From NCBI GenBank assembly GCA_001189195.1, contig LFCQ01000003.1, forward strand, positions 207,791 to 271,790: a stretch of DNA of 64,000 nucleotides. Direction: 5' to 3'. Shown piece by piece: positions 1 through 64,000 of this stretch. Position 1 is the first letter of the stretch. The number at the start of each line of letters is the position of its first letter. The notes under the pieces are model-generated. The model worked only from the letters and a program-made list of their open reading frames with translations. It was not told where the DNA came from and made no database searches. Source of the DNA: Parcubacteria bacterium C7867-007. GTDB taxonomy: Bacteria > Patescibacteriota > Minisyncoccia > Phycocordibacterales > Phycocordibacteraceae. The position numbers and the translations under genes are program-made.

Positions 1-1
1 T

Positions 2-847
2 GGGTACAGTGCACTAGCCATTGGACCAAACACCTTTTATGCCGGGAATGGATTTAGCAGTGCAAGTGCAATCACGTGCGCATCGGACCCTTTTGGATGT
101 GCACAGCTCCACCTGTTTGATGCCCATGACACCGCACCAGTACGTATTGCTTCAATACAAATGCCTGCAGCAAGCGGCAGCGTTCCTGCTAGTGCAGTTA
201 TGTACAGGAGTGGAGTTCTCTATCTTGGACTTTCGAAAACAACGGGTGGGCAGGAGCTCCATCTAATCGATGTGCACGAGCCATCACTACCCAAGCATCT
301 TGGTGGATACACCGCTGGTAGAGGGGTAAACGGCATTGCTGCTGATCAACATGTTGCCTACATAACCACAGATGACAATAGCTCGTCAGGTAAGGCACTT
401 ATTGCACTGGACATACAAGACCCTACACATCCAGTAGAACTCGCATCATATAGATTTCTTGGTGCGGGGTATGCTCGACGCGTAGTACGTTCCGGGTCTC
501 GGTTGTATGTGGGACGTTCTTTTAGTGCAGGGACTTCAGAAGAGCTCTCTGTTCTGGATCGTTCCGACATATCAACACTCACTCGAATAGGTGGTATCGA
601 CATTGGCACTTCTCGGGCACCGGGTGGGGTGCGAGAGATACTGATTCGTGACTTCCTCGCATTTGTTCTATCGGAACGATCACTACAAATATGGAATATT
701 AGTGATCTATCAGAAATATCCCTATATGCATCAGTACCCCTCCCTAACGGTACGGGCACTTCTCTTAGTTGCAGGAACAACATGTTGTATGTCGGTTCAG
801 CAGGTGCAGAGGGAAATGGATTCTTAACGACCATAACTAGCTCTTAG
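2..847 (+). CDS. LVIVD-repeat / beta-propeller-like protein, 5'-truncated at window edge
   Basis: The frame is open from position 2. Repeated 'hydrophobic-x-[VL]-D-x-x-D/S-P-x-x-P' strings (e.g. LDIQDPTHPVELASY, LSVLDRSDISTL, IWNISDLSEISL) resemble the LVIVD repeat. Family assignment is from memory only. Confidence 0.4.
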   Translation, partial: GYSALAIGPNTFYAGNGFSSASAITCASDPFGCAQLHLFDAHDTAPVRIASIQMPAASGSVPASAVMYRSGVLYLGLSKTTGGQELHLIDVHEPSLPKHLGGYTAGRGVNGIAADQHVAYITTDDNSSSGKALIALDIQDPTHPVELASYRFLGAGYARRVVRSGSRLYVGRSFSAGTSEELSVLDRSDISTLTRIGGIDIGTSRAPGGVREILIRDFLAFVLSERSLQIWNISDLSEISLYASVPLPNGTGTSLSCRNNMLYVGSAGAEGNGFLTTITSS

Positions 848-848
848 T

Positions 849-1223
849 ATGCAGGGACTTACGCTTATTGAGACTCTCATCTACGTTGCTCTATTTACTC
901 TTATGATGAGTACCCTTATTCCTGCAGCAGCTGCTATTCAACAGACAGCAACACAAAATAACACACGGGCATTTGTCGTATACGAGGGAATGTTTTTGAT
1001 TGAGACTCTGTCGCAGGCAGTCATGGATGAAAGTATTAGTGCTTATCAACTCGTTGATTCTCGGCTCTTGCGTGATGGCATACCCATAAGCAGTACACAA
1101 ACACGTATGGAAGAATTTACTGCCACTCACGCTTTTGATGACCCACCCTTCTGGACGATTCGCTTTGTGCTCAATTCAGGTGGTATTAGGGAGGAGTTTT
1201 CACAACAAGAATATGAGCTATAG
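849..1223 (+). CDS. prepilin-type N-terminal cleavage/methylation domain protein (pseudopilin / minor pilin)
   Basis: N-terminus MQGLTLIETLIYVALFTLMMS matches the type IV pilin class III leader plus a hydrophobic helix. Small size (124 aa) fits, and it lies in a pilin gene cluster. Confidence 0.6.
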   Translation: MQGLTLIETLIYVALFTLMMSTLIPAAAAIQQTATQNNTRAFVVYEGMFLIETLSQAVMDESISAYQLVDSRLLRDGIPISSTQTRMEEFTATHAFDDPPFWTIRFVLNSGGIREEFSQQEYEL

Positions 1224-1626
1224 AAAGAATGGATACATTGCACTACTCACGGCAGTGATACTGACGGCTATACTCACCGCTACCGCATTTGCGGTAGGAA
1301 CAAGTACGTTTCTTGCGCGCAGTGATGTACTTGAGCATCAACAGTATCTCCAGGCACAGCACTATGCTCGTTCATGCGTATATGTTGCATTGTATGCATT
1401 AGCTAAAGATTATTCATACCAACCTGAGACAGCAGGAGCTGTGGTCTCCCTGTCTCCACATACCACATGTGTTATTCATTCAGTTCATAGAGGCAGTACA
1501 GAAGTTTTAATTAGAACATCTGCAAAAATACACCGCACTCGAAGTACTATCGAAGCACGGGCGACTGCAACCTCAACTGCTGCAGTACCTATACTTACAT
1601 CTTGGAAAGAACTGTATTCAATATAA
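1213..1626 (+). CDS. pilin-like minor pseudopilin (putative)
   Basis: The in-frame ATG at 1213 gives MSYRKNGYIALLTAVILTAILTATAFAV, an N-terminal hydrophobic helix like minor pilins. It overlaps the previous gene by 11 nt and sits between two pilin genes. Confidence 0.4.
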   Translation: MSYRKNGYIALLTAVILTAILTATAFAVGTSTFLARSDVLEHQQYLQAQHYARSCVYVALYALAKDYSYQPETAGAVVSLSPHTTCVIHSVHRGSTEVLIRTSAKIHRTRSTIEARATATSTAAVPILTSWKELYSI

Positions 1627-1725
1627 AGAAATGTATAGCTGCGGCGGGTACTGAATGGACTAATTAGGTATGGCAATCGTACGCCAGGTATCACACTTAT
1701 ATGTGTACTCATTCAATACTTTTCT

Positions 1726-2205
1726 ATGCATCAAAAACGTACCACTCCACTTCCTTTCGGGTTCACGCTTATAGAAATTCTAGTTGTTATTGGCATGATT
1801 GCCGTCTTGGCCGGCATAGTTCTTACCGCAATAAATCCATTACGTCAGTTTGCTCTTGCCCGTAACGCACAACGCGCGAGTGATGTGAATGCGATCCTTA
1901 ACGCAATAGGTCAGCGCATTGCGGAGAATCAAGGAGTGTTTACTGATGCAAGCGACTGCATACGCCCCCTCCCAAATACTTCTACGGATATTTCTTCAAG
2001 TGCTTTCGACCTGAGGACTTGCCTGGTTCCCTCATATATCTCTGAGCTTCCTATTGATCCTTCTGCGGGTACTTTGTCCGGAGCGACATATGATTCGGGA
2101 TACACGGTTACTCAAGCAAGCTCAACGGGTCGTATCACTATTTGTGCCCCGAACGCTGCAGAATCAGCTATTGTTGATTCTCAACCCTACTGCCTCACGA
2201 GATAG
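1726..2205 (+). CDS. type IV pilin (major pilin-like), prepilin N-terminal methylation domain
   Basis: The textbook motif GFTLIEILVVIGMIAVLAGIVL follows a short basic leader (MHQKRTTPLPF). The C-terminal region carries a Cys pair (C...C). Confidence 0.75.
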   Translation: MHQKRTTPLPFGFTLIEILVVIGMIAVLAGIVLTAINPLRQFALARNAQRASDVNAILNAIGQRIAENQGVFTDASDCIRPLPNTSTDISSSAFDLRTCLVPSYISELPIDPSAGTLSGATYDSGYTVTQASSTGRITICAPNAAESAIVDSQPYCLTR

Positions 2206-2320
2206 CTACTTTACGGTCTGGAATCAAGGGCGTACCTTTCATGAAGGTATCTTCATGAAGCCTTCATGCATAAACAGGGATACTCGAACTATTAGCCGAA
2301 CCCTGTAACCCCAGACCCGT

Positions 2321-2998
2321 ATGAGAATCCTCATTGTCGAAGACGAAGCGAAACTGGCAGAAGCACTCAAGAAAGGTCTTGAGCTCAAAGGCTACACCGT
2401 AGACTGGCTTGATGATAGCGAGAAGGCACGCACCCGCATCCTGCTCTATCGGGAGGAGTACGATCTCATCCTACTGGACCTCATGCTTCCAGGTATTGAT
2501 GGCGCAACTATATGCAAGGAGGTGCGCGCTGAAGGTGTCACTACTCCCATAATCATCCTAACGGCGCGTGATGAAACAGAGCAGAAGGTTAATCTCTTGA
2601 ATCTTGGTGCAGACGACTACATTGCAAAACCATTCTCCTTTGATGAGGTAGTGGCGCGTATGAATGCGGTGATGCGTCGTCCTTCTGAAACACTTCCAAC
2701 CACCCTCAAGGTTCGCGATATAGAACTTGATCCAGGCAAGCACACGGTAACAAAGAGCGGCGAACCTGTTGCACTAACCCTCAAGGAGTTCTCACTGCTT
2801 GAGTTCTTTATGCGTCATCCAAACGAAGCGTTGAAGCGCGAACAAGTTCTTGATCATGTATGGAGCTTCGACTTTCCTGCGTTTAGTAACGTGCTTGATG
2901 TGCATATGAAGAACCTTCGTAAGAAACTCGATGATTATGCAAATGCCGACCCCCTCTTCGAAACGATTCGAGGTATTGGGTACCGACTTAACGGATAG
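2321..2998 (+). CDS. OmpR/PhoB-family DNA-binding response regulator
   Basis: REC domain (MRILIVEDE...LLDLMLPGIDG...ILTARD) plus a winged-helix trans_reg_C domain (LTLKEFSLLEFFMRHPNEALKREQVLDHVW...RGIGYRL). Confidence 0.9.
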   Translation: MRILIVEDEAKLAEALKKGLELKGYTVDWLDDSEKARTRILLYREEYDLILLDLMLPGIDGATICKEVRAEGVTTPIIILTARDETEQKVNLLNLGADDYIAKPFSFDEVVARMNAVMRRPSETLPTTLKVRDIELDPGKHTVTKSGEPVALTLKEFSLLEFFMRHPNEALKREQVLDHVWSFDFPAFSNVLDVHMKNLRKKLDDYANADPLFETIRGIGYRLNG

Positions 2999-4073
2999 GT
3001 ACCGCAATAACCCGTACGTTAAAAGTACGGTACATATAATTGCGCTGCAGATCACGCTCACCATCCTTACCGTTGCGGTGTTTGGGTGGGGCCTCCAATA
3101 CTCACAAACTCAGATTGTAAGCTCTATTAGCGAGCATATTGCGCAGGCAATGCAGGGCGGTACCACAAGCAGCATTTCCCTTGGCGAATCAATCACTGAT
3201 GTGCAGTCGCAAACCATTGGATATGTGTTTGCGGTACTGATTCTTCTAACCATTCTATTTGGTTTTCTGGCGGCACGCTTTGCGCTACGACCCGCTCGCG
3301 ATTCACTTCGATTCCAGAAACGGTTTATTGGAAACGTGGCTCATGAAATCCGTACCCCACTCGCGGTTATTAAAACGAGTACCGAGGTTGCGCTCATGAA
3401 TCCGGGGGTATCAAGGGACATGCGCGAAACTCTAACCCAAACAATTAAGGAGCTTGATAGAATCTCAGAGACAATCAACAATCTTCTTTCTTTTGATAAC
3501 CTCATTCGCCCGGGCCGAATTAAATCACAACCCGTGGATCTTGGAATCCTTGTACGGGAAGCAGCAGCAAAGCATCAGGCACTAGCACACTCACGAGGGA
3601 TAACTCTGTCGGTACGAATACTAGATACTGAATACTGCATTTTAGGTAACGAGGTTGCACTAGATCAGGTACTCACTAACTTAATTAAAAACGCGATCAA
3701 CTATACTCCTGAACACAAGAATGGTTCGGTCTCCGTATCTCTTGAAGAGGACTATCAAGGACGGATTATTGTATTGATAGAAGACACAGGTATCGGTATT
3801 GCACAGAAGGATCTCTATCACATATTTGAACCTTTCTTTCGAGCTGAAACATCACGCAACCGGGGTATCGGTGGCGGAACTTCTGGTCTGGGTCTGGCTA
3901 TAGTCAATGAGATAGTACGCCTTCATCGTGGAAGTATCACGGTGCGCAGTGTTGTGGGTCGTGGTACGACCATTGAGCTATGCTTCCCTCGCATTGGGAG
4001 CGAGTCTCAAAAGAAGCCGGGGAACAGCGACTCGAATGATGGCGTGGAAGAAGTGGAAATGAATCTTGGCTAG
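2931..4073 (+). CDS. sensor histidine kinase (HisKA + HATPase_c)
   Basis: H-box HEIRTPLAVIKT, N-box LIKNAINYT, G-boxes IEDTGIGI and GGGTSGLGLAIV, and N-terminal TM segments. The 5' end overlaps the regulator, so the exact start is uncertain (2931 or a downstream Met). Confidence 0.85.
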   Translation: MIMQMPTPSSKRFEVLGTDLTDRYRNNPYVKSTVHIIALQITLTILTVAVFGWGLQYSQTQIVSSISEHIAQAMQGGTTSSISLGESITDVQSQTIGYVFAVLILLTILFGFLAARFALRPARDSLRFQKRFIGNVAHEIRTPLAVIKTSTEVALMNPGVSRDMRETLTQTIKELDRISETINNLLSFDNLIRPGRIKSQPVDLGILVREAAAKHQALAHSRGITLSVRILDTEYCILGNEVALDQVLTNLIKNAINYTPEHKNGSVSVSLEEDYQGRIIVLIEDTGIGIAQKDLYHIFEPFFRAETSRNRGIGGGTSGLGLAIVNEIVRLHRGSITVRSVVGRGTTIELCFPRIGSESQKKPGNSDSNDGVEEVEMNLG

Positions 4074-4582
4074 AGACCCTGATTCACCGATCCACTCGTA
4101 CGACGAATGAGATCATCACGCATCATTTCTGCTTCTACTTTTGTGAGTCCAGGAAGTATGCCTTCTGCACCTAGGTTAGTTCCACCATATTGGCTCACAC
4201 CACTGGAACCTGCAGTCTGAATATTTAGACTCGAAAGTCCAAGAAGGCGATCCAGAATACCGCGGTTGATATCAACATTCTGAATACGTGCGTACGGAAT
4301 GGTTACGTATCGTTTATAAATCACGCCAGACTCCTTCTTAAAACCTAAATCAGTCAGTTCATACTTGTATGTCTGATACGTTAGTTTTGCCCAGAGGTAT
4401 GAAAATGCGAGTAGTAGCAGTGCAATGAGCGCACTCCACATAACGGCTGTCTGGATCGAAAACACTTCAGAATCAAGAGCCATAAATCCAATACCAATAA
4501 AGGCAAAGAAGAGGACGAATAGGTAGGAAATGAAGTTCCCCACAAAGAATAAGTAGAATGATTTTGGATCAAGATGTTTCAT
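4070..4582 (-). CDS. bacterial PH-domain (bPH_2 / YdbS-like) membrane protein
   Basis: Two N-terminal TM helices are followed by a YKYELTDLGFKKESGVIYKRYVTIPYARIQNVDINRGILDRLLGLSSL pattern typical of DUF304/bPH_2. Confidence 0.55.
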   Translation of the reverse strand: MKHLDPKSFYLFFVGNFISYLFVLFFAFIGIGFMALDSEVFSIQTAVMWSALIALLLLAFSYLWAKLTYQTYKYELTDLGFKKESGVIYKRYVTIPYARIQNVDINRGILDRLLGLSSLNIQTAGSSGVSQYGGTNLGAEGILPGLTKVEAEMMRDDLIRRTSGSVNQGL

Positions 4583-4588
4583 GTGTGT

Positions 4589-5056
4589 TTAATTATTTTC
4601 TGAAGCTATTTGTCGCATGTATTTCACGGTTAGATACAGAGACGGCATCGCAAGTAAGATCAGGAGCACAAGGTCGGTATAGCCGTAGAATTCAAGCTGA
4701 GTAAATCCGATGAGTAGCGATAGGGTTAGGACTGCAATGCCAACAGGTATCAAGATGACCGCAATAGGAAAACTAATTGATAGATAACGATACCAAAACC
4801 TCTTTCCATCTCCCTTCTTATTAAGGTAGTACGCAAGTGCGGTGATACCAATCAGAAGCAGCACCTCAACACCAAACTCTGCCCATTTGAGCCATGCGGG
4901 AATGTAGAGGTAGTCATATGCACCCGTGAATGGAACTACGAGAAGCAGACAGAACGCCGCAAAGATTATTGCGTATGCAACAAACTCTCCCTTCCCCACC
5001 TTCTCTTCTTTAAGAGCCTGGGCCATCTTCCATGGCATGAATAGTCGCGTAAGCAT
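4589..5056 (-). CDS. hypothetical polytopic membrane protein
   Basis: Four predicted TM helices. The start is set at Met45 of the ORF (5056) to avoid overlapping the stop of the downstream convergent-frame gene. No recognisable family. Confidence 0.4.
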   Translation of the reverse strand: MLTRLFMPWKMAQALKEEKVGKGEFVAYAIIFAAFCLLLVVPFTGAYDYLYIPAWLKWAEFGVEVLLLIGITALAYYLNKKGDGKRFWYRYLSISFPIAVILIPVGIAVLTLSLLIGFTQLEFYGYTDLVLLILLAMPSLYLTVKYMRQIASENN

Positions 5057-5066
5057 ATCTATATAT

Positions 5067-5885
5067 TTAGTATTTAATGGTTCGCCCTGTGTCGAAGTAG
5101 AAGTAGCCTTCCTGATCAATATAGAACTTGATGTTGGTATTTGGATTCTCTCCCGCAAGTTCAAATTCTGGATTGCTCTTAGTCTCACGCACCAGCTTAA
5201 AGACTAGAGAATCGCTCATTCCACCTTGACCATCAATTTCTTGATTGCGTGCGTAATAATAAACTTTATTACCTATCGCAAGGTACGCCGACAGTGTATC
5301 CAAAGTTACGAGAATCCTTGGTTTCTGTCCATTGAGTTGTACTGCGAAGCTTTCAGTACCTTCGTAGATTGTTTCATCATCATATCCAAGACTTATATAT
5401 GACGATGCGGCATTGAGTTTCTGGGCAGCAGCGTCTGCAATAAGTGGTTGAAATGATTCTGGGTCTGCATAGGGTATTGGGTTCGATTCGAAATACACGT
5501 GCGACTGATCACGTCCATATCGTGGCGCATCAGGATACATAGTAAATGTATCGACGTTCCGCGTAACCAACCAGGAGGTATCGTTAAAGTTGTAATACAC
5601 TGCACCAAATTCAGGTATTACGTAGTAACCACCACACGGTAGATCATTCTTGTGGACTGAAAGAAGGAGTTCTGGAGCATCGTAATTGCATACAGGGGCA
5701 TCAGCAGTACTCTTGCCATCAACTTCCTTCCCATTTTCATATACGAACCTCGGCCCACCCTCATTGTAGTGAATGGTTTCTGGAATGTCTTTGTTCTGCA
5801 CTAAGTATATAAGTGCTCCAAGAGCGAGCAGGATCGCTAGTGCTGCACCAATGCGCCACACGTATTTCTCTACAACAGTCATCAT
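5067..5885 (-). CDS. hypothetical N-terminally membrane-anchored extracytoplasmic protein
   Basis: N-terminal TM anchor (IGAALAILLALGALIYLV) followed by ~240 aa rich in Y/N/D. No family recognised. Confidence 0.45.
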   Translation of the reverse strand: MMTVVEKYVWRIGAALAILLALGALIYLVQNKDIPETIHYNEGGPRFVYENGKEVDGKSTADAPVCNYDAPELLLSVHKNDLPCGGYYVIPEFGAVYYNFNDTSWLVTRNVDTFTMYPDAPRYGRDQSHVYFESNPIPYADPESFQPLIADAAAQKLNAASSYISLGYDDETIYEGTESFAVQLNGQKPRILVTLDTLSAYLAIGNKVYYYARNQEIDGQGGMSDSLVFKLVRETKSNPEFELAGENPNTNIKFYIDQEGYFYFDTGRTIKY

Positions 5886-5909
5886 ATATAGCTAAGAATA
5901 GCACTCACT

Positions 5910-6710
5910 CTATGCTTTGAGTCCAGTGCCCCTCTTGAAAAAGAAGAGTGTTAGAACAATAAGCACCGCAATTATGCTGTACATAACAATGAAGCAGGTA
6001 CTTAACGGAACATCGCTAACCCCAAGGAACCCATAGCGGAATGCGTTCACCATATAGAGGATAGGGTTGAAGAGCGAGAGTGTGCGGAAGAAGTCTGGTA
6101 GCTGATCAATTGAATAGAAGATACCTCCGAGGTACGTAAGCGGGGTTAATACGAAGGTCGGAACGATGTTAATTGCATCGAAGGACTTCGCGAACATACC
6201 GTTCACCAAACCAGCAAAGGAGAACAGAAGTGAGGTGAGGACGGCAGCAAGGATAACGATGGCGATATTGAATACCACGAGTTTAGTGAATAGAAGTGAG
6301 ACACCAATCACGAGTATACCCACCAACAGACCTCGCATAACACCACCCGTTACATATCCGGCAATAATCACCCAGTCTGGCATGGGAGATGCAAATAACT
6401 CATCAATGGTATGCATCCATTTTGCAAAATAGAATGTAGAGACCGTATTCATGTACGAACTTGTGATGATCGCCATCATAACCAAGCCTGGCACAATGAA
6501 GAGCATGTATGAGAAGCCCTGGATTTCATCTACCTGGGAGCCAATGAATGCCCCAAAGATAGCAAAGTACAGTGCTGTCGTGATAATCGGTGGAAGAAGT
6601 GTCTGTGACCAGATGCGAATGATGCGAATGAACTCCTTTCGGATCATTGTGTAGTACCCAATAAGTATCGGGGCACGATTGGGGTGTGCGATTGCGATTG
6701 TCGGTTCCAT
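5910..6710 (-). CDS. ABC-2 type transporter permease
   Basis: Six TM helices and ABC-2 family length/organisation. It lies immediately downstream of an ABC ATPase gene on the same strand. Confidence 0.8.
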   Translation of the reverse strand: MEPTIAIAHPNRAPILIGYYTMIRKEFIRIIRIWSQTLLPPIITTALYFAIFGAFIGSQVDEIQGFSYMLFIVPGLVMMAIITSSYMNTVSTFYFAKWMHTIDELFASPMPDWVIIAGYVTGGVMRGLLVGILVIGVSLLFTKLVVFNIAIVILAAVLTSLLFSFAGLVNGMFAKSFDAINIVPTFVLTPLTYLGGIFYSIDQLPDFFRTLSLFNPILYMVNAFRYGFLGVSDVPLSTCFIVMYSIIAVLIVLTLFFFKRGTGLKA

Positions 6711-6714
6711 ACAA

Positions 6715-7668
6715 TTATTTCTTTTCAGTTAGATTCACGAACACTTCTTCAAGACGACTCCCTGTATTACGAACATTCATTATCTCGATACCGATTGAAG
6801 AGATCTTGCGGAATGCATCATTCGCAGACTGCTTATGTTCAAGCTTCACTTCAAGAGTGGTGTCATCCATTTTTGTGATGGGATATCCACGAAGTAGTTC
6901 CATGTCCGCGAGCTTGAGCGGATCTTTGGTATCCACTAGTAACGTAGCGGTATTCAAGCTACTGAGTAGTCCCTTTACACTTCCCTCCTTAACAATTTCT
7001 CCCTGGTTAATGATTGCCACACGTCGACACAGCTGCTCAGCCTCTTCGAGATAATGGGTGGTGAGTATGATGGTGGTTCCTGCCGCATTAAGTTCACGAA
7101 GGAAGTCCCACATGCCGCGACGAAGCTCAACGTCCACACCAGCGGTTGGTTCATCAAGAAGCAATACTCGTGGCTTATGCACGAGTGCACGTGCAATAAG
7201 TAAACGACGCTTCATTCCTCCTGAAAGATGCTGCGCCATATCGTTACGCTTTTCCCATAGAGAAAGATCCTTAAGAACCTGTTCTGCGTGCGGCAGCGCC
7301 TCTGCACGTGTAATGCCGTAATACCCGGCCTGATCGAGTACGATATCGATTACCTTTTCAAAGATATTGAAATTGAGTTCCTGAGGCACAAGACCGATGA
7401 ATGCTTTTGCGTGATCTGGGTGCTCATCAATTGATATGCCGTGAATCTGTACCTGTCCTTCGTTCTTAGTTGCAAGACCCGAAACTATTGAAATAAGTGA
7501 GGTCTTTCCGGCACCATTTGGACCCAGGAAGGCAAAGAATTCACCCTGAGGGACGGTGAGGGATACACCTTTAAGCGCTTCAGTACCTGGCTTTTTCTTG
7601 GTTCCTGCGTACGTCTTTTTAAGGCCAATAATCTCAAGTGCGGGGACGGAGGATGATTCAGAAACCAT
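6715..7668 (-). CDS. ABC transporter ATP-binding protein
   Basis: Walker A GPNGAGKTS, signature LSGGMKRRL, Walker B LLLDEPTAGVD. The start is assigned to MVSESSS... at 7668, because the upstream ORF extension has no SD and looks non-coding. Confidence 0.9.
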   Translation of the reverse strand: MVSESSSVPALEIIGLKKTYAGTKKKPGTEALKGVSLTVPQGEFFAFLGPNGAGKTSLISIVSGLATKNEGQVQIHGISIDEHPDHAKAFIGLVPQELNFNIFEKVIDIVLDQAGYYGITRAEALPHAEQVLKDLSLWEKRNDMAQHLSGGMKRRLLIARALVHKPRVLLLDEPTAGVDVELRRGMWDFLRELNAAGTTIILTTHYLEEAEQLCRRVAIINQGEIVKEGSVKGLLSSLNTATLLVDTKDPLKLADMELLRGYPITKMDDTTLEVKLEHKQSANDAFRKISSIGIEIMNVRNTGSRLEEVFVNLTEKK

Positions 7669-7689
7669 AATATTTGCAGTATACCGTGG

Positions 7690-7725
7690 AGCGTTATAGG
7701 AAACAAAAAACGCGCCTATGGGCGC
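7690..7725. terminator. GC hairpin flanked by an A-run and a T-run (bidirectional terminator-like / possible leader attenuator)
   Basis: aaaaaaCGCGCCtatgGGCGCGcttttgtg. It lies between divergently transcribed genes (ABC ATPase start 7668 on -, GtrA start 7884 on +), which is an odd place for a terminator. Confidence 0.4.
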
Positions 7726-7883
7726 GCTTTTGTGTATAAGAGGATGAATGTACGGCCTAGTTGTAAAAAGTGGTTCAACACGAATGCTGAACATAAGCCG
7801 CACATTCATCACCTCACGTATTCCTATTATAGTATGTATGATTTTAAAAGTCAACTAGTGGGCAACACGGTACACTATGTGCG

Positions 7884-8294
7884 ATGCAGTACCTCAAAAG
7901 CCTGGCATTCAGGAGATTCTTAAAATATGCGCTTGTTGGAGGCAGTACCCTTACGTTTGATCTCACCCTCCTCTACATAGCGACCGATATCTTTGGTGTT
8001 CCCTACTATATATCCACCCCAATCGCGTTCTTAATCGCTGTTTCCATTAACTATTTGATAAGTCGTCGCTTTGTATTTAAGGGGACGGAGCGTCGAATAC
8101 ATCATGGGTATGTATATTTCATCACTATCGCTGTAGTGGGTTCATTTGCTACCACTGCCCTTGTTACGGCACTTGTTACTCTCACGGGAATGTACTACTT
8201 GCTGGCCCGTATCCTTGTGGCGTTTGTAATTGGTATAGGAAATTATCTGTTCAACCTCTATCTAAACTTTAGAGTGGTTGGACGACATCAATAA
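7884..8294 (+). CDS. GtrA-family membrane protein (polysaccharide synthesis/translocation associated)
   Basis: RFLKYALVGGSTLTFDLTLLYIATDIFGVPYYISTPIAFLIAVSINYLISRRFVF is the GtrA signature, with four TM helices and ~136 aa. Confidence 0.75.
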   Translation: MQYLKSLAFRRFLKYALVGGSTLTFDLTLLYIATDIFGVPYYISTPIAFLIAVSINYLISRRFVFKGTERRIHHGYVYFITIAVVGSFATTALVTALVTLTGMYYLLARILVAFVIGIGNYLFNLYLNFRVVGRHQ

Positions 8295-8296
8295 AT

Positions 8297-8326
8297 AAGG
8301 AGATCCCGTCTTACGACGGGATCCTT
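8297..8326. terminator. bidirectional intrinsic terminator between convergent genes
   Basis: GGAGATCCCGTC-ttac-GACGGGATCC forms a 9-10 bp stem and sits between the GtrA stop (8294) and the NUDIX stop (8325). Confidence 0.6.
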
Positions 8327-8804
8327 ATACATCCTCCCTGTCCTCAAAGGGGAGGAATTCGATTCTTTCAAATCCACGAGCACGTTCACGATAGTAGACG
8401 TTCGCACAGAACTTCTCTCCCGTGGCTGCTTTGCGGAACCACTCAATATCTGATTCCAGCATGCGCCAATAGGGCAGATCATCCGTCTCATGCCATGAAG
8501 GAATCATTTCTGGTGTCTCGCGTACGACTCCTTCAAAATGCTCTGTACGGAAGACATGAACGCGGAAGTCAGGAATACCGGCGACGTGTGCGGTGACAAT
8601 CGCAACCTTGGTCAAGGTTTCAGGAGAAAGCTTGAGACCAAGTTCCTCGTCCGTTTCGCGTATGGCGCACTCTACCAGGGTTTCACCTGGCTCAAGCTTC
8701 CCACCCGATCCGTTGAGGGTTCCGATTCCAATCTCACCCTTTTTCTTCTCAGCAAGTAAGGTGAGTGGTCCTTTTGTGATGATTACTAGTGAGGCTTCAA
8801 TCAT
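8325..8804 (-). CDS. NUDIX hydrolase
   Basis: Nudix box GGKLEPGETLVECAIRETDEELGL (GX5EX7REUXEEXGU). Confidence 0.8.
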   Translation of the reverse strand: MIEASLVIITKGPLTLLAEKKKGEIGIGTLNGSGGKLEPGETLVECAIRETDEELGLKLSPETLTKVAIVTAHVAGIPDFRVHVFRTEHFEGVVRETPEMIPSWHETDDLPYWRMLESDIEWFRKAATGEKFCANVYYRERARGFERIEFLPFEDREDV

Positions 8805-8866
8805 GATCGTCCTTTCTATAGGTTCAATGCCGAAATAACCATAGCACCCCTGCCTGTGTTATACAC

Positions 8867-9289
8867 GTGTCCCCTGACCTTCTGCGCGTATTACGCTATA
8901 TTATAAGTACGATTTGTATGTCCGGACTATCCCACAGATACCATGAAGACCGCCCGTGGGGATCTTTTGACCGTTTTACAGAAAACGAGCCATCTGAAGT
9001 TAAATTCCTAAATGTTGAAGCAGGAAAGCGTTTTTCACTACAGCGCCACTCAAAGCGTTCAGAGTTCTGGAAGACAATTAAAGGGAGCGGCGTGGCTGAA
9101 GTAGATGGTGTTGAATATCCAATGGAAATAGATAGTGAAGTGATAATCCCTCTTGGATCAACGCACCGTCTCACCGGAGGACCACAGGGGATTACCGTAC
9201 TTGAAATTGCGCTCGGTGAGTTTGATGAGAATGATATCGAACGATTAGAAGACGACTTTGGGCGAGTAGCGGAGCAGACTCATGAATAG
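8867..9289 (+). CDS. cupin-domain protein (mannose-6-phosphate isomerase type II-like cupin)
   Basis: A DRPWGSF motif followed by FLNVEAGKRFSLQRHSKRSEFW...PLGSTHRL resembles the ManC/PMI C-terminal cupin. The true start may be Met19 (8921). Confidence 0.55.
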   Translation: MSPDLLRVLRYIISTICMSGLSHRYHEDRPWGSFDRFTENEPSEVKFLNVEAGKRFSLQRHSKRSEFWKTIKGSGVAEVDGVEYPMEIDSEVIIPLGSTHRLTGGPQGITVLEIALGEFDENDIERLEDDFGRVAEQTHE

Positions 9290-10424
9290 CAGTCTCATTC
9301 TGTTTTTCATTGTTGTACTGATAGCATTTTTCGTAACGGGACTCTTTATTTATGGGGTCTGGAATGTTATTCGTTCCTTTGCTGAGAAAGCGAATCTCAT
9401 CCAAGCAATCATTGAAGCACTTCGTTTGGGTCGCTCTGGTGCTAATCCAATTCTTAAGAAAGGTCCGTATGAATGGGAAGCACAATCAGTATTAAATCCG
9501 GCTGCCGTTGAAGTGGATGGAAAGACTCATATGTTCTACCGCGCCATTGGAAACGATGGCGTGTCTCGTATTGGGTATGCTTCTTCGAAGGATGGTACAG
9601 ACTTTGATGAACGTCTCCCCTATCCTGTATTTGCTGGAGAACAACTACGCGCAGGAACATACCGGTATGATCCTGTGCTGTATCCCTCGGGTGGTAGCTG
9701 GGGAGGAACAGAAGATCCGCGTGCAGTGATTATTGATGGCATTGTATATCTAACATTCAACATGTTTGATGGATGGGACAACATGCGAGTGATGCTCACC
9801 ACGCTCTCTGTGGAGGATTTGAAAGCTAAGCGATGGAACTGGAGCACTCCCACGTACCTCTCTCCACAAGGACAGCGCCATAAGAACTGGGTTCTATTCC
9901 CTGAAAAGATCAACGGAAAGTTTGCGATACTTCATAACCTTCACACCGAAGATCCTGATCATGTGCGTGTGGACTATGTTGATGATCCCCGTCGTATTGG
10001 TACGGAACTTCCAACGATTGAAAGCGCTGACCCTAACGCGCTACCTGATCGCCCTGTTGCATGGCATAAGCGCATGCGCAGTGCCGGCCCCCCTCCACTT
10101 AAAACAGATGCAGGATGGCTTCTTCTGTATCACGGCACCGATGAAGAATCTCATAAATATAAGATGGGCGCTGCGTTACTCGATTTGAATGATCCAACCA
10201 AAATAATTGCACGTGCACCACTTCCCGTACTTGTACCTGATGCATCATACGAAAATGAAGGCAAGCCAGGTATCGTGTATGGTTGTGGCGCAACTATTAC
10301 TGACGATACTCTTCGTGTGTACTACGGTGGCGGAGATAATGTGATTTGCACCGCATCAGCACACCTCCCAACCTTCTTAAAGACCCTCATTGGCCAGGGT
10401 GCACCTAAGCTAGCAACTCCGTAA
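9282..10424 (+). CDS. glycoside hydrolase family 130 (DUF377) protein with N-terminal TM anchor
   Basis: N-terminal helix ILFFIVVLIAFFVTGLFIYGVW is followed by GH130 motifs: ANPILKKGPYEWEAQSVLNPAAVEVDGKTHMFYRAIGNDGVSRIGYASSKDG...EDPR.... Confidence 0.8.
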   Translation: MNSSLILFFIVVLIAFFVTGLFIYGVWNVIRSFAEKANLIQAIIEALRLGRSGANPILKKGPYEWEAQSVLNPAAVEVDGKTHMFYRAIGNDGVSRIGYASSKDGTDFDERLPYPVFAGEQLRAGTYRYDPVLYPSGGSWGGTEDPRAVIIDGIVYLTFNMFDGWDNMRVMLTTLSVEDLKAKRWNWSTPTYLSPQGQRHKNWVLFPEKINGKFAILHNLHTEDPDHVRVDYVDDPRRIGTELPTIESADPNALPDRPVAWHKRMRSAGPPPLKTDAGWLLLYHGTDEESHKYKMGAALLDLNDPTKIIARAPLPVLVPDASYENEGKPGIVYGCGATITDDTLRVYYGGGDNVICTASAHLPTFLKTLIGQGAPKLATP

Positions 10425-10425
10425 T

Positions 10426-12354
10426 ATGTTTATCGTAAACCGCTCACCCAATAATCCGATCATCGTCCCTTCGCGTGCAAATGCATTTGAGGCGATCGGT
10501 GCATTTAATCCAAGCGTAGTGCATAAAGATGGAGTTACCCACCTCTTCTATCGAGCCATGGCAGAGCCAGATGTGGTACGTACTCCCCATCATGGATTCT
10601 CAACCATTGGCCATGCTGCTGGATGCGGGGATGTTGATTTTGAAGAACGTACCCAGGTTATTGAAGCAACAGAAGAATGGGAGCACTACGGGTGTGAGGA
10701 TCCGCGTGCAACGTTCTTTGAGGGTAAGTGGTATGTGTTCTATACAGCACTGGGAGGATATCCGTTTGGTCCAGGAAATATTAAGGCAGCAGTCGCTATT
10801 GGAGAACGTCCAGATGCACTCACCGAGAAACATCTTGTTACTCCTTTTAATGCTAAGGCGGCGACCCTATTCCCTGAACGTATAGATGGTGATGCGGTAC
10901 TGCTCGTAACCGCACATACGGATTGGACACAAGAGCATCCACGTCCAACTATTGGCATAGCACGTTCAAAAAACATTGAAGATTTCTGGAACCCATCGTT
11001 TTGGAAAGAATGGCATGCAAATCTTTCCGATCATGCCCTTCCCGATGTGCGTCGTGCAGATACAGAGCATATGGAGGTTGCGGCAACACCTATCCGTATT
11101 CCACAGGGCTGGCTTCTCGTCTATTCACACATTCAGGATTACTACGATGAACATCGTCGCATCTTTGGTGTTGAAGCATTGTTGCTTGATGCAAATGATC
11201 CTCGAAAGATAATTGGAAAAACAGCGTATCCATTTATGGTGCCTGAGGAATCATATGAACGATACGGTATCGTCGCCAACATCGTATTTCCTTCTGGTGC
11301 GAGTGTGCACGCAGATACGCTTCATGTGTACTACGGTGCTGCAGATACCTCTTGTGCAACTGCGACTCTTTCACTTTCTTCTCTGCTTGAATCAATGGAT
11401 GCAGACAAGCGCAAGAACTTTGGTACTCGTGCCGAGGGTAACCCGATACTTGTTCCTGTTCCGGAACACTCATGGGAGTCACGTGCCGTCTTTAATGCCG
11501 CAGCAATTGATCACTCCGGCTCTATACACCTGCTCTATCGCGCCATGGGTGCAGATTCAACATCAACCATGGGGTATGCACGCCTTGAGGACGGTATTCA
11601 TGTCACTGAACGATTGAATGAGCCAGCATACTCACCACGTGAATCATTTGAAGCAAAGGGGGGTGCGCCAGATGGAAACTCTGGGTGCGAGGACCCACGC
11701 CTTACCCTCTTAGACGAAACACTCACCGTCTGCTACACCGCCTATGACGGACAAATATCGGTACGCGGCGCGCTTAGTACAATCCCCATTCAAGACTTTG
11801 TTGATAAGAAGTTTAATAACTGGAGCACACCGAAACTTATCACTCCGGCAGGGGTGCCCGATAAAGATGTATGTATCTTCCCTGAACGCGTTGAGGGGAA
11901 AGTAATTGTGATGCATCGGCTTGATCCAAATATTTGTATAGCAAAGTTTGATTCACTCGAAGATATTGATGTTATCGATAGCGCCTTCGATATTATGGGA
12001 CCACGTCGTGGTATGTGGGACGGCCACAAGGTTGGCGCAGGTGCTGCACCAATACGAGTACCCGAGGGATGGCTCTTTATCTATCATGGTATTGCCCCTG
12101 ACAAGAAAACGTATCGCCTGGGAGCTGCTCTATTAGACGAGAGCGGAGAGCGAGTACTCTCACGTATGGTTGCACCTATATTGGAGCCTCTTGAAGATTG
12201 GGAGAAGCACGGTCAGATTGGTGATGTGGTATTCACCTGTGGTATTGCCCAAAGAGACGATACGCTCTTTGTGTATTACGGGGGTGCTGATAGCAAGCTC
12301 GGTGTGGCAACATTCTCAGTATCAGATCTTATGAAGCGCCTTACCGCTACCTAG
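10426..12354 (+). CDS. tandem double GH130 (DUF377) domain protein
   Basis: There are two complete GH130 modules. The first begins NNPIIVPS...FNPSVVHKDGVTHLFYRAMAEPD...CEDPR. The second begins GNPILVPVPEHSWESRAVFNAAAIDHSGSIHLLYRAMGAD...CEDPR. The start is 2 nt after the previous gene's stop. Confidence 0.8.
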   Translation: MFIVNRSPNNPIIVPSRANAFEAIGAFNPSVVHKDGVTHLFYRAMAEPDVVRTPHHGFSTIGHAAGCGDVDFEERTQVIEATEEWEHYGCEDPRATFFEGKWYVFYTALGGYPFGPGNIKAAVAIGERPDALTEKHLVTPFNAKAATLFPERIDGDAVLLVTAHTDWTQEHPRPTIGIARSKNIEDFWNPSFWKEWHANLSDHALPDVRRADTEHMEVAATPIRIPQGWLLVYSHIQDYYDEHRRIFGVEALLLDANDPRKIIGKTAYPFMVPEESYERYGIVANIVFPSGASVHADTLHVYYGAADTSCATATLSLSSLLESMDADKRKNFGTRAEGNPILVPVPEHSWESRAVFNAAAIDHSGSIHLLYRAMGADSTSTMGYARLEDGIHVTERLNEPAYSPRESFEAKGGAPDGNSGCEDPRLTLLDETLTVCYTAYDGQISVRGALSTIPIQDFVDKKFNNWSTPKLITPAGVPDKDVCIFPERVEGKVIVMHRLDPNICIAKFDSLEDIDVIDSAFDIMGPRRGMWDGHKVGAGAAPIRVPEGWLFIYHGIAPDKKTYRLGAALLDESGERVLSRMVAPILEPLEDWEKHGQIGDVVFTCGIAQRDDTLFVYYGGADSKLGVATFSVSDLMKRLTAT

Positions 12355-12355
12355 T

Positions 12356-13102
12356 ATGCCTGCACTCATCTTCTTTGATATAGACAAGACGCTAACCTCT
12401 AGCAAGCAACCACTTACTCCAGAGATGGCAGCACTACTGACGCAGCTCCTTGAACGAACAAATGTCGCTATTATTTCTGGGGGAGCTTTTGCGCAGTTCC
12501 GCGAACAAATCATCAATCAGCTGCCACAGAGCGCATGTTTTGAACGTCTCTATATTCTTCCCACTTCTGGCGCAGCACTCTACACCTATCAGAATGGTGC
12601 GTGGAAACCAGTCTATGAGGAACACCTCACTGACGCACAAGCGGTGAAGATTCGTGCAGCAATTGAAACAGCTATACAAGAAACAGGAGTTATTGATCTT
12701 GGCACTCCATCATTTGGTGATCGTATTGAATTTCGTGGTGCACAGGTGACACTATCTGCACTTGGCCAGCAGGCACCTATTGCTGAGAAGGAGGGGTGGG
12801 ATCCAGATGCCTCAAAGAAACGTATTCTCCGTGATGCAATCGCACCCATGCTTCCGGAGTTCGATGTTAAGACCGGCGGGTCAACGAGTATCGACGTTAC
12901 GCTTCAGGGAGTTAATAAAGCGTACGGTGTTCGCAAGGTTAGCGAGATTGGCTCGTTCCTTATAAGTGACATGCTGTACATTGGTGACGCATTGTATGTA
13001 GGGGGCAACGATGAAGTGGTGAAGGAGACCGGTATTCGTACTCATCAGGTGAGTGATCCTGATGATACGATGCGAGTTATTCAAGAATTGTTGTCTCGAT
13101 AG
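12356..13102 (+). CDS. HAD-IIB hydrolase, eukaryotic-type phosphomannomutase (PMM)-like
   Basis: FFDIDKTLTSSKQPLTPEMAALLTQLLERTNVAIISGGAFAQFREQI aligns by eye to the PMM2 N-terminus (FDVDGTLT..RQKIT.EM..FL..L...IGVVGGSDF). A C-terminal GDALYVGGND motif is also present. Confidence 0.7.
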   Translation: MPALIFFDIDKTLTSSKQPLTPEMAALLTQLLERTNVAIISGGAFAQFREQIINQLPQSACFERLYILPTSGAALYTYQNGAWKPVYEEHLTDAQAVKIRAAIETAIQETGVIDLGTPSFGDRIEFRGAQVTLSALGQQAPIAEKEGWDPDASKKRILRDAIAPMLPEFDVKTGGSTSIDVTLQGVNKAYGVRKVSEIGSFLISDMLYIGDALYVGGNDEVVKETGIRTHQVSDPDDTMRVIQELLSR

Positions 13103-13116
13103 GCTATTCTATATAC

Positions 13117-15036
13117 ATGAATCAGTTCTACGTAGTACTCCCTGCAATCATCGGCTGCTATCTTGTTACGCTCGTATTTATTGCAGCAGTGATACGTGAG
13201 CTCTGGGTGATCCATCATCCTGGTTTAACGTTCTGGGGATTCTTGGAACACAAAGTGCGTATACCTAAAGAGAAGAAAATAAAAGAAGTGAAAGTGCCAG
13301 TCGTTAAAGTATCAAAGCCTATTAAAGTACAGTCACCAGCAGTTCCTATTGTTCCAGCAATTCCTCTGGCAGCACGTTCCCCACTCTATCGTTTAATACA
13401 GCCACACCTTCAAGGTGAGGTGGAAGACTCCACTGAGGAACGTGACAAGTATTCTCGAGACACTAGCCTCTTTACGAGAAAGCCGGAGCTCGTCGTGTAT
13501 CCAAAGAACGCTGATGATGTATCAGAGCTCGTTATAGCAGCACGTGCGGCACGTACCCATGGCATGGATGTTTCTATAACTGCACGCTCTGCAGGAACAG
13601 ATATGTCTGGTGGCCCCCTCACCAACTCAATTGTTGCAGTGTTCACGAAATACATGAATAAAGTGATTACTGTTGGTCCAGAAGGTGATCATGGATATGC
13701 CGTCACTGAGCCAGGGATCTACTACCGAGACTTTGAGAAAGAAACACTAAAGCATGGTTTTATACTTCCCTCCTATCCTGCCTCACGCTCTATCTGTGCG
13801 CTAGGAGGAATCATCAATAACGATTCCGGTGGTGAACGTACTCTTGAGTATGGAAAAACTCGCAAGTATGTAGAGGAACTTGATGTGGTGCTTTCAGATG
13901 GAACACAGACCACGTTCAAAGCTCTCACTGCCCGTGAACTTGCTGAGAAACAGAAGCTCCCAACGCTTGAAGGATCTATATACAAGCGTATGAGTGAGAT
14001 GGTGAGCACGTATTCAAAGACCATTGAGAAAGCACGGCCACGCGTGTCAAAGAACTCAGCTGGGTATGCGCTTTGGGATATACATGATCCTAAAACAGGC
14101 ATGTTCAATCTTGCAAAGCTTATTACGGGTGCACAGGGTACCCTCGCTCTTGTTACCAAGGCAAAGCTTTCACTCGTGAAGCCACAGGAACATCGTGCCA
14201 TGCTCATTGTGTTTCTTTCTGATCTTGAGGTGCTGCCGCAGGTGGTGAAGAAGGTGCTTCCCTTCAACCCAGAATCATTTGAATCATATGATGATCACAC
14301 GCTAAAACTTGCCGTGCAGTTCATGCCACAAATGCTTTCTCAGATGGGCATATTCCGTGCTGCACGTCTTGGCATGTCCTTCCTGCCTGAGGTGGGTATG
14401 GTACTTCGTGGTGGTGTACCAAAGTTGGTGCTCATGGCTGAGTTCTCAGAAGATACGGCAGACTACGCGCTTAAGCGTGCACAAGATGCACGTGCTGCTG
14501 TATCCTCTCTTAAGCTCCCGACAAGTATCGCAAAGAACGAGCGGGGTGCTGAGAAGTACTGGATCGTTCGTCGTGAGAGCTTTGCACTTTTGCGCAAGAA
14601 TCTAAAGGGGCTCTATGCTTCCCCATTCATTGATGACTTTGTGGTACCTCCGGAGTCTTATCCAAAGTTTCTTCCAGAACTTAACACTCTACTTGCGAAG
14701 TACGATCTTATATACACGATCGCAGGACATATTGGAGATGGTAACTTCCATATCATTCCACTCATGGATGTTTCAAAACCAGAGGCACGCAAGATTATTC
14801 TTGAGCTTGCACCACTCGTTTATGACATCGTACTCAAATACGGTGGCTCTACCACCGGTGAACACAACGACGGTATCATTCGTACCCCATACCTTGAACA
14901 GATGTTTGGTGCAGATATGGTGAAACTGTTTGCAGAAACAAAACGTATCTTTGATCCCGAGAATATCTTCAATCCTGGGAAGAAGGTTGGGGGTACCTTT
15001 GCAGATATTGAGGAGAGTATGATCCGGAAGATGTAG
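13117..15036 (+). CDS. FAD-linked oxidase (FAD_binding_4; GlcD/D-lactate dehydrogenase-like) with N-terminal TM and Pro-rich linker
   Basis: An N-terminal TM helix is followed by KVPVVKVSKPIKVQSPAVPIVPAIPL. The FAD-binding PCMH domain is then present (VVYPKNADDVSELV...RSAGTDMSGG....ALGGIINNDSGG), and a C-terminal FAD-oxidase_C region. Confidence 0.8.
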   Translation: MNQFYVVLPAIIGCYLVTLVFIAAVIRELWVIHHPGLTFWGFLEHKVRIPKEKKIKEVKVPVVKVSKPIKVQSPAVPIVPAIPLAARSPLYRLIQPHLQGEVEDSTEERDKYSRDTSLFTRKPELVVYPKNADDVSELVIAARAARTHGMDVSITARSAGTDMSGGPLTNSIVAVFTKYMNKVITVGPEGDHGYAVTEPGIYYRDFEKETLKHGFILPSYPASRSICALGGIINNDSGGERTLEYGKTRKYVEELDVVLSDGTQTTFKALTARELAEKQKLPTLEGSIYKRMSEMVSTYSKTIEKARPRVSKNSAGYALWDIHDPKTGMFNLAKLITGAQGTLALVTKAKLSLVKPQEHRAMLIVFLSDLEVLPQVVKKVLPFNPESFESYDDHTLKLAVQFMPQMLSQMGIFRAARLGMSFLPEVGMVLRGGVPKLVLMAEFSEDTADYALKRAQDARAAVSSLKLPTSIAKNERGAEKYWIVRRESFALLRKNLKGLYASPFIDDFVVPPESYPKFLPELNTLLAKYDLIYTIAGHIGDGNFHIIPLMDVSKPEARKIILELAPLVYDIVLKYGGSTTGEHNDGIIRTPYLEQMFGADMVKLFAETKRIFDPENIFNPGKKVGGTFADIEESMIRKM

Positions 15037-15080
15037 TTGTGCAGCATTGACTCTTACAGTCATCACCCCTATCCTAACTC

Positions 15081-15266
15081 TGGGTGTTCGAGCAACATGC
15101 GCACTACTGTACGGTTGGATCAGCATGCCAGCCCGAATACGCGCATGGCCATCGCATGTTAGCCGGCCTCGAATCGTTGAGCTTGATTGCTGAACCGCAG
15201 TTATTGCTTCTACCTTGAGGAACGCTCGCACCACAATGTGCGAATGCCTTGGTGCTCGAACACCCA
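15081..15266. repeat. 14-bp perfect long-range inverted repeat (tgggtgttcgagca / tgctcgaacaccca) enclosing ~158 nt with further internal hairpins
   Basis: Arms are at 15081-15094 and 15253-15266. Internal hairpins include catgcgc...gcgcatg and cgcac-cacaat-gtgcg. Confidence 0.5.
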
Positions 15267-15274
15267 ACCCACTA

Positions 15275-15304
15275 CACCGCTCTTTGAGCGGTGCTCTATT
15301 TTGC
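15275..15304 (+). terminator. intrinsic terminator closing the structured element
   Basis: CACCGCTC-tttg-AGCGGTG followed by ctctattttg. Confidence 0.5.
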
Positions 15305-15317
15305 AAAAGGTGTCTGG

Positions 15318-15337
15318 CTGGGACGATGTTGGAACCT
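15318..15337 (+). promoter_or_regulatory. copy 1 of a 20-nt direct repeat ctgggacgatgttggaacct, 48 nt upstream of the YkgJ-like gene start
   Basis: It is identical to the 20-mer at 15931-15950 and contains a TTGGAA (-35-like) hexamer. An SD sequence (ggag) precedes the ATG at 15386. Confidence 0.45.
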
Positions 15338-15385
15338 TTCTGCAATATATGGTAGGTTCTGTCCAGATCTGCACTGGAGAAACAC

Positions 15386-15874
15386 ATGGGCGACGAAGCT
15401 GAGGTAAGCATCCGCTCATGTGAGGGATGCACCGCCTGTTGCTATACGCATGCAGTCGGAGAAATACAGAAATGGGAATTCAGTACTTGCGCTTCATGCA
15501 ATGAAACGGGCTGCGGTATCTACGCATCACGACCCCGTGCATGCGGCTCATATTTCTGTGCCTGGGCGGTTAACGACATCGGAAATGATGACGAGCGTCC
15601 GGATAAGGTAGGTGTGGTTTGCAATACACTATTCACTCGCTTCACCGCAGATGATCCTCCCTCAATACTAATGCTGGAGGCATGGCCTGGAGCGCTTGAT
15701 GAAGGACCGGCGCAGGCACTGCTGGCTCGAATACTTGCAGACGGAACATCAGTCCGTACCGGAACACGAGATGGGTCACCACGCTGGAAATACCATGTTC
15801 TCAAACAGACGATGGAAACATTCGGGCAGATGCTCGAAGAGAATAATCTTAAAGTTGTCTGGCACGATATTTGA
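15386..15874 (+). CDS. YkgJ-family (UPF0153) putative Zn/Fe-chelating CxxCxxCC protein
   Basis: N-terminal CEGCTACC (CxxCxxCC), plus a further Cys cluster CASCNETGCGIY...CGSYFCAW. Confidence 0.65.
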   Translation: MGDEAEVSIRSCEGCTACCYTHAVGEIQKWEFSTCASCNETGCGIYASRPRACGSYFCAWAVNDIGNDDERPDKVGVVCNTLFTRFTADDPPSILMLEAWPGALDEGPAQALLARILADGTSVRTGTRDGSPRWKYHVLKQTMETFGQMLEENNLKVVWHDI

Positions 15875-15930
15875 ACTCATCTAGAGACCGTCTTAGGACG
15901 GTTCTCTTTTTATAATTGCGAGCTGGCAGT

Positions 15931-15950
15931 CTGGGACGATGTTGGAACCT
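15931..15950 (+). promoter_or_regulatory. copy 2 of the 20-nt direct repeat, 46 nt upstream of the next gene start
   Basis: Perfect match to 15318-15337 with the same spacing to an SD (ggagga) and ATG (15997). Confidence 0.45.
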
Positions 15951-15996
15951 GTGCTACGGTGGTCTCAGATTTGAAATATCAGCTCTGGAGGAGCAT

Positions 15997-16572
15997 ATGA
16001 CCAGAACAAAAACTGAGATACTCGCTCAAGCTCGGCAAGACAGCGCAATGCGAATGCTGTTCGAGGGGTTGAGCGAGGAGAATGCGCTTCGTGTTGCTTG
16101 GCAGGTGCTTTCCCACAAGCACTCGCGATATCTCAGCGAATTCGATCCGAATCTTATCGATGATATTTTCGCGCAAGATGTTCTTAGAATGATTCAAGAA
16201 TACACTGCTGAATTCATGACCTACGTAGACGTGGTCAGCATGGACGGGCACCGAGTTTCCCTTTCTGTCCGACTCACTACGGAGCTTCCGTTCAAGCTCA
16301 ATGGATCCTTCTTGGGCTTGCCGCCCTTTCCGCTTATCAACGAGGCCGAGCTGCTCGAAGTTCGGGTAAGTGGTCAGATGGTCATCTACAAAAGCCAGTG
16401 CACCACCGATCACACAAAGAATGAGAATTCTCTTTCAGCGATGACGAGTTTTGATTTGGTCACACTGGATCGGTGTCGTGTAGAAGTTGATTTTTTTGCG
16501 AATAATCGCTGGCTCACTCGACATCTGGTGCGCATTGACCCATCAGTTATTCAAAGTCACCCTTCGGGGTGA
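15997..16572 (+). CDS. hypothetical protein
   Basis: The start is placed at MTRTKTEIL (the ORF's Met28), which has a good SD (ggagga, 6 nt spacing). No family recognised. The stop lies inside a terminator hairpin. Confidence 0.5.
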   Translation: MTRTKTEILAQARQDSAMRMLFEGLSEENALRVAWQVLSHKHSRYLSEFDPNLIDDIFAQDVLRMIQEYTAEFMTYVDVVSMDGHRVSLSVRLTTELPFKLNGSFLGLPPFPLINEAELLEVRVSGQMVIYKSQCTTDHTKNENSLSAMTSFDLVTLDRCRVEVDFFANNRWLTRHLVRIDPSVIQSHPSG

Positions 16573-16584
16573 CTTCTTTTTTGC
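16555..16584 (+). terminator. intrinsic terminator
   Basis: GTCACCC-ttcg-GGGTGAC followed by ttctttttt. Confidence 0.65.
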
Positions 16585-16776
16585 TGGCAGATTAGGGATC
16601 AAACCATCAATGTAATGGTAATCCCCACCTCCGTGCGGAAACATTGCGATTTTGTCCATTCTGTAGCATACTAGGGGCAACTCGCCGATTTCCAGAAGCT
16701 TTGTGCGACCGCTCCAAAACGTGTCTCCCCAAGTGTTCGGTGCCAGCGAGGTTATTACATAGAATTCTCAGCCCAC

Positions 16777-17145
16777 ATGGCAAACAACAAGCTCTATGTC
16801 GGTGGTATCCCATACCGCACGACCGAGGATGAACTCCGAACTGCTTTTGAAGAAGCAGGTACAGTAACGTCCGCAAGTATTATCATGGACCGTATGACCA
16901 ATCGCTCACGTGGCTTCGGCTTCGTAGAGATGGCAGACGATGCAATGGCCCAAGCGGCTGTTGATCGCTGGGATGGCAAGGAGATGGATGGCCGTATGCT
17001 TTCCGTTTCATTTGCTCGTCCTCAGGGTGACCGTCCAGCAGGTGATCGTCCTCCTCGTCGCGAAGGCGGCTTTGGTGGCGGAAACCGTGGCGGTGGCTAT
17101 GGTGGTGGTGATCGCGGCGGCTTCGGCGGCGGCAACAGCTACTAG
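16777..17145 (+). CDS. RRM-type RNA-binding protein with Gly-rich C-terminus
   Basis: RNP-2 KLYVGGIP and RNP-1 RGFGFVEM motifs are present. The C-terminal tail GGFGGGNRGGGYGGGDRGGFGGG resembles cyanobacterial Rbp / glycine-rich RBPs. Confidence 0.85.
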   Translation: MANNKLYVGGIPYRTTEDELRTAFEEAGTVTSASIIMDRMTNRSRGFGFVEMADDAMAQAAVDRWDGKEMDGRMLSVSFARPQGDRPAGDRPPRREGGFGGGNRGGGYGGGDRGGFGGGNSY

Positions 17146-17157
17146 CACTCGCTAAAA

Positions 17158-17192
17158 GAAAAAGCGCTCCTCTAGGAGCGCTTTTTCTTTTT
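17158..17192 (+). terminator. intrinsic terminator
   Basis: AGCGCTCC-tcta-GGAGCGCT followed by ttttcttttt. Confidence 0.7.
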
Positions 17193-17266
17193 CACTATTT
17201 CCTTATAATCAAGGCTTGCGTATATAATTGTTTGTGATGAGGGCGCATCCTGCAGAAATGCAGCGA

Positions 17267-17300
17267 GATGTACGGAGAAAGACGACCGCGAGGTCGTCTT
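17267..17300 (+). terminator. second intrinsic terminator, 75 nt after the first
   Basis: AAAGACGACC-gcga-GGTCGTCTTT followed by cttttttg. TATAAT-like boxes (17203-17212 and 17222-17229) lie between the two terminators. Confidence 0.5.
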
Positions 17301-17325
17301 TCTTTTTTGTCACTGATCGAGGACA

Positions 17326-17769
17326 TTACTCCCCGAACTTAGCCTTAACTTCAAGCTTGCGGTCTTCTGCCATCCAGCCCACAAGATTTGCGAGTGTCAT
17401 AAGGAATGATGCAACTCCTGCAAGAGCAAGGATAAGTATCACCGGCCATGCGAAGGGTGTTGCAAAGTAGAAGAACACAACCATGAAGCTGAACCACAAT
17501 CCTGTACACCACGGGCAATTTAGAAGCGCACCAAGAGTGTGCGAGAAAGAGTTCTCACGAGAGTTGATAAACCAATCACGGATAAACTTCGTAATTACGT
17601 CATAGGTGAAGAGCCGAGTGAGACGGAATGTCGCAAGCGAGATAAGAGCAAGATCACGAACCGGTACGTCATAGAAAACACGTCCAGTCATGAAAAGCCA
17701 CCAGACTGCAACCGCTACTAAGCCAGCAAAGAAGAGGGACAAAACGGTGTTCCAGGGATGTATACGCAT
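17326..17769 (-). CDS. DUF1360-family membrane protein
   Basis: LLNCPWCTGLWFSFMVVFFYFATPF (CPWC motif) with three TM helices. The start is set at MRIHPWNT (17769). Confidence 0.55.
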   Translation of the reverse strand: MRIHPWNTVLSLFFAGLVAVAVWWLFMTGRVFYDVPVRDLALISLATFRLTRLFTYDVITKFIRDWFINSRENSFSHTLGALLNCPWCTGLWFSFMVVFFYFATPFAWPVILILALAGVASFLMTLANLVGWMAEDRKLEVKAKFGE

Positions 17770-17816
17770 ATAGGTATATTGTACTCCCGCAACGGTATAC
17801 GCGGTAGAATGGACGT

Positions 17817-18593
17817 ATGGAGGAATCTGTTGAGATTTCACGTGATGATATAGCGCTACTGGTACGCGATAAGTATCAGGGTAATTCCCCAGAGGACGCT
17901 TTGGCCGCTGATATTGTGCGGCTTGTTGAGGGTGAGCCCCTTGCCTATGTTATTGGGTGGATTCCCTTCCTATCCCTACGCATTCGCCTTGATTCACACC
18001 CACTCATTCCTCGTCCTGAAACTGAATATTGGACGAATGAACTAATCACTCACCTTCGAGAGAAGTTTGGTTCACGTCCATTCCGAATACTTGATCTCTG
18101 TGCTGGTTCAGGTGCCATTGGCCTTGCAGTATTAAAGGAGTTTCCAGATGCACAGGTATATTTTGCAGAACTCATGCCAGAACATATTGCACAGATTGAA
18201 ATCAACCTGAAGGAGAACGGTCTGGATGCATCACGTGTTGATATGTGTGTGAGTGATCTATTTGATACATTTCCTTCTTCTTGGACTGAGCCATTTGATG
18301 TTATTGCAACCAACCCCCCTTACATTCCTGAGGACCGCAGCCTTGATGCCAGTGTCACCAATTACGAACCACTCGAAGCACTCTTCTCTGGTAGTACGGG
18401 TCTTTCCCTAATTACGCGTATCGCACAAGAAGCCCCCATGCGACTCACCCCAGAGGGAGAACTATGGATTGAATGTGACATTGAGAATATCGGGACAGCC
18501 AAAACCCTTATAGACGCCTATGGAGCCCAGCACTCAGATATACGCAGTGACCAGTATGGTCGCCCGCGATTCGTAGTGTCATACTATCCGTAA
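17817..18593 (+). CDS. prmC: peptide chain release factor N(5)-glutamine methyltransferase
   Basis: SAM-binding LDLCAGSGAIG and catalytic NPPY (ATNPPYIPE), typical of HemK/PrmC. Confidence 0.85.
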   Translation: MEESVEISRDDIALLVRDKYQGNSPEDALAADIVRLVEGEPLAYVIGWIPFLSLRIRLDSHPLIPRPETEYWTNELITHLREKFGSRPFRILDLCAGSGAIGLAVLKEFPDAQVYFAELMPEHIAQIEINLKENGLDASRVDMCVSDLFDTFPSSWTEPFDVIATNPPYIPEDRSLDASVTNYEPLEALFSGSTGLSLITRIAQEAPMRLTPEGELWIECDIENIGTAKTLIDAYGAQHSDIRSDQYGRPRFVVSYYP

Positions 18594-18901
18594 TGGAGTC
18601 CGCTCCCCCACCCGTACTGAACGATACCGCTCCACAGATTAATCTTCTGGAGCGTTTTACAAACACCAGCGAACCCCGCGCGTTTGGACAGCCTGGAGTC
18701 TCACTGCCACCTATTGATTTAAGTGGGGTTATTCCTGTTGTGTTCAGTATTATCTTTCTTATATGGACGATATATAGCATCGTGATTATGTATCACTGGT
18801 TCCGCTATCATCATCGTTCGTGGTTTGCTGTGCCAGCTATTGTGATGCATTTCGTAGTGTCCGGTTTCATTATCCTATTTATGATTAGTGGCCTACGTTG
18901 A
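18593..18901 (+). CDS. hypothetical small membrane protein
   Basis: Two C-terminal TM helices. Start and stop overlap the neighbouring genes in operon fashion. Confidence 0.4.
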   Translation: MESAPPPVLNDTAPQINLLERFTNTSEPRAFGQPGVSLPPIDLSGVIPVVFSIIFLIWTIYSIVIMYHWFRYHHRSWFAVPAIVMHFVVSGFIILFMISGLR

Positions 18902-19496
18902 TATGGAAGAATTTGAACTTGAACTTGGTGAGGTCGTAAAAAAGTCTGTGAGGCAGCACTGGTTTCTGCTTGCACTTAAGATCGTTCCTTATGTTCTGCT
19001 AACCATCGCGCCACTTTTAGTGATCCCGCTATTCAACATACTGGCTACCGGCGTGAGTACGGCTGGCGTGCAGGTAGCGGTACTTGATGTGAGTTTGGGT
19101 AACCCACTGGTTCGATTCCTTCTTGGGGTATGGTGGATCTTCGTATGGATGGCAACCTTCACCATGTTAACTAAGTTCTTCCTGACTCAGTGGATTATCA
19201 CGAGTACACGCATTGTAAACATCTCACAAGAAAGCCTCTTTGATCGCCGCGTATCAAGCTTCCTCCTTGCCCGCGTACAAGATGTAACCACAGATGTTCA
19301 GGGCATTTTCCCCACCTTGATTGGATACGGCACTCTCAACGTTGAGACGGCAGGTCGTGATGAAAAGTTCTCAATGGAAGGAATCGCACACCCTGAAGAC
19401 GTTCGTGATCTAATCATGGGGGAAATTGCGGATCTTCAAAATCATGACAGTCTTGGTACGAAGATTGCAAAGACGGTTGGTAATGCACTTATTTAG
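18888..19496 (+). CDS. PH-domain (bPH_2/YdbT-like) membrane protein
   Basis: A TM hairpin is followed by WIITSTRIVNISQESLFDRRVSSFLLARVQDVTTDVQGIFPTLIGYGTLNVETAG, typical of DUF304. Confidence 0.5.
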   Translation: MAYVDMEEFELELGEVVKKSVRQHWFLLALKIVPYVLLTIAPLLVIPLFNILATGVSTAGVQVAVLDVSLGNPLVRFLLGVWWIFVWMATFTMLTKFFLTQWIITSTRIVNISQESLFDRRVSSFLLARVQDVTTDVQGIFPTLIGYGTLNVETAGRDEKFSMEGIAHPEDVRDLIMGEIADLQNHDSLGTKIAKTVGNALI

Positions 19497-19536
19497 TACA
19501 CATGCAGCCTGTGTATAGATTTGATACACTCAAACT

Positions 19537-20796
19537 ATGAGTGAGAACGAACCCCTAAGCACAGAATCCTATAAAGGTGTGCGTGATTTCTACCCTCGCG
19601 ATTTTGCTACACGAGAGGCGGTCTTCGGACGCATCCGTCGTACCCTAGGTCTATATGGCTATGAGGAATACAATGCTTCCCCGCTAGAACGAGCAGAACT
19701 GTATGAAGCAAAAACAAGTGAGGAGATTGTAAACGAACAAACCTATACTTTCACTGATCGTGGTGATCGACGTGTTACTCTCCGCCCCGAGATGACACCG
19801 AGCCTTGCTCGCATGGTTGCAGGCAAGCGACGTGAATTAGTATTTCCTCTTCGTTGGTTTTCAATTGGTAACCGGTTCCGCTATGAACGTCCTCAACGTG
19901 GACGTCTGCGTGAATTCTTTCAGACAGATGTGGACCTGCTTGGTCTTCCTGCCGGTGATGCAGATATAGAGGTTGTTTCTATTGCGACTCGTATCCTTAA
20001 AGAGTTCGGTGCAACAGACCAGGATTTCATCGTACGCGTTAACTCACGTGAACTCCTTACGCAAGCATGTACGGCAGCAGGTCTTTCTGGTGATTCCATT
20101 AAACAATACATGCGTCTGTTAGATAAGAAGGACAAGATGCCGAAGGAAATCTTCGATGTTGCGGTGCGTGAGATCACCCACAAGGATCCATTGAATTTAA
20201 TTGCTCAGGATGAGCCAAGTCTTATTGAAGCAAAGCGCATGATTCTTGGTACTATCGTGCAACTCAAGGAACGCGGTGTCGCCAATGCAGTATTTGATCC
20301 AACACTCGTTCGCGGTTTCGATTACTACACTGGTATCACCTTTGAGGTATATGATACTGATCCAGAAAACCCGCGCGCAATCTTTGGAGGTGGTCGCTAT
20401 GACCGACTTGTTGCTATGTTCGGTGGTGATCCAATCCCTGCGGTTGGTTTCGCGATAGGTGATGTAACGCTCATGGACTTCCTTGAGACACATGGTCTCA
20501 CCCCAGATGCTGGTGGCTTGCCCCAGGTATACCTTGGGACTATTCCAGAAGGACTTGAAGAAGCAACGACCTTTGCTGAGTCTCTTAGGACTGCAGGTGT
20601 TCGAGTATTTATGAACCTCACACAGCGCAGCTTAGGTGATCAGATTCGTGAGGCTGCTAAACGTGGTATTCCGTACTTCACTACCTACGGCCCGGATGAA
20701 GTGAAATCTGGAGTACTCCGTCTCAAACGTCTTGATACTGGCGCAGAAGAATCACTTGATGAACAGGATGTTGCTTCGTATTTGTTACGTTCCTAA
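19537..20796 (+). CDS. hisS: histidine--tRNA ligase
   Basis: Class II aaRS motifs (FRYERPQRGRLREFFQ motif 2-like; GGGRYDRL motif 3) and an anticodon-binding C-terminus. Confidence 0.9.
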   Translation: MSENEPLSTESYKGVRDFYPRDFATREAVFGRIRRTLGLYGYEEYNASPLERAELYEAKTSEEIVNEQTYTFTDRGDRRVTLRPEMTPSLARMVAGKRRELVFPLRWFSIGNRFRYERPQRGRLREFFQTDVDLLGLPAGDADIEVVSIATRILKEFGATDQDFIVRVNSRELLTQACTAAGLSGDSIKQYMRLLDKKDKMPKEIFDVAVREITHKDPLNLIAQDEPSLIEAKRMILGTIVQLKERGVANAVFDPTLVRGFDYYTGITFEVYDTDPENPRAIFGGGRYDRLVAMFGGDPIPAVGFAIGDVTLMDFLETHGLTPDAGGLPQVYLGTIPEGLEEATTFAESLRTAGVRVFMNLTQRSLGDQIREAAKRGIPYFTTYGPDEVKSGVLRLKRLDTGAEESLDEQDVASYLLRS

Positions 20797-20809
20797 GGAA
20801 ACATAGGGT

Positions 20810-21388
20810 ATGCGCGCTATAACGTTTGATATTGAGACAGTAAATGCATTCCCGAGCTTGGGCCGGAACGACCTCGCTCGTATGGAAATCTCCATTGTGG
20901 GCATCCATGATTCTGAAACTGATGAATACTCTTCATATTCTAAAGAAGAATTTCCAAAGCTCTGGCCGATTCTTGAACGTGCAGATATGCTCATTGGCTT
21001 TAACTCGGATACTTTTGATATTCCCATCCTCAACCGCTACTATCCTGGTGACCTCACCAAAATCAAATCATTAGATCTCCTTGTTGAAGTACAGAAAGCA
21101 CTTGGCCGTCGTGTTCGCCTACAATCACTTGCAGAAGCAACGTTGCATAAAGGCAAAGGAGGAAATGGGCTCCAAGCAGTTGAGTGGTGGGCACAAGGAG
21201 AATATGAAAAGGTTCGAAAGTATTGTATTGAAGACGTACGTATCACCCGTGAGCTCTATGACTACGCACTCACAAACAAATCACTTAAATATAAGGATCT
21301 TAAGGAAAAACGCGAAGTTAAAATTGATACTCGTACTTGGGAGGAAGTGCCCGATGCTCCTGCAATAACACACACCCTTCCCTTTTAG
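20810..21388 (+). CDS. RNase H-like 3'-5' exonuclease (DnaQ/PolB-exo-like, YprB family)
   Basis: ITFDIETV (Exo I DxE), then FNSDTFDIPIL and YCIEDVRITRELYDY (Exo III). Confidence 0.65.
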   Translation: MRAITFDIETVNAFPSLGRNDLARMEISIVGIHDSETDEYSSYSKEEFPKLWPILERADMLIGFNSDTFDIPILNRYYPGDLTKIKSLDLLVEVQKALGRRVRLQSLAEATLHKGKGGNGLQAVEWWAQGEYEKVRKYCIEDVRITRELYDYALTNKSLKYKDLKEKREVKIDTRTWEEVPDAPAITHTLPF

Positions 21389-21448
21389 CCATATTCTTGG
21401 CTGTTTTAATGAAGTAGTGTAAGATCAGTAAAATGTGGCCCACATACG

Positions 21449-21865
21449 GTGGGTCACGCACCTTTCAGGAGTCTCTGTGTGCATATCGATATTGTTGGAC
21501 TACACTCGCCAGAACACGAACGCGGTCGCTCGGTCGCGGCAACAAACCATCTCGGAGCAAACTTTAGCCAGTTGATGGCTAAGCTCAGAAGTAGGCCGAG
21601 TCTGAAGACGTACTTCGAACTTCATCGCGGGTCAGCTATCGGTCTCGGGAACGTGACGATTTCTCCCCGTGAAGATACGCCGGCGGTCCAGATTCGTCTG
21701 TCCTGGCTCCCCGAACACAACGAGGTACGGGCTGCGATCGTGGAGATGGTCGAGAACACCGTGTTCGCCGCATTTGAAGGAGCAGCAGACGTTCTGGTCT
21801 ACGGGCCAAACGATCGCTCTGTTCCAATCTCAGCGCGTCGTTGTATCGATACACAAGTTGCGTAG
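21449..21865 (+). CDS. hypothetical protein in a high-GC island (or structured RNA)
   Basis: A 138-aa ORF with high-GC3 codon usage unlike its neighbours. A TTGGCT-17-TAAGAT promoter-like pair sits at ~21401-21430 and a strong terminator follows. No family recognised. Confidence 0.3.
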   Translation: MGHAPFRSLCVHIDIVGLHSPEHERGRSVAATNHLGANFSQLMAKLRSRPSLKTYFELHRGSAIGLGNVTISPREDTPAVQIRLSWLPEHNEVRAAIVEMVENTVFAAFEGAADVLVYGPNDRSVPISARRCIDTQVA

Positions 21866-21887
21866 TAGATATGCGCAAACTCCCTTC

Positions 21888-21926
21888 GCCCCGGCAGCCT
21901 CTATGGCTGCCGGGGTTTCTTTTATA
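21888..21926 (+). terminator. intrinsic terminator
   Basis: CCCCGGCAGCC-tctatg-GCTGCCGGGG followed by tttcttttat. Confidence 0.6.
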
Positions 21927-21956
21927 TACACAAATAGTGCGTGGTATTCTGTTCTT

Positions 21957-22676
21957 ATGGATGCAGATCAGGATGTAGCACTCGTACAGGAATCTCGCAG
22001 TATATGGTTTATACCTGGTGCAATTATCGCTGCAGGTGTTCTGTTGGCGATAAGTATTTACGTGGTACGTACCACAATACCTCCAAGTGCTCCTAAGGGA
22101 GACATCTCTTATCTGCGACCAGTATCAGATTCAGATCACATTATAGGGAACCCAACGGCACCCGTTGTGATTATCGAGTATGCCGATATGGATTCCAGCT
22201 ACACCAAGACCTTCCAGCAAACCATGCAGCAAATTATGGCCGAGTATGCTCCTGGAGGAAAAGTGGCTTGGGTATATCGTCACTTCCCCCTTATCGATCA
22301 ATACCGAAACAGCGAACAGCATGCAGAAGCTGCTGAGTGTGCGAGCGCACTCGGTACCACAAACACATTCTGGACCTTCATTGATATTCTTCACGCACGC
22401 GCACCCGGGAATCAGGTATTCAATCCTCAAAACTACGACAGTATCATTGAATCTCTTGGTGTTGATCCTGCGAGATTTGAGTCATGCATGCAAGCAAATA
22501 CGTATCGTGAGCGAGTGAGTAACGATATATCAAATGCAATTGAAATCGGAGCATACAGCACACCAACCATCGTTGTGGTGATTAAGGGACAGAAGAAGCC
22601 TGTACTCATTAGTGGCGCTCTCCCCTATGACGCTATGAAGAAGATTATTCAGGAGTCGATTGCGAAGACGAAATAG
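21957..22676 (+). CDS. DsbA-like thioredoxin-fold protein lacking the CxxC motif
   Basis: An N-terminal TM anchor is followed by the DsbA fold (APVVIIEYADMDSSYTKTF...). At the position where DsbA has E(F/Y)xDYxCPxC this protein has EYADMDSSY, i.e. no cysteines. Confidence 0.65.
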   Translation: MDADQDVALVQESRSIWFIPGAIIAAGVLLAISIYVVRTTIPPSAPKGDISYLRPVSDSDHIIGNPTAPVVIIEYADMDSSYTKTFQQTMQQIMAEYAPGGKVAWVYRHFPLIDQYRNSEQHAEAAECASALGTTNTFWTFIDILHARAPGNQVFNPQNYDSIIESLGVDPARFESCMQANTYRERVSNDISNAIEIGAYSTPTIVVVIKGQKKPVLISGALPYDAMKKIIQESIAKTK

Positions 22677-25502
22677 CTAGGTAAATAATTTAAGTAGATC
22701 GTCATACTCAGAAGGTTCTCCTTTACGCCATGCACCAGACCACAACTCCTGGATCACCTCTTCTAAGGTGGTGGCGAGCTGGGTACGTATATCGTCTGTG
22801 AGGGGTATGGGGTATTCAGTTACATCCTCTGGGGAAACCTGCACAATGCTGGCGTGTGTGGTGTTGTGTCCACCAGAACGAAGGAGAAGGTCGTAGAAGG
22901 CGAGCTGGCGAGCATGCTTTTCATCTTTGATATGAACATCGCTTGAAGTCTTGAAATCCACAATACACTCCCCTGCCGGCGTACTAAAGATTGCGTCCAC
23001 CTTTCCTTGGAGCTTAATGCTATGTCCGGCAATTTCCTTAGTGACAGAAAAGCCCTTCTCGATTGCAACCACTTCTTTCAGAGTGCCTTCGTGTGCAATG
23101 TATGAGGCAAGACTGTTCTGTGCATGCTCCACCACACGATTGTATGCAGCGTTACGCGGCAGGAGTGACTTCTTAAGGCACCGTGCCAGCGCTGCTTCGG
23201 CCTCCTCCTCACTCTTGGTTTCAAGATATGCAGCAATACCAGCATGAACCGCAATACCAATAGCCGTAGCGGGTGCTTCTGGTTCATGGAGACGAAGTAC
23301 ACGTCGAGCAAAGAAGGTACTTGGAGACTCAAGGTATTCATTCATTGCTGATGGTGAGAGACCATCCTTGGTGAGGAATTCCTGCACCAATTCACAGACT
23401 AGTTTTGACGCGTTAACGGAAGCATGCAGAACAGGAAGCGGATCATACGCAGGGGTGATGCTTGGTATAGCGGACGGGAGGAGGGCTGATGGTGGTGTTT
23501 CTCTTCCATCTGCAGATTCAGCAGCATAGGAAAATACCAGCTCATCCTTCGCTCGCGTGATAGCTACATAGAAAAGCTTTGTTATATCCTCCAAGCTTCG
23601 AGATTGATCCACGGGTGATGGAATCTTTGCCGGCATTCCTCCCTTTTCCCATTGTCGCGCGTTCATCCCAACCACAAAAACCTTTTTAAACTCCATACCC
23701 TTGGCCTTATGCGCGGTGATTACCGTTACCTTTCCTTCTGCGAAGGTGATGCTTGTTTTAACATTCTCAAGTCCATGTTCATTTGCTTGTATTAACGTGC
23801 GCACTACATCTGCAAATGATTGATTAGGATTGCGTGCTACCAGCTCTTCAATATGCATAAAGAGCTTTCGTACTAGAGTGATGTCTTCTAGGTGATCTGC
23901 GTGCGACAGAAGGAATGCTCGTGCACCTGAGTCTATTAGTAATTTAGAAAGAAGTGGAAGTGGTGCAGTGGTGAGAACAGCAGCACGTAGTGTTGCTAAT
24001 GCTTCAGCCACGTTGGGTGCACGGGATTCAAGTGCAAGCATCAGTTCATTGTCTCGGTTCTGGCGCAGGAGTTCTGCGCGCTCGGAAAGGGCGAGTGGCC
24101 ACCACGGAGCAAGTAGTGCTTCACGTACACTACTTACATCAAGGGGATCTGCAATTGCGCGCATAAGCGCAAGAATGCCTCGTAGCGTTGCCCGGCTGCT
24201 CAGCAGTACGTCACCAGCACGAAGTGTGGGTACACCACGTGCAGTGAGTATTTCTGCAAACTCATTTGCAGTACTATTGCGGGCTGCTATCACCGCAATC
24301 TCGTGAGGTTCTGTTCCCGCTGCGATAGCATCTGAAATAAGCTGTGCAATCTGATCACGTTCAGCAAGTGGATCAGGTGCTGCAAGTACTGATATGGTTG
24401 CTGATTCTTCTCTGCCAGCCAAGGCAAGGTGCGTGCCTGTAGCGCTTGGCACAGCCTGAATAAGCGTGTGTGCCTTGTCTAGAATGCCCTGACGTGAACG
24501 ATAGCTGGTGGTGAGTGAGATAACTTCTGTGCGTGGGTAGTGCTCCGTGAAAGTTTTGAAATGGGAACTGTCTGCACCCTGGAAACGATAGATTGCCTGC
24601 TTCTCATCACCCACAACGAAGATGTTTGGGTGCTCATCATATGCAAGTACATCCAAGAGCGCGTGCTGGAGTGCATTAGCATCTTGGTGTTCATCAGCAA
24701 GGACGTATTGGTACTGCTCCTGGATGGATGCCCGCAGTTCTGCGTCTTCACTAAGTCCATCCACAGCAATACGCAGCACATCGGCGAAGTCGTATACCTC
24801 ACGTTCCTCTTTAAGGGTTTCGTATGCTTCGATAAGGCGTGCAGCTTCATATACTTTCTCTAACCGATCAAGTTTCTTCTGTCCCTCTGGCTTTAGTTCT
24901 CCTTTGGCACCATGTTTGCTATCTCGTTGGTACTGTAGAGATTCATCAGTGCGAATTCGATCTGCTTCTGTACGTGCCCATGCACGATAGTCGTCCAGTG
25001 AGATACGCTCACGCAGCAAGTCGTTACGGAGCATCGCAAGATCCGTTAAATAGAAGTATGGAGACTTTGTAGTACGGAGCGCCACAAGATCTTCGTTCTC
25101 TAATACTTCACGCCATAGCAAGGTGCTCTCAACATCACCTGCCAGCCGTTTCCCTATTGCTTGTGGGAATGAGTCTTGATAGTTCTGAAGCAGGTGCTCT
25201 GCAAAGCCATGAAAGGTTGTTATAAAAACATCCCGTGCTGCCGTGTCTCCAATCATGCTCGCAAGACGTGTGCGTACCGTGCGTGCTGCGCTCTCGGTAA
25301 AGGTGAGGACGAGAATGTTGGTGGGGTTGGCCTGTGTTAAGCGAAGGATGTTCGCAATGCGCAGTGTGAGAATGTGGGTCTTGCCGGTACCCGGTCCAGC
25401 AATAACCAGTACTGGACCCTCTACCGTATCAACAGCCTTCTTCTGGGCTTCATTAAGAGTGCCGTATGCCTTTAGGAACATGCCCTGGTCCGTCTTATCC
25501 AT
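22677..25502 (-). CDS. UvrD/PcrA-type helicase fused to a C-terminal PD-(D/E)XK (RecB/Cas4-like) nuclease (AddA-like)
   Basis: Walker A GPGTGKTH, UvrD motifs (VLADEHQD, TTSYRS, VITAHKAKGMEFKKVFV), and a C-terminal ...CIVDFKTSSDVHIK...QLAFYDLLL nuclease core. Confidence 0.85.
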   Translation of the reverse strand: MDKTDQGMFLKAYGTLNEAQKKAVDTVEGPVLVIAGPGTGKTHILTLRIANILRLTQANPTNILVLTFTESAARTVRTRLASMIGDTAARDVFITTFHGFAEHLLQNYQDSFPQAIGKRLAGDVESTLLWREVLENEDLVALRTTKSPYFYLTDLAMLRNDLLRERISLDDYRAWARTEADRIRTDESLQYQRDSKHGAKGELKPEGQKKLDRLEKVYEAARLIEAYETLKEEREVYDFADVLRIAVDGLSEDAELRASIQEQYQYVLADEHQDANALQHALLDVLAYDEHPNIFVVGDEKQAIYRFQGADSSHFKTFTEHYPRTEVISLTTSYRSRQGILDKAHTLIQAVPSATGTHLALAGREESATISVLAAPDPLAERDQIAQLISDAIAAGTEPHEIAVIAARNSTANEFAEILTARGVPTLRAGDVLLSSRATLRGILALMRAIADPLDVSSVREALLAPWWPLALSERAELLRQNRDNELMLALESRAPNVAEALATLRAAVLTTAPLPLLSKLLIDSGARAFLLSHADHLEDITLVRKLFMHIEELVARNPNQSFADVVRTLIQANEHGLENVKTSITFAEGKVTVITAHKAKGMEFKKVFVVGMNARQWEKGGMPAKIPSPVDQSRSLEDITKLFYVAITRAKDELVFSYAAESADGRETPPSALLPSAIPSITPAYDPLPVLHASVNASKLVCELVQEFLTKDGLSPSAMNEYLESPSTFFARRVLRLHEPEAPATAIGIAVHAGIAAYLETKSEEEAEAALARCLKKSLLPRNAAYNRVVEHAQNSLASYIAHEGTLKEVVAIEKGFSVTKEIAGHSIKLQGKVDAIFSTPAGECIVDFKTSSDVHIKDEKHARQLAFYDLLLRSGGHNTTHASIVQVSPEDVTEYPIPLTDDIRTQLATTLEEVIQELWSGAWRKGEPSEYDDLLKLFT

Positions 25503-25896
25503 CCCTCCATTCTACCTGACCCGTATATGCTGCCTATCTCTTCATGAACCACCCTTCATGGTATGGTTTGTATCAGGAATAGGGAGGACCAGTGATGCGA
25601 ATTGCTACCCACACGTACCTTGTGATTCCGCGCCCTGCCCAGCGGATGGCGCACACTCGCAGGCTGGGGCACCGCGATTTCCGCTGGTTCCTCAAGCACA
25701 AACGGATCGGGCTCACAGGCCGTGGGCACATGTACCAGAGGACCTGCCAGCTCCGTGCTGAGCGTCGGCAGCGCTTCAAGACCATTCGACAGCAACGCCG
25801 GCAACGACAAGCTACCACCCTGCACAAGCATCAGTATCGCAGCTGACGTTCTGAGAATGCCCGGGAACCGCAGAAGCGGATCCCGGGCTTCTTCAT

Positions 25897-26484
25897 TTAC
25901 TTGAACCCACTTTTTAGTACGGAACGCAGTCGCTTGTATTCAGGTATGGTCTCTCCCACCAGGCTCCAGAACTTTGGGGAGTGATTGTGCTCCTTTGTGT
26001 GACAGAGCTCATGTACGACAAGGTAGTCTTGCTGTGCAGGGGGAAGATAGGCGATGCGGTAGTTGAATGATAGGTTACCCGCAGCAGAGCAGCTTCCCCA
26101 TCGCGTCTTTTGGTTACGAATGGAGATGCTTCCGTACGTAAATTTATAGTGTTCATTGAAATGACTGAGTCTTTCGGTACTGATTGCTCGAGCGATTGCC
26201 ACCGCTTGTTTGTATGCAGCACTTCCCATACGAGGCTTTGGTAGTAGGATTGGTTCTGCAATACCAAGCTTCCTTCGCTTCTGCTCTATCTTCTTGGTGC
26301 GTGCAATAAATGCTTCCTTTGTTTGAAGAATCCATGCCGTGCGCTGTTTTAGAAATGCTTCTGCAATATGTAGAGGCATACGAATGGGTTTGGTGAGGAG
26401 TACCCGTCCATCTGGAAATACATCAATCCGCAGGTGCTTTGCCCGTGCGGATTCTCTGATCTCATGCGTTACTGTTTGACCCAT
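25897..26484 (-). CDS. DUF45 / YgjP-like zinc metallopeptidase-fold hydrolase (M48/WLM-like)
   Basis: [16 protein letters not shown] contains the HExxH...NH zincin-like motif characteristic of DUF45. Confidence 0.7.
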
Positions 26485-26559
26485 ACTATATCTTTGCTAT
26501 CATACTCTTATTACGGCTTCGGCCTCCGAGAGTCTTCGCAGCAGTGCGAAGACTCGTGT

Positions 26560-26979
26560 TTATATTAGTGACACTAGCAAGGCTTGCTTAGTTTCTCGAA
26601 AGTCATCTTCAGAAATTGAACCTATTTTGCGTAGCAAGCGCTTGCTACTAATAACCCGTACTTGAGTAAGCTTCACCCACGAGAGTTTTCCACGAATCTG
26701 AACTGGATGATGGAACGAGTTCTCATGTTTTTTGCTAGTAACTGGCAGAACTAGCAGAGTAAGGGAATTATACACTTTTAAAACCAATACTGGTCTTTCA
26801 AACACACTATTCTTTCCATCAATTTCAGCTCCAATATTGAGTCCAAGTGCACACCACCAGACTTCGCGATTGTGTGCAAATATATGTACAGAACGTTTTT
26901 CGAGAAACTTTTTCTGCTGATTCCATGTATCAAAATCTTTCTCACTTTGCATGACCGCAGAAGTATACGCCATGCACAT
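26560..26979 (-). CDS. PemK/MazF-family toxin-like endoribonuclease (no cognate antitoxin gene seen)
   Basis: REVWWCALGLNIGAEIDGKNSVFERPVLVLKVYNSLTLLVLPVTSK...QIRGKLSWVKLTQVRVISSKRLLRKIGSISEDDFRETKQAL matches the MazF/NdoA pattern G-x-V-W-x-x-L-x-x-x-G-x-E-x-x-G-K...RP-V-L-V-L...L-P-x-T-S...IRTI-SK-RL...IG-LS. The start may be Met10 (26952). Confidence 0.6.
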   Translation of the reverse strand: MCMAYTSAVMQSEKDFDTWNQQKKFLEKRSVHIFAHNREVWWCALGLNIGAEIDGKNSVFERPVLVLKVYNSLTLLVLPVTSKKHENSFHHPVQIRGKLSWVKLTQVRVISSKRLLRKIGSISEDDFRETKQALLVSLI

Positions 26980-27344
26980 AAAATTAAACTGAATCTTTTA
27001 TGGAAAGGAAAAGGCCCGCGCATCTCGCGCGAGCCTCCTTTATTCCGCTGCCGCGGCGGTGCGGTCAGTCGTCCGGCGGGCTGCTGCCCTGCCGCGGCGT
27101 CACGACCCCCCGAAGCGGGGACTGCCGGGACTCGCGTCCCTTGTGCCCTTTCGAGCCCTTGCTGCCATTGCAGCGGCGGTTTTGGATTCGAGCCAACCTC
27201 TTCTCCCTAAGTACTTCCCTGAGCCCCATTTGCCCAGAAACTACAAGTTATAACATGAGGTATGGGAAGTCAAATATACTGAATGACTGACTCCCAAAGT
27301 ACGAACAATATCTTACGTCGATGTACTTCGTTTATACTCTCTAT

Positions 27345-27806
27345 ATGAAATCTGAATCCCGGTACTGGCTCGTTAAATCTGAGCCCTCCTCATACTCCAT
27401 TGATGATTTGAAGGTGGACAAAAAGACTTCTTGGACGGGTGTTCGTAACTATACAGCTCGAAACTTTATGCGTGATGCTATGAAGCAAGGTGATCCGGTT
27501 CTCTTCTATCATTCCAGCTGCCCTGTTCCGGGTGTGTATGGTATTGCGAAGGTTGTATCTAAATCATATCCAGACCCCACTCAGTTTGACCCCGCGTCTC
27601 CCTACTACGATCCGAAAGCAACTGAAGAGAAACCTATTTGGTATTTGGTTGATATTGGCTTTGTTGCAAAGCTAAAGGACCCCGTTACGTTAGACGCGAT
27701 GAAGAAGGACAAGAGATTGCAGAACATGACGTTGCTTCAGCGAGGAAATAGGTTGTCTGTGATGGAAGTTAGAGCTAATGAGTTTGTGGCAATTGAATCG
27801 TCTTAG
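27345..27806 (+). CDS. EVE-domain (PUA-like) protein
   Basis: RYWLVKSEPSSYSIDDL...WTGVRNYTARNFMRDAMKQGDPVLFYHSS...GVYGIAKVVS is the canonical EVE/THYN1 signature. Confidence 0.75.
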   Translation: MKSESRYWLVKSEPSSYSIDDLKVDKKTSWTGVRNYTARNFMRDAMKQGDPVLFYHSSCPVPGVYGIAKVVSKSYPDPTQFDPASPYYDPKATEEKPIWYLVDIGFVAKLKDPVTLDAMKKDKRLQNMTLLQRGNRLSVMEVRANEFVAIESS

Positions 27807-27847
27807 ATTGCTGGGTGTTTGGGGGCTAAAATATAAATATAAGTATA

Positions 27848-27890
27848 TAAAAACAACAGCCTGCTCGTATGCAGGCTGTTGTCCAATATA
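27848..27890. terminator. bidirectional terminator between convergent EVE gene and rpoD
   Basis: aaaaACAACAGCCTGC-tcgtat-GCAGGCTGTTGT followed by ccaatataat. Confidence 0.65.
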
Positions 27891-27906
27891 ATAACTATGC
27901 TAGAAA

Positions 27907-29202
27907 CTAATAACTCTTAAGACGTCGAGACTTCTCATGAGTCCTGATCTTCTCAAGTGCCTTTGCTTCAATCTGACGAATACGCTCACGGGTAACACCA
28001 AACTCCTTGCCTACTTCCTCAAGGGTGTGGTACACACCGTCGAGTAGACCATGGCGCATTTCAAGAATCTTGCGCTCCTTTGGTGAGAGGTCGTCGAGAA
28101 TGTCACGCACCTGTTCTGTGAGGATACGCTCAGATGATTCCTGAACCGGAGATGGAATCTTATCATCTGCAATAAAGTCTCCGAGGGTAGACTGATCATC
28201 ACCGTCAGAACCAACGGGATTCTCAAGTGAAAGAGTGTCCTGATTGATCTTCTCAATCTGGTAGATCTTATCTACCTCAACACCCATCTCAATAGCGATT
28301 TCTTCAGGCTGTGGGTCACGACCAAGTGCCTGTGCGAGACGGCGTGATACCTGCTTGTATTTAGCGATGGTCTCAACCATGTGCACAGGAATACGAATGG
28401 TGCGGGATTGGTCTGCAAGGGCACGAGTGATAGCCTGACGGATCCACCATGTTGCATAGGTTGAGAACTTGTATCCTTTCTTCCAATCGAACTTGTCTAC
28501 GGCCTTAAAGAGACCCAGGTTACCCTCTTGAATAAGGTCGAGGAGCGTGAGGTCAGGAGAACGACCTACGTACTTCTTTGCGATAGACACCACAAGACGA
28601 AGGTTTGAACGGGCAAGAATATTGCGTGCCTCTGCATCTCCCGCATCTATACGCTTTGCGAGTTCCTTCTCTTCTGCACCCGTAAGAAGTGGGTACTGGC
28701 CAATCTCACGAAGATAGATTTGGATGGAGTCGTATCCAGAAGACTCACGACCTTTGATGTTACGGGTTGCGAGATATTCATCTGCATTGTCTTCGAGCAT
28801 ACCTCCTTCAAGGATATCGATGCCTGCAATGGTGAAACGCTCATAAAGGTCATCGAGGAAGGATACGTCCTCTTCTACATGCGGGAACTCCTTAAGGATT
28901 TCACTGTATGTGATGTATCCACGCTCCTTGCCTTTCGCGATAAGGCGAGTTGCTTTGTCCTGGTTTGCCGCAGCAGCTTTTGCCTTAACACCCGTAACAG
29001 CAGCACGCACTACGTTCGCTGCACGGACATTCTTAGCAGCTTTCTTTGGTGCTGCTTTCTTAACAACCTTTTTGGGTGCAGCCTTCTTAACCACCTTCTT
29101 TGCAGGCTTTACCATTTTCTTGACTACTTTCTTAGGAGCAGCCTTCTTCACAACTTTCTTGGGTGAAGACTTTTTCACCACCTTCTTCTTTGCGGTAGGC
29201 AT
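27907..29202 (-). CDS. rpoD: RNA polymerase sigma-70 factor with N-terminal Lys/Ala/Pro-rich (histone H1-like) repeat domain
   Basis: Regions 2-4 are present ([38 protein letters not shown]; region 4 [21 protein letters not shown]). The N-terminal ~70 aa consist of ([11 protein letters not shown])n repeats. Confidence 0.9.
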
Positions 29203-29243
29203 AGGGAAAATGTATTAGGGAGATAATGTAGAAAATATAAAAA

Positions 29244-30959
29244 CTACCGAACAGAATTTAGAGTTGCGAGCTGTGCACTTAGTGCACGAAAAGTATGCAT
29301 CGCTTCTGTAATGGATTCCTGATCACCCTGAGCTTCAGCAGTACGTAGCTGTTTGGTTGCTTCGTTTAGCTTAGCAGAAAGGACTGTTTGTTCGAACATC
29401 TGGAGCAATTCATCGCCCGCGTGTTGGTCTGGCGTCTCCCCGTAGGTGAGTCCCGCCTCAAAAAGGGCTCGCTCATCCACTGGTAAATCCAGCGAATCGT
29501 CAGCGCCTGTAATTCGAGTATATTCGGTCTTAAGGCGATCCGCAAGAGCAGTTCCCGCATAGGCCTGTATAACCGCTATAACCATGCCTCTTCGCACCTC
29601 AAGAACGGATGAAGGTACTGCGCTGCCTGAAAGTGTGGACACAGATAGTGGGGACTTCTCTTCTGGAGCAACCTCAAGTCTTGGGAGGGCACGTCGCACT
29701 GCTTCTGGTGTGGAGTTCACGGCTCGAGCGATGATGTCTATAAAACGATTCTGCTCTAGGGAACTTTTCACTGCCACAACAAGTGGAAGGACTATTCCCT
29801 CCACCGCTCGAAGGAGACGTGTCTCATCTTTCTCCTGAGCTGAGAGTACAGCAAGGAAGAATTCAATGATGCTCTTTGCATCCTTAGCGAGATTGGTAAA
29901 CGCATGCGCATCTTCACTCACGATATCTGCAGGATCTTTCCCTTCTGGCATACGAATAGCTTTCACACGCATACCGGCAAGCAAGGCAGCGCGTGCACTT
30001 TTGGCACTGGCTGCCAACCCTGCACGATCAGAGTCTAGACAGAGCATAAGGTTATCTGCATACCGTTTAATGAGCGAGAGGTGCTGTGTGGAGAGTGCGG
30101 TGCCAGAAAGAGCGATGGTGTTTGTGAATCCAGCTTGATGCAAAAGTATAAGATCAAACTGTCCTTCCACTAGGATAGCGAATCCTCTCTGGCGAATGGC
30201 ATCCTTGGCACGGTCCATACCAAAGAGAACTTCAGACTTCTTGAAGAGATCAGTTTCTGGAGAGTTCAGGTACTTTGCCTGGTCATCAGGGCTGAGTGCA
30301 CGGCCTGTAAAGGCGACAGTGCGTCCTGCTGCATCACGTATGGGAAACATGAGACGGTTCCTAAAACGGTCATAGAATGTACCTCGTTTCTCATCTGCCT
30401 CTTTCACCAGACCTGCAGCAGTTAGTTCAGGAAGCGTGAATCCTTCGCTGGTGAGAGACTCTAGAAGACTACGCCAGCCATCGGGAGCAAGGCCGAGATT
30501 CCATGCCGCTATGGTTTCTTTGGTGAGACCACGCTTTGCCGCGTATGCATATGCATCCGTACCTTCACCCAGTGCAGTTGAGAAATATACCTCTGCTTTC
30601 CCCATTGCTTCACGCAATCGTTCAACACGATCCTTTGAAGCACGATTCTCTGCACTTCCCTGGTACACAATCTCAATACCTGCTTTCTCTGCAAGAATCT
30701 TTAGTGCACCTTTGAAGTCCACACCCTCCATTGCTTGAATGAATGAAAATTGATCTCCTCCCTGACTAGAGGAGAAACAGTAGTACGAACCACGTTCTGG
30801 GTTTACGTAAAAGGAGGGGGTCTTTTCTTTATTAAAAGGTGATAGCCCACGATAGTACTTTCCTGCCTTTGTGAGCTTAACGTATGGAGAAATAACCTCG
30901 ACTATCGAGAGCTTATCCTTCACCTGCTGTACGGTATCTTCCCCAGCCATTTCCTTCAT
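29244..30959 (-). CDS. dnaG: DNA primase
   Basis: Zn-ribbon (YYCFSSSQGGDQFSF...), Toprim (ILVEGQFDLILLHQAGF...CLDSDRAG). Lies upstream of rpoD in the conserved MMS-operon arrangement. Confidence 0.9.
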   Translation of the reverse strand: MKEMAGEDTVQQVKDKLSIVEVISPYVKLTKAGKYYRGLSPFNKEKTPSFYVNPERGSYYCFSSSQGGDQFSFIQAMEGVDFKGALKILAEKAGIEIVYQGSAENRASKDRVERLREAMGKAEVYFSTALGEGTDAYAYAAKRGLTKETIAAWNLGLAPDGWRSLLESLTSEGFTLPELTAAGLVKEADEKRGTFYDRFRNRLMFPIRDAAGRTVAFTGRALSPDDQAKYLNSPETDLFKKSEVLFGMDRAKDAIRQRGFAILVEGQFDLILLHQAGFTNTIALSGTALSTQHLSLIKRYADNLMLCLDSDRAGLAASAKSARAALLAGMRVKAIRMPEGKDPADIVSEDAHAFTNLAKDAKSIIEFFLAVLSAQEKDETRLLRAVEGIVLPLVVAVKSSLEQNRFIDIIARAVNSTPEAVRRALPRLEVAPEEKSPLSVSTLSGSAVPSSVLEVRRGMVIAVIQAYAGTALADRLKTEYTRITGADDSLDLPVDERALFEAGLTYGETPDQHAGDELLQMFEQTVLSAKLNEATKQLRTAEAQGDQESITEAMHTFRALSAQLATLNSVR

Positions 30960-31072
30960 TCTACTCCAGAACGGAATTCACAGCACAAGTGTAAAAAGAT
31001 GGCCCCCGACGCGCAATGCGTCGGGGTGCCGTTGGGCGTCTCTTGCGAGACATTCTGGTCCGGAAGGTGGAC

Positions 31073-31261
31073 CTACTGGGTGGCGACCTGGTGGGTCACC
31101 GCGCCGACGCCGTTGTCCTGCTGCAGGCCGACCAGGGTGCGGGCGGCAGTGGCCGGCTGGCCGGTGTCGGTCGACGGAGCGGCGATGCTCTGCACGGTCG
31201 GGGCGCCGAAGGTGAGGGAGGAAACGAGCGCCATGTGGCGCGTGGTGCGATGGGAACTCAT
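31073..31261 (-). CDS. small high-GC ORF with signal-peptide-like N-terminus (hypothetical secreted peptide)
   Basis: MSSHRTTRHMALVSSLTFGAPTVQSIAAPSTDTGQPATAARTL...VATQ*. GC is ~65% versus ~50% nearby. It has its own terminator (CCCCGACGC-attgc-GCGTCGGGG + T-run, minus strand, ~31010-31045). Confidence 0.35.
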   Translation of the reverse strand: MSSHRTTRHMALVSSLTFGAPTVQSIAAPSTDTGQPATAARTLVGLQQDNGVGAVTHQVATQ

Positions 31262-31394
31262 GGGAACCTCGCTCGAAAGGACAGTTTTATCGAGGCGGAC
31301 GCCACGACTCACTCACTATACTCCTGTTCATGAAGACTGCAAGAACTTATACACAGATAAAGAAAAACGGCCTTTCGGCCGTCTTTCTAAGATA

Positions 31395-31524
31395 TCCTCG
31401 CTTATTTGCGGATTTCCCTCATCACTAGTAATACTATTCCTCAACGCAATAACCGTCAACATAATTGCGCCGGTGGAGGGACTTGAACCCTCGAGGATAT
31501 CTTGATGAGGGAAATCCTCGCAAA
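31395..31524. repeat. ~19-bp imperfect inverted repeat (ttgcgGAtttccctcatca / tgatgagggaaaTCCTcgcaa) flanking an ~88-bp core that contains a tRNA-like T-arm
   Basis: Arms are at 31395-31414 and 31503-31524; rc(right) = ttgcgAGGAtttccctcatca. Confidence 0.5.
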
Positions 31525-31536
31525 CCTGCCACCGAC
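31466..31536 (-). tRNA. tRNA-like element (canonical T-arm GAGGG-TTCAAGT-CCCTC and a 7-bp acceptor, but no clean D/anticodon arms)
   Basis: The minus-strand read is GTCGGTG GC ...GAGGGTTCAAGTCCCTC CACCGGC G CA. The acceptor pairs 7/7 with one G-U. The middle instead forms a 6-bp GAGGAT/ATCCTC stem with a 15-nt loop. Confidence 0.3.
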
Positions 31537-31651
31537 TCAAACAGGATATAAAAGGTGTGATGACGGCACGGTCCAAGGAAAATAAACTCTCACTGAATAA
31601 AAAGAACACTGCCCTTTCGAGCAGTGTTCTTTTTAAAACTTTGTTGGCAGG

Positions 31652-34600
31652 TTATGCCTTGAATGCAACACCTGGTGCTTCCACCTCTTCATCCTCACGA
31701 GGCATGCGCGCTGCACGAGCTGCCTGAAGGGCGTCGATAGACGCGCGCTTCTTGCTACCCTTGAAGCCGGTACCTGCTGGGATGAGACGTCCGAGAATCA
31801 CGTTCTCCTTAAGACCACGGAGGGTGTCTGTTGAACCCTTAAGCGCAGCATTAATGAGAATCTTTGTGGTCTGCTCGAATGATGCCGCGGAGAGGAAGGA
31901 ACGGCGCGAGAGCGCAGACTCCTTAATACCGAGTACCATTTCACGTGCTGAAGGAGGGATCTTGCCCTGGTCTTCCATGGCCTTCACTTCCTGCTCCATC
32001 TCCCAGTGCTCGATAACATCATTGATGGACCACTCTGAGTCACCGGTAACGGTAACCTTCGCGCGTGAGAACATCTGACGTACGACCACTTCGAGGTGCT
32101 TGCGAGAAACTGATGCGCCCTGGAGTTCATAGATCTTCGAAGTCTCAGTGATGATGTACTCCTGTACCGCAGCGCGGCCAGCGTACTCAAAGAGCTCATC
32201 GAGGTCTACGGAACCGTCCGTGAGGAGCTGTCCGCGGGTTACCGCTTCACCTTCCTTCACGAATGACTGACGAGGATACGGTGCAACGTATTCGATTGCA
32301 GTACCGTTCTTCTTACCCTGTCCAACCTCTGGCTGAACAACGATAACCTTGTCACGACCCTGATCACGAATCTCCGTTACCATACCGTCCGTCTTAGAAA
32401 CGGTTGCTGGATTCTTAGGAGAACGCTTCTCGAAGAGTTCCTCAACACGAGGGAGACCCTGGGTGATGTCTCCACCAACAGACGCAGTACCACCAGCGTG
32501 GAAGGTACGCATAGTGAGCTGGGTTCCCGGCTCGCCGATAGCCTGTGCAGCCACCGTACCTACTGCTTCACCAAGATCAACCATGACCTGAGTGGTGAGA
32601 TCCATACCATAACAAGCGGCACAGATACCGTAGCGTGTCTCGCAAGACATCGGTGATAGTACCTGCACGGTCTGGATAGAATCATCAGCAGCGATAGCAC
32701 GTGCGTCATCTGCGGTTAGGTAGTGACGGGTCTTGAAGCCACCTGCGGGTGCAGATAGAACACGGCCACGTGTGCTTTCTGCGAAGTCGATCTTGATACC
32801 GGAAGCCGATACACGATTGATCGCAACTCCACGCTTGGTACCACAGTCTGTTTCAGTGATGATGGAGTCCTGAGCAACGTCGAAGAGACGACGGGTGAGG
32901 TATCCAGCACGAGCAGTACCGAGTGCAGTGTCGGTAAGTCCCTTACGGGCACCGTGCGTACTCATGAAGTACTCGAGTGGGTTAAGACCTTCAGTCATAG
33001 AAGACACAATCGGCACTTCAATAGTCTCACCAGCAGTGTTCTGGATAAGACCCTTCATACCCGCCATCTGCGTTAGGTTACCCATCGAACCGCGGGCACC
33101 AGAAGTCACCATGTCTGAGACAGAACCCATAGGATCCAGTGCCTCACCGACAAGTGCCTCAACTTCCTGCTTGGTTCCGTGCCATACCTCAATAACCATA
33201 CGGCGCTTCTCCTCTTCAGAAAGAAGACCATCCTTGAAGTCACCTTCAATCTTTGCAATCTTCTCACGTGCTGCAGAGATAACCTCTGCCTTGCCTGCAG
33301 GAACCTTAACGTCGTCGAGACTCCATGACACACCAGACTTGGTTGCATACTCGAAACCGAACTTCTTGATCTTGTTCACGATGCCCGGAATAGCGTCGAG
33401 ACCGTAGCGTACGATGCTGTCTGCCATGATGCTTGAGAGCACTTTCTTGGTGATTGCATCATTAACGTACGGGTAGTCGCCCGGAAGCACCGTGTTGAAG
33501 AGAAGACGTCCTACGGTTGTCTCGAAGGTCTTTCCTTCAAACGGTGCATACTTCACCTTTTCCGTAGTTGGAAGCACGTGGATCTTCGCGCGAAGATCGA
33601 TCCCGTCATACTCGTACGCGAGAATAGCTGCGTTAGGAGACGCGAAGTACTCGCCTTCTCCCTTAGCACCCGGAACTTCCTTGGTGAGCCAATAGGTTCC
33701 AAGTACGATGTCGAGCGGCTTCTGCGTCATAACGATCATCTCACCAGAACCTGGTTTGAGAATGTTCTTGTTTGCAGACATGATGTTTGCTGCCTCCCAT
33801 TGTGCTTCCTCAGAAAGGGGTACGTGGATAGCCATCTGGTCTCCGTCGAAGTCTGCGTTGAACGCGGGACAAACGAGTGGGTGAAGCTGAATAGCATCAC
33901 CTTCGATAAGACGAGGACGGAATGCCTGGATACCCTGACGGTGAAGTGTTGGGGCACGGTTCAAGAGAACGTGCTTGCCCATGATCGCCTCTTCAAGAAT
34001 CTCCCATACTTCTGGTACACCGTCTTCGATAAGACGACCTGCACCACGGATGTTAAAGGCAAGTTCACGCTCAAGGAGTCCTGCAATAACGAATGGGCGG
34101 AAGAGCTCAAGTGCCATGTGCTTAGGGAGACCACACTCATCGAGTTCGAGGTCTGGGCCCACCACAATCACGGAACGACCTGAGTAGTCCACACGCTTTC
34201 CGAGAAGGTTCTGGCGGAAGTACCCCTGCTTTCCCTTTAGGTAGTCTGCAAGAGATTTAAGCGGACGACGCTGTGCTGGAGTGAGTGCTCCACCGGATGC
34301 ACCGCTCTTACGAATAGAATTGTCGAGAAGTGCGTCAACTGCCTCCTGAAGGATACGCTTCTCGTTACGAAGGATCACTTCTGGTGCATGGATGTCGAGC
34401 AGCTTCTTAAGACGGTTGTTGCGGTTGATCACACGGCGGTAGAGGTCGTTAACGTCAGACGTTGCATGACGACCACCTTCCAGTGCGACCATCGGACGAA
34501 GTGCCGGTGGGATAACAGGAATCTTGGTGAGGAACATCCACTCAGGACGTACGCCTGCAGCGATCATGTTCGCGATAAGCGAGATACGCTTTGCGAGTTT

Positions 34601-35386
34601 CTCACGCTCTGCTGCACCAGCCTTAGTGTATCGCTCTTCAAGGGTGTCCTTGAGCTTAACAAGATCGAGGGTGCGGAAGATATCGTAGATAGCCTCAGCT
34701 CCGATCTTCGCCTCGAAGAGTGTGCCGTACTTCACCGAGAAACGGTGGTATGACATTTCATCGAATACCTTTCCAACTACCACAGAGTCTATTTCAGACT
34801 TTGCAGTGGTCATGCGCTCCTTAAGAGCATCACGTGCAGCATCGGTTTCAGATGCCTTGTGCTTGGTCTTGTACTCGCTTTCAAGTTCGTTAAGAAGGCG
34901 CTTCTTAGTATCTTCGTTTACTTTCGTAACAATGTATCCTGCGAAGTAGATAACCTTCTCGAGTTCAGCGGATGGTACACCAAGGAGCTGCGCCATGCGT
35001 GATGGCATAGAGCGAAGGAACCAGATGTGTGCGACTGGAGAGACGAGTTCAATGTGGCCCATGCGCTCACGGCGCACGATGCTGCGGGTGATTTCCACAC
35101 CACACTTGTCACACACGATACCCTTGTATCGAATACCCTTGTACTTGCCGCAGTAACATTCGTAGTCACGTTCAGGTCCAAAGATCTTCTCATCGAAGAG
35201 TCCGTGCTTTTCTGAGCGCTGTGTACGGTAGTTAATAGTTTCTGGTTTGGTGATCTCACCACGAGACCACTCAAGAATGCGTTCTGGTGATGCGATCGAG
35301 AGACGGAGTGCGTTCCAGTCGTTGCGACGGGGACCGCGAGGTGCAGAACCGTCGTTCTTCTTTCCTGAGAATGATGTTGGTGCCAT
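31652..35386 (-). CDS. rpoC: DNA-directed RNA polymerase subunit beta'
   Basis: 1244 aa. Zn-finger CxxC...CxxC near the N-terminus, NADFDGD catalytic motif (AFNADFDGDQMAIHVPLS), and trigger loop/bridge helix regions. Confidence 0.95.
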   Translation of the reverse strand: MAPTSFSGKKNDGSAPRGPRRNDWNALRLSIASPERILEWSRGEITKPETINYRTQRSEKHGLFDEKIFGPERDYECYCGKYKGIRYKGIVCDKCGVEITRSIVRRERMGHIELVSPVAHIWFLRSMPSRMAQLLGVPSAELEKVIYFAGYIVTKVNEDTKKRLLNELESEYKTKHKASETDAARDALKERMTTAKSEIDSVVVGKVFDEMSYHRFSVKYGTLFEAKIGAEAIYDIFRTLDLVKLKDTLEERYTKAGAAEREKLAKRISLIANMIAAGVRPEWMFLTKIPVIPPALRPMVALEGGRHATSDVNDLYRRVINRNNRLKKLLDIHAPEVILRNEKRILQEAVDALLDNSIRKSGASGGALTPAQRRPLKSLADYLKGKQGYFRQNLLGKRVDYSGRSVIVVGPDLELDECGLPKHMALELFRPFVIAGLLERELAFNIRGAGRLIEDGVPEVWEILEEAIMGKHVLLNRAPTLHRQGIQAFRPRLIEGDAIQLHPLVCPAFNADFDGDQMAIHVPLSEEAQWEAANIMSANKNILKPGSGEMIVMTQKPLDIVLGTYWLTKEVPGAKGEGEYFASPNAAILAYEYDGIDLRAKIHVLPTTEKVKYAPFEGKTFETTVGRLLFNTVLPGDYPYVNDAITKKVLSSIMADSIVRYGLDAIPGIVNKIKKFGFEYATKSGVSWSLDDVKVPAGKAEVISAAREKIAKIEGDFKDGLLSEEEKRRMVIEVWHGTKQEVEALVGEALDPMGSVSDMVTSGARGSMGNLTQMAGMKGLIQNTAGETIEVPIVSSMTEGLNPLEYFMSTHGARKGLTDTALGTARAGYLTRRLFDVAQDSIITETDCGTKRGVAINRVSASGIKIDFAESTRGRVLSAPAGGFKTRHYLTADDARAIAADDSIQTVQVLSPMSCETRYGICAACYGMDLTTQVMVDLGEAVGTVAAQAIGEPGTQLTMRTFHAGGTASVGGDITQGLPRVEELFEKRSPKNPATVSKTDGMVTEIRDQGRDKVIVVQPEVGQGKKNGTAIEYVAPYPRQSFVKEGEAVTRGQLLTDGSVDLDELFEYAGRAAVQEYIITETSKIYELQGASVSRKHLEVVVRQMFSRAKVTVTGDSEWSINDVIEHWEMEQEVKAMEDQGKIPPSAREMVLGIKESALSRRSFLSAASFEQTTKILINAALKGSTDTLRGLKENVILGRLIPAGTGFKGSKKRASIDALQAARAARMPREDEEVEAPGVAFKA

Positions 35387-35409
35387 AGAGGTGGAATTAG
35401 AAGATACGA

Positions 35410-38400
35410 TTACGCATCTACGTCACGCACGTTCTCAATTGGCTCGATATCGAGCGCGAGACCGCGGATCTGGTTAGTAAGTACGGAGAACGATGCAGGA
35501 GTTCCCGCATGGCTCACCGGTTCGCCCTTCACGATCGCATCGAAGGTCGCAGAGCGTCCCTGGATATCATCAGACTTGATGGTGAGCATTTCGCGGAGGG
35601 TATATGCCGATCCGTATCCGAGAAGTGCCCATACTTCCATTTCTCCGAAGCGCTGACCACCGTTCTGTGCCTTACCTCCAAGCGGCTGCTGGGTGATGAG
35701 GCTGTACGGACCAATGGAGCGCATGTGGATCTTGTCTTCCACCATGTGATGGAGTTTCAAGATGTACATGTATCCAACGGAGATCGCCTGTGCGAATGCT
35801 TCACCGGAACGACCATCATAAAGACGGAGCTTTCCAGTCTTATCGAAGCCAGCCTTTACGAGCTCATCACGGATTTCATCTGCGCTAGCTCCTGCGAATG
35901 GAGGCACAACCGCCTGATATCCAAGAGAGTTTGCAGCGAGTCCGAGATGGAGCTCAAGAATCTGTCCGAGGTTCATACGGGATGGCACACCCAGTGGAGT
36001 GAGGATCACGTCGATCGGATTACCGAGCTCATCGTATGGCATGTCCTCTACCGGAAGCACGCGGGAGATAACACCCTTGTTTCCGTGACGACCTGCGAGC
36101 TTATCACCCACTGATACGTTACGAACCTGTGCAACGGTAACGACAATCTTCTTGATGATGCCGCTCTCAAGCTGATCACCGCGTTCACGGCTGAATACTT
36201 TCACGCCGATAACACGACCGCGCTTCCCTCCTTCCATGCGAAGTGAGGTGTCCTTAACATCTTTCGCCTTGTCTCCGAAGATCGAACGGAGGAGACGCTC
36301 TTCAGGAGTAAGCTGAGTCTCTCCCTTAGGAGTTACCTTACCCACGAGGATGTCTCCAGGACGTACTTCAGCACCGATGCGGATAACACCTTCCTCGTCG
36401 AGGTTCTTAAGACGCATTTCACCAACGTTAGGGATGTCATGCGTTGTTACCTCCGGACCAAGCTTGGTATCACGTACCGCTGCTTCGAAATCTTCAATGT
36501 GTACGGTGGTGAACTTAGAGTTCTGAACGAGGCGCTCAGACACAATGATCGCGTCTTCGTAGTTAGCACCGTTCCAACTCATGAACGCAACGCGTACGTT
36601 CTGACCAAGTGCCATCTGACCCTGATCAGAGCTAGACGCATCAGCGAGCACATCACCCTTCTTCACCTTGTCTCCAAGGAGAACTGATGGGCGCTGGCTA
36701 AATGCAGAATTCTGGTTGGTTTGCGTAAGGCCTTGGAGCTTGTACTCCTTCTTCTTACCTTCTTTGTTCGTAACGGTTACATGACGAGCATCAACGAATG
36801 TTACTTCACCGGCTTCCTGTGCAAGCACAAGACGTCCCGTGTTACGAGCTGCGTGACCCTCAATACCTGTAGCAACGAGTGGTGCCTCTGGAATAAGAAC
36901 CGGGGTTGCCTGCTTCTGCATGTTTGAACCCATGAGTGCACGGTTCGCGTCATCGTGATCCACGAATGGAATCATAGCGGTCGCCGCAGAGAACATCTGA
37001 TAGGTTGACGCATCAATGAGTTCAATCTCACTGCGCTCAACGATAGCCGGCTCACCATTCTTGCGTGCCTCTATTGAATCAGGAACGATACGTCCCTTGT
37101 CGTCGATAGGTGTAGCAGCGTGTGCGATAACCTGCTCCTCTTCTTCAAGAGCGTTGAGGTATACGACCTCTTCGGTAACGACACCATTCTTCACCTTAAC
37201 GTACGGTGTTTCAATAACACCGAACTCGTTCGTACGCGCATGGAGTGCGAGACGAAGGATAAGACCGATGTTCTGTCCTTCTGGAGTGTGGATTGGGCAG
37301 AGACGACCATAGTGGGAAGGATGCACGTCACGTACTTCGAAACCTGCGCGCTCACGAGTGAGACCGCCGGGACCAAGTGCAGAGAGTGTACGCATGTTCT
37401 CAAGCTCAGCAAGAATGTTCTGCTGATCCATAAACTGTGAGAGCTGGTTCGCAGTGAAGAATTCACGAACCGATGCCTGAAGTGGACGAGGGTTAACGAA
37501 CGCCATAGGAAGAGTCGTTTCAGACTCAATGGTGCTCATACGATCCTGAATGTTGCGCTTCATGCGGCTCATACCAACACGCATACGTGCCTGAAGGAGT
37601 TCACCAACGAAACGAACACGACGGAAGCCGAGGTGATCAATATCATCTGGCTGAGCGTCTGGAGTTACGTTAAGACGTGCGATCTCTGCAGTGATGCGGG
37701 TGAGGTCATCAAGGGTTAGTGCACGCTGTTCAAGAGACTTCTTGTCGGTTGGCAGACCGAATCGTGCGTTGAGGCGGTGACGACCAACCTTTGAAAGGTC
37801 GTAGCGCTCAGGAGCAAAGAGGGTGTTTACGTACTGCTTTGCGTTGTCTGGGGTTGCGAGATCACCATCGCGCATACGGCGGTGGATCTCTACATATGCA
37901 TCATCAACAGACTTTGCGGTGTCGTGTGCAACCGTTGCGCTGATAGCAGCAAGGGCAATAGGATCTTTCGCAAAGAGTCCCATGATATCTTCCTTTGTTC
38001 CTGCACCAAAAATGGTGAGGAGGTTGGTGATGGGGAAACGGCGCTTGCGGTCGATCTTAACGAAGATCGAACCATCAACATCAGTTTCAATCTCAATCCA
38101 TACACCACGTGCAGGAAGGATCTTGGCACCGAAGTACGACTTTCCTTTCACCTCTTCTGCAGCGAAGAATGCACCGAATGAACGAGCGAGCTGGGGAACG
38201 ATTGCGCGCTCAACACCAGATACGATAAAGGACCCGTGTGGGGTCATCATAGGAATATCCGCAAGGAAGATGTCCTGCGTCTTTTCTGAACCGAACGTCT
38301 TGTTTACAAGGGTAACAGTAGCCTTAAGAGGTGCCTCGTAGGTACGCATGTTCTCACGCGCAGATTCCTCATCACCCTTAGGCTCACCTACTTCGAATCC

Positions 38401-38592
38401 ATCGAAACGGAGTTCGAACTTCTTATTTGAATAATCACTGATCGGAGAGAACTCGCTAAAGAGTTCCTTGAGACCATCGCGGAGGAACCATTCAAATGAT
38501 TCGCGCTGATGACCCACAAGATCCGGGAACTCAACGCGTGGTGCACGGTATGCACCGAACGTTTTCTGCACGAGCGTTTTTGCCTTCGGCAT
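35410..38592 (-). CDS. rpoB: DNA-directed RNA polymerase subunit beta
   Basis: 1060 aa. Conserved blocks GRHGNKGVISRV, NYEDAI, PLGVPSRMN and SLITQQPLGGKAQNGGQRFGEMEVWAL. Lies immediately upstream of rpoC. Confidence 0.95.
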   Translation of the reverse strand: MPKAKTLVQKTFGAYRAPRVEFPDLVGHQRESFEWFLRDGLKELFSEFSPISDYSNKKFELRFDGFEVGEPKGDEESARENMRTYEAPLKATVTLVNKTFGSEKTQDIFLADIPMMTPHGSFIVSGVERAIVPQLARSFGAFFAAEEVKGKSYFGAKILPARGVWIEIETDVDGSIFVKIDRKRRFPITNLLTIFGAGTKEDIMGLFAKDPIALAAISATVAHDTAKSVDDAYVEIHRRMRDGDLATPDNAKQYVNTLFAPERYDLSKVGRHRLNARFGLPTDKKSLEQRALTLDDLTRITAEIARLNVTPDAQPDDIDHLGFRRVRFVGELLQARMRVGMSRMKRNIQDRMSTIESETTLPMAFVNPRPLQASVREFFTANQLSQFMDQQNILAELENMRTLSALGPGGLTRERAGFEVRDVHPSHYGRLCPIHTPEGQNIGLILRLALHARTNEFGVIETPYVKVKNGVVTEEVVYLNALEEEEQVIAHAATPIDDKGRIVPDSIEARKNGEPAIVERSEIELIDASTYQMFSAATAMIPFVDHDDANRALMGSNMQKQATPVLIPEAPLVATGIEGHAARNTGRLVLAQEAGEVTFVDARHVTVTNKEGKKKEYKLQGLTQTNQNSAFSQRPSVLLGDKVKKGDVLADASSSDQGQMALGQNVRVAFMSWNGANYEDAIIVSERLVQNSKFTTVHIEDFEAAVRDTKLGPEVTTHDIPNVGEMRLKNLDEEGVIRIGAEVRPGDILVGKVTPKGETQLTPEERLLRSIFGDKAKDVKDTSLRMEGGKRGRVIGVKVFSRERGDQLESGIIKKIVVTVAQVRNVSVGDKLAGRHGNKGVISRVLPVEDMPYDELGNPIDVILTPLGVPSRMNLGQILELHLGLAANSLGYQAVVPPFAGASADEIRDELVKAGFDKTGKLRLYDGRSGEAFAQAISVGYMYILKLHHMVEDKIHMRSIGPYSLITQQPLGGKAQNGGQRFGEMEVWALLGYGSAYTLREMLTIKSDDIQGRSATFDAIVKGEPVSHAGTPASFSVLTNQIRGLALDIEPIENVRDVDA

Positions 38593-38803
38593 AGGGTACG
38601 TGAAAATGAAGTACGGAAACGCGAAATGGGCTCATACATGCATGAGCCACGTCTCTCGTTTTCCGAGACGCTTGATAAATCAATCTTTTTCTTACTGAGA
38701 AGCCCTTCTCCCGCCAGAGTGCCTGCCACCACTCAATCCGTTCTGGTTAAAGACAGTATATAGGGGTATGGGGACCCGTCAAGTGAGTTTTGGGTGAAAT
38801 GAG

Positions 38804-38848
38804 AAAAGGCGGGTCCACAGTTTTGTGGTACCCGCCCTTTATTCTGCT
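38804..38848. terminator. bidirectional terminator
   Basis: aaaaGGCGGGTCCACAG-ttt-TGTGGTACCCGCC followed by ctttattctg. Confidence 0.55.
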
Positions 38849-38860
38849 CCCGCGCGGTGC

Positions 38861-39259
38861 TTAGCGTAGGAGTCGGCCGGTGAACGGCCTAGATGCTGCT
38901 CCCTTCGGGGAGAAATCGAGCCCGCGGTGACCCTTGGTGAACCGCTGATAGAGCAGGTCCCAGTCGCCGAAGGTCTGCTGGATCTCGGTCAGGACGAACC
39001 TGATCGAAGCAGAGCCGAGAACGAGCAGGATGGAAGCGATGAAGCCGGTCGCCTGCGCGAGCAAGTTCATCACGAAGCTCGTGTCGGTCACCAGCGGCAT
39101 GAGAAGCACGCCGGCGGCAGCGATCGCGAACATCCAGACCTTGAAGGTCTTGGTCAGCAGCTGCTCCGCCACCGGACCCATCGTGAAGATGGCTGCGGCG
39201 AAGGAAACAGCCGAGAAGAAGACCATATTCGGCCAGTCGGTAGCCCAGTCGAAGTGAAT
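38861..39259 (-). CDS. high-GC hypothetical membrane protein
   Basis: MIHFDWATDWPNMVFFSAVSFAAAIF...: about four TM helices, GC ~60% with GC3-rich codons. The ORF extends to 39340, but MIHF at 39259 is preferred. Sits between rpoB and trmD. Confidence 0.4.
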   Translation of the reverse strand: MHFDWATDWPNMVFFSAVSFAAAIFTMGPVAEQLLTKTFKVWMFAIAAAGVLLMPLVTDTSFVMNLLAQATGFIASILLVLGSASIRFVLTEIQQTFGDWDLLYQRFTKGHRGLDFSPKGAASRPFTGRLLR

Positions 39260-39385
39260 CATCTTGGTTCCCCCAACGGAAAACGATGAAAGAGGCAGTG
39301 AGGCGGGTGCCACACACACCGGACTAGTAGCTGAAAACAAATATACCCCTTTTAGGGGTACTTGTCAATAGCATGAATATGTGTC

Positions 39386-40066
39386 CTATTTAGCACCCTT
39401 CTTTGCAACTTTCCACTCATCTATTTTTGCTCGGTGCCCTGAGAGCAGGATTGCAGGAACTTTGTATTTCTTCCCTTTGAAGTCTAGTACTTCGGGACGT
39501 GTGTATACGGCATTAGACGCAACACGACGCTCTTCAACCGACTCATCCTTTCCAAGGACTCCAGGGATACGGCGAGTCACCGCATCGACAATAGCCATAG
39601 CAGGGACTTCCCCACCAGTGAGGGTTGCCTCCCCTACAGAATACGTGAGGAACTTTGAGCCTGTCTTCCCTTTTAGAAAGGCTTTGAGCATAGAAACTGC
39701 CCGATCATCAATACCTTCGTACCGGCCACATACCAGCACCACATCATCGAACTTCATGAGAGCATCGGCTTCCTTGTTATTAAAAGGTTTTGCACCAGGC
39801 ACAAACCAAACGATCGCGGTCTTTCCATTGCGACGACTAAGGGCTCTCTTCACTGCCTTCACCACAGGAAGGGCGGTCATAACCATACCTGGCCCACCAC
39901 CGTACGGACGCTCGTCTACCTTCCCCCATTTGTTGGAGACGTAGGTGCGTGGACTTTGATAATCCACTTTGATCTTCTTTGCCACGCGGGCACGTCCCAG
40001 AATAGACGCATTGAGATATGCGTCGCAGACTTCTGGGAAAAGTGTAATGAGATGAAAGCGCAGCAT
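39386..40066 (-). CDS. trmD: tRNA (guanine37-N1)-methyltransferase
   Basis: MLRFHLITLFPE..., SPOUT knot motifs (GRYEGIDDR; SIGDYVLTGGE-like SVGEATLTGGEVPAMAIVDAVTR). Confidence 0.9.
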   Translation of the reverse strand: MLRFHLITLFPEVCDAYLNASILGRARVAKKIKVDYQSPRTYVSNKWGKVDERPYGGGPGMVMTALPVVKAVKRALSRRNGKTAIVWFVPGAKPFNNKEADALMKFDDVVLVCGRYEGIDDRAVSMLKAFLKGKTGSKFLTYSVGEATLTGGEVPAMAIVDAVTRRIPGVLGKDESVEERRVASNAVYTRPEVLDFKGKKYKVPAILLSGHRAKIDEWKVAKKGAK

Positions 40067-40072
40067 CGTGAG

Positions 40073-40378
40073 CTATACGCCCAAATCACTGATCACCTCA
40101 TCAAGAGGACGATCCTCACCGAAGCGCTTGCCTCCTGCTGGTTCGTTGATCTTCATGTTCACACGAGCATTGTGCTTCATACCAACAACACGTAGGAGGG
40201 TGCGAAGTGCCTTCGCGATGTTTCCATCACGGCCAATAATCTTGCCCATATCGTCTGGAGAGACGGTGAGGGTTAGGAGTACGCCCATCTCATCTACGGT
40301 GCGAGTTACGACAACTGCGTCTTGGTTATCGACGAGTGCTTTAACGACGTATTCAAGAAATGCCTGGTCTGTGTCCAT
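40073..40378 (-). CDS. KH-domain RNA-binding protein (YlqC/KhpA-like)
   Basis: GKIIGRDGNIAKALRTLL (KH GxxG loop). Lies between rpsP and trmD, as in the conserved rpsP-khpA-rimM-trmD cluster; rimM is absent here. Confidence 0.7.
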   Translation of the reverse strand: MDTDQAFLEYVVKALVDNQDAVVVTRTVDEMGVLLTLTVSPDDMGKIIGRDGNIAKALRTLLRVVGMKHNARVNMKINEPAGGKRFGEDRPLDEVISDLGV

Positions 40379-40460
40379 AGAGTTTCAGAGTTACGGGATA
40401 TCGGTTCAGAATCGCATTAACAGAACGAAAATAGGATGAAGGCGCCTAAGCGCTTCCTCC

Positions 40461-40916
40461 TTATGCAGCTGGCTCTTCCTTTGCAGGAACCTCCTCTACT
40501 GCAGGTGCCTCTTCAACCGCTGCCTCCTCTACAGGAGCTTCCTCAACGGTAGCGACTTCCTCAGGAGATACCTCAACCACCTCTTCAGCAGCAGGTGTCG
40601 CAGCTACAGGAGCTGGTGCAGCTTCTTCAACAACAGGTGCTGGGAAGGTCTTCTTAGGAAGAACGTTGATCTTCTTTCCTTCAAACACACCCTTAGCGAT
40701 GAGGAGGTTCATTAGTGAAGGAGATACCTGTGCACCCTTAGCTACCCAATCCTTAATACGCTCAGGCTGCAGGGTAACTGCCTTGGTCTTAGGGTTATAG
40801 GTACCAACGAGGTCCACGTACTTGCCTGCCCTAGGGCCAGAGGCTTTCTCGAGCACGAGCATGCGAAAAGCCGGGTCGTTCTTTCGGCCAATGCGCTGGA
40901 AACGGATCATCAACAT
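40461..40916 (-). CDS. rpsP: 30S ribosomal protein S16 with acidic Glu/Ala/Pro/Val-rich C-terminal extension
   Basis: MLMIRFQRIGRKNDPAFRMLVLEKASGPRAGKYVDLVGTYNP... is the bS16 core (~85 aa). It is followed by ~65 aa of (EEAPAV)n-like low complexity. The long N-terminal ORF extension (to 41453) was rejected. Confidence 0.85.
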   Translation of the reverse strand: MLMIRFQRIGRKNDPAFRMLVLEKASGPRAGKYVDLVGTYNPKTKAVTLQPERIKDWVAKGAQVSPSLMNLLIAKGVFEGKKINVLPKKTFPAPVVEEAAPAPVAATPAAEEVVEVSPEEVATVEEAPVEEAAVEEAPAVEEVPAKEEPAA

Positions 40917-41133
40917 AGTGAGGCCAACAATACCAGATGGGCTCGGTAGAGTCAAAGTGGATTGGGTTTGGATAAAAAGAGAGACGGCCCGGTGTGTGGT
41001 GAACCGTCTCTGAGTTGTGTCGCACCTAGGGGGCTTCCCCACGCTCGAGGGGTCTGACGCAGGGTGGGTCCAGGTACGACTTACGTAGTATAGCTCGTTC
41101 CTATAAATGTAAAATGAACGGCAATCTGGTACA

Positions 41134-43134
41134 GTGCTTCTATCTATGGCTATTCCACAAGGCGCCCTGTTTGAGGGACCAATCACTGTTATCCGCTCAG
41201 GTAAGGGGTTCTTTAAGATTCCTGACTCAGAAGAGGAACTATTTGTACCCGGAGAGAATCTTGGTACTGCATTCCCGGGAGACGTCGTTAAGATACAGGT
41301 TTCAGGAACAAACACTGATCCCAAAAGCGGAGAGACTCGCAACACAGGAAACGTGGTGGGTATTGTAAAGCGCGCACGTGAGACCTTTGTTGGAACTATT
41401 GTTCCTTCAGACCCTGCAAATGAATTCGGTCTTCCAGGGCAGTTCTTCCTCATTCCAGATCACAAGAAGATGTACACACCATTCCTTATGGTGGGCGACT
41501 CTATGCCAGTGGGCCAGAAAGTGGTGGCACGATTCCAAGGATGGGAGAAGGGTCAGCTACGTCCAAGTGCAACGCTAGATGAAATCATCGGGCCAGCCGG
41601 GGTACACGAAACAGAAATGCGTGCACTCGCCCTCTCACAAGGATTCAGTTCTAACTTCCCTCCTGGCGTTGAGAAAGAGGCAGCAGAGCTTGATAAGAAT
41701 GGGAAGGATCAGCTTGCTGGTGAGGTTGAAGCAGCAGTTGCTTCAGGTGCTCGTCGTGACTTCCGCTCCATAACCACGTTCACCATCGATCCGTATGATG
41801 CAAAGGACTTTGATGATGCACTTTCGGTTCGTGAACTTCCAGATGGAAATACAGAGATTGGTGTACACATTGCTGATGTTTCGTTCTACGTACGCCCAGG
41901 TACCGCTATCGATGATGAGGGACGTGAGCGTGCAACTTCGGTATATCTCGTAGATCGCACCATACCGATGCTTCCTGAGGTACTTTCAAATAATCTTTGT
42001 TCCCTAAATCCTAATGAGGATCGTCTCGCGGTATCTGCAGTGTTTGTACTTAACAAGAATGCAGAGATCGTTGAGAAGTGGTTCGGTGAGACCGTCATCC
42101 ACTCAGACAAGCGCTTCACTTATGAGAATGCTCAGGAGGTTCTAGACAATAACGAAGGCGAGTATCTTAAGGAACTTGTTACCCTTCGTGACCTTGCAGA
42201 TAAGATTCGCGCACGTCGTGTTGCAAAGGGCGCCATTGCCTTTGATACCCCTGAGATCAAGGTGAAGCTTGATGAGAATGGGAAGCCCATTGAAGTACTT
42301 CTTAAAGAGCGCCGCGCTACGAACCTCCTAATCGAAGACTTCATGCTTCTTGCGAACGAGCATGTGTCTGAGTACCTCACCAAGAAGGGCGAGGCTGCAG
42401 GTCTTGAAGGTAGCGTGGTGTATCGCGTACACGATGTACCAGATGCAGACCGCATTGAGAATCTATCGCAGTTCCTCAAGGTGCTTGGGTACCACCTTGA
42501 TTCTCAGAACGGAAAAGTGAAAGGTACCGCAATCAATGCACTGCTTGAAAGTGTTGTTGGAAAGCCTGAAGAGTATTTGATCAAGGTTGCAGCCCTACGC
42601 TCTATGGCAAAAGCGGTATACAGCACGAAGAACATTGGACACTTCGGTCTAGCGTTTGAGTTCTACTCACACTTCACCTCCCCTATTCGTCGCTATCCAG
42701 ACCTCCTCACCCACCGCATGGTGAAGCACTATGCAGAGCGCGAGAAGATCACCAAGACTGAGATTGCAGAACTTGAAGGTCTTGCACAACACTCTAGCGA
42801 ACGAGAAGTATCTGCGGCAGAAGCAGAGCGTGATTCCGTAAAAATGAAGCTTGTTGAATTCATGGTTGATAAAGTTGGTGATGAATTCGATGCAGTTATT
42901 TCTGGTGTTTCAGATCGTGGTCTCTATGTGGAACTAAAGGAGACACATGCAGAGGGCCTAGTTAACGTTCGCGCTCTTGGTGATGACTATTTTGATCATG
43001 ATCAGAAGCGCTATCGACTTGTTGGGCGTCGTACGAAAAAGGAATATGCACTTGGTGATGGTATTCGTGTGAAGCTGCTTGCAGCTCGTGTGCAGGATAA
43101 AGAGTTGGATTTCACTCTTGCAGCAAGTACATAA
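41134..43134 (+). CDS. rnr: ribonuclease R / RNase II family 3'-5' exoribonuclease
   Basis: RNB domain (ITFTIDPYDAKDFDDALSV...; HFGLAFEFYSHFTSPIRRYPDLLTHR) and a C-terminal S1 domain. Confidence 0.9.
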   Translation: MLLSMAIPQGALFEGPITVIRSGKGFFKIPDSEEELFVPGENLGTAFPGDVVKIQVSGTNTDPKSGETRNTGNVVGIVKRARETFVGTIVPSDPANEFGLPGQFFLIPDHKKMYTPFLMVGDSMPVGQKVVARFQGWEKGQLRPSATLDEIIGPAGVHETEMRALALSQGFSSNFPPGVEKEAAELDKNGKDQLAGEVEAAVASGARRDFRSITTFTIDPYDAKDFDDALSVRELPDGNTEIGVHIADVSFYVRPGTAIDDEGRERATSVYLVDRTIPMLPEVLSNNLCSLNPNEDRLAVSAVFVLNKNAEIVEKWFGETVIHSDKRFTYENAQEVLDNNEGEYLKELVTLRDLADKIRARRVAKGAIAFDTPEIKVKLDENGKPIEVLLKERRATNLLIEDFMLLANEHVSEYLTKKGEAAGLEGSVVYRVHDVPDADRIENLSQFLKVLGYHLDSQNGKVKGTAINALLESVVGKPEEYLIKVAALRSMAKAVYSTKNIGHFGLAFEFYSHFTSPIRRYPDLLTHRMVKHYAEREKITKTEIAELEGLAQHSSEREVSAAEAERDSVKMKLVEFMVDKVGDEFDAVISGVSDRGLYVELKETHAEGLVNVRALGDDYFDHDQKRYRLVGRRTKKEYALGDGIRVKLLAARVQDKELDFTLAAST

Positions 43135-43137
43135 TGC

Positions 43138-43170
43138 GAAACCCCCTTATTTAAAAGGGGGTTGTTCGTT
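43138..43170 (+). terminator. intrinsic terminator
   Basis: AACCCCCTT-attt-AAAAGGGGGTT followed by gttcgtttaattttc. Confidence 0.7.
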
Positions 43171-43637
43171 TAATTTTCTCATTAAATTAAACGTAATGCA
43201 GACCGGATTGTCTGTGTAGATTTTGTGGACACCTTCAGGTAGTAATTCTCCGAATAGTCTGTACTACAGTAGTGGTTCCATGTGCGATCATTTCATGTGG
43301 TCAGCGTAGGCTTGGGTAGTGCTTAGGTAGACTTAGGCGAATACCAGGTCCGTCTCCGATATGGATGTTGCGTACGGAGTTGGGTATTAATTTCCCTAGA
43401 TTCACTCTGGTGCGCCACCGCTATGTGGTACCGCAACCGTGTAGACCAGTCTTTATCACCCTTATCTTTGATTGGATCCACCTTTAGGGTTGTCCATTCG
43501 CAGAAACGGCATTTGACTCGTTCGTCGCTGTTTTGCATTGCATGTCCTCTCTGAAAGTCAGAATGGGTGATGCCTGCTAACCACGAGTAGATCAAGATTC
43601 CGCTCTAACTATACATTTCTAATATTTAAAGTCAAAT

Positions 43638-45845
43638 CTACTTAGCAACCTGCACCGCTTCTTCAAACCGTACTGAAAGGAGTTTTGAAATACCGTCACT
43701 TCCCATAGTGACGCCATAGAGGATACCTGCACGGCTCATAGTCTCGCGGTTGTGTGAGATAACAATGAGTTGAGACTTCTTTGCAAGGTTATCGATCATA
43801 TCTCCATAGCGGCGGCTGTTTGCTTCATCGAGTGCTGCATCAGTTTCATCAAGGATAAGGAACGGTGGCGGGTTAACCTGACTCATTGCGAAGATAAGGG
43901 CGATTGAGGTTAATGCACGTTCACCACCTGAGAGCTGCATGAGAGACTGCACACGCTTCTTGGGAAGGTTTACGGAGATCTCAATACCCGCTTTACGTGG
44001 CTTCCCTGGTTCAGCCTGCTCACTTTCTTCATCCTCTTCTTCTTCAACAACATTGAGCTCTTCAAGTACCAGCTTTGCACCCCCTCCTCCAAACATAAGA
44101 CTGAAGAATTCCCCGAATGATGCGTTTACCTTGGTGAGACCTTCGCTGAACGTCTTGTGCAGTTCAACATCTAGATCGGCTATGAGTGCACGAAGTCCTT
44201 CCGCTGACTTAGCAAGATCATTGAGTTCACGTTCAAGGAATTCTTCACGAGCCACCGCATCCTCGTATTCCTTCTTCACGTCCTCTGTACCGCCTCCTGC
44301 TTCCTCCACACGGATCTTAAGGCGTTCCATTCCCCGCTTCCGTTCCTCTTGCGTTCGACGATCTTCCTGAGGAAGCTCAGTGAGCTTTTGGTATGAAAGG
44401 GCTGATGATCCTGCAAGAGCAAGGACCTCTGCACGCTCACGCGTGAATTCTTCTGCGAGATATGTGAGTTCGTTTAGACGTGCATCAAGGCGAGCAACAT
44501 TCGCCTCTTCGGTTGCACGTGAGTCTGCAACTGCAAGAAGTCTATGCTGTTGTTCACGACCCGTCTCGTCATACGCAAGACGATCCTGACGCGCACGCTC
44601 AAGAGTGGCTCGTGCATCTGCGATAGTGTCTGCAAGTTCCTGATCCTTCTTGCCTAGTACCTCGCGCTCACTTTCAAGCGTGTATACAATATTCTCCTCT
44701 TCGATCATGTACTCATCTGCAGGCGCAGTGAAGCGTACAAGGAAGGCTCCTATAGCTCCCTTAATCGCATCTAAAGCGGAACGCAGTGCAGCTTGATCAC
44801 TTCCTTCTGCAATATCCCCTGCACGCTCTATAGACGCTTGTAGCTGGGTTAGATCTTGCCGAGGTACCTTTACGTATGGCTCTTCCTTCACTGCATGGCT
44901 ACGACGTTTCGCTGAATCAAGTGCCCCCTCAACTCGTCCCATCTCACGAGCAAGTTGTGCACGCTCCTGCGTAACACGATCAAGTTCACGCTCTGCAAGA
45001 CGCACTTTCTCTACATGCTTCAATCCCTCTGAATCATTGTTACGGTCCTCAAATGCTTTGAGTTCTGCTTCTGCCTGTGCAAGCTTTGTGCCAGCAACTT
45101 CCCGTTCCCTCTTTACGCGCACATTTTCCGTATCCAAATATAGTTCTTCGATAGCGAAGTATGTCTGGCACGCAGCGGCAAGTTCACGTGCTAGCTCCTC
45201 TGCCCTTTCTAATCGCTCTACCTGTTTCTTAAGGAAACGTATGTGCGGTGCGATCTCACGACGCAATGCTTCAACTTCCTTAACATTCGCATCGGTACGT
45301 TCAAGTTTTCGTTCTGCTTCCTGCTTTCGGAATTCAAATGCCTTAAGACCCAGTGCGTCTTCAAGCATGGCACGACGCTCACGTGGATTCGCGAGGAGAA
45401 TACGGTCTGCTTCACCTTGAGAAATAATATGGTGTCCCGTCTCTCCAATGTTTGCTGCAGCCAGGAGTTCCTGAATATCACGGAGTCGTACCTTGCTCCC
45501 GTTGAGAGAGTATTCACTTGAGCCATCACGAAACACTGCGCGTTCAATAGCAACCTCATCAAAGTCTATCTTTGGGAAGATACGCTTTGTGTTATCGAAG
45601 ATGATTGCAACCGCAGCACGGTTTGCACGTGCACTCATGTGTGTACCACTAAAGATGAGATCCTCGCTGCGCTTGCCGCGCATACTCTTCATAGACTGTT
45701 CGCCTAGCGCAAAACGAAAGGCTTCTGCAACGTTTGATTTACCAGAACCGTTCGGTCCAACAATAGCTGTTGTCTGGTTAGAGAAATCAAGCACGGTCTT
45801 ACGCGCGAAGGATTTAAAGCCTGCAATCTCAAGACGCTTCAACAT
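43638..45845 (-). CDS. SMC-family ATPase (short, 735 aa)
   Basis: N-terminal Walker A GPNGSGKSN, long coiled coil, C-terminal signature LSGGERALTSIALIFA plus Walker B LILDETDAALD. It is shorter than canonical SMC; no obvious hinge. Confidence 0.75.
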   Translation of the reverse strand: MLKRLEIAGFKSFARKTVLDFSNQTTAIVGPNGSGKSNVAEAFRFALGEQSMKSMRGKRSEDLIFSGTHMSARANRAAVAIIFDNTKRIFPKIDFDEVAIERAVFRDGSSEYSLNGSKVRLRDIQELLAAANIGETGHHIISQGEADRILLANPRERRAMLEDALGLKAFEFRKQEAERKLERTDANVKEVEALRREIAPHIRFLKKQVERLERAEELARELAAACQTYFAIEELYLDTENVRVKREREVAGTKLAQAEAELKAFEDRNNDSEGLKHVEKVRLAERELDRVTQERAQLAREMGRVEGALDSAKRRSHAVKEEPYVKVPRQDLTQLQASIERAGDIAEGSDQAALRSALDAIKGAIGAFLVRFTAPADEYMIEEENIVYTLESEREVLGKKDQELADTIADARATLERARQDRLAYDETGREQQHRLLAVADSRATEEANVARLDARLNELTYLAEEFTRERAEVLALAGSSALSYQKLTELPQEDRRTQEERKRGMERLKIRVEEAGGGTEDVKKEYEDAVAREEFLERELNDLAKSAEGLRALIADLDVELHKTFSEGLTKVNASFGEFFSLMFGGGGAKLVLEELNVVEEEEDEESEQAEPGKPRKAGIEISVNLPKKRVQSLMQLSGGERALTSIALIFAMSQVNPPPFLILDETDAALDEANSRRYGDMIDNLAKKSQLIVISHNRETMSRAGILYGVTMGSDGISKLLSVRFEEAVQVAK

Positions 45846-53836: not shown

Positions 53837-55588
53837 ATGGTATCCCTCGAAGAAAAGCGCCATACATTGGCCCATTTACTGGCTGCAGCCGTACAGGAAC
53901 GGTATTCCCACGCTAAGGCAACTATTGGTCCAGCGGTAGAAAATGGCTTCTATTACGACTTCGATTTCTCTGGGGGTGAAGCACCCAAGGAGGCTGATTT
54001 AATTGAGCTTGAGAACGCAATGCGTGAACTTCTTCCCTCTTGGGAGAAAATGACCGGTACTGAAGTATCAGAAGATGATGCACGTTCTCGTTTTATAGAT
54101 AATCCTTTCAAGCTGGAAATTATCGACGGCATCGTTGCTTCAGGTGAGAAGATCACTTTGTACACTGCCGGTGACTTCACAGACCTCTGTCGTGGAGGCC
54201 ATAGTGAACATCCCTCAAAGGACATTAAAGCTGACTCATTCATTCTCGATCGTGTTGCGGGCGCGTACTGGCGAGGTGATGAAAACAAACCAATGCTCAC
54301 TCGAATCTACGGTCTCGCATTTGATACAAAAGAAGAAACGGAGGCATATGTTTCCGCACGTGAAGAAGCAAAGCAACGTGATCATAAGAAGCTTGGCAAG
54401 GAACTCGACCTCTTCTTTATTGATGAGAAGGTTGGCAAGGGACTTCCCCTTTGGACCCCAAAGGGTACTGCAGTGAAGTTTGAGATGGAGAACTTTGTCC
54501 GTACGCTTGAGCGTTCATATGGCTATGAGCACGTTTCAACACCGTACCTAGGTGGTGAGGAGCTGTATCGAACATCTGGTCACCTTGATCACTACAGTCA
54601 CAACATGTACGCACCTATCGATATGGATGGCGACATGTTCTATCTCCGCCCAATGGCCTGCCCGCATCACATTCGTATGTTCCAGCGCAAGCCATGGAGC
54701 TACCGCGACCTCCCTGTTCGCTACGCAGAAATTGCAGACTACAATCGCTACGAGAAGTCTGGTGAGCTTATGGGTATGATTCGTGTGCGTAAGTTTCAAC
54801 TTTCAGATGGGCACATCTTCGTAAGTCCAGAAGGACTTAAGGAAGAGTTTAAGAATGTATGTCGCATGATCGTTGAGGGTATGAAGGGTCTTGGTCTTAT
54901 TGATATTGTTTCGTACCGTTTCTCGAAGCGTGATCCAAACAATAAAGAAAAATACTATCCAGACGACGAACTTTGGAACCACGCGGAGGCACTTATGAAA
55001 GAGGCCCTTGATGAACTGGGCTTCGACTATGTTGAGGCAGAAGACGAAGCAGCGTTCTATGGCCCTAAGCTTGATGTGCAGGCACGCAATGTAAACGGGA
55101 AGGAAGACACGCTCTTCACGGCACAGATGGACTTCCTTCTTCCTGAGAAGTTTGATATTGAATACACCGACGCCACCGGTCAGAAGAAACGCCCCGTGAT
55201 GATTCACCGTTCAACGATTGGTAGCCTAGAGCGTGTGTTTGGATTCTTGATTGAACACTATGGTGGCGCCTTCCCCACCTGGCTCGCACCCGTGCAGGTT
55301 AAGATCCTTCCTATCTCTGCAGAGAAGCATTTGGAGTACGGCAAAGAGATTCTTGCACAGCTTACGGGTGCAGGTGTACGTGCTGCGTTAGATGACGCCA
55401 ATGATTCTCTTGGCAAGCGTATTCGTGCAGCAAAGGCAGAGAAGATTCCATACCTCCTTGTTATTGGTGACGCAGAAGCTGAAGCAAAGACCGTCACCAT
55501 CGAGAGTCGTGATAACGGAAAGATGGAGGCCGTTCCAATGGTTGAATTTGTTGCAACCGTTCAAAAAGAAATAAAAGATCGCGCGTAG
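53837..55588 (+). CDS. thrS: threonine--tRNA ligase (catalytic + anticodon-binding; short N-terminus)
   Basis: Class II motifs (FRYEKSGELMGMIRVRKFQLSDGHIF; the HRSTIGSLERVFGFLIEHYGG region) and a C-terminal anticodon-binding domain. The start is assigned to MVSLEEKRHTL (53837). Confidence 0.9.
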   Translation: MVSLEEKRHTLAHLLAAAVQERYSHAKATIGPAVENGFYYDFDFSGGEAPKEADLIELENAMRELLPSWEKMTGTEVSEDDARSRFIDNPFKLEIIDGIVASGEKITLYTAGDFTDLCRGGHSEHPSKDIKADSFILDRVAGAYWRGDENKPMLTRIYGLAFDTKEETEAYVSAREEAKQRDHKKLGKELDLFFIDEKVGKGLPLWTPKGTAVKFEMENFVRTLERSYGYEHVSTPYLGGEELYRTSGHLDHYSHNMYAPIDMDGDMFYLRPMACPHHIRMFQRKPWSYRDLPVRYAEIADYNRYEKSGELMGMIRVRKFQLSDGHIFVSPEGLKEEFKNVCRMIVEGMKGLGLIDIVSYRFSKRDPNNKEKYYPDDELWNHAEALMKEALDELGFDYVEAEDEAAFYGPKLDVQARNVNGKEDTLFTAQMDFLLPEKFDIEYTDATGQKKRPVMIHRSTIGSLERVFGFLIEHYGGAFPTWLAPVQVKILPISAEKHLEYGKEILAQLTGAGVRAALDDANDSLGKRIRAAKAEKIPYLLVIGDAEAEAKTVTIESRDNGKMEAVPMVEFVATVQKEIKDRA

Positions 55589-55599
55589 CATACATGAAG

Positions 55600-55638
55600 A
55601 GGCGCCGGGACCAAAGATCCCGGCGCTTTTCTTTCCCA
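55600..55638. terminator. bidirectional terminator
   Basis: GGCGCCGGG-accaaagat-CCCGGCGC followed by ttttctttcc. Confidence 0.7.
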
Positions 55639-55647
55639 CCCGTCACG

Positions 55648-55908
55648 CTATTCGAAGCTGTGTCGCTGGCTAATGATCAATTCCTCATTGAACTGCTGCA
55701 CCTGCGTATCGACGTCGCTCGAAAAGTGAACGGTAGCTTCCTGCACCGGTTCCCGACAAAGGAGGTATCCGGTCGCCAAGAGGAACGTCGCAACGCCAGC
55801 TATAAGCCAACCCCATGGCCCCATAGGACGCACGGGACTTGGGTCTGGGGGTGGTTCGTAGTAGTGGCGATCATTGGCAGGTCGCTTGATTTGTGGATCT
55901 ACACGCAT
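55648..55908 (-). CDS. hypothetical small membrane protein
   Basis: An 86-aa ORF with one TM helix (WGWLIAGVATFLLATGYLL) and a Pro-rich N-terminus. Terminators lie on both sides. Confidence 0.3.
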   Translation of the reverse strand: MRVDPQIKRPANDRHYYEPPPDPSPVRPMGPWGWLIAGVATFLLATGYLLCREPVQEATVHFSSDVDTQVQQFNEELIISQRHSFE

Positions 55909-55969
55909 GAGCGTCTCCCCATGTTTTTTTGGCAGTATGCCCTGCGATAAACGGTACTCCTGTTTGAAT

Positions 55970-56004
55970 AAAAAGAAAGCGCCCGCAAGCGGGCGCTTTC
56001 TTTT
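55970..56004. terminator. bidirectional terminator
   Basis: aaaagaaaGCGCCCGC-aag-CGGGCGCtttctttt. Confidence 0.7.
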
Positions 56005-56014
56005 AGAGCACTGC

Positions 56015-58120
56015 TTATCCGTTCACAATCGCAAGAGCACGTGTTGCTGCAAGCTTTGCACCGGTCATACCAGCTGAATAGCTTGAATCAATTGCTGTTG
56101 CAAGTGAAGAGACGAGACGCTCAAGGAAGTGCGTTGCGCAATCTGAAGTGATGCGTGCAATCTCAGGGTGACACGGGGTGCCATCAATGCGAGCGCGGTA
56201 TGCATCATCAAGAGCACAGACGGCATGTGCAAGGAATTCCTGTGCATCACCACCCGTACGGTTCACGGTACGGAGAGTACCGAATACTTGTTCGCGGTCT
56301 CCAGAAAGGAGTGCGCCAAGGAAGCCGGAAATATCATCCGAGTACGTGATGGTCTCTACCGGTGCAGCAACTGGTACTGCCTGTGGCATAACCTCTTCCT
56401 GAACCTCTACCTTCGCGGCGCGTGGTGCCATATCCATATCATACGATGGGATTGATGGTGCTTCTACCTGTTCAAGGTGTGGAGCAAATACCATTCCAGA
56501 CTCACGTGAGAGACCCTTTACGATGTCATCGATCGTGAGTGCTTCGTTTGTAGCGAAGGACTTGAATCCCTGCTGCTGAAGCTGGTTAAGCGCAGGCGCT
56601 GCTGAGACCTGTATTGGTTCGATGTGTGCAACGTGAGCAACAGGCTCATAGGTTGGGATCGCTACAGGCATTGGTGTTGATTGTGGCATAGGTTCCGTGA
56701 CTTGTGGTGCTTCTGAATTAATTGCTTCCTGTACATTACTACCAAATGCCTTTGCGCGTCGAATTGCGAATGGGACACCTGCAAAGAGAATGAGGTATGC
56801 CGCTGCACCACTCCAAAGCACGAGACTTATCCAATAGATGGTGGTGCCAACAGGACCGAGCTCAAGACCGGTGTATGGAATCTGTGAGAGGTACACAGAT
56901 GCGAGAGGCTGTGAAGACGCAAGCATAACGTTTGGTCGACTACGACCACCTCCTCCGCCACCTCCTCCGCCACCGCCGCCGCAGTTCTCTGTACAGCCAG
57001 TCGTTGGGATCTTAATCTCCACCTTACAACTTGGGTTTGAGGTATCACCAGGGACACTAAGCTGATAGGTAGTTTCTGATGTTGGGTTAACCGTCTTGGT
57101 GCCATTAAGGGCAACCGACTCACCATTAAGAGTAGCGGAACTTGCATTCTGCGTATTCCAGGTAAGGATCACGTCCTCACCTGACTTAATTGAAGTCTTG
57201 CTTGCGGTTAGAAGTACACACTTACCCGGGTTACCTCCTCCACCTCCTGGAGGAGTTGTTGTAGTGGTGATCTTTACACTCACCACGCAAGGATTGCTTC
57301 CAACTGCACTTGGTACTGTCGCAGTGTATGTAGTATCTGCAGTTGGCTTAACGGCAACTGTCCCGAATGGAATTTGGGTGAATGTGCCAACACCATTATC
57401 AATAGTGATTGATGTTGCGTTAGCAGTGGTCTGCCATGAAAGCTGAATAGTTTCACCTGCAGTGATTGTTGTCTGGCTCGCAGTGAGCGCAAGACACTTT
57501 GGTACCTCAGGTACTACCGGTGGGATAACCGGTGGAACTACGGGGGGTACCACTGGAGGTACTACTGGTGGAACTACGGGAGGTATCGTTGGAGGAACCA
57601 CAGGAGGTACCACTGGTGGAGTAGTCTCAGGGAGCGTACAACACGGAGGAAGTATGTCTGGTGGAGCTACTATCGGTGGTGTAAGTGGTGTGTCGCTGGG
57701 AACAGTACAGCAAGGTGGGAGTACATCCGGTGCAGGTGTTACGGGTGGTGTTGGAGGAGTTGAGTCGGGAATAGTACAACACGGAGGAAGTACGTCTGGT
57801 GGTGGTACCACAGGCGGTGTTGGTGTTGGCGCATCAGGTATGGTGCAGCACGGCGGCAGTGCATCCGGTTCAGGAGTTGGAACTATAGGTGGTGGTGGAA
57901 GTGGTGGGAGTACAGGAGGAGGTGGTGGAGGTGGAGGTGTTGGAACAGTACAGCAGGGCGGCAGTACATCGAAGGCTTTCACCATCTGCGGCGTAGCAAA
58001 ACCAGTCGCGAATGCAGTCGCCATTCCCACCGAAAGTACGGCGAGCACAGCGAACACACCCGTTGCGATAGGGTTTAGCTTTGAAGGCACGCGGCCGTTC
58101 GAAGAGTTGATTGATTCCAT
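56015..58120 (-). CDS. large Pro-rich surface protein with (D)VLPPCCT(V/I)P repeats, two Ig-like domains, a Gly12 run, an internal TM helix and a ~250-aa C-terminal cytoplasmic domain
   Basis: N-terminal TM/signal, then five PPCC repeats embedded in poly-Pro and (PPVV)n. Two ~90-aa Cys-bounded beta-rich modules follow (CLALTASQTTITAGETIQLSW...; CVLLTASKTSIKSGEDVILTW...). Then G12, IPYTG + TM + RRAK, and a C-terminal helical domain. Confidence 0.7.
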   Translation of the reverse strand: MESINSSNGRVPSKLNPIATGVFAVLAVLSVGMATAFATGFATPQMVKAFDVLPPCCTVPTPPPPPPPPVLPPLPPPPIVPTPEPDALPPCCTIPDAPTPTPPVVPPPDVLPPCCTIPDSTPPTPPVTPAPDVLPPCCTVPSDTPLTPPIVAPPDILPPCCTLPETTPPVVPPVVPPTIPPVVPPVVPPVVPPVVPPVIPPVVPEVPKCLALTASQTTITAGETIQLSWQTTANATSITIDNGVGTFTQIPFGTVAVKPTADTTYTATVPSAVGSNPCVVSVKITTTTTPPGGGGGNPGKCVLLTASKTSIKSGEDVILTWNTQNASSATLNGESVALNGTKTVNPTSETTYQLSVPGDTSNPSCKVEIKIPTTGCTENCGGGGGGGGGGGGRSRPNVMLASSQPLASVYLSQIPYTGLELGPVGTTIYWISLVLWSGAAAYLILFAGVPFAIRRAKAFGSNVQEAINSEAPQVTEPMPQSTPMPVAIPTYEPVAHVAHIEPIQVSAAPALNQLQQQGFKSFATNEALTIDDIVKGLSRESGMVFAPHLEQVEAPSIPSYDMDMAPRAAKVEVQEEVMPQAVPVAAPVETITYSDDISGFLGALLSGDREQVFGTLRTVNRTGGDAQEFLAHAVCALDDAYRARIDGTPCHPEIARITSDCATHFLERLVSSLATAIDSSYSAGMTGAKLAATRALAIVNG

Positions 58121-58233
58121 AAGATGTTCTGGGATAGTAAAAAGCGCACTGCCCTGCCGTTTTCACGGCGTACAAAAAAGAGGAGTGGTGACGCGCGCGC
58201 AAAACGAGCGCGTCACCAGAAGTGGTAGCTGAC

Positions 58234-59268
58234 CTACTTGGGGTAGGTGACGTGCGACGGAAGGACCGTCGCAACGTACTTGCCGTCAGGTTGCTTCACG
58301 AAGTGAACCGAACGGATGCCGACGGCATTCGAATGGCTTCTCACCGTGCGCTTTTGCTCGACCCCGTCGACGACGGTGGTCACGACGTGGCTCTTCGTCC
58401 AGCAGAAGACGATCGTGTAGACGTCCCCTTTTGTGACGATGGACTTCGGCACGTACAAGATGTTGTTCGTGCCGAAGTGCTCCGGCACTTCACTGATCGG
58501 CTTCTGCAGCTTGCGGCCCGTCGCGTTAACAAGGGCCTGCATGTTGCAGAGGTATTCCGGGCATTGGTCGGGTAGTTCCCGATCATATTTGGTCGTGCCG
58601 GACCACTTGATGCCCCAGCAGGTCGACTTGGGGAACGCTTCGTTCCCCATCACCGGGATGTTCACCCCGATGTCCTTTCCATCAGTGTTCTGAGTCGGGA
58701 AGATGACCTCGGCACATTCATCCTCAACGACGACTTCCTCAACCTCGAGCAGCGCGATGTTCGCGCAATCCTCGAGAGCGATGACCTTACCTGTCTGGGT
58801 GTCATACCAGGCAAACTCGTCGTCGCGCAGTTCACGCTTGAATCCACTGTTGAGGTCCAGCACCATCTTCCCGTTGACCTCGATCATGCGGGAAGAGAGG
58901 TACCAGCCGCCTTTGACTTTTTGCCTCGAGAGGCTACGGAAAAAGGCCGGAAGTTGCTCCGCCTTGGTGATTCCGGAATCTGAATGCCATTTCACAATGG
59001 CTTCCAAATACGAATTCGGCGTAGCGCAGCGAGATCGGTTGGCCGGGGTGCATTCGCCGGGGGCGAGCAACCCATTTCCCGAAGGATCGTCCTTCAGGGA
59101 CCGTTCGATCCGCTGTGCCGCATCTTCGGGACCTTTCAGGCCCTTCATGAGCGGGTGACCAGGATGTTGTTCCGAGGTCGACGAAGTGTTCGTTTGCGCC
59201 GCCTGCGCAGTCCCCGCCGTGAAGGCGAAGGCCAGCACGGCGGCCGTTGCGAGCAGTTGCGTACGCAC
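58234..59268 (-). CDS. high-GC hypothetical secreted protein
   Basis: Signal peptide MRTQLLATAAVLAFAFTAGTAQA. The 344-aa protein has several Cys pairs. GC is ~60% with GC3-rich codons, unlike the housekeeping genes. Confidence 0.6.
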   Translation of the reverse strand: MRTQLLATAAVLAFAFTAGTAQAAQTNTSSTSEQHPGHPLMKGLKGPEDAAQRIERSLKDDPSGNGLLAPGECTPANRSRCATPNSYLEAIVKWHSDSGITKAEQLPAFFRSLSRQKVKGGWYLSSRMIEVNGKMVLDLNSGFKRELRDDEFAWYDTQTGKVIALEDCANIALLEVEEVVVEDECAEVIFPTQNTDGKDIGVNIPVMGNEAFPKSTCWGIKWSGTTKYDRELPDQCPEYLCNMQALVNATGRKLQKPISEVPEHFGTNNILYVPKSIVTKGDVYTIVFCWTKSHVVTTVVDGVEQKRTVRSHSNAVGIRSVHFVKQPDGKYVATVLPSHVTYPK

Positions 59269-59384
59269 TTCTGTAACTCCTCTGTTGTCGTCCCGTAGGA
59301 CGAACTGATTGAATGTTCAGGTACTCACCACACATGTGATGAGGCTTACTACAATTACTTGCAGCGAGCGATCTGACCAGAGCA

Positions 59385-60044
59385 CTAGGCTCCGATCAGG
59401 TCGCTCTCAACAAGATTCGCCGTAACAACGAAACGAGCAGACTTCGTACCAAATGAGTCACAGGTCGCAAGAGTTAGCTTGCTGCCCGTAACGATTAGAG
59501 GTATTGAGTCAGACTCAGCATCTGCCTTTACGACGGACTCCACGGCATAAACATACACATGGTCTGAACCAGTAACCGTAATACGGTCGCCGGGCTTCAG
59601 ATCCTGAATACCATCGAAGGCCTTGAATGCAGGATTGTTCACAATGGGCAGATAACTAGAGTGCCCAAATATGATTACATTCCCTGCCTCCCCAAGTTTT
59701 GATGAAGTTGGGTAACGGACGGTTCCCTTAAGGAGTTCACGGTCCAGAACCGCAACGTCTGTAGACTCAGGGTTTGATACGGTAACAGACAGCTTAATAC
59801 TCGGGATCTCAATCTTTGTTGGAAGCTCTGGCTTGGTAGTTACCGCCTGAACTGCAGATGCAGTGAGGCTGGTAGCTACTTTTACAGGAGCTTCGGGAAC
59901 AAGATCTAGAGCAACCAGGGTGCTGTAGGAGGTAAGGAATACCAATGCAAAAGATACCAAGAAGCTCCACTTCTTGGCTGAAACCTTCTGTCCAGCCTGC
60001 ACGCTTGAAGCGGCGACCTTGATAATTGGTCCGTTTGTTGCCAT
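59385..60044 (-). CDS. sortase-family transpeptidase
   Basis: N-terminal TM anchor, catalytic His in IIFGHSSY and catalytic Cys in LTLATCDSFG (the TLxTC motif). Confidence 0.7.
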   Translation of the reverse strand: MATNGPIIKVAASSVQAGQKVSAKKWSFLVSFALVFLTSYSTLVALDLVPEAPVKVATSLTASAVQAVTTKPELPTKIEIPSIKLSVTVSNPESTDVAVLDRELLKGTVRYPTSSKLGEAGNVIIFGHSSYLPIVNNPAFKAFDGIQDLKPGDRITVTGSDHVYVYAVESVVKADAESDSIPLIVTGSKLTLATCDSFGTKSARFVVTANLVESDLIGA

Positions 60045-60127
60045 ATCGTCTTATACATATTTACATCATAACAACCCTATTGTCAAGCCCTGCTTCATGT
60101 TCCGACACTTGACACTATATGTAGGGT

Positions 60128-60913
60128 GTGGTAAATAGTACTTATATGGAAACGATCACAAAGACCACCGTCACTCGCGATCCGCGTCGTGGTTATGCTA
60201 TCCACGCTCTTGCAGTGGTTGGCTTTATCACACTTATTATTACGGGTATCTGGCTTGCAATCTACACTGCACAGTTTGTGCCTACCGCAGTTAACCGCGT
60301 TGGTACTGCTGCTGTATTCCTATCTCAAGTGTTCTCTCCTTCCGAGGATAAGAACCTTACGGTAGTGCCCCAGATTCCATTCGATAATACGGTTGCATCT
60401 ACTACCACAGCAACCACTACGGTACCTGCAGCACCTGTGGTAACCACCATTCCTGGTGGCCCTGCACCCGTCGCAACAAACCCTGGTCGTCCTACAACAA
60501 ACACCTACCCGGCAGCCGGCAGCACCAATGCTCCCCTTTCCGGAAAGTCTGACCTGATCGTTTCAATCACCCAGACGGGATACCTTACCAGCAACTCAAC
60601 AGATTCATTTGTTTCAAGTAACTCTGTACCAGACAACAAGAATGCTGCAGTAAAGTTCACCGTCACCAACATTGGTACCAATATCAGCGGTACCTGGGAG
60701 TTCCGTGCCTCGCTTCCAACCACCTCAAGCTATACCTTCAACTCTGATACGCAGCAGTCACTGCGTCCTGGAGAAAAGATTGAGTACGTACTTGGTTTCG
60801 ACCGCGCACGCTCAGGAGATCGTTCTATCACCATTACGGTTGATACTGACAATGATGTGAATGAATCAAACGAGGGCAATAACAGTGATTCAGAAATAAT
60901 CACGATTAAGTAA
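60128..60913 (+). CDS. membrane-anchored CARDB-like surface protein
   Basis: N-terminal TM helix, Thr/Pro-rich linker, and a C-terminal domain (...DLIVSITQ...VTNIGTNISGTWEFRA...NESNEGNNSDSEIITIK) typical of CARDB. Confidence 0.55.
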   Translation: MVNSTYMETITKTTVTRDPRRGYAIHALAVVGFITLIITGIWLAIYTAQFVPTAVNRVGTAAVFLSQVFSPSEDKNLTVVPQIPFDNTVASTTTATTTVPAAPVVTTIPGGPAPVATNPGRPTTNTYPAAGSTNAPLSGKSDLIVSITQTGYLTSNSTDSFVSSNSVPDNKNAAVKFTVTNIGTNISGTWEFRASLPTTSSYTFNSDTQQSLRPGEKIEYVLGFDRARSGDRSITITVDTDNDVNESNEGNNSDSEIITIK

Positions 60914-60917
60914 GCAA

Positions 60918-60957
60918 AAGAAAAACCGCCCGCTTATTGCGGGCGGTTTTTCTTTTG
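60918..60957. terminator. bidirectional terminator between convergent genes
   Basis: aaaaACCGCCCGC-ttatt-GCGGGCGGTttttcttttg. Confidence 0.7.
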
Positions 60958-60958
60958 C

Positions 60959-63040
60959 TTATACGTCTAGGTTTGCGAGCTTCGCATTAGATTGAATGAA
61001 GCTCTTACGACTCGGTACATCTGATCCCATCAAGATATCGAAGATACGGTCTGCATCGGTAGCGTCTTCGATGGTGACGCGCTTAAGAACACGATTGCTT
61101 GGATTCATAGTGGTCTCCCATAGCTCTTCTGGATTCATCTCACCGAGACCTTTGTATCGCTGGATAGAGACTTTCATTCCTTTCTTGGTGGTTAGCTCTT
61201 CCTCTGGAGTTTCATCACCATCTTCTTCTGTTCCTTGAGCTTCGTCCGAAGCTTCTACAGCCATTTCTGCATCAGGACCAAGTATACGGAACTTCTCTTC
61301 ATCAGTGTATGCGTACATCACCTCTTTACCGCGCTTGATCTTATAGAGAGGTGGCTGTGCAATGTATATAAAACCACCATCAATGATTGGGCGGAAATGG
61401 CGATAGAAGAGCGTTAGAAGAAGTGTACGAATGTGTGCACCATCTACGTCCGCATCAGTTGCAATGATGATCTTGTGGTATCGAAGCTTGCTGATATCAA
61501 AGATGTCACCAATAGCAGTACCCATGGCGACCACAAGGTTCTTAATCTGTTCAGACGCAAGCATCTTATCAAGACGAGCACGCTCGATGTTAAGGATCTT
61601 GCCGCGGAGTGGAAGAATAGCTTGAGTACGACGATCACGGCCGGTCTTTGCAGAACCTCCTGCAGAATCTCCCTCCACAATAAAGATTTCTGATTCAGCC
61701 GGGTCCTTTGTTTGGCAGTCTGCCAGCTTACCTGGAAGGGTCATACCTTCAAGAGCTCCCTTTCGAAGCACAGAGTCCTTTGCGGCCTTTGCGGCCTTAC
61801 GCGCCTTAAGTGCGAGCAGCACCTTGTTTACAATTGCACGACCATCATCTGGATTCTCTTCAAGGAAGGTGTTAAGTGCTCCACCAAATACTGTTGCCAC
61901 AGCACCTTGCGCTTCCACTGAACCAAGCTTGCCTTTTGTTTGTCCCTCGAACTGAATTTCGGGCATTTTAACTGAGACCACTGCAGTGATACCTTCCAGC
62001 ACATCGTCACCCGTGAAATTCTCTTCACTTTCCTTCAGTATTCCTGCAGTGCGTGCGTACGTGTTAAGGGTACGAGTTAGTGCCGTCTTAAAACCGGTTA
62101 CGTGCGTACCGTGTTCTGGATTGTATGTGTTGTTCGCAAATGCAAGAAGTCGAGGTGAGATATCATCAGTGTACTGAAATGCCACTTCAACCATCACTTC
62201 ATTCTCAGTGGCGTCTACATAGAAAATATTCTTGTGCGCAGGCGCTTGATGTTTGTTGGTGAAGGCAACCAGCGAGCGAAGACCGTTCTCGAAGAAGAAC
62301 GTCATGGTGGGTACTTCCAGACCAAGCTCGCGAACGTACGCAACCTCTTCGGAATCCACCATACCTGCTTCACGTGCATCAATCACACACATACGTGTTC
62401 CCTTTACGAGGTATGCTTGCTGACGAATATGTCCAACAATTCGGTCCCAGTTCCAATTGATACCGTCTTTAAATATTGAAACGTCTGGTTTGAAGAATAC
62501 GACCGAGCCCTGATGTTTGGTTTTACCAATCTGCTTTACCTTAGCCATTGCCTTACCGATCTTGTATTCCTGCATGTGCGTTGCACCCTCTTTATGTACG
62601 ATGACCTTCGCGTGTTCAGAGAGTGCGTTCACTACAGACGCACCCACACCGTGTAGACCACCAGACACCTTGTATCCAGAATCTTCACCACCAAACTTAC
62701 CTCCCGCATGGAGCGTGGTCATAATCGTCTCAAGTGCTGAGACCTTTGTCTTTGGATGAATGCCGACAGGAATACCGCGACCGTTATCTACAACACGCAC
62801 ATAGCCACCAGGAAGAAGGGTGATCTCAATATCATCAGCAAAACCACCCATCGCTTCATCACGTGAGTTATCGAAAATCTCCCAAATGAGGTGGTGGAGA
62901 CCATCGGGACCAGTGGTTCCGATGTACATACCTGGGCGCTTACGCACAGGATCGAGGCCTTCCAGAACAGTAATGGAGGACGCATCGTAATCGCCGCTCT
63001 TAGCGGCCTTTTTAGTCGTTTTATCGCCTTCCTTAGCCAT
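60959..63040 (-). CDS. gyrB: DNA gyrase subunit B (type IIA topoisomerase ATPase subunit)
   Basis: GHKL ATPase (GLHHLIWEIFDNSRDEAM...DNGRGIP), Toprim (EIFIVEGDSAGGSAK) and a C-terminal tail. It could be parE; gyrB is preferred on length (693 aa). Confidence 0.9.
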   Translation of the reverse strand: MAKEGDKTTKKAAKSGDYDASSITVLEGLDPVRKRPGMYIGTTGPDGLHHLIWEIFDNSRDEAMGGFADDIEITLLPGGYVRVVDNGRGIPVGIHPKTKVSALETIMTTLHAGGKFGGEDSGYKVSGGLHGVGASVVNALSEHAKVIVHKEGATHMQEYKIGKAMAKVKQIGKTKHQGSVVFFKPDVSIFKDGINWNWDRIVGHIRQQAYLVKGTRMCVIDAREAGMVDSEEVAYVRELGLEVPTMTFFFENGLRSLVAFTNKHQAPAHKNIFYVDATENEVMVEVAFQYTDDISPRLLAFANNTYNPEHGTHVTGFKTALTRTLNTYARTAGILKESEENFTGDDVLEGITAVVSVKMPEIQFEGQTKGKLGSVEAQGAVATVFGGALNTFLEENPDDGRAIVNKVLLALKARKAAKAAKDSVLRKGALEGMTLPGKLADCQTKDPAESEIFIVEGDSAGGSAKTGRDRRTQAILPLRGKILNIERARLDKMLASEQIKNLVVAMGTAIGDIFDISKLRYHKIIIATDADVDGAHIRTLLLTLFYRHFRPIIDGGFIYIAQPPLYKIKRGKEVMYAYTDEEKFRILGPDAEMAVEASDEAQGTEEDGDETPEEELTTKKGMKVSIQRYKGLGEMNPEELWETTMNPSNRVLKRVTIEDATDADRIFDILMGSDVPSRKSFIQSNAKLANLDV

Positions 63041-63351
63041 ACTTTGTTACATGAAGTATAGCATATTCATATGTAAACCGGTCTTTGACGAAGCATACTA
63101 TTAAGGGTATAACGCAGATAGACCTCACATCAGGTTTAGGAAAGCAGGCAACCAGTGAGCAACGTAATTAGGACCAGAAACCCGATCATGATCGCATTGT
63201 CAGCAATTGGAGATGCGCTGACAGTAGCCATCGTACTATGCATCCTTATTCCAGCTTGGGTATGGATGAGTAAAGTAGAGCGTACCGATGATGACTGGGA
63301 CTAACCCACTAGATCGCCTCGTAAAGAAACGGGGCGATCATTGCGTTATGG

Positions 63352-64000
63352 CTAACGTACTTCCCAACCCTCCTGCGCGTTAAGAATGTTTGTCACACGT
63401 TCCATGATTGGATCTAGATCCGTGTCTGCAAGTGTGCGATCGCTTGCTTGGAACACAAGACGGAATGCGTATGAAGTACGTCCATCCTTTTCGAAACGAT
63501 CGAAGCGATCAATACGCGCAAGGAGTTCATCTGCCTCCTGCGCAATAAGGAGGGACACTTCTGATTCTTGAGTACCCTCTGGAGTCCATACGGCTATATC
63601 GCGAAGAGCAAATGGGTATATTGAGTATCCGTGATAGGGGCCGAGAGATACGGTTCTTGGAGCGTACCCACGTCCAAGTAGAGAAAGAGAGATCGCCTCG
63701 ATATCGCACTCTCCAACGTGCTCGGTAAGGATTGATGTATGAAGAGCGAACTCATCACCAAGTGCGGATGCGGCTTCAGAAACAGCACCAGGATACTTCT
63801 TTCCACTAACCTGCTGAATACCGTAACAGAGTGAGAGATGTTCACCATCATTTGTGAAGACATTTCCAATTTCAAATAGTTTTACGAATGGATCTGGCCC
63901 AAGCACACGTGGTGCTACAGACACCGCATGTGCGAGTGCTGCAGTCATGTTTTCTGAAAGAGTGGTGCGGAGGGCTGGTTTCGTTTGATCGAGGGGATTT
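63352..64000 (-). CDS. pheT: phenylalanine--tRNA ligase beta subunit, C-terminal part (gene continues beyond window end)
   Basis: The C-terminal FDX-ACB domain (RDIAVWTPEGTQESEV...YAFRLVFQASDRTLADTDLDPIMERVTNIL) matches the PheT C-terminus. The frame is open to the window edge. Confidence 0.7.
   Translation of the reverse strand, partial: NPLDQTKPALRTTLSENMTAALAHAVSVAPRVLGPDPFVKLFEIGNVFTNDGEHLSLCYGIQQVSGKKYPGAVSEAASALGDEFALHTSILTEHVGECDIEAISLSLLGRGYAPRTVSLGPYHGYSIYPFALRDIAVWTPEGTQESEVSLLIAQEADELLARIDRFDRFEKDGRTSYAFRLVFQASDRTLADTDLDPIMERVTNILNAQEGWEVR

Follow-up and report, generated by a model that had tools for sequence, protein, structure and literature searches.

A widely conserved Parcubacteria operon with a proposed role in linking beta-1,2-mannosides to central metabolism

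Ruminococcus is known to break down beta-1,4-mannosides by GH130 routes. Similar catabolic systems for these sugars are the Man-GlcNAc phosphorylase pathway of B. thetaiotaomicron, as outlined in PMC4264767, and B. fragilis BF0772/BfMGP (PDB 3WAS), cited in PMC4599007. All follow the logic that we propose below for a different linkage: phosphorolysis yields Man-1-P, a phosphomannomutase gives Man-6-P, an isomerase gives Fru-6-P and one ATP is saved. For beta-1,2-linked sugars, the described enzymes include the beta-1,2-oligomannan and beta-1,2-mannobiose phosphorylases Teth514_1788 and Teth514_1789 of Thermoanaerobacter sp. X-514 (GH130_6; Chiku 2014, PMC4264767; 9FJ8, 7FIP), the beta-1,2-mannosidases BT3780 and BACOVA_03624 (GH130_3; Cuskin 2015, PMC4599007), and the GT108 enzymes MTP1-7 of the Leishmania mannogen cycle (Sernee 2019, in PMC8950772, PMC10913872). 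Within the GT108 array, loss of the phosphate-pocket Arg marks transferase-only enzymes, and mutation of this Arg to His abolishes phosphorylase activity (PMC10913872, PMC12814180).

We analysed a 64,000-nucleotide stretch of DNA (the window) from Parcubacteria bacterium C7867-007; by sequence comparison its GH130_1 protein is 100% identical to a protein of that organism. This tiny-genome bacterium carries a real, widely conserved operon that would tie sugars with beta-1,2-linked mannose into central metabolism (Table 1). We consider it reasonably likely, with a probability of about 0.6, that this is a Parcubacteria-wide cytoplasmic operon which, at no cost of ATP, leads between beta-1,2-linked mannosides and fructose-6-phosphate, and in which only the C-terminal domain of a fused GH130 protein is an ordinary phosphorylase. 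An earlier sequence-only reading had placed seven consecutive genes at 8325-15036. HMM searches found all the families it named there, GH130, PMM and cupin among them, but in six ORFs, because GH130 domains 2 and 3 are a single fused protein. The cupin and GH130_1 genes overlap by 8 nt, the remaining junctions of the five plus-strand genes are one non-coding base or 14 nt wide, and a pattern search found no terminator-like site at any junction within this run. Because of this tight spacing, the lack of internal terminator-like sites and the hairpin downstream, which is the probable operon end, the five plus-strand genes look like one operon. For the cupin, ATG 8918 is the most likely start codon rather than GTG 8867, because its orthologs are 115–128 aa long and a promoter-like site lies between the two codons. 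This site is a weak promoter candidate, and such sites were fewer in the region than in shuffled controls.

Table 1. Coordinates of the operon, its domains and its neighbours in the window.
Feature	Position	Strand	Basis
GtrA	7884-8294		Family match
NUDIX	8325-8804	-	PF00293, E 6.5e-10
Promoter-like site CTGACC-17-TATATT	8874-8902	+	Pattern match only, 9/12 positions; upstream of cupin ATG at 8918
Stand-alone cupin, 123 aa, type II PMI C-terminal domain family	8918-9289	+	PF01050, E 3.6e-18
GH130_1	9282-10424	+	PF04041, E 7e-34
GH130_1 N-terminal TM helix (aa ~5-27)	9294-9362	+	GH130 domain follows
Fused GH130 protein, 642 aa	10426-12354	+	PF04041, two domains, E 6.5e-80
N-domain (aa 1 to ~325)	10426-11400	+	Hydrolase-like signature
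C-domain (aa ~335-642)	11428-12354	+	Beta-1,2-mannoside phosphorylase signature
HAD-IIB phosphohexomutase, PMM/PgmH family	12356-13102	+	PF03332, E 2.3e-14
FAD oxidase, FAD_binding_4 + FAD-oxidase_C	13117-15036	+	Domain HMMs
Terminator-like hairpin	15275-15293	+	Pattern match only; downstream of FAD oxidase

GH130_1, the fused GH130 protein and the HAD mutase form a constant unit across ~15 genomic contexts with differing flanks. This core was intact in L001-L006, including L005 with its rearranged flanks, and in L007, L008, L009/L010, L011, L012, L013, L014 and L018, where the flanks were unrelated throughout. Because the core genes adjoin in every Parcubacteria context sampled despite unrelated flanks and a sometimes altered order (PMM-cupin-GH-GH in L008), their clustering exceeds chance. 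The small cupin accompanies the core in most contexts; L013 and L018 lack it beside the core, and none was detected in L011. The GH130 types are also found as a triple fusion of GH1-type, N-type and C-type domains in a single 971-aa chain (P0362), as a TM-GH1 + C-type fusion (P0402) and as a C-type + N-type fusion (P0372). Because the three types are co-inherited and fused in several combinations, we infer that they act on the same substrate.

We compared the three GH130 domains using residue rules from Li 2020 (PMC7660257), Cuskin 2015 (PMC4599007), Ladeveze 2025 (PMC12814180) and Franceus 2024 (PMC10913872). All three have Teth514_1788 and Teth514_1789 as their best solved relatives, and each retains its catalytic Asp together with the Glu/Lys pair (E-D motif plus Lys) diagnostic for the beta-1,2 linkage. 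The proposal that all three phosphorolyse is not supported, since the phosphate-binding Arg/His pair is found only in the C-domain; the Arg (UhgbMP R168 = Uhgb_MS R202) is missing from GH130_1 and the N-domain in all orthologs examined. The C-domain carries the full beta-1,2-mannoside phosphorylase signature (E422-D423, K480, R498, K535, H554, R564, D622), matches Teth514_1788 (9fj8) with E 1.5e-52, and scores 390 bits on model NF052550, under its cut-off of 450. As no other domain of the three has both phosphate-binding residues, Arg and His, we predict phosphorylase activity for the C-domain only, and the other two domains, which are conserved, uncharacterised GH130 variants, are probably not ordinary phosphorylases.

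GH130_1 keeps E144-D145, K201 and H284, and in its alignment to Uhgb_MS K201 corresponds to K184, N219 to R202 and M265 to R242. The phosphate-binding Arg position is thus N219, and R266, one past the R242 equivalent, is conserved. Across 114 orthologs position 219 is Ser (64), Asn (44) or Gly (6), and in none of them Arg. With this small residue in a pocket that is still cationic (K201, R266, H284, K294), GH130_1 may use a bulkier or different anionic partner, as a transferase or an atypical phosphorylase; given the several basic residues kept, it might still bind phosphate. The same 114 orthologs begin with 3–8 neutral or acidic residues, followed by the TM helix and a net positive segment, and the protein is predicted to be membrane-tethered with its catalytic domain on the cytoplasmic side. 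The N-domain keeps E91-D92 and K144, with T162 at the Arg position, S234 at the His position and G248 in place of the ‘YRLG’ Arg. Its phosphate-binding basic residues are gone and two carboxylates, D166 and E217, are gained, the first present in 22 and the second in 21 of 22 diverse N-type domains, none of which has Arg at 162. By analogy with Glu227/Glu268 of BT3780, assuming positional equivalence, this could be a hydrolase-type beta-1,2-mannosidase-like domain.

The HAD mutase (DxD motif D8-I-D10; GDALYVGGND at 210) had been viewed as a eukaryotic-type PMM, unusual for a bacterium. Its closest solved relative is in fact bacterial, the Lactococcus lactis alpha-phosphoglucomutase 4BND (E 1.5e-44, 36% identity), with eukaryotic PMMs at E ~1e-17. 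More than 1000 homologs were found, the source names of the 120 listed were all Patescibacteria, and the PgmH/PMM-like HAD type is common in CPR. Nor does the protein group with Cof-type phosphatases: the PMM and APGM models match it, and it scored 32 bits on the Cof model against a cut-off of 137. The L. lactis enzyme, PgmH, is a housekeeping glucose-phosphate mutase, reportedly inactive on mannose phosphates. Because this closest characterised relative is a phosphoglucomutase, we assign the Man-1-P step from gene context, and the constant clustering with GH130 genes suggests Man-1-P as the substrate. The cupin scored 66 bits on PF01050 (cut-off 23.6), although this domain as such does not ensure PMI activity. 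Its RPWG and SLQxH..RxE.W..H motifs are invariant; the residues conserved in all 47 sequences (R12, W14, G15, Q42, H44, R47, E49, W51, H83) include the Gln/His/Glu/His set of predicted PMI metal ligands, Q42, H44, E49 and H83. The AF2 model (pLDDT 89) has the small-cupin fold; its Foldseek matches are generic cupin matches only, the Thermococcus PMIs 7zvm and 7zvy among them. We found no sequence match for the cupin in the PDB. Both this and the generic Foldseek matches, together with a 4BND match far ahead of the PMMs, would fit a glucose-specific PgmH-like alpha-phosphoglucomutase beside a cupin that is not a PMI, with GH130 adjacency reflecting hexose-phosphate housekeeping or shared regulation. 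We regard this as very unlikely, as a housekeeping PGM would not be expected to adjoin GH130 genes in every sampled Parcubacteria context, and the PF01050 score and invariant motifs argue for a PMI.

The NUDIX protein, previously suggested to be a GDP-mannose hydrolase, is encoded opposite to the operon and is MTH1/NUDT1-like (PDB 6ehh, E 7e-21). Only the two closest genomes have an ortholog of it beside the module, the L011 NUDIX being non-orthologous. GtrA, also counted into the cluster before, is absent beside the core in L005 and in the more distant genomes examined; both genes are neighbours outside the module. The FAD oxidase is predicted to be co-transcribed with the module here, and one lineage (L009 and L010) has it as an in-frame fusion with the HAD mutase, but its adjacency to the core is variable and missing in other contexts. 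The protein starts with a TM helix and also contains a Lys-rich linker, and its family (D-lactate / glycolate / D-2-hydroxyglutarate dehydrogenase) gives no link to sugars. Its membership is uncertain, and it may be a passenger gene of the operon or an addition confined to certain lineages.

The seven-gene salvage scheme, in which three GH130s phosphorolyse imported beta-mannosides, the NUDIX cleaves GDP-mannose, and GtrA and the FAD oxidase take part, appears improbable. Its domain families are present, known GH130 systems are mostly catabolic (PMC4264767), and the module adjoins phosphoketolase and acetate kinase in L014, lies close to a TrmB-type regulator in L011 and contains a weak MFS-like gene, the sole uptake candidate, in L007. 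However, for two of its three GH130 domains no ortholog examined has the phosphate-binding Arg, neither NUDIX nor GtrA is conserved alongside, no importer is linked to the module in most contexts examined, and the nearby ABC system in the window is of ABC-2 exporter type without a solute-binding protein.

What stands of that scheme, as judged by domain families, is a coherent mannoside/Man-1-P/Man-6-P/Fru-6-P gene set. From the protein families, residue patterns, conserved gene neighbourhoods and fusions observed we predict the following activities, topology and flux. The C-domain would reversibly convert mannoside(n) and Pi to mannoside(n-1) and alpha-Man-1-P, the HAD mutase would interconvert Man-1-P and Man-6-P, and the cupin Man-6-P and Fru-6-P. 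The N-domain would be a hydrolase-type partner fused to the phosphorylase, with GH130_1 working on the inner membrane face. By default, flux would run towards net mannoside degradation to Fru-6-P, whether the mannoside is imported or self-made. Two points weigh against this reading too: the L007 gene is the only uptake candidate linked to the module, and beta-1,2-mannosides, being rare in nature, fit a scavenging role poorly.

The same enzymes could run a cycle that makes and breaks a beta-1,2-mannan or oligomannoside of the cell's own, much as Leishmania does with mannogen. In this bacterial counterpart, Fru-6-P would pass through Man-6-P and Man-1-P into polymer by reverse phosphorolysis or a GH130_1 transferase, the C-domain would regain Man-1-P, and the N-domain would trim or prime chains, with the polymer acting as a hexose phosphate and Pi buffer or an envelope glycan. 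We hold this to be possible, if doubtful. The enzymes form a self-contained, reversible set to which no importer is linked, its three differentiated active-site types recall the MTP array, GH130_1 is predicted to sit on the cytoplasmic membrane face, and GDP-mannose is also a weak substrate of all beta-1,2 GH130 phosphorylases characterised (PMC12814180). In addition, the P0362 triple-fusion gene belongs to a GT2/sugar-nucleotide cluster, where the gene immediately upstream, which it overlaps, encodes a mannose-1-phosphate guanylyltransferase, and a GT2 gene is a neighbour in L017. The link to this guanylyltransferase (ManC) could equally mean GDP-mannose salvage, however, as proposed for Thermoanaerobacter (PMC4264767), and in the window, as in most Parcubacteria contexts examined, the module neither contains a ManC gene nor has one close by. 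A literature search found no report of beta-1,2-mannan from CPR, the proteins are GH130 rather than GT108, and no MTP structure was among the PDB matches.

We favour the ATP-independent connection to Fru-6-P, which differs in its parts from each described system. The beta-1,4 GH130 enzymes carry a Y/R signature instead of E/K, and their routes use an alpha-D-phosphohexomutase-type PMM and a type I PMI, in loci that hold importers and secreted mannanases. The mutase shares the HAD-IIB PMM-like fold family, a full-length match and the DxD and GGND motifs with PgmH, but is always clustered with GH130 genes. The cupin matches the whole PF01050 domain of bifunctional ManC/AlgA-type enzymes (TIGR01479), including both motifs, but stands alone without the nucleotidyltransferase domain; it shares the small single-cupin fold with the Thermococcus PMIs (7ZVM, 7ZVY) at only 14% identity. 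Like BT3780 and BACOVA_03624 (PMC4599007), the N-domain combines the catalytic Asp, adjacent Glu and beta-1,2 Lys with loss of the phosphate-binding basic residues, and its D166 and E217 lie in the two regions of the sequence that hold Glu227 and Glu268 in BT3780, an equivalence by region only. Those enzymes are secreted and stand-alone, whereas the N-domain lacks a signal peptide, shares its chain with a phosphorylase domain and resembles Teth514_1788 more closely than BT3780 in sequence.

According to PMC8950772 and PMC10913872, the Leishmania cycle likewise has five-bladed propellers acting on beta-1,2-mannan, a paralog array varying at the phosphate-pocket Arg (Arg, phosphorylase-capable; replaced, transferase-only), a HAD-type PMM and a PMI link to Fru-6-P. 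It differs in using GT108 rather than GH130 and in replacing Arg by His rather than by Ser/Asn/Gly or Thr; in the Parcubacteria operon no GDP-mannose pyrophosphorylase is linked, and a polymer is hypothetical. Among solved structures, the Thermoanaerobacter enzymes are nearest to all three domains, with 28–38% identity. Both of these carry the Arg/His pair of canonical phosphorylases, in contrast to one of three domains here, and their cluster holds an ABC importer, GH5, ManC and GT4, where the Parcubacteria operon encodes a HAD mutase plus a PMI-like cupin and no importer. The two systems nevertheless share a cytoplasmic location, the E/K beta-1,2 signature, side-by-side GH130 paralogs and a tie to Man-1-P metabolism, and the P0362 homolog has a ManC neighbour as well.

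A cluster of seven consecutive genes for beta-mannoside salvage had been proposed from the sequence alone. All the families named in that sequence-only reading were recovered in their places by the ORF list and HMM scans, but they are carried by six ORFs with seven domains. Neighbours among the five genes on the plus strand (cupin to FAD-linked oxidase) either overlap by 8 nt or lie one non-coding base or 14 nt apart. GH130_1, the first GH130 protein, is 100% identical to a Parcubacteria bacterium C7867-007 protein. The second GH130 protein is a fusion of two GH130 domains (N-domain and C-domain). A Pfam scan covered most of the large ORFs in the window. Outside the cluster, those scanned were mostly housekeeping, and they also included a two-component pair, an ABC-2 exporter and a MazF-like toxin; ManC, hexokinase and sugar importers were not found among them. 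Searches of the window for tRNAs and Rfam families gave no match.

Coordinates of the module, its surroundings and features of related loci (L numbers denote the genomic loci or contigs compared; empty cells, nothing reported)
Feature	Locus	Position	Strand	Remark
GtrA	window	7884-8294	+	ORF list and HMM scan
Hairpin	window	8301-8324		10 pairs (6 G-C)
NUDIX	window	8325-8804	-	ORF list and HMM scan
PF01050 cupin	window	ORF from 8867	+	true start probably ATG 8918, giving 123 aa
Promoter-like site	window	8874-8902		pattern match only
GH130_1	window	9282-10424	+	380 aa; HMM scan
Two-domain GH130	window	10426-12354	+	642 aa; HMM scan
HAD-IIB PMM-like protein	window	12356-13102	+	HMM scan
FAD_binding_4/FAD-oxidase_C protein	window	13117-15036	+	HMM scan
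Terminator-like hairpin	window	15275-15293		pattern match only
ORF without family match	window	15386-15874		Cys-rich, several CxxC-like pairs
ORF without family match	window	15916-16572
RRM_1 RNA-binding protein	window	16777-17145		122 aa, Gly/Arg-rich tail
MazF/PemK-type toxin	window	26560-26979
EVE-domain gene	window	27321-27806
ORF with ribosomal protein S16	window	40461-41453		S16 at residues 187-244
MFS-like gene	L007	9207-10274		355 aa, multi-pass membrane protein
GH130_1-type protein	L008	8001-9884		no TM helix
Mutase-oxidase fusion	L009	11080-13659
Mutase-oxidase fusion	L010	11098-13659
Basic protein	L011	9471-10094		207 aa
Second NUDIX	L011	13879-14319
Basic protein	L013	8164-8787		207 aa
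Triple-type GH130 protein	L015	4947-8916		971 aa, no TM

Several features around the cluster are observed in their own right. The strong hairpin in the gap where GtrA and NUDIX converge could be a bidirectional terminator. Downstream of the operon, the two ORFs without a family match have no detected counterparts in the six related genomes (L001-L006), L001 included. The RRM_1 protein is conserved far more strongly than its neighbouring genes, with a 98% identical copy in L001 and 88-90% identity over its first 87 residues in L003, L004 and L006. The toxin and EVE-domain genes lie amid housekeeping genes, and the listed start of the S16 ORF is probably too far upstream, because the S16 match is confined to one internal stretch.

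All three GH130 domains belong to the family. PF04041 (cut-off 26) matches GH130_1 with 117.6 bits and the fused protein with 268.9 bits in two stretches, and the match spans the full five-bladed propeller domain. The closest solved structures for all three are the beta-1,2-mannoside phosphorylases Teth514_1788 and Teth514_1789, with 28-38% identity both to these enzymes and among the domains themselves. Membership in GT108 was rejected, as all PDB sequence matches are GH130 and the GT108 structures of the Leishmania MTP enzymes (6Q4X, 6Q50) are not among the matches of any domain at E ≤ 1e-3 to 1e-5.

To read the active sites we used residue rules from characterised enzymes. In UhgbMP the proton donor is D104 and the phosphate ligands are R168 and H231 (Li 2020, PMC7660257), while beta-1,2 specificity is marked, in the same numbering, by the changes Y103 to E and R150 to K (Li 2020, PMC7660257; Cuskin 2015, PMC4599007). 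GH130 hydrolases lack the basic ligands and have Glu227/Glu268 instead (Cuskin 2015, PMC4599007). In Uhgb_MS a phosphate pair is held by K184, R202 and R242 (Ladeveze 2025, PMC12814180); our alignment reproduces this numbering and places GH130_1 K201, N219 and M265 at these positions. Transferase-only GT108 enzymes have another residue in place of the same phosphate-binding Arg, and phosphorylase activity is lost when this Arg is changed to His (Franceus 2024, PMC10913872). The pattern was sampled over seven independent lineages and over larger sets of 114 GH130_1 orthologs and 22 diverse N-type domains.

Active-site positions in the three GH130 domains
Position	GH130_1	N-domain	C-domain
Glu and proton-donor Asp (UhgbMP D104)	E144-D145	E91-D92	E422-D423
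Lys	K201	K144	K480
Arg position (UhgbMP R168 = Uhgb_MS R202)	N219	T162	R498
Uhgb_MS R242 equivalent	M265	H215	K535
His position (UhgbMP H231)	H284	S234	H554
'YRLG' position	K294	G248	R564
-1 subsite Asp (UhgbMP D304)	D352	D307	D622
New carboxylates	no invariant one	D166, E217	none

The proton-donor Asp and the -1 subsite Asp are kept in all three domains and are invariant in all aligned orthologs, save for alignment gaps at D307 in two of the 22 N-type sequences. The Glu and Lys of beta-1,2 specificity are likewise invariant in each domain. The phosphate ligands divide the three. It had been proposed that all three domains phosphorolyse beta-mannosides; the residues support this for the C-domain, which has both the Arg and the His, and not for GH130_1 or the N-domain, where the Arg is absent. 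The C-domain is thus the only one to hold a complete phosphorylase residue set, from which we infer that it would phosphorolyse beta-1,2-mannosides to Man-1-P.

In the N-type domains the Arg position is occupied by Thr, Ser, Ala or Asn in 22/22 and never by Arg. Ser, Cys or Ala aligns with the phosphate-binding His, with a variable His or Tyr one residue on. Two new carboxylates are conserved instead, D166 in all 22 domains and E217 in 21. In this respect the N-domain may parallel the BT3780-type hydrolases; the putative likeness is one of spacing and conservation only, with the carboxylates at K+22 and K+73 in the N-domain vs K+28 and K+69 in BT3780 (Glu227/Glu268). BT3780-type hydrolases are secreted, but no hydrophobic segment is seen at the N-terminus of the fused protein. 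By analogy, the N-domain may act hydrolytically.

GH130_1 departs from the rules in another way. Across its 114 orthologs the Arg position is Ser in 64, Asn in 44 and Gly in 6, and Arg in none. The phosphate-binding His is kept in 113 of them, and R266, next to M265, is invariant. From these residues, the pocket appears to be still cationic yet altered. Furthermore, the orthologs begin with 3-8 neutral or acidic residues, followed by one TM helix and then a stretch of net positive charge, a pattern from which the positive-inside rule predicts a membrane-tethered catalytic domain facing the cytoplasm. At the membrane, GH130_1 would be expected to use an anionic partner that is bulkier than phosphate or otherwise different from it.

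The HAD protein matches the PMM model PF03332 (54.2 bits, cut-off 22.4) and the HAD-IIB model TIGR01484 (58.4 bits, cut-off 41.8), and carries a D8-x-D10 nucleophile motif and GDALYVGGND at position 210. A Cof-type phosphatase identity was rejected, since TIGR00099 reaches 32.4 bits, far under its cut-off of 137, and covers only residues 4-99. The enzyme is thus PMM-like, as had been proposed, but the claim that it is a eukaryotic-type PMM unusual for a bacterium is not supported. Its closest solved relative is the bacterial alpha-phosphoglucomutase of Lactococcus lactis (4BND, E 1.5e-44, 36% identity), whereas eukaryotic PMMs match at ~1e-17 and weaker; among 120 listed of its more than 1000 homologs, all source names are Patescibacteria, for which this HAD type is normal. 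Constant linkage to the GH130 genes, rather than its own sequence, favours Man-1-P as the substrate.

The cupin assignment also stands. PF01050 is matched with 66.3 bits (cut-off 23.6), and Q42, H44, E49 and H83, together with an RPWG motif (residues 12-15), vary little or not at all across 47 sequences; we take the Gln/His/Glu/His set to be the ligands, after Jensen & Reeves 1998. A PDB sequence search found no match to the cupin at E ≤ 0.01. Foldseek on its AF2 model (pLDDT 89) returned only generic small cupins, Thermococcus mini-PMIs among them, and the fold therefore does not discriminate function.

In a genome scan, the cupin, GH130_1, fused GH130 and HAD genes were found together in all six related genomes (L001-L006), and in L005 the block lies in another neighbourhood, with none of GtrA, the ABC-2 transporter or the FAD oxidase beside it. 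The neighbourhoods of more distant orthologs, compared separately, show the same core amid unrelated flanks; therefore, the constant set is GH130_1, the fused GH130 and the HAD mutase. In most contexts a cupin gene accompanies these three. The window's gene order recurs in L009, L010 and L012, the order in L008 is PMM-cupin-GH-GH, and in L018 a TM-bearing GH130_1 is fused to a C-type domain and followed by the mutase. The Kaiserbacteria locus L007 has the core with an inserted membrane-protein gene (weak MFS_1 match) between GH130_1 and the fused GH130, the sole transporter-like gene seen inside the module. In L014 the module adjoins phosphoketolase and acetate kinase genes. In L011 and L013 no PF01050 cupin was detected beside the core, and directly upstream of the fused GH130 lies a very basic protein without a Pfam family, 57% identical between the two loci and absent from the window. 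In place of the TM helix, the L008 GH130_1-type protein has an additional domain (~300 aa) at its N-terminus that lacks catalytic motifs. One short contig (1.8 kb) encodes a 458-aa cupin-GH130_1 fusion (P0039), which could be a frameshift artefact.

Other flanking genes are less closely tied to this core. The suggestion that the NUDIX protein is a GDP-mannose hydrolase of the Gmm/NudK type was rejected: it is matched best by MTH1/NUDT1 8-oxo-dGTPases (E 7e-21 over the full length) and by MutT/NudG models, and its orthologs occur only in the two closest relatives, L001 and L002. A weak doubt is kept by a second, non-orthologous NUDIX in the distant Parcubacteria locus L011, which overlaps the start of the PMM gene and lies just downstream of a TrmB-family regulator. 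GtrA, which had been linked to the cluster as glycan-related, and the ABC-2 transporter were discarded as module parts; they form a separate divergent unit, unlinked in L005, L007, L008, L011 and L013.

The FAD oxidase belongs with D-lactate, glycolate and D-2-hydroxyglutarate dehydrogenases, and this D-2-hydroxyacid dehydrogenase family suggests no sugar role. It adjoins the core in the window's close relatives, lies 7 kb away in L005, and is absent from the L007, L008, L011, L012 and L013 loci. In L003 a membrane-protein gene stands between core and oxidase, and L004 and L006 have a gap like that of L003. In L009 and L010, the mutase and oxidase are fused in frame (854-860 aa, no TM segment between them), and 24 contigs carrying P0097, the GH130_1 ortholog beside the fusion, were read, most of which have similar neighbourhoods. 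As a Rosetta-stone case, the fusion hints at a functional tie between oxidase and mutase.

Phosphorolysis followed by PMM and PMI is the textbook route of GH130 systems, and beta-1,2 phosphorylases are well characterised. For the module, family memberships, residue patterns, synteny and fusions are observed, and the activities are predicted. We consider it probable, at roughly 60%, that the module as a whole works along this route with added specialisation: the C-domain would release Man-1-P from beta-1,2-mannosides, the mutase and cupin would convert it to Fru-6-P or run in reverse, the N-domain would act hydrolytically, and GH130_1 would serve its other anionic partner at the membrane. Fusions of the three GH130 types in several combinations argue for a common substrate: all three types in one 971-aa chain (P0362), TM-GH130_1 with C (P0402), C with N (P0372), and N with C plus an extra domain (P0363). 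In L015, the start of the triple-type protein overlaps the end of a mannose-1-phosphate guanylyltransferase gene by 23 nt, and the cluster also encodes a sugar-nucleotide dehydrogenase, an epimerase and a 652-aa GT2.

As to the direction of flux, gene content at three loci leans towards catabolism: L007 has the MFS-like gene, L011 the TrmB regulator, and L014 phosphoketolase and acetate kinase next to the module. Other observations lean towards a glycan that the cells make themselves, or towards a GDP-mannose link like the one proposed for Thermoanaerobacter (PMC4264767): no importers were found in the window scan or, the MFS-like gene aside, inside the module, beta-1,2-mannosides are rare in nature, the three active sites are differentiated, GH130_1 is predicted to be tethered to the membrane, and a GT2 neighbour occurs in L017 and, with ManC, beside the triple fusion in L015. 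In the fullest form of the self-made glycan reading, which we regard as unlikely, Parcubacteria and related lineages would both build and degrade a beta-1,2-mannan or oligomannoside of their own, using three specialised GH130 paralogs: the Arg-less, membrane-tethered GH130_1 as a synthase-like enzyme, the C-domain as canonical phosphorylase and the carboxylate-bearing N-domain as a hydrolase-like enzyme, fed from Fru-6-P through the mini-cupin PMI and a PgmH-type mutase.

A literature search for GH130 in CPR bacteria found the family mentioned once, in passing, by a paper on a Microgenomates genome, and returned no description of a Parcubacteria-wide module or of two conserved non-canonical GH130 clades. 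Current GH130 sequence rules distinguish phosphorylases with an Arg/His pair from secreted hydrolases with a Glu pair, and, judged by their residues, two large clades appear to fit neither class: GH130_1, with Ser, Asn or Gly at the Arg position and a predicted tether on the inside of the membrane, and the N-type, with an Asp/Glu pair, cytoplasmic and mostly fused to a phosphorylase. Public annotations call both phosphorylases or generic glycosidases. They are candidates for new activities, for example a mannoside synthase; dual transferase/phosphorylase behaviour in GH130 was first reported only in 2025. A conserved mannoside module in CPR genomes with very little sugar metabolism points to either a host-derived beta-mannoside nutrient or an unrecognised internal glycan pool. 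If these organisms did make and recycle their own mannan or oligomannoside, the system would be a bacterial equivalent of the mannogen cycle of Leishmania, and would give minimal-genome organisms a nucleotide-sugar-independent carbohydrate and phosphate buffer.

Follow-up and report, generated by a model that had tools for sequence, protein, structure and literature searches.

The arrays described here have their closest known counterparts in integrons and in the genomic islands that target tRNA genes. Integrons, especially the sedentary chromosomal ones with near-identical attC sites, are arrays of mostly single-gene cassettes in which one type of repeat, always oriented the same way, stands between neighbours and a distinct terminal site closes one end. 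Their cassettes serve a wide range of functions, for the most part accessory or unknown, and a given cassette can be found in several genomes and at several places in an array; between conserved flanks, the arrays are hypervariable. The cassettes are promoterless, lie in one orientation and stand under a common promoter, Pc; the attC site is an imperfect palindrome of 57–141 nt which forms a hairpin and carries R'' (RYYYAAC) and R' (GTTRRRY) cores, and an integron integrase gene (intI) is found beside attI at one end of the array. The islands targeting tRNA genes (Islander, PMC4383910) and the tycheposons of Prochlorococcus (bioRxiv 10.1101/2020.12.28.424599) use the 3' end of a tRNA gene as their anchor, and partial copies of this end lie beyond it in direct orientation; they grow by tandem accretion into variable islands in streamlined genomes; insertion is also seen beside short tRNA segments away from the full gene. 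They are 10–20 kb or larger, often bear replication genes, and their repeats are copies of the host tRNA. Both the Islander filter and the tycheposon hallmark require that each unit carries its own site-specific integrase (PMC4383910; bioRxiv 10.1101/2020.12.28.424599).

Here, we analysed a pair of direct repeats in a 64-kb stretch of DNA (the window), which a preliminary description had read as a shared promoter/operator of two adjacent genes. An exact search found the 20-mer CTGGGACGATGTTGGAACCT precisely twice, on the + strand at 15318–15337 and 15931–15950, as originally reported, and there were no further matches in the window at up to 3 mismatches. Chance had already been considered an improbable source of a 20/20 match, and rightly so: the expected number is 0.01, and two or more matches occurred in 0 of 100 shuffles. 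The reported distances were also confirmed, the copies ending 48 and 46 nt ahead of the ATGs at 15386 and 15997, each of which is preceded by a Shine-Dalgarno sequence (GGAGAA and GGAGGAG, respectively). However, the 20-mer is not the whole repeat. The likeness of the two copies reaches upstream, to a total of about 30 nt, and a profile built from 267 family members (nhmmer) recovers only these two copies in the 64 kb. A borderline extra stretch at 15857–15877 (E = 0.95 with the same profile) belongs to the motif-like sequence GTTGTCTGGCACGATATTTGAACTC in the 3' end of the first gene (15854–15880, + strand, 20/31 scored positions) and is probably no functional copy.

Together, these features make up a mini-array, read on the + strand as copy 1, cassette 1 (promoter, gene, terminator), copy 2, cassette 2 (gene, terminator) and a closing fragment of a tRNA-Gln gene. 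An ncRNA-like unit (15047–15300) precedes it and is ended by an intrinsic-terminator-like hairpin with a T-run (15275–15303, stem 15275–15293) directly 5' of copy 1. Copy 1 occupies a 33-nt frame at 15307–15339 (26/31 scored positions; E = 3.7e-7); it is the distal copy of the mini-array, and its left arm is degenerate, with AAGGTGTCTGGC in place of TTGCTGGCAGTC. A putative promoter module of what we call class-a, recognised by sequence reading and by the conservation of the module, lies over the right end of this copy (15329–15368). The gene of cassette 1 (15386–15874) encodes a Cys-rich protein of 162 aa; the preliminary description had called it YkgJ-like, yet neither Pfam nor NCBIfam gave a significant match to YkgJ or to any other family. 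Its product is 100% identical to a hypothetical protein of Parcubacteria bacterium C7867-007, and a metagenome scan returned only relatives of 29–41% identity, at loci lacking the motif. A hairpin terminator (15886–15913, stem 15886–15903) closes cassette 1 and is followed by copy 2, GAGCTGGCAGTCTGGGACGATGTTGGAACCTGT, a complete member of the family (15920–15952; 28/31; E = 4.9e-10). The gene of cassette 2 (15997–16572) encodes a 191-aa protein of no family, and is followed by the third terminator-like hairpin (16554–16585, hairpin at 16554–16575), the terminator of cassette 2. Last comes the terminal site TTGCTGGCAGATTAGGGATCAAACC (16581–16605), an isolated tRNA-Gln 3' end in reverse complement.

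The preliminary description proposed that a genome-wide search for the repeat would define a regulon. Instead, the search uncovered a family of cassette boundaries. An 18-mer pattern matched more than 116 stretches of species-representative genomes, overwhelmingly in CPR/Patescibacteria records, and the 12 nt upstream, which lay outside the search pattern, proved to be conserved as well (TTGCTGG[C/G]nGTC). The full element is thus about 33 nt long, TTGCTGG[C/G]nGTC-TGGGACGATGTTGGAAC[C/T]-TTT, with the 20-mer as its core; the sequence upstream of position -12 is not conserved, and the motif lacks dyad symmetry, inverted repeats, be they internal or flanking, and a conserved partner arm. A mismatch-tolerant scan, run at a threshold that gave 0 matches in shuffles, brought the family to at least 267 copies in 89 CPR/Patescibacteria loci. 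The non-CPR matches of the 18-mer (Rhodobacterales, Paenibacillus, an archaeon and an actinobacterium) fall inside long ORFs and were treated as chance or coding matches. Four Microgenomates matches also have a different, coding context. A phage or plasmid origin was considered and rejected, as all 34 matches in IMG/VR belong to unrelated coding sequence of Rhodobacterales-type C5-methyltransferases; neither phage nor plasmid collections yielded a BLAST match, and no description of the element was found in the full-text literature, even when the sequence itself was searched for.

The copies are arranged in arrays with a median period of 561 nt, several arrays being found per genome, and in all 66 loci with at least two copies these lie on one strand. 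The genes between them show no such uniformity: 51 are forward, 77 reverse and 51 ambiguous. Convergent junctions, in which a copy is flanked by the 3' ends of both genes, number 11 against 14.4 expected by chance, and the junction types in general are near the frequencies expected under independent gene orientations. The cassette units are single-gene and measure about 0.3–1.6 kb. In forward cassettes the start codon follows the motif at a median distance of 50 nt, the leader contains a Shine-Dalgarno sequence, and a terminator closes the unit; reverse genes end 0–18 nt from the motif without a terminator hairpin, and at their other end a TGnTAnnnT sequence stops 6–7 nt ahead of the start codon. 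The cassette genes are genuine and varied, and among the domains encoded are HAD, NUDIX, GNAT, His_Phos_1, methyltransferase, HD, Ser_hydrolase and deaminase.

Reverse-complemented, the 3' end of the tRNA-Gln gene is similar to the motif, a likeness which, together with the role as cassette boundary, the preliminary description did not foresee. It can be aligned with the reverse-complemented trailer, discriminator, acceptor strand and T-arm, with an expansion of about 6 nt in the T-loop. About half of the tRNAs found in the loci are tRNA-Gln (19 loci), and in 17 of these 19 the gene is found past the final copy and is encoded on the opposite strand. Almost all arrays end one cassette further on, either at a full tRNA-Gln gene or at an isolated 3' fragment of 23–30 nt. 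In about 32 of 35 cases, the window among them, such a fragment is found one cassette-length further downstream than the last copy; shuffled sequences gave 0 fragments. In the window, which contains no full tRNA according to ARAGORN, the fragment at 16581–16605 spans trailer, discriminator, acceptor 3' strand and T-arm; it is identical in 22 of 25 positions to the tRNA-Gln(UUG) of locus L047 and is the best match in the whole window. The same type of fragment closes the arrays in about 35 other loci. The terminal sites are copies of the host tRNA, with 0–5 mismatches over 23 nt, whereas the internal copies have a conserved sequence that derives from the tRNA end without reproducing the host tRNA, and the two kinds of site differ in the T-loop region. 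The left arm of the motif varies with the tRNA or terminal site of its host (GCTGG, GCTCGGGG, GTTCGGG or GTTGG); in a permutation test the observed value was reached in 11 of 2000 permutations, a modest signal from loci that are not phylogenetically independent.

Comparison of loci shows homology that is bounded by the motifs. Positions 15318–15950 of the window are 88% identical to positions 2900–3527 of L011, from the sister MAG C7867-008; the homology runs from TGGGAC of copy 1 to GGAACC of copy 2, with no relation between the flanking sequences. Cassette 2 of the window, with its motif and terminal site, matches L175, and here too the DNA on both sides is unrelated, the neighbours being yebC/ruvC in one case and the gene of an RRM protein in the other. 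L002 and L110 have in common a motif-bounded cassette whose ends lie 2–4 nt from the motifs. The reverse situation, conserved flanks around variable content, is seen in L065 and L089: both flanks are 86–89% identical, but the loci have 2 and 4 motif copies, respectively, with no cassette sequence in common, and the homology ends exactly at the terminal site. Breaks at the tRNA or terminal site were also observed in L002/L068, L013/L098 and L058/L069. No excised circle, empty site or strain-level indel exactly at a motif was seen, the examinable strain polymorphisms being limited to L167–L172; these surround homologues of gene 1, their breakpoints lie off the motifs, and the lineage has almost no motif copies.

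How do these arrays compare with the systems outlined above? With integrons they have in common the single-gene cassettes, one uniform site and variability between related genomes. They differ in that a regex-level screen found no adjacent intI, in that the cassettes have their own promoter-like signals and terminators and occur in both orientations, and in that the terminal site is a tRNA-Gln 3' end or a copy of it. The repeat itself is short, non-palindromic and conserved across many lineages; it lacks the paired R''/R' cores and hairpin of attC, and its GTTGGAA deviates from GTTRRRY at the last position. The anchor and the displaced direct fragments of tRNA-targeting islands and tycheposons are present, on the correct strand; however, the CPR units are single genes without an integrase, and their internal repeat is a derivative of the tRNA end. 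REP/BIME elements and MITEs, which are palindromic or have terminal inverted repeats with a target-site duplication and are dispersed in either orientation, do not fit, the motif being non-palindromic, in one orientation per array and tied to the tRNA-Gln end.

A sigma-70 promoter, with -35 and -10 hexamers 16–18 nt apart ahead of a co-oriented gene, and with an upstream operator or UP element, offers a further comparison, and this is the point at which the preliminary interpretation is partly supported. In copy 1, TTGGAA (15329–15334) is followed, with an 18-nt spacer, by an extended -10, TGgTAGGTT (15350–15358), and by the conserved CTGTCCAGA; the sequence would place the transcription start of gene 1 near 15365. 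The module TTTCTGCAAyatATGnTAgGTTCTGTCyAGA recurs behind about 20 other copies. Since homologues of gene 1 that lack the rest of the repeat retain a -35-like hexamer (CTGGAA, TTGGCA or TTGACA) at an equal distance from TGnTAGGTT, the right end of copy 1 is plausibly the -35 of the gene 1 promoter. The same suggestion does not extend to copy 2, where no convincing -10 was found, and a simple promoter consensus scan reported neither copy. At other copies a canonical TTGACA-17-TATAAT promoter lies 6–16 nt downstream of the element, its phase not being fixed. Sigma-54 and ECF-type promoters were considered and rejected, as the GG-N10-GC and GGAAC-N16/17-CGT spacings misfit on reading the sequence, and so was the left arm as a -35 of reverse cassettes, its spacing to TGnTAnnnT being variable. 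Across occurrences, the element has no constant position or orientation relative to the genes; most copies have no co-oriented gene at a fixed distance, and many face gene 3' ends. Genes of both orientations between copies, and 11 copies placed where two genes converge, mean that the element is not just a promoter or operator; it is no private control region co-regulating two neighbours, and it does not define a regulon. Nothing ties it to the OmpR-type regulator at 2321, which had been named as a possible cognate factor. With one strand per array and genes running either way, the element behaves more like a recombination site than like a transcription signal.

We therefore favour, at what we judge to be about even chances, a reading in which the 20-mers are the cores of two boundary elements of about 33 nt, the att-like sites of an integron-like cassette platform anchored at tRNA-Gln. 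The non-palindromic element would act as the attC-like boundary of single-gene cassettes, and the tRNA-Gln 3' end, or its isolated copy of 23–30 nt, as the attI-like terminal site anchoring the array. The cassettes would be self-contained expression units that may lie in either orientation; recombination between sites in direct repeat would, we infer, add and remove them and swap them from one genome to another. The agent would most likely be a site-specific recombinase supplied in trans, with a crossover in or near the block common to the motif and the terminal site, TTGCTGGCAG. In a co-opted secondary role, the TTGGAA right end may serve as the -35 of an extended -10 promoter for some of the forward cassettes, that of gene 1 among them. 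More tentatively, and with somewhat less than even confidence, we propose that this is an undescribed, integron-independent platform of the CPR, in which a trans-acting recombinase (possibly the single Xer-type enzyme, or else a new family) would use the tRNA-Gln 3' end or scattered 25-nt decoys as a dock and the 33-nt tRNA-derived element as the cassette site, so that autonomous single-gene cassettes would be stockpiled and exchanged between distant CPR lineages, as a major route by which accessory genes would reach these reduced genomes. Against the platform, the screens described below tied no recombinase to the arrays, and, as noted above, no excised circle, empty site or indel at a motif was seen. 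The T-loop difference between motif and terminal site also counts against it, as it obscures the overlap that an exchange between the two would use. Moreover, some other selected function, for instance in protein binding, insulation or promotion of transcription, could have kept the element near-identical in widely differing genomes, recombination at the repeats being incidental. The asymmetry of the element is likewise unlike typical core sites of tyrosine and serine recombinases and unlike attC. The sfx sites of the R64 shufflon, recognised by Rci, have one conserved arm beside the crossover, which shows that tyrosine recombinases can work on sites that are not palindromic. In a shufflon, however, the sites are inverted and the segments between them flip within a single gene cluster, whereas the CPR sites are direct repeats delimiting independent genes.

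A purely transcriptional role for the whole family seems unlikely to us, although it accounts for several observations. Here, the element would bind RNA polymerase in a -35- or UP-like manner and/or a conserved CPR DNA-binding protein (an activator, a repressor, a silencer of acquired genes or an insulator), it would have been copied before accessory genes, and the cassettes would be exchanged by other means. The class-a spacing, the -35-like hexamers retained by gene-1 homologues and the typical distance to the start codon in forward cassettes speak for this, and about 30 nt of contiguous conservation in very different genomes is what a selected protein-binding site would show. However, the orientation is fixed to the array and to tRNA-Gln and not to the genes, canonical promoters lie downstream in inconstant phase, and reverse cassettes have TGnTAnnnT promoters of their own at a variable distance from the left arm; the likeness to tRNA-Gln, the terminal fragment, the tracking of the host tRNA and the motif-bounded homology would all be left unexplained. 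An RNA-level element appears very improbable. The transcribed motif would be a leader pairing with the tRNA-Gln 3' end, in the manner of a T-box or a primer-binding site, or, read the other way, would provide reverse genes with a tRNA-like tag or processing signal at the 3' end. The motif strand indeed has a sequence complementary to the 3' end of tRNA-Gln and changes with the variants of the host, transcripts of reverse genes, with no hairpin at their close 3' ends, should enter it in the tRNA-like sense, and the imperfect inverted repeat of class-a (TCTGGGAC...GTCyAGA; GAACC...GGTTC) tolerates G-U pairs on the gene strand. Yet the motif is usually preceded by a terminator and by no conserved promoter, and the downstream promoters place the motif outside the mRNA in many forward cassettes. 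The left end matches the genomic trailer (TTGC) and not the mature CCA end (TGGC), with G at -11 in 8 of 101 copies, which led us to reject primer-binding-site-like pairing with mature tRNA-Gln; there is also no acceptor-stem partner and no intact T-arm. A structured RNA or riboswitch was rejected as well: no Rfam family matches, and the invariant core precludes a covariation test. In the window and four array loci Rfam reported only tRNAs at the gathering threshold, and in 14900–16900 nothing relevant at E up to 10.

The remaining explanation is that the repeats are passive scars. On this account, which we find rather improbable, tRNA-Gln 3' fragments were displaced by successive integrations of ordinary integrase-bearing elements that have since decayed to single genes, or the repeats are short anchors for RecA-mediated replacement after DNA uptake, and no dedicated site-specific system is involved. 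Integration into tDNA is classically recognised by displaced tRNA fragments that lie in direct orientation past the tRNA 3' end (PMC4383910). In L006, L075 and L054 terminal fragments occur, as do partial tRNA-Gln duplicates beside the full gene. Apart from one Xer-like gene, no array-linked recombinase emerged from clustering of 777 ORFs or from a regex-level catalytic-motif screen of 892 ORFs (89 loci and the window), which divergent enzymes may escape; the window itself gave no tyrosine or serine recombinase signature. On the other hand, neutral scars are expected to decay and to look like each host's tRNA, while the internal copies share a specific variant (TGGGACGATGTTGGAAC, with the expanded T-loop) that is near-invariant in hundreds of copies from many lineages, a conservation which scars would leave without a reason. 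The units are single genes of about 560 nt in which no integrase remnants were found, and for RecA-dependent exchange an anchor of 33 bp is marginal.

The CPR/Patescibacteria account for a large share of bacterial diversity, have genomes of about 1 Mb with few recognised mobile elements, and their acquisition of accessory genes is poorly understood. If the cassette platform is real, the 33-nt element would be a searchable marker of hundreds of single-gene cassettes and hence a direct handle on the flexible gene pool; it would also be a new kind of recombination site, derived from the end of a tRNA gene, and would point to a recombinase with a compact asymmetric target, a possible tool. Gene exchange among streamlined episymbionts would then become a testable question. 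For annotation, it would explain why many small "hypothetical" genes of the CPR are found in arrays punctuated by terminators, and it cautions against taking the repeat as a regulon signal.

The recurrent neighbours of the arrays are housekeeping genes, dnaX being the commonest beside the tRNA-Gln anchor. The sole tyrosine recombinase among the ORFs screened, in L022, is an ordinary XerA/XerC/D-like enzyme; the stop codon of its gene overlaps the first motif of an array.

The 20-mer CTGGGACGATGTTGGAACCT is present twice on the + strand, at 15318-15337 and 15931-15950, as noted in the preliminary description, and such a pair is beyond chance (expectation 0.01). No further match with up to three mismatches was found in the window. 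The likeness of the two copies reaches about 10 nt further upstream, giving an element of about 33 nt (15307-15339 and 15920-15952). The 20-mer ends 48 nt ahead of the ATG of gene 1 (15386-15874) and 46 nt ahead of that of gene 2 (15997-16572), and a Shine-Dalgarno is present at both genes behind the copies. Each copy has an intrinsic-terminator-like hairpin on one side and a gene on the other, and a third terminator follows gene 2. Gene 1 is Cys-rich, but it matched no Pfam or NCBIfam family, and its earlier label "YkgJ-like" is thus unsupported; gene 2 had no match in Pfam or NCBIfam either. Both proteins are 100% identical to hypothetical proteins of Parcubacteria bacterium C7867-007, and the window's contig is also present in JGI metagenome 3300001199.

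Searching the window with the family profile returned only the two copies, plus a borderline stretch, GTTGTCTGGCACGATATTTGAAC, in the 3' end of gene 1 (15854-15880, + strand, ..KVVWHDI*; 20/31, nhmmer E = 0.95). This stretch, which is also kept in the homologue in L011 (L-numbers label 8-kb blocks of other genomes, or viral contigs, compared with the window), is either a chance resemblance or the relic of an old site. Directly 5' of copy 1 lies a candidate structured ncRNA of about 190 nt (15047-15300, + strand), with a promoter-like TTGACT-17-TATCCT (15047-15075), a 17-bp closing stem (15081-15097 / 15250-15266), a terminator (15275-15293) and an RNA fold of -92 kcal/mol (z = -6.4); it matched no Rfam family.

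The 18-mer TGGGACGATGTTGGAACC was scanned against one genome per species. Among the matches listed there were more than 116 stretches, the majority labelled, as depositors gave the names, Paceibacterota/Parcubacteria, Kaiser-, Nomura-, Wolfe-, Moranii-, Berkelbacteria or Saccharibacteria. Multiple copies within one 8-kb block were common. The consensus around the CPR copies is TTGCTGG[C/G]nGTC-TGGGACGATGTTGGAACC-TTTnT, the 12 nt upstream of the 18-mer being conserved although they lie outside the search pattern. A mismatch-tolerant scan, with the threshold chosen to give zero matches in shuffled sequence, added 139 diverged copies, for a total of at least 267 in 89 loci (maximum 9 per 8 kb). 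All copies are on the same strand in 66/66 loci having two or more. The ends of arrays are often missing, each locus being an 8-kb block of a species-representative genome. Several array sites may occur per genome, as in C7867-008 (L047, L013+L085, L011) and H51-bin099_1 (five such loci).

Other 18-mer matches (Rhodobacterales, Paenibacillus, an archaeon, others) were rejected as family members, as they lie within long ORFs and are coding or chance matches. In a Rhodobacterales gene (L007, L019, L031, other loci), which by its downstream PCQ motif would read as a C5 DNA methyltransferase, the 23-mer GTCTGGGACGATGTTGGAACCTT lies in frame (VWDDVGTF), and it recurs in 34/34 viral-contig matches (L118-L151, IMG/VR). 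It is probably a coding coincidence, yet five bases match beyond the searched 18-mer. In Microgenomates-labelled L084 (4860-5055), L001, L004 and L077, the 18-mer lies in a small ORF or ORF end, directly 5' of a PLD-like nuclease gene (PF13091) and, in L084, 14 nt from the 5' end of tRNA-Gln. This context differs from that of the arrays.

The arrays are connected with tRNA-Gln. About half of all tRNAs that ARAGORN detected are tRNA-Gln (UUG or CUG), present in 19 loci. In 17 of these 19 it lies past the final motif copy and on the strand opposite to the copies, which thus form direct repeats beyond the tRNA gene's 3' end. The motif (tt-GCTGGCAGTC-TGGGA-CGATGTTGGAAC-C) can be aligned to the reverse-complemented tRNA gene end (tt-GCTGGGAGAC-TAGGG-ATCGAAC-C) over trailer, discriminator, acceptor 3' strand and T-arm, its T-loop region being about 6 nt longer. 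The motif matches the genomic trailer (TTGC) and not the mature CCA end, which argues for a relationship at the DNA level; a role at the RNA level is considered highly improbable. In lineages where tRNA-Gln starts differently, motif copies carry the matching left arm (GCTCGGGG, GTTCGGG or GTTGG). When left arms were compared with the genome's own terminal site (the tRNA-Gln, full or an isolated 3' fragment, that ends an array), the observed value was reached in 11 of 2000 permutations, a modest signal from loci that are not phylogenetically independent.

Isolated 23-30-nt tRNA-Gln 3' fragments, with the consensus (t)tGCTGG[C/G]AGACTAGG[G/T]ATCGAAC[C/T], were found in about 35 loci without a full tRNA there (0 matches in shuffles). 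In about 32 of these, the fragment shares the strand of the motif copies and follows the last one at one cassette-length (172-1550 nt). The window's own terminal site (16581-16605), directly after the gene 2 terminator, matches the tRNA at 22/25 positions and is the best tRNA-Gln match in the 64 kb. From sequence, nearly every array appears to be a series of motif-cassette units followed by a terminal tRNA-Gln end, a polarity that recalls attC/attI of integrons.

In L006 (6285-6593, part N-masked), two partial tRNA-Gln copies (3' two-thirds) adjoin a full tRNA-Gln gene, which would be the classical signature of repeated integration at tRNA-Gln. Elsewhere in the window (47498-47686, +), a 71-nt tRNA-like sequence (Rfam tRNA-Sec, 18 bits, E = 0.6; no ARAGORN call) ends in ...GGTTCGATTCCTTCCGCCAGCGCAAA, with a 3' end similar to terminal sites, and is followed by a small-RNA-like unit: a promoter-like TTGACA-17-TAGTAT, about 70 nt and a terminator. 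At the orthologous intergenic site of L027, a single motif copy is present together with a reverse gene and a tRNA-Gln 3' fragment.

We examined 179 inter-copy intervals (median period 561 nt), assigning orientation by a longest-ORF heuristic with a Pfam check on a sample only. The main ORF is co-oriented with the motif, as in the window, in 51, opposed in 77 and ambiguous in 51. In forward cassettes the start codon follows the motif end at a median of 50 nt, and a terminator-sized median of 57 nt separates the stop codon from the next motif. In reverse cassettes the median from the GGAACC end to the stop codon is 18 nt, and about 32 nt separate the start codon from the left end of the next motif. 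Reverse ORFs are real genes, as domain matches among examples show (HAD, NUDIX, GNAT, His_Phos_1, methyltransferase, HD, Ser_hydrolase, deaminase). Junction counts (F-F 13, F-R 11, R-F 13, R-R 23) are near the independent-orientation expectation; thus, copies lie between convergent gene ends as readily as ahead of genes.

A canonical TTGACA-17-TATAAT is found 6-16 nt downstream of some copies, without fixed phase. In 22/77 reverse cassettes, TGnTAnnnT ends 6-7 nt ahead of the start codon, a clustering not seen in shuffles, and a Shine-Dalgarno is present in just 10/77; L110 (3783-6430) is an example of such genes, mostly without Shine-Dalgarno. The proximity of TGnTAnnnT to the start codon and the rarity of Shine-Dalgarno sequences suggest that leaderless mRNAs from extended -10 promoters may be widespread in these Parcubacteria. 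As promoter signals accompany cassettes in both orientations, each cassette would be an autonomous expression unit and the motif a boundary between units.

Of the shared promoter/operator proposed for the pair, the reading of TTGGAA as a -35 is plausible for copy 1 only. Here TTGGAA (15329-15334) precedes TGgTAGGTT (15350-15358) by an 18-nt spacer, which would place the gene 1 transcription start near 15365; behind copy 2, no -10 is convincing. About 20 copies (class a), copy 1 among them, are followed by a conserved module, TTTCTGCAAyatATGnTAgGTTCTGTCyAGA. Gene 1 homologues (60-73% identity) that have mostly or wholly lost the motif keep CTGGAA, TTGGCA or TTGACA at the copy-1 distance from TGnTAGGTT, which makes a second role as -35 plausible for the right end of the element in class-a cassettes. 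The free orientations and convergent junctions, however, show that the element is not simply a promoter/operator. A selected protein-binding or transcriptional role, with recombination incidental, is unlikely in our estimate, and nothing ties the element to the OmpR-type regulator suggested as its cognate.

Cassettes are shared between genomes independently of their surroundings. From copy 1 to copy 2 (15318-15950), the window shows 88% identity to 2900-3527 of L011, from the sister MAG C7867-008. The homology is bounded by TGGGAC in the first motif and GGAACC in the second; flanks are unrelated and neighbouring cassettes different. This context, and not a comparison of rates, leads us to infer that cassette 1 was transferred horizontally. 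Cassette 2 (motif, 5' region, gene, terminator, terminal site) has 82% mean column identity with L175 over the aligned stretch (73% between the proteins), with unrelated DNA on both sides: the L175 unit abuts yebC/ruvC, the window unit an RRM-protein gene. The alignment of the cassette common to L002 and L110 ends 2-4 nt from motifs in both genomes, and L087/L105 is a similar case. Related genomes, in turn, keep flanks and not cassettes. L065 and L089 have both flanks in common (86-89% identity), with 2 vs 4 motif copies and no common cassette sequence; the homology ends exactly at the terminal site and, at the other end, at a degenerate motif with the class-a module. Synteny also breaks at tRNA-Gln or the terminal site in L002/L068, L013/L098 and L058/L069.

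Uniform site orientation, free gene orientation, a tRNA-derived terminal site, homology bounded by motifs, and hypervariability with the terminal site as its anchor point to arrays that would be built and reshuffled by recombination between directly repeated sites. We infer a crossover within the block common to motif and terminal site (longest, TTGCTGGCAG, plus GAACC), with which the homology boundaries are compatible. That the element is a recombination site we rate at about even chances, since array-linked recombinases were not found, the element lacks symmetry, and neither excision products nor strain-level insertions/deletions at motifs were observed. That the copies are passive scars or homologous-recombination anchors seems rather improbable. 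As to the enzyme, no recurrent recombinase was found in the 8-kb loci, and a catalytic-motif screen of 892 ORFs gave one tyrosine recombinase, XerA/XerC/D-like, in L022 (3476-5142, -; NF040815, 243.6 bits). The gene terminates in a stop codon that overlaps motif 1 of an array with two cassettes and a tRNA-Gln fragment at its end; we treat this enzyme as a lead only. The second cassette there (about 3770-3520) looks like a structured ncRNA with TTGACA promoter and terminator, and had no Rfam match.

No Rfam family matches the element, the phage and plasmid collections gave no match and IMG/VR no CPR-type copy. A full-text literature search, sequence included, returned no description of it, and a study of horizontal transfer in Patescibacteria does not mention tRNA, integrases or such repeats. 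The closest parallels are integron attC/attI and tandem island accretion at tRNA genes (PMC4383910), including tycheposons (bioRxiv 10.1101/2020.12.28.424599). The integron cassette system works alike, but the catalytic-motif screen showed no adjacent intI, attC structure and promoterless co-oriented cassettes are absent here, and the element, unlike attC or typical core sites, is asymmetric and non-palindromic. tDNA islands and tycheposons are alike in anchor and partial-tRNA repeats, whereas here each unit consists of one gene and lacks an integrase, and the internal repeat, rather than copying the tRNA end, is a conserved variant derived from it. We classify the system with site-delimited cassette arrays or tDNA-anchored islands, and see a substantial likelihood of new machinery behind it.

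Follow-up and report, generated by a model that had tools for sequence, protein, structure and literature searches.

Why do small GC-rich islands sit between conserved housekeeping genes in the genome of Parcubacteria bacterium C7867-007? A preliminary description of the 64,000-nucleotide stretch analysed here (the window) had listed eight such islands and proposed recent acquisition from a high-GC donor, possibly as actinobacterial host factors if the organism were a Saccharibacterium-like episymbiont. C7867-007 comes from Hanford groundwater and has a genome of 702 kb with 48% GC; its RpoC relatives are Paceibacteria-type MAGs throughout, and the organism is Paceibacteria/Kaiserbacteria-like, not a Saccharibacterium. 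None of the island proteins searched had a homologue in Actinobacteria or another high-GC group, and a host-derived actinobacterial origin is unsupported. The islands are a mixed set produced by several phenomena, and they are not host DNA. We favour, with roughly even confidence, the reading that they are small accessory genes of this groundwater Parcubacteria genome, located at variable inter-operon junctions and shaped by mixed causes.

Composition of the islands and the core

Window GC is 0.490 (sd 0.044 over 200-bp windows), and the islands, numbered 1 to 8 by position, depart from it to different degrees. Five are strong outliers, namely island 2 (25550-25900, GC 0.593), island 3 (27000-27240, 0.651), island 4 (30970-31330, 0.643), island 5 (38800-39350, 0.590) and island 8 (58150-59340, 0.577), their GC being matched by 0 of about 2,000-2,300 equal-length non-island windows (binomial z 3.9-6.0). 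The other three of the eight originally listed, islands 1 (21450-21930, 0.549), 6 (49040-49760, 0.544) and 7 (53580-53830, 0.578), are weak, with values equalled by 0.4%-0.9% of other windows. The flanking pairs dnaG|rpoC and rpoB|trmD were confirmed, as were separate hairpin terminators for islands 1, 2, 3, 4, 5, 7 and 8.

The core genes of the window have a GC3 of 0.438 (sd 0.044, n=26). At least four GC3-rich ORFs had been reported; three held up, all on the minus strand, at 31073-31261 (island 4, GC3 0.92), 38861-39262 (island 5, 0.83) and 58234-59268 (island 8, 0.75), whereas the ORF put at 21449-21865 reaches only 0.56-0.57 (z about 2). Two further GC3-rich ORFs had been overlooked, at 25595-25846 on the plus strand (island 2, 0.71) and at 27065-27229 on the minus strand (island 3, 0.80). 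The islands do differ in composition, and in these five ORFs the difference resides in synonymous positions.

This contrast stems from a low core GC3 combined with an accessory subset that uses the G/C-ending codons avoided by the core. Core genes prefer CCA, GGT, GTT/GTA, CTT and CGT, while the islands use CCG (0.73), GGC (0.49), GTC (0.45), CTG (0.33) and CGG (0.21), against core values of 0.16, 0.17, 0.07, 0.09 and 0.03, respectively. The core GC3 of C7867-007, 0.45, is the lowest among the sampled close relatives and thus sharpens the island contrast; the closest relative has 0.67, with GC1 and GC2 equal between both, and the highest value sampled is 0.79. Across 133 wider-clade loci, non-conserved ORFs showed no systematic GC3 enrichment (mean difference about 0), so no general clade rule applies.

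The earlier list also lacked a weak island at 55648-55908 (minus strand), whose ORF (86 aa, GC3 0.59) has a single TM segment. The stretch at 57.5-58.1 kb, adjoining island 8, was considered as an island and rejected. It is the 5' part of a 701-aa surface protein gene (57500-58120, minus strand), a Pro/Gly-repeat coding sequence (PPCCT[IV]P, poly-Pro/Val and Gly repeats) that is GC-skewed and owes its high GC to GC1 and GC2, with a low GC3 of 0.37-0.39.

Coding content of the islands

Structured non-coding RNAs, GC-rich intergenic DNA with spurious ORFs, and chimeric assembly are all highly improbable as explanations of the islands. GC-rich DNA does give rise to long ORFs in several frames, island 6 offers several hairpins and no convincing ORF, the strand call of island 5 is opposite in JGI and GenBank, and one Logan contig stops at the edge of island 5. 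However, islands 2, 3, 4, 5 and 8 show strong three-base periodicity in a single frame, islands 2, 4, 5 and 8 (but not island 3) have a correctly spaced Shine-Dalgarno motif, an Rfam search of the islands gave no match even at E<=5, and island 8 encodes a member of a conserved protein family marked by invariant Cys and by motifs. Islands 1-3 and 5 are present in both the GenBank MAG and the JGI assembly, a Logan assembly carries island 1, and eight chimeric inserts, each placed exactly between syntenic core genes, would be implausible.

In the weak islands, small ORFs that are Arg-rich or otherwise unremarkable account for the GC, together with GC-rich terminator hairpins. Island 1 encodes a soluble, near-neutral protein of 128 aa (21479-21865, plus strand; weakly atypical GC3 of 0.57) from a GTG start with AGGAG 7 nt upstream; it corresponds to AB202_01335 of the GenBank annotation (100% protein match) and is an orphan, matching only itself among 5.8 billion proteins. 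Its intrinsic terminator (21888-21916, plus strand) has a 12-bp stem, 10/12 G-C, followed by a T run. Island 6 is a 600-bp intergenic region (49165-49764) between the L32 gene (rpmF) and rnhB, with two doubtful minus-strand ORFs whose GC3 is just 0.55-0.57: one of 76 aa (49495-49725) with GGGGA upstream, the other of 61 aa (49188-49373) without a Shine-Dalgarno motif. In island 7, Arg codons are the main contributor to GC, the ORF (53613-53774, plus strand, GC3 0.59, GGAGG upstream) specifying a very basic protein of 53 aa with a net charge of +17, between a promoter-like site (53553-53581) and a terminator (53784-53811).

Islands 2-5 hold four short ORFs of 53-133 aa with GC3 0.71-0.92 and generic high-GC codons opposite to those of the core, each with its own terminator and three of the four with their own Shine-Dalgarno motif. 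The island 2 product is very basic (83 aa, net charge +21), preceded by GGAGG and followed by a terminator hairpin at 25853-25893 (plus strand, -30.2 kcal/mol, z -5.8); neither a family match nor a relative was found for it. Island 3 encodes a basic protein of 54 aa (net charge +9) for which no clear Shine-Dalgarno motif was found, with a terminator hairpin at 27003-27039 (minus strand, -36.9 kcal/mol, z -4.2). The 62-aa ORF of island 4, with GAGG 6 nt upstream, is the most extreme (GC1/GC2/GC3 0.65/0.57/0.92); the signal peptide attributed to it amounts, in a Kyte-Doolittle scan, to a weak N-terminal hydrophobic core. Read from the sequence, a promoter-like TTGCAG-N17-TATAGT lies at about 31299-31327 and is common to the related locus L001; the terminator is at 31004-31026 (minus strand), and a spot check against plasmids and phages gave no match. 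The island 5 product (133 aa; GC1/GC2/GC3 0.54/0.44/0.83; GGGGG 8 nt upstream), which is AB202_01390 of the GenBank annotation (100% protein match), is membrane-type as described, albeit with 3 clear hydrophobic segments by the same scan instead of four TM helices. It matched only itself among 5.8 billion proteins, and a spot check against viral contigs gave no match. Its promoter-like TTGACA-17-TATATT (39340-39368, minus strand, 11/12 matches), conserved in L001, overlaps the trmD terminator hairpin (39343-39361), and its own terminator hairpin (38797-38840, minus strand, -30.5 kcal/mol, z -4.4) aligns with the L001 counterpart.

The fam8 gene behind a sortase

Island 8 carries a gene, termed fam8, for a Cys-rich protein of 344 aa (GC1/GC2/GC3 0.57/0.43/0.75) with GAGGAG upstream and a terminator hairpin plus U run at 58174-58218 (minus strand). 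Its N-terminus is a good, signal-peptide-like one in a Kyte-Doolittle scan, which agrees with the earlier proposal of a secreted protein. Immediately upstream lies a sortase gene (59385-60044, minus strand) of normal GC3 (0.47). Island 8 was found in the JGI copy only. The uncharacterised family comprises 238 representative clusters at E<=1e-3, and 7 Cys are invariant in its alignment; the ten clusters looked up were all from metagenomes or MAGs, with Candidatus Kaiserbacteria as the sole organism name.

Sortase followed by fam8 was the order in 10/10 lineages with DNA. Across these 10 lineages, compared with few neighbouring genes each, the GC3 of fam8 exceeded that of its neighbours every time (+0.31, +0.16, +0.13, +0.25, +0.25, +0.21, +0.12, +0.08, +0.11 and +0.08), at loci spanning 32-59% GC. 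Among 33 gene families compared, fam8 was the lone outlier, with a mean GC3 excess of +0.18 against at most +0.07 for the next; rpoB, rpoC and L32 had +0.02-0.03, and sortase, CARDB and the gene downstream -0.01 to -0.04. Between the window and locus L081, excess identity at 4-fold sites was 0.21 for fam8 and 0.25, 0.10 and 0.07 for neighbours, and the synonymous-site divergence of fam8 from a relative is not below that of its neighbours. The fam8 gene is ancestral and clade-specific, not a recent import. The preliminary description had regarded islands GC-rich in all relatives as a mark of ancestral structured RNAs rather than insertions: the largest island, present and GC3-enriched in all 10 lineages examined, is indeed not recent, but it is a coding gene.

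Ordinary translational selection fails to account for fam8, because rpoBC and L32, as conventional genes of high expression, have almost no GC3 excess. GC-biased gene conversion at often-recombining loci, for instance surface or accessory genes under diversifying selection, is a quite unlikely source of the GC3 excess. Shifts of +0.1 to +0.3 look large for this process, and the confinement of the excess to fam8 in 10 lineages, with none in sortase, CARDB or the downstream gene, counts against it because conversion tracts are not expected to respect gene boundaries over the long term. In its favour, the fam8 excess is independent of genome GC, the slots are hypervariable between relatives while their flanks are conserved, and the enriched G/C-ending codons are those non-preferred in the core, the pattern that Lassalle et al. 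2015 (PMC4450053) reported in bacterial genes undergoing recombination. We suggest instead that a force tied to the coding sequence or transcript may maintain synonymous G/C in fam8 regardless of genome bias. Selection on mRNA or coding-sequence composition, linked to expression or stability, would be the most likely candidate, and gene-focused GC-biased conversion probably a lesser one.

Variable junctions, possible donors and known parallels

For the ORFs of islands 1-7, no relative was detectable in 165 related loci, and at five of six slots 31-57% of relatives have an empty junction (<150 bp); this lineage may therefore plausibly have gained them. Junction lengths vary widely at the slots and are tight at control junctions. 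The rpoB|trmD slot ranges from 157 to 3,881 bp: in three loci (L003, L012 and L013) it is close to its shortest and lacks a clear gene, and it holds small membrane proteins of differing sizes in six (L001, L002, L004, L005, L009 and L015), two of which showed no similarity to island 5 when compared. The window and L001 have in common the promoter/terminator hairpin, the Shine-Dalgarno region, the terminator and the rpoB leader, around an island 5 coding sequence that could not be aligned between them.

That islands 2-5 recently crossed phyla from a donor, possibly a host, with a GC of about 65-73%, and have yet to ameliorate, is unlikely but deserves weighing. Generic high-GC codons opposite to the core (GC3 0.71-0.92), related loci devoid of any detectable relative, slots empty in many relatives and a GC3 of 0.92 above the core of any sampled relative all fit such an origin. 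Against it, the protein search left the island 5 ORF without a homologue, as it did that of island 1, which is not GC3-rich; the checks of plasmids and phages (island 4) and viral contigs (island 5) were negative; and integrase, direct repeats and other insertion scars were looked for and not found. The genome is that of a Parcubacterium with no host known, and the sole traceable GC3-rich gene, fam8, is ancestral. Moreover, the promoter regions of islands 4 and 5, and the Shine-Dalgarno region and terminator of island 5, are homologous to those of the closest relative, a pattern not expected of a whole cassette from a distant donor.

Under our preferred reading of small accessory genes at variable junctions, most of the island proteins would be secreted, membrane or very basic, and islands 2-5 would represent recent gene gains or replacements, most plausibly through recombination with higher-GC members of their own clade. 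Orphan GC3 (up to 0.92) exceeds every sampled relative's core (maximum 0.79), which leaves a GC-richer relative as no more than a candidate donor; no orphan homologue was found anywhere, and the codon usage would be equally compatible with an unrelated donor at 65-73% GC.

Transfer of genes from Actinomyces hosts to their episymbiotic Saccharibacteria has been reported. The likeness is an ultra-small CPR genome bearing genes of deviant composition; the differences are a Parcubacterium with no known host and island proteins that, where searched, lack actinobacterial homologues. In the 'alien gene' signature of Lawrence & Ochman-type reasoning, atypical islets carry ORFan genes at variable junctions. 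The islands resemble these in being short segments of deviant GC3 and codon usage between syntenic core genes, without detectable homologues or relatives in related loci. However, acquired genes tend to have more AT than the genome they enter, and the islands have more GC; each is a single gene of 160-400 bp, with a promoter region common to a relative at islands 4 and 5; mobility genes and repeats are absent; and island 8 is ancestral and deviant in all lineages, something not predicted by the model.

The GC3 elevation that Lassalle et al. 2015 (PMC4450053) ascribed to GC-biased gene conversion in bacterial genes undergoing recombination likewise involves non-preferred G/C-ending codons and variable surface or accessory loci, but the present effect looks large, and the fam8 excess is absent from neighbouring genes. 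Sortase-linked surface proteins of Gram-positive bacteria and CPR offer a further parallel: fam8 is a secreted protein by its signal-peptide-like N-terminus, and its gene invariably follows a sortase gene directly, beside that of a CARDB-domain protein. Unlike those proteins, its C-terminus is devoid of an LPXTG-like motif, hydrophobic anchor and basic tail; the neighbouring 701-aa protein carries a sorting-signal-like IPYTG, a TM segment and RRAK.

Composition of the islands and of the clade

The eight GC-rich segments, numbered here as islands 1-8 in window order, form a mixed set: an ancestral gene in island 8, four orphans (the ORFs of islands 2-5) with foreign-looking codons in hypervariable junctions between core operons, and a weak remainder. 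Each segment was compared with all equal-length windows outside the segments, against a window GC of 49.0% (sd 0.044 among 200-bp windows). Five are unmatched outliers, at 25.55-25.90, 27.00-27.24, 30.97-31.33, 38.80-39.35 and 58.15-59.34 kb (islands 2, 3, 4, 5 and 8), with GC of 0.58-0.65 and z of 3.9-6.0. Three of the eight initially described as discrete high-GC segments are weak (islands 1, 6 and 7, at 21.45-21.93, 49.04-49.76 and 53.58-53.83 kb), their GC of 0.54-0.58 being reached by 0.4-0.9% of other windows.

Codon-position analysis bears out the contrast for the five outliers. GC3 is 0.438 ± 0.044 in the core genes of the window (n=26), and 0.71-0.92 in the ORFs of islands 4 (31073-31261, minus strand; 62 aa, GC3 0.92), 5 (38861-39262, minus; 133 aa, 0.83), 3 (27065-27229, minus; 54 aa, 0.80), 8 (58234-59268, minus; 344 aa, 0.75) and 2 (25595-25846, plus; 83 aa, 0.71). 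Deviant base composition and codon usage are absent from islands 1, 6 and 7, whose ORFs, together with an extra ORF at 55648-55908 (minus), have GC3 of 0.55-0.59; the ORF of island 1 had been counted as GC3-rich alongside those of islands 4, 5 and 8, which do deserve the description. Most islands read as compact gene units in which a Shine-Dalgarno sequence precedes a short ORF, and a strong hairpin with a T run behind it closes the unit. Strong codon periodicity and the lack of an Rfam match led us to reject structured non-coding RNA for islands 2, 3, 4, 5 and 8; no Rfam model reached its gathering score in the window or E<=5 in the islands, and ARAGORN called no tRNA in the window.

Island codon usage is of a generic high-GC type (CCG 0.73, GGC 0.49, GTC 0.45, CTG 0.33, CGG 0.21), whereas the corresponding core frequencies are 0.16, 0.17, 0.07, 0.09 and 0.03, with CCA, GGT, GTT/GTA, CTT and CGT preferred instead. 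The islands thus do not amplify the genome's own bias, which makes ordinary translational selection an unlikely cause of their GC3; moreover, rpoBC and L32 are nearly without excess. A further GC-rich and skewed stretch at 57.5-58.1 kb was rejected as an island, its GC1 and GC2 being high but its GC3 0.37. What lies there is the 5' part, coding Pro/Gly repeats, of the gene for a 701-aa surface protein (56015-58120, minus). The protein bears five copies of the PPCCT[IV]P repeat, tracts of poly-Pro/Val and poly-Gly, and, mid-protein, a sorting-signal-like IPYTG, transmembrane segment and RRAK motif ahead of a long C-terminal domain. The JGI annotation splits this gene and calls an antisense Gly-rich ORF that is probably spurious.

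No island protein scored above noise against Pfam, PHROGs, NCBIfam or PADLOC, and the island proteins share no mutual similarity. In hydropathy scans, the island 5 protein, which had been described as four-TM, has three clear hydrophobic segments, and the island 4 peptide, which had been credited with a signal peptide, has only a weak hydrophobic core; the N-terminus of the island 8 protein is signal-peptide-like. The proteins of islands 2, 3 and 7 are very basic (net charge +21, +9 and +17).

The preliminary description had entertained a Saccharibacteria-like episymbiont carrying genes from an actinobacterial host. The proteins of islands 5 and 1 match AB202_01390 and AB202_01335 at 100% identity; both belong to Parcubacteria bacterium C7867-007, a MAG of 702 kb and 48% GC that was recovered from Hanford groundwater (Nelson & Stegen 2015, PMC4508563). 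By RpoC, the window is nearest to Paceibacteria or Kaiserbacteria-type MAGs, with L001 (isolate RYN_391; 93% amino-acid identity) the closest of all. These results dispose of the Saccharibacteria assignment. Nor does anything point to Actinobacteria or a host: among 5.8 billion proteins islands 1 and 5 match only themselves, and the relatives of island 8 are metagenomic or Paceibacteria-type.

Across the sampled close relatives, the window genome has the lowest core GC3, 0.45, against 0.67 in L001, 0.79 in L002, 0.67 in L005, 0.69 in L012 and 0.51-0.52 in L004 and L013, with GC1 and GC2 virtually identical throughout. Every L001 ortholog has a GC3 0.12-0.22 higher; RpoB and RpoC share 93-95% amino-acid identity between the window and L001, yet core GC3 differs as 0.45 to 0.67. 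Synonymous composition has shifted fast and genome-wide inside a narrow clade. The islands stand out in part because core GC3 is low here, and their GC3 values fall in or above the normal range of the sister lineages. A clade-wide rule that non-conserved ORFs are GC3-rich was rejected, the mean difference being about zero among 870 gap ORFs from 133 loci, with symmetrical tails; the effect is specific to particular genes and lineages.

An ancestral sortase-linked gene in island 8

The island 8 gene encodes a secreted, Cys-rich protein of a family, fam8. Word-indexed search returned only three relatives of it, and profile search with full HMMER raised this to 238 representative clusters (E<=1e-3), most of them 320-370 aa long. 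All ten representatives that were looked up are of metagenome or MAG origin, and one carries the name Candidatus Kaiserbacteria. The alignment holds the invariant motifs G.PLMKGL and DTQTG and seven invariant Cys. The family has no match in Pfam, NCBIfam, PHROG or PADLOC. An AlphaFold2 model of the 344-aa protein has a mean pLDDT of 49 and is confident only at residues about 40-165, and with this model Foldseek found nothing in the PDB better than E=0.66.

DNA was available for ten fam8 loci (the window, L081, L082, L093, L103, L168, L169, L171, L172 and L173). In all ten the gene directly follows a sortase gene, and in most a CARDB protein gene lies on its other side. Fam8 itself does not look like a sortase substrate: an LPXTG-type motif with hydrophobic segment and basic tail is absent from its C-terminus (...VLPSHVTYPK). 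Across locus GC of 32% to 59%, the GC3 of fam8 exceeds that of its neighbors in every one of the ten (by +0.31, +0.16, +0.13, +0.25, +0.25, +0.21, +0.12, +0.08, +0.11 and +0.08). Among 33 gene families that the window has in common with relatives, it is the lone GC3 outlier, with a mean of +0.18 and the next family at +0.07 or less; rpoB, rpoC and L32 stand at +0.02-0.03, and the sortase, CARDB and downstream genes at -0.01 to -0.04. Positional analogs, the genes after sortase in loci without fam8, are not GC3-rich and were set aside. Four-fold-site excess identity between the window and L081 is 0.21 for fam8 and 0.25, 0.10 and 0.07 for its neighbors; fam8, within their range, is hence no younger than they are.

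Island 8 is thus an ancestral gene for a sortase-linked secreted protein, whose GC3 excess is conserved across lineages and absent from its neighbors. Its presence and GC3-richness in 10/10 lineages overturn its reading as a recent insertion, and the feature so conserved is a protein gene, not a structured RNA. The excess could in principle stem from GC-biased gene conversion, reported by Lassalle et al. (2015, PMC4450053) to enrich non-optimal G/C-ending codons in recombining genes; the island pattern of G/C-ending codons non-preferred in the core agrees with this, but the neighbors of fam8 lack the excess, which makes conversion the less likely cause. A force on the coding sequence or transcript itself would fit better; the composition, stability or yield of the mRNA may be what is selected.

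Variable slots between core genes

Synteny around rpoBC is conserved in the relatives; the island-holding junctions, or slots, are variable. The slots rnh-dsbA, dnaG-rpoC, L32-rnhB, dnaE-aaRS and aaRS-p532 are shorter than 150 bp in 31-57% of relatives, and rpoB-trmD varies between 157 and 3,881 bp, with tight lengths at control junctions. No relative of the ORFs of islands 1-7 is detectable in 165 related loci. The trmD-rpoB slot, which holds island 5, is near minimum length and without a clear gene in L003, L012 and L013, encodes small membrane proteins of differing size in L001, L002, L004, L005, L009 and L015, and carries other genes in L006 and L007. A contig of an independent assembly, L167 (Logan SRR2043728_423425), ends 67 bp past trmD at the island 5 edge (window ~39320), which could reflect strain heterogeneity or low coverage.

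Within this slot, the trmD terminator/promoter hairpin (TTGACA-17-TATATT), the Shine-Dalgarno region (GTTGGGGGAACC vs GTTGGGAGAACC), the terminator and the rpoB leader all align between the window and L001. The coding sequences are unalignable, BLASTP finding nothing at E<=100, and the island 5 protein is unrelated to the L002 slot protein; frameshifted homology between the slot genes of the window and its relatives was sought and rejected. Similarly, the island 4 promoter (TTGCAG-N17-TATAGT) has a counterpart in the dnaG-rpoC slot of L001 that drives a different, 30-aa ORF. In both slots, L001 carries other small genes behind the same promoter region. Beside island 5, rpoB is preceded by a promoter-like site of its own (TTGACG-16-TATACT) and by a ~165-nt leader with hairpins (38593-38782, minus); the leader aligns well with L001 and still aligns by BLASTN in L005, and so looks like a conserved leader.

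A tRNA-like element (31469-31536, minus) is located between island 4 and the rpoC terminator, with intact acceptor stem and T-arm (GAGGG-UUCAAGU-CCCUC), a stunted D-arm and an 'anticodon' loop of ~15 nt. It receives no ARAGORN call, weakly matches the tRNA-like mascRNA model, and, outside the window, has a homolog only in the closest relative (L001 13845-13925); that copy shows compensatory changes, and L001 is without the island 4 ORF. Adjoining it, at 31361-31459 (minus), a promoter-like TTGACG-17-TAGTAT (31459-31431) and a terminator (31388-31361) enclose ~45 nt that hold an inverted copy of GATGAGGGAAATCC of the element; the stretch is a candidate small RNA gene or antisense partner.

Other junctions vary as well. 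A 139-aa gene next to island 3 (26560-26979, minus) is a low-GC outlier (GC 0.40, GC3 0.34), without a PADLOC match and, as a guess by eye, of PemK/MazF-like fold; in L015 the p161 and ygjP-like genes are adjacent, with neither this gene nor island 3 between them. A ~4.2-kb low-GC segment of L001 (17776-21983), from rpoD to the p161 homolog, is not in the window. Two membrane-protein ORFs outside the GC-rich islands (45926-46057, minus, 43 aa; 46206-46655, minus, 149 aa, GC3 0.62) each have their own terminator-like hairpin, and illustrate how common junctional small membrane genes are in this region, irrespective of composition.

Origin and significance

Recent horizontal gain was first proposed for the islands; gain in this lineage is plausible for islands 2-5 and is refuted for island 8. 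The orphans, of which those of islands 4 and 5 share their promoter region with the closest relative, would have arisen by recent gain or replacement via recombination in conserved flanks, with GC-richer relatives as the most economical source. Because the GC3 of 0.92 in island 4 is above the core of any sampled relative, an unrelated high-GC donor is also conceivable, though less likely; against such a foreign islet, no donor-lineage homolog was found for islands 1 and 5 among the 5.8 billion proteins, or for island 8. Island 4 had no match among plasmids and phages, nor island 5 among viral contigs, and the islands show no flanking or shared repeats, insertion scars or adjacent mobility genes. 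An 18-nt exact match of island 4 to 46579-46596 was discarded as chance, as it lies in another gene in a different frame and strand.

A broader proposal, which we consider unlikely, is that Paceibacteria keep GC3 high in a particular class of genes for secreted or surface proteins, by a gene-confined force independent of genome GC, exemplified by fam8 in genomes of 32% to 59% GC, and separately swap unrelated small coding sequences in expression slots. One candidate for the force is selection acting on mRNA composition, favoring transcript stability or expression where the cell's RNA-decay and translation machinery is minimal; the slots, conserved beside core operons, would keep a resident promoter, Shine-Dalgarno sequence and terminator while the coding sequence is exchanged repeatedly. 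If the gene-confined excess does reflect transcript selection, fam8 would inform what maintains bacterial GC-richness against AT-biased mutation.

Fam8 shows that a gene inherited vertically from an ancestor can also form a GC3 island, and cautions against inferring horizontal transfer or host origin from composition alone. The orphans themselves are uncharacterized small proteins, otherwise ordinary. The genome paper had reported, from nucleotide-skew analysis, that newly acquired genes were absent from these Parcubacteria genomes (PMC4508563), whereas compositional heterogeneity is clear at the scale of single small genes; small-gene turnover in the CPR is accordingly easy to miss. As small atypical accessory genes at variable junctions, the islands are of an already known kind; the unusual feature is the persistent GC3 excess of fam8, in which the neighboring genes have no share.

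Follow-up and report, generated by a model that had tools for sequence, protein, structure and literature searches.

In Myxococcus xanthus, the regulator MrpC acts in trans as the antitoxin of the toxin MazF-mx. MazF-mx has been mentioned as a solitary MazF (PMC2701414). Toxin-antitoxin-like modules that contain EVE domains have been described with PIN or GNAT partners, not MazF, in a study that treats ASCH beside EVE as a related domain, and both the EVE and DUF45 families are known in restriction-modification (R-M) neighbourhoods (Bell et al. 2020; PMC7641849). Genes for MazF, EVE and DUF45 proteins lie close together in the stretch of DNA analysed here (64,000 nucleotides; hereafter, the window), the source of which is Parcubacteria bacterium C7867-007. 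An earlier sequence-only reading had described them, together with a helicase-nuclease gene, as a defence-island-like cluster. We consider it probable that the locus is instead a core-genome block with an insertion hotspot that holds a solitary MazF, the co-location of the four genes reflecting synteny and not a shared mechanism.

Each of the four gene families named in the sequence-only reading (UvrD/PD-(D/E)XK, DUF45, MazF/PemK and EVE) was confirmed with Pfam, and all their ORFs are present where it had placed them; the remainder of the window encodes housekeeping functions (DnaE, RNase R, SMC, GyrB and aminoacyl-tRNA synthetases). Comparison of ten lineages (the window, L001, L081, L082/83, L084/85, L086, L087, L088, L089 and L090), with neighbouring genes called by a simple custom ORF caller, outlined a conserved order across all of them: rpoB-rpoC-dnaG-rpoD-(variable slot)-EVE-DUF45-UvrD/nuclease-dsbA-exo-hisS. 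The window presents dnaG (29244-30959, minus strand; assigned by homology to the Pfam-annotated dnaG of related loci) and rpoD (27907-29202, minus strand; Pfam sigma-70 regions 1.1 to 4). The same pair stands ahead of the slot in L081, L084/85, L086, L087 and L090, only rpoD lies within the fetched range of L082, and the dsbA-exo-hisS flank is kept across lineages.

The helicase-nuclease gene (22677-25502, minus strand) encodes a 941-aa UvrD-type SF1 helicase with a C-terminal RecB/Cas4-like PD-(D/E)XK nuclease, matching the Pfam families UvrD-helicase (2.7e-57), UvrD_C (9e-30) and PDDEXK_1 (3.9e-20) and falling far under all the NCBIfam equivalog cut-offs (PcrA, UvrD, Rep, RecB and AddA). In 10/10 related genomes an orthologue of 57-88% identity is found at this position; the gene is a vertically inherited backbone gene of the lineage, an outcome that the sequence-only reading had named as one that would speak against a link with its neighbours. 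From its domain content and neighbourhood, we infer an AddA/AdnB/RecB-like DNA-end-processing enzyme. The DUF45 gene (25897-26484, minus strand) is also a backbone gene, vertically inherited and located upstream of the helicase-nuclease in all ten lineages, with or without MazF or EVE; in L087 it directly follows rpoD. It encodes a 195-aa YgjP-like/DUF45 zinc metallohydrolase (Pfam, 1.5e-41) with HELCH as its HExxH motif, and all 28 homologues compared keep H158, E159 and H162. More than 2000 homologues were found, and those with organism names among the top matches listed are mostly from Patescibacteria/Parcubacteria. HsdR adjoins DUF45 in 4 of about 66 distant loci, and in L015 DUF45 is part of an hsdM-containing type I R-M cluster. 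Because its distant relatives most often adjoin HsdR or other helicases, we infer that this zincin may work with or on large helicase-nucleases.

The two backbone genes are separated by a GC-rich spacer (25503-25896; 394 nt, 63-69% GC, no strand assigned), which on direct reading holds an Arg-rich ORFan (25592-25846, plus strand, opposite to its neighbours) with a GGAGG Shine-Dalgarno-like site, and a hairpin (about 25858-25885) between the ORFan and DUF45 stop codons. The ORFan returned only itself among 1.84 billion representative proteins and no match in Pfam, PADLOC, NCBIfam or PHROG, and in relatives the interval contains different, unrelated small genes, or none. The GC-rich spacers remarked upon earlier are true outliers, with peaks of 69% (25596-25783) and 81% (26999-27194), where the window averages 49% (sd 6%, 80-nt windows).

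Between rpoD and DUF45 lies a variable insertion hotspot, in which sister genomes carry R-M and defence genes. Its cargo encompasses an MmeI-type R-M system, a helicase and T5orf172 in L089, an 883-aa N6/N4 methyltransferase in L086, SNF2 and DUF2779 in L088, an SNF2-like helicase and a nuclease-like protein in L001, and Peptidase_M78 with DUF4411, MazG and an SLFN-like helicase in L082. The defence-island-like label is thus apt for a slot with defence cargo in sister genomes, but not for the four genes as one system. A new multi-gene defence system, in which EVE would sense modified phage nucleic acid, the helicase-nuclease would degrade it, MazF would be an abortive-infection RNase and DUF45 would regulate, could draw on that cargo, on the R-M neighbourhoods of the EVE and DUF45 families, on the HsdR and hsdM neighbours of DUF45, and on the presence of all four genes in L001, L082 and L084/85. 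Their parts nevertheless occur independently: DUF45 followed by UvrD/nuclease is found in 10/10 lineages, EVE in 8/10 and MazF in 4/10, and MazF lies in the EVE-DUF45 interval in three lineages and in the DUF45-UvrD interval in L082. Furthermore, co-occurrence is inseparable from conservation of the entire rpoB-to-hisS block, and outside this clade the four genes were never together in the sets of loci examined. PADLOC recognised no system at the locus; its sole match, between the helicase part and GajB profiles (2e-69), reflects generic UvrD-to-GajB similarity, with no GajA. The EVE protein, moreover, is like a non-defence class (see below), and the helicase-nuclease defence system proposed earlier appears highly improbable.

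The MazF/PemK-fold endoribonuclease-like gene (26560-26952, minus strand; ORF to 26979) encodes 130 aa, family alignments and public annotation placing the true start at 26952 and not at 26979. It matches PemK_toxin (PF02452) above the cut-off (1.1e-16), and its AlphaFold2 model (pLDDT 86) has the MazF proteins of S. aureus, M. tuberculosis and B. subtilis as top Foldseek matches (probability 1.0; TM-score 0.6-0.75, according to the normalisation). R53 and T72 do not vary in the family alignment; through the RP and P-x-T motifs, we equate these putative catalytic residues with R29 and T52 of E. coli MazF. The subfamily is large and mostly from Patescibacteria, with a patchy spread, an extra N-terminal FDxWNxxKK helix and the catalytic Arg and Thr kept. 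MazF proteins at the slot in relatives are 38-60% identical to that of the window, against 57-99% for the neighbouring genes, and are no closer to it than its best database-wide matches (57-62%).

That this MazF lacks a recognisable antitoxin was borne out, no MazE/AbrB/RHH-type gene being detected upstream of it in the window with Pfam, PADLOC or NCBIfam. In the best 80 MazF loci, a set biased to closer relatives as are the other locus sets, flanking genes do not recur (the biggest cluster has 4 members) and no conserved neighbour or MazE-like partner was found; the orphan state is therefore the norm for this family. The flanking genes include those for aminoacyl-tRNA synthetases, RNA polymerase subunits, PolA, RecA and topoisomerase, and 10 small same-strand ORFs upstream of MazF (L2, L33, GIY-YIG, DUF3276 and membrane-like peptides among them) comprise no antitoxin-like product. 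A MazF of the subfamily bearing the FDxWNxxKK motif stands alone between the terminase and portal genes of Campylobacter prophage CJIE4, and the subfamily also occurs, with that motif, on pVir and Nitratiruptor plasmids with no antitoxin annotated beside it; the three Campylobacterota plasmid and prophage records examined have none annotated next to the MazF relative.

MazF and DUF45 share a strand and are separated by 75 nt, as read previously. The gap contains a hairpin with an 11-bp stem (26530-26555, no strand assigned; terminator-like scan), flanked by a segment with 79% identity in sister genome L001. The zincin might act on MazF as antitoxin or regulator, for instance through cleavage of MazF itself or of a labile inhibitor, and the adjacency seen again in L001, L015, L072 and L084/85 agrees with such control, as does the status of YgjP-like as the commonest family directly downstream of MazF. 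This family, however, accounts for just 3/77 loci, with another gene downstream in the other 74; this MazF occurs at 0/80 more distant DUF45 loci (EVE, at 2/80); DUF45 lacks MazF in 6/10 clade genomes; three genes separate the two in L082; and the DUF45 of L015 belongs to its R-M cluster. We give the zincin-based control suggested earlier hardly any credence.

The stand-alone EVE (PUA-like) gene (27345-27806, plus strand; ORF from 27321) encodes about 153 aa, its start probably lying at 27345 by comparison with relatives. In 8/10 related genomes this place is taken by orthologues of 70-78% identity, and the very strong Pfam match (1.1e-57) resembles the conserved, non-defence EVE class, not the fast-evolving defence class, of Bell et al. 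2020 (PMC7641849). EVE and MazF could still constitute a two-gene module, the PUA-like reader targeting or restraining the RNase: they adjoin in the window, L084/85 and L072, are one gene apart in L001, and have a counterpart in a single ASCH/DUF3850-MazF fusion (homologue P0036) and, with PIN or GNAT in place of MazF, in the EVE modules cited above. Against this, EVE adjoins MazF in 2/80 loci and is absent within 8 kb in 78/80, EVE is kept without MazF in L081, L088, L089 and L090, no ASCH-like neighbour appears in 89 loci (L001-L089), and the window gene is transcribed divergently from MazF, DUF45 and an independent transcription unit that lies between it and MazF. Such a module is very unlikely. 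In the divergent genome L072 (DUF45 51% and EVE 52% identical), EVE, MazF and DUF45 follow one another on one strand between different flanks (NUDIX upstream, gyrB downstream); this order, the YgjP-like frequency and the P0036 fusion leave room for MazF to be functionally, if weakly, linked to PUA-like or DUF45 proteins in some lineages.

Upstream of MazF, the sequence features of the GC-rich region outline a putative non-coding transcription unit (27002-27273, minus strand) with promoter-like and terminator bounds. A promoter-like site, TTGACT (27273-27268) with a TG-extended TATAAC (27255-27247), is followed by an invariant 25-mer, a GC-rich body (to 81%) and a terminator hairpin (27035-27013) with a T-tract (27012-27002). 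Over 282 nt, the unit shares 68% identity with L081 6716-6986, in the EVE-DUF45 intergenic region of that genome, and mismatches in its 54-codon ORF fall evenly over codon positions (16/17/14), with indels that shift the frame. Folding z-scores are -2.8 (window) and -4.4 (L081), and 7 pairs are changed on both sides in a comparison of two sequences only; neither an Rfam match nor a tandem repeat was found. The order of promoter, structured GC-rich RNA, terminator and toxin gene resembles ToxIN, and L001 has a GC-rich unit and terminator at the corresponding place, both as would be expected of a type III/ToxIN-like or type I-like RNA antitoxin, or an attenuator, dedicated to MazF. The unit is unlikely to be the MazF antitoxin, however, because it is also present before DUF45 in L081, a sister genome without MazF. 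In L084/85 (a 70-nt gap) and L082, no such unit comes before MazF. It also lacks tandem repeats, and most members of the family begin no more than a few tens of nt from a housekeeping gene upstream (same-strand neighbours end within 45 nt in 20/52). Dedication of the unit to MazF is extremely improbable.

On the synteny reading, held to be probable, an rpoB-to-hisS block is conserved across a Parcubacteria (Patescibacteria) lineage, with a slot that here holds a slowly evolving stand-alone EVE, the GC-rich non-coding unit and a solitary MazF-fold RNase. MazF appears to be controlled by neither the zincin, EVE nor the upstream RNA. It would be a mobile accessory RNase, with activity regulated either intrinsically or in trans, since its subfamily is patchy, occurs on plasmids and prophages, and lies beside no antitoxin in the 80 loci and three annotated records.

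Among known systems, the helicase part resembles GajB of Gabija (GajA+GajB), but GajA (an OLD-family ATPase/TOPRIM nuclease) is not nearby, and the gene here belongs to the syntenic core and encodes a protein that ends in a nuclease. Like AddA/AdnB/RecB-type enzymes, this protein joins a UvrD-like SF1 motor to a C-terminal RecB-family PD-(D/E)XK nuclease, whereas no AddB/AdnA/RecC-like partner adjoins it or is found among the window's large ORFs examined. DUF45 shares its Pfam family and HExxH motif with the zincins of type I R-M loci, yet its neighbour here and in all ten clade genomes is the UvrD/PD-(D/E)XK helicase-nuclease, and the window has no hsdR, hsdM or hsdS for about 10 kb in either direction. 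MazF has the fold of type II mazEF/pemIK toxins and their catalytic Arg, in the RP motif, and Thr, in the P-x-T motif, but differs in the lack of an upstream MazE/PemI here or in the 80 related loci, in the additional conserved FDxWNxxKK N-terminal helix and longer β1-β2 loop, and in being only distantly similar in sequence to solved MazFs (E about 1e-4 with a family profile). Like MazF-mx, it is of the MazF family and has no antitoxin next to it, although it is of a different subfamily and has no candidate trans-acting partner or developmental context here. Of the same subfamily are the Campylobacterota PemK/MazF-like proteins (C. jejuni CJIE4, pVir, and Nitratiruptor and Helicobacter plasmids; phrog_9567), which align over the full length at 31-36% identity and share the FDxWNxxKK N-terminus and the RPV and P-x-(T/S)-S motifs; theirs are carried on plasmids and prophages, whereas the gene described here occupies a chromosomal slot of a Patescibacteria genome.

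The four genes that the sequence-only reading had grouped as a defence-island-like cluster lie in an ordinary syntenic segment of the core genome, beside a small variable slot (the rpoD-DUF45 interval) occupied by an EVE gene that stands alone, a GC-rich non-coding unit and a putative RNase of the MazF fold that is solitary and probably mobile. All four ORFs were found where that reading had placed them, and Pfam confirmed the family of each. They encode a 941-aa protein with UvrD-helicase, UvrD_C and PDDEXK_1 domains (22677-25502, minus strand), a YgjP-like/DUF45 zincin with the HExxH-type motif HELCH (25897-26484, minus strand; PF01863, 143 bits against a cut-off of 26, E-value 1.5e-41), a MazF/PemK-fold protein (26560-26979, minus strand; PemK_toxin PF02452, 61.4 bits against a cut-off of 23.1, E-value 1.1e-16) and an EVE protein covering the whole domain (27321-27806, plus strand; PF01878, 194.5 bits over profile positions 1-143 of 145, E-value 1.1e-57). 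The gap between the MazF and DUF45 genes is indeed 75 nt. The remainder of the 64-kb window encodes housekeeping functions, including DnaE, RNase R, SMC, GyrB, aminoacyl-tRNA synthetases and RpoB/C.

Synteny on the DUF45 side was analyzed with seven DUF45 homologues (54-68% identical) on long contigs, together with the sister genome (L001) and one further lineage (L090). The comparison outlined a conserved backbone, with gene order (rpoB-rpoC-)dnaG-rpoD, the variable slot, EVE(-), MazF or not, DUF45(+), zero to three unrelated small genes, UvrD/PD-(D/E)XK(+), an unassigned position, dsbA(-), a small gene (-), an exonuclease gene (-) and hisS(-). Counting the window, DUF45 followed by the UvrD/nuclease gene was observed in all ten lineages compared, EVE in eight and MazF in four. 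The MazF gene occupies the EVE-DUF45 gap in three lineages and the DUF45-UvrD gap in a fourth (L082), and in L087 nothing separates rpoD from DUF45, after which comes the helicase-nuclease gene. The parts hence vary independently across the ten lineages, and the proposal that the four genes form one functional system is not supported.

The view from the MazF side is consistent with this. YgjP-like proteins are the most frequent family downstream of MazF, yet DUF45 is the next gene in only 3 of 77 loci (L001, L015 and L072). Of 80 loci, 2 have EVE beside MazF and 4 have a UvrD-like gene no more than 8 kb away, these being the best 80 loci and biased towards closer relatives. EVE adjoins MazF in the window, in the L084/85 lineage and in L072, a divergent genome where EVE, MazF and DUF45 follow one another on one strand with different flanks. 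ASCH-like neighbours of MazF were absent from all 89 loci (L001-L089). A single case among the homologues listed, P0036 (229 aa, on a 1.2-kb contig), presents an ASCH/DUF3850 domain fused in frame to the N-terminus of a MazF of this subfamily. Because of the gene order in L072, the three YgjP-like neighbours and the P0036 fusion, we assign a small probability to a lineage-restricted link of MazF with a PUA-like reader or with DUF45; these observations do not support a four-gene system. Searches with PADLOC, NCBIfam and PHROGs over all the parts returned nothing at the system level. As a candidate defence or toxin-control system the cluster fails and should not be carried forward as one. Worth keeping are the solitary MazF subfamily, the hotspot at rpoD|DUF45 and the repeated occurrence of DUF45 beside large helicase-nucleases.

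The helicase-nuclease carries a UvrD-like motor and a RecB-type nuclease on one chain, as identified by Pfam and as found in chains of AddAB, RecBCD and AdnAB. No adjacent AddB, RecC/RecD or AdnA partner was found, its neighbours being DUF45 and a DsbA-like gene, and Pfam scans of 10 other large ORFs in the window detected no AddB-like protein, rpoB and rpoC having been placed by synteny. NCBIfam scores of 115-247 bits, against cut-offs of approximately 700-1700, stay below equivalog level. Assignment to Gabija fares no better: the PADLOC search suggested earlier reported no system, matching the helicase only, through generic GajB similarity, and no neighbouring protein, and GajA was not found. 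Since DUF45 followed by UvrD/nuclease is present in ten of ten lineages, this protein is a lineage-conserved orthologue, the very outcome that the sequence-only reading had named as speaking against its membership in a four-gene system.

Between this gene and DUF45, an Arg-rich basic ORF of 83/84 aa lies on the opposite strand (25592-25846, plus strand), with a Shine-Dalgarno-like site and a hairpin after it. Its sole match among 1.84 billion representative proteins was itself, and as an ORFan it was discarded as an antitoxin; a relationship to S21 was dismissed for want of Pfam support. The equivalent interval in relatives contains mutually unrelated small genes or none, and these small ORFs were likewise rejected as antitoxins given that they are unrelated to one another.

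The designation of the locus as a defence island stands in part. The slot between rpoD and DUF45 is variable and carries restriction-modification and defence genes in relatives, a fixed site with no annotated gene at one extreme (L087) and over 5 kb of such genes at the other; DUF45 and the UvrD/nuclease gene belong to its invariant flank. In L090 the slot contains EVE only. Other lineages present MmeI-type restriction-modification, a helicase and T5orf172 (L089), an 883-aa N6/N4 methyltransferase (L086), SNF2 with DUF2779 (L088), an SNF2-like helicase with a nuclease-like protein (L001), or Peptidase_M78 with DUF4411, MazG and an SLFN-like helicase (L082). The site thus represents a conserved insertion hotspot in streamlined Patescibacteria genomes and a possible anchor for defence-cargo searches. 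Copies of MazF at the site are 38-60% identical to that of the window, against 57-99% for backbone proteins, and are no closer to it than the best database-wide matches (57-62%). Judged from these identities, MazF behaves like slot cargo. The EVE orthologues of related lineages, at 70-78% identity, behave more like backbone than cargo. Two classes of EVE proteins have been described, a slowly evolving non-defence class and a fast-evolving defence class (Bell et al. 2020, PMC7641849), and the very strong Pfam match of the window protein resembles the former rather than the latter. A MazG-like or NUDIX nucleotide pyrophosphohydrolase gene was also observed near EVE in L001 (7221-7583) and L072 (6870-7415), where it abuts EVE, and two genes away in L082 (4112-4459).

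DUF45 is a widespread uncharacterised zincin, and residues H158, E159 and H162 of the window protein are invariant in 28 homologues. In 80 more distant metagenome loci (36-59% identity), a MazF of this kind was absent, EVE was present in 2 and a UvrD-like gene in 3, and the commonest neighbours were DEAD/ResIII helicases, four of them HsdR. On two metagenome contigs (L136 and L154) DUF45 is directly followed by a UvrD-like helicase 24-26% identical to that of the window. These UvrD-like partners and the four HsdR neighbours suggest a general association of DUF45 with large helicases or nucleases. The literature yielded nothing usable on DUF45 in restriction-modification systems, and the recurrent pairing, with UvrD/PD-(D/E)XK here and HsdR elsewhere, may help assign a function to the zincin.

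The two GC-rich spacers that had been pointed out proved to be true outliers, with peaks of 69% (25596-25783) and 81% (26999-27194) against a window mean of 49%; the window has three GC-rich patches, which have no repeats in common. The unit upstream of MazF (27002-27273, minus strand) begins with a promoter-like site (TTGACT and a TG-extended TATAAC). An invariant 25-mer and then a GC-rich body follow, and the unit closes with a strong hairpin whose T-tract runs to approximately 27002. Across 282 nt it shares 68% identity with the sequence separating EVE from DUF45 in L081 (C7867-008), a genome with no MazF at the site, and the GC-rich unit found at the same place in L001 has only the promoter-like site and 5' end in common with it. 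Fold z-scores were -2.8 for the window and -4.4 for L081, and seven pairs are changed on both sides, a count based on these two sequences only. A 54-aa ORF within the unit (27065-27229, minus strand) shows mismatches to L081 spread evenly over codon positions (16/17/14) and frame-shifting indels, and is therefore not under coding selection; with no codon-position bias and no family match, it was rejected as an antitoxin. Rfam returned no matches at the gathering threshold in the whole window and only weak, terminator-driven matches in E-value mode over 25400-27400. As for a type III (ToxIN-like) antitoxin, the terminator is there, but no tandem repeats were detected at 26980-27320 and a homologous element is present in a MazF-less genome. 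A 6S RNA, known beside EVE in proteobacteria (PMC7641849), was set aside in view of the lack of a covariance-model match or 6S-like fold, as was a foreign origin, with no plasmid match and the invariant 25-mer absent from viral contigs. We read the unit as a putative independent small non-coding transcription unit or leader, rather than as a MazF antitoxin.

Several other features of the window were recorded. A second extreme GC island, with up to 79% GC, lies upstream of dnaG (31000-31276, minus strand) and contains an ORF of 62 codons with a terminator-like hairpin after it. Positions 1723-1913 of L081 match the island at 75% identity over 201 nt, and the 70-codon ORF there has the motifs APSTDxGQ and THQVxTQ-stop in common with that of the window. 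The product could be a non-coding RNA or else a small peptide that is secreted. Between rpoC and this island, a structured RNA candidate (31362-31545, minus strand; MFE -73 kcal/mol, z -5.8) presents a tRNA-like acceptor stem and T-arm (GAGGGUUCAAGUCCCUC) inside a long-range helix of approximately 20 bp, followed by a terminator. Its Rfam matches are weak (mascRNA-menRNA, 24.7 bits, E-value 0.014; tRNA-Sec, 16.7 bits), it was not called by ARAGORN, which detected no tRNA or tmRNA in the whole 64 kb, and it is not conserved in L081. The N-terminus of RpoD (29003-29187, minus strand) has a Lys/Ala/Val-rich, histone-H1-like repetitive tail ahead of region 1.1, which at the DNA level forms a family of direct repeats. 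An ORF of 701 aa (56015-58120, minus strand), unmatched in Pfam, shows a strong local GC skew (0.25) and contains tandem 12-nt and 69-nt repeats (57498-57878).

The description of MazF as an orphan was borne out. No MazE/PemI, AbrB or RHH antitoxin, as in a canonical type II mazEF/pemIK module, was detected in the window, and a census of the neighbours by Pfam, 76 of them upstream and 77 downstream, revealed no antitoxin family recurring in at least two loci. The census recovered aminoacyl-tRNA synthetases, RNA polymerase subunits, PolA, RecA, topoisomerase and similar genes, and the biggest neighbour cluster in the 80 loci fetched had four members. The same-strand upstream neighbour ends 45 nt or less from MazF in 20 of 52 cases, too close for an antitoxin gene to fit between them. 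Where a small ORF precedes MazF on its strand (ten cases), the products include ribosomal L2 and L33, GIY-YIG, DUF3276 and membrane-like peptides, the rest having weak or no matches; none matched an antitoxin family. Non-recurring neighbours and the lack of any recurring antitoxin family in the census thus indicate that the solitary state is the norm for this subfamily. Members of the subfamily, sharing its N-terminal motif, are encoded, with no annotated antitoxin, on the Campylobacter jejuni plasmid pVir, on a Nitratiruptor plasmid and between the terminase and portal genes of the Campylobacter prophage CJIE4; in CJIE4-3 (L172, 2480-2914) it is the only gene separating that of the large terminase from that of the portal protein. 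Tandem paralogues occur in some Patescibacteria (L032, 8004-8387 and 8616-9002; also L004). A precedent for a solitary MazF exists in Myxococcus (PMC2701414); the literature provided nothing usable on this subfamily in Patescibacteria or on a pVir toxin name.

Public annotation and the family alignment support a start at 26952, yielding a 130-aa protein for which Parcubacteria bacterium C7867-007 has a 100% identical entry, AB202_01355. Its homologues number more than 500, most of the listed top matches being approximately 127 aa long, and among the matches listed those with an organism name derive from Patescibacteria-type MAGs. The PHROG family phrog_9567, annotated as 'MazF-like growth inhibitor', also matched (3.7e-16). 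An AlphaFold2 model (pLDDT 85.9) presents the SH3-like barrel of MazF/Kid/CcdB, and its top 50 Foldseek matches in the PDB are all MazF/PemK-family toxins (MazF, EndoA/YdcE and MoxT), with probability 1.0 and TM-scores, normalised by target length, of 0.63-0.75. The closest structures are those of Staphylococcus aureus, Mycobacterium tuberculosis and Bacillus subtilis MazF; sequence similarity to the solved MazFs is weak. In an alignment of 30 homologues, with a mean column identity of 44%, the motifs R53-P54 and P70-x-T72 do not vary. From the placement of these motifs, R53 and T72 would be the counterparts of catalytic residues R29 and T52 in Escherichia coli MazF.

This MazF subfamily is large, has an additional helix at the N-terminus and apparently never comes with a partner, and one may ask what keeps such an RNase harmless. 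The helix could inhibit the enzyme from within, or the protein could have been domesticated for RNA processing. The subfamily may move from Patescibacteria chromosomes to plasmids and phages of Campylobacterota or the reverse, and in some lineages it may act together with PUA-like readers on modified nucleic acids. We regard as improbable the full combination of these ideas, namely an antitoxin-less RNase class, inhibited by its own helix or domesticated, that cooperates with PUA readers in some lineages, together with a GC-rich unit representing an undescribed small RNA. The segment that defines the subfamily, K-D-F-D-x-W-N-x-x-K-K, is conserved in the homologues and is modelled as a helix ahead of the barrel, at residues 7-19 (AlphaFold2, pLDDT 86), whereas canonical MazF proteins lack this N-terminal segment.
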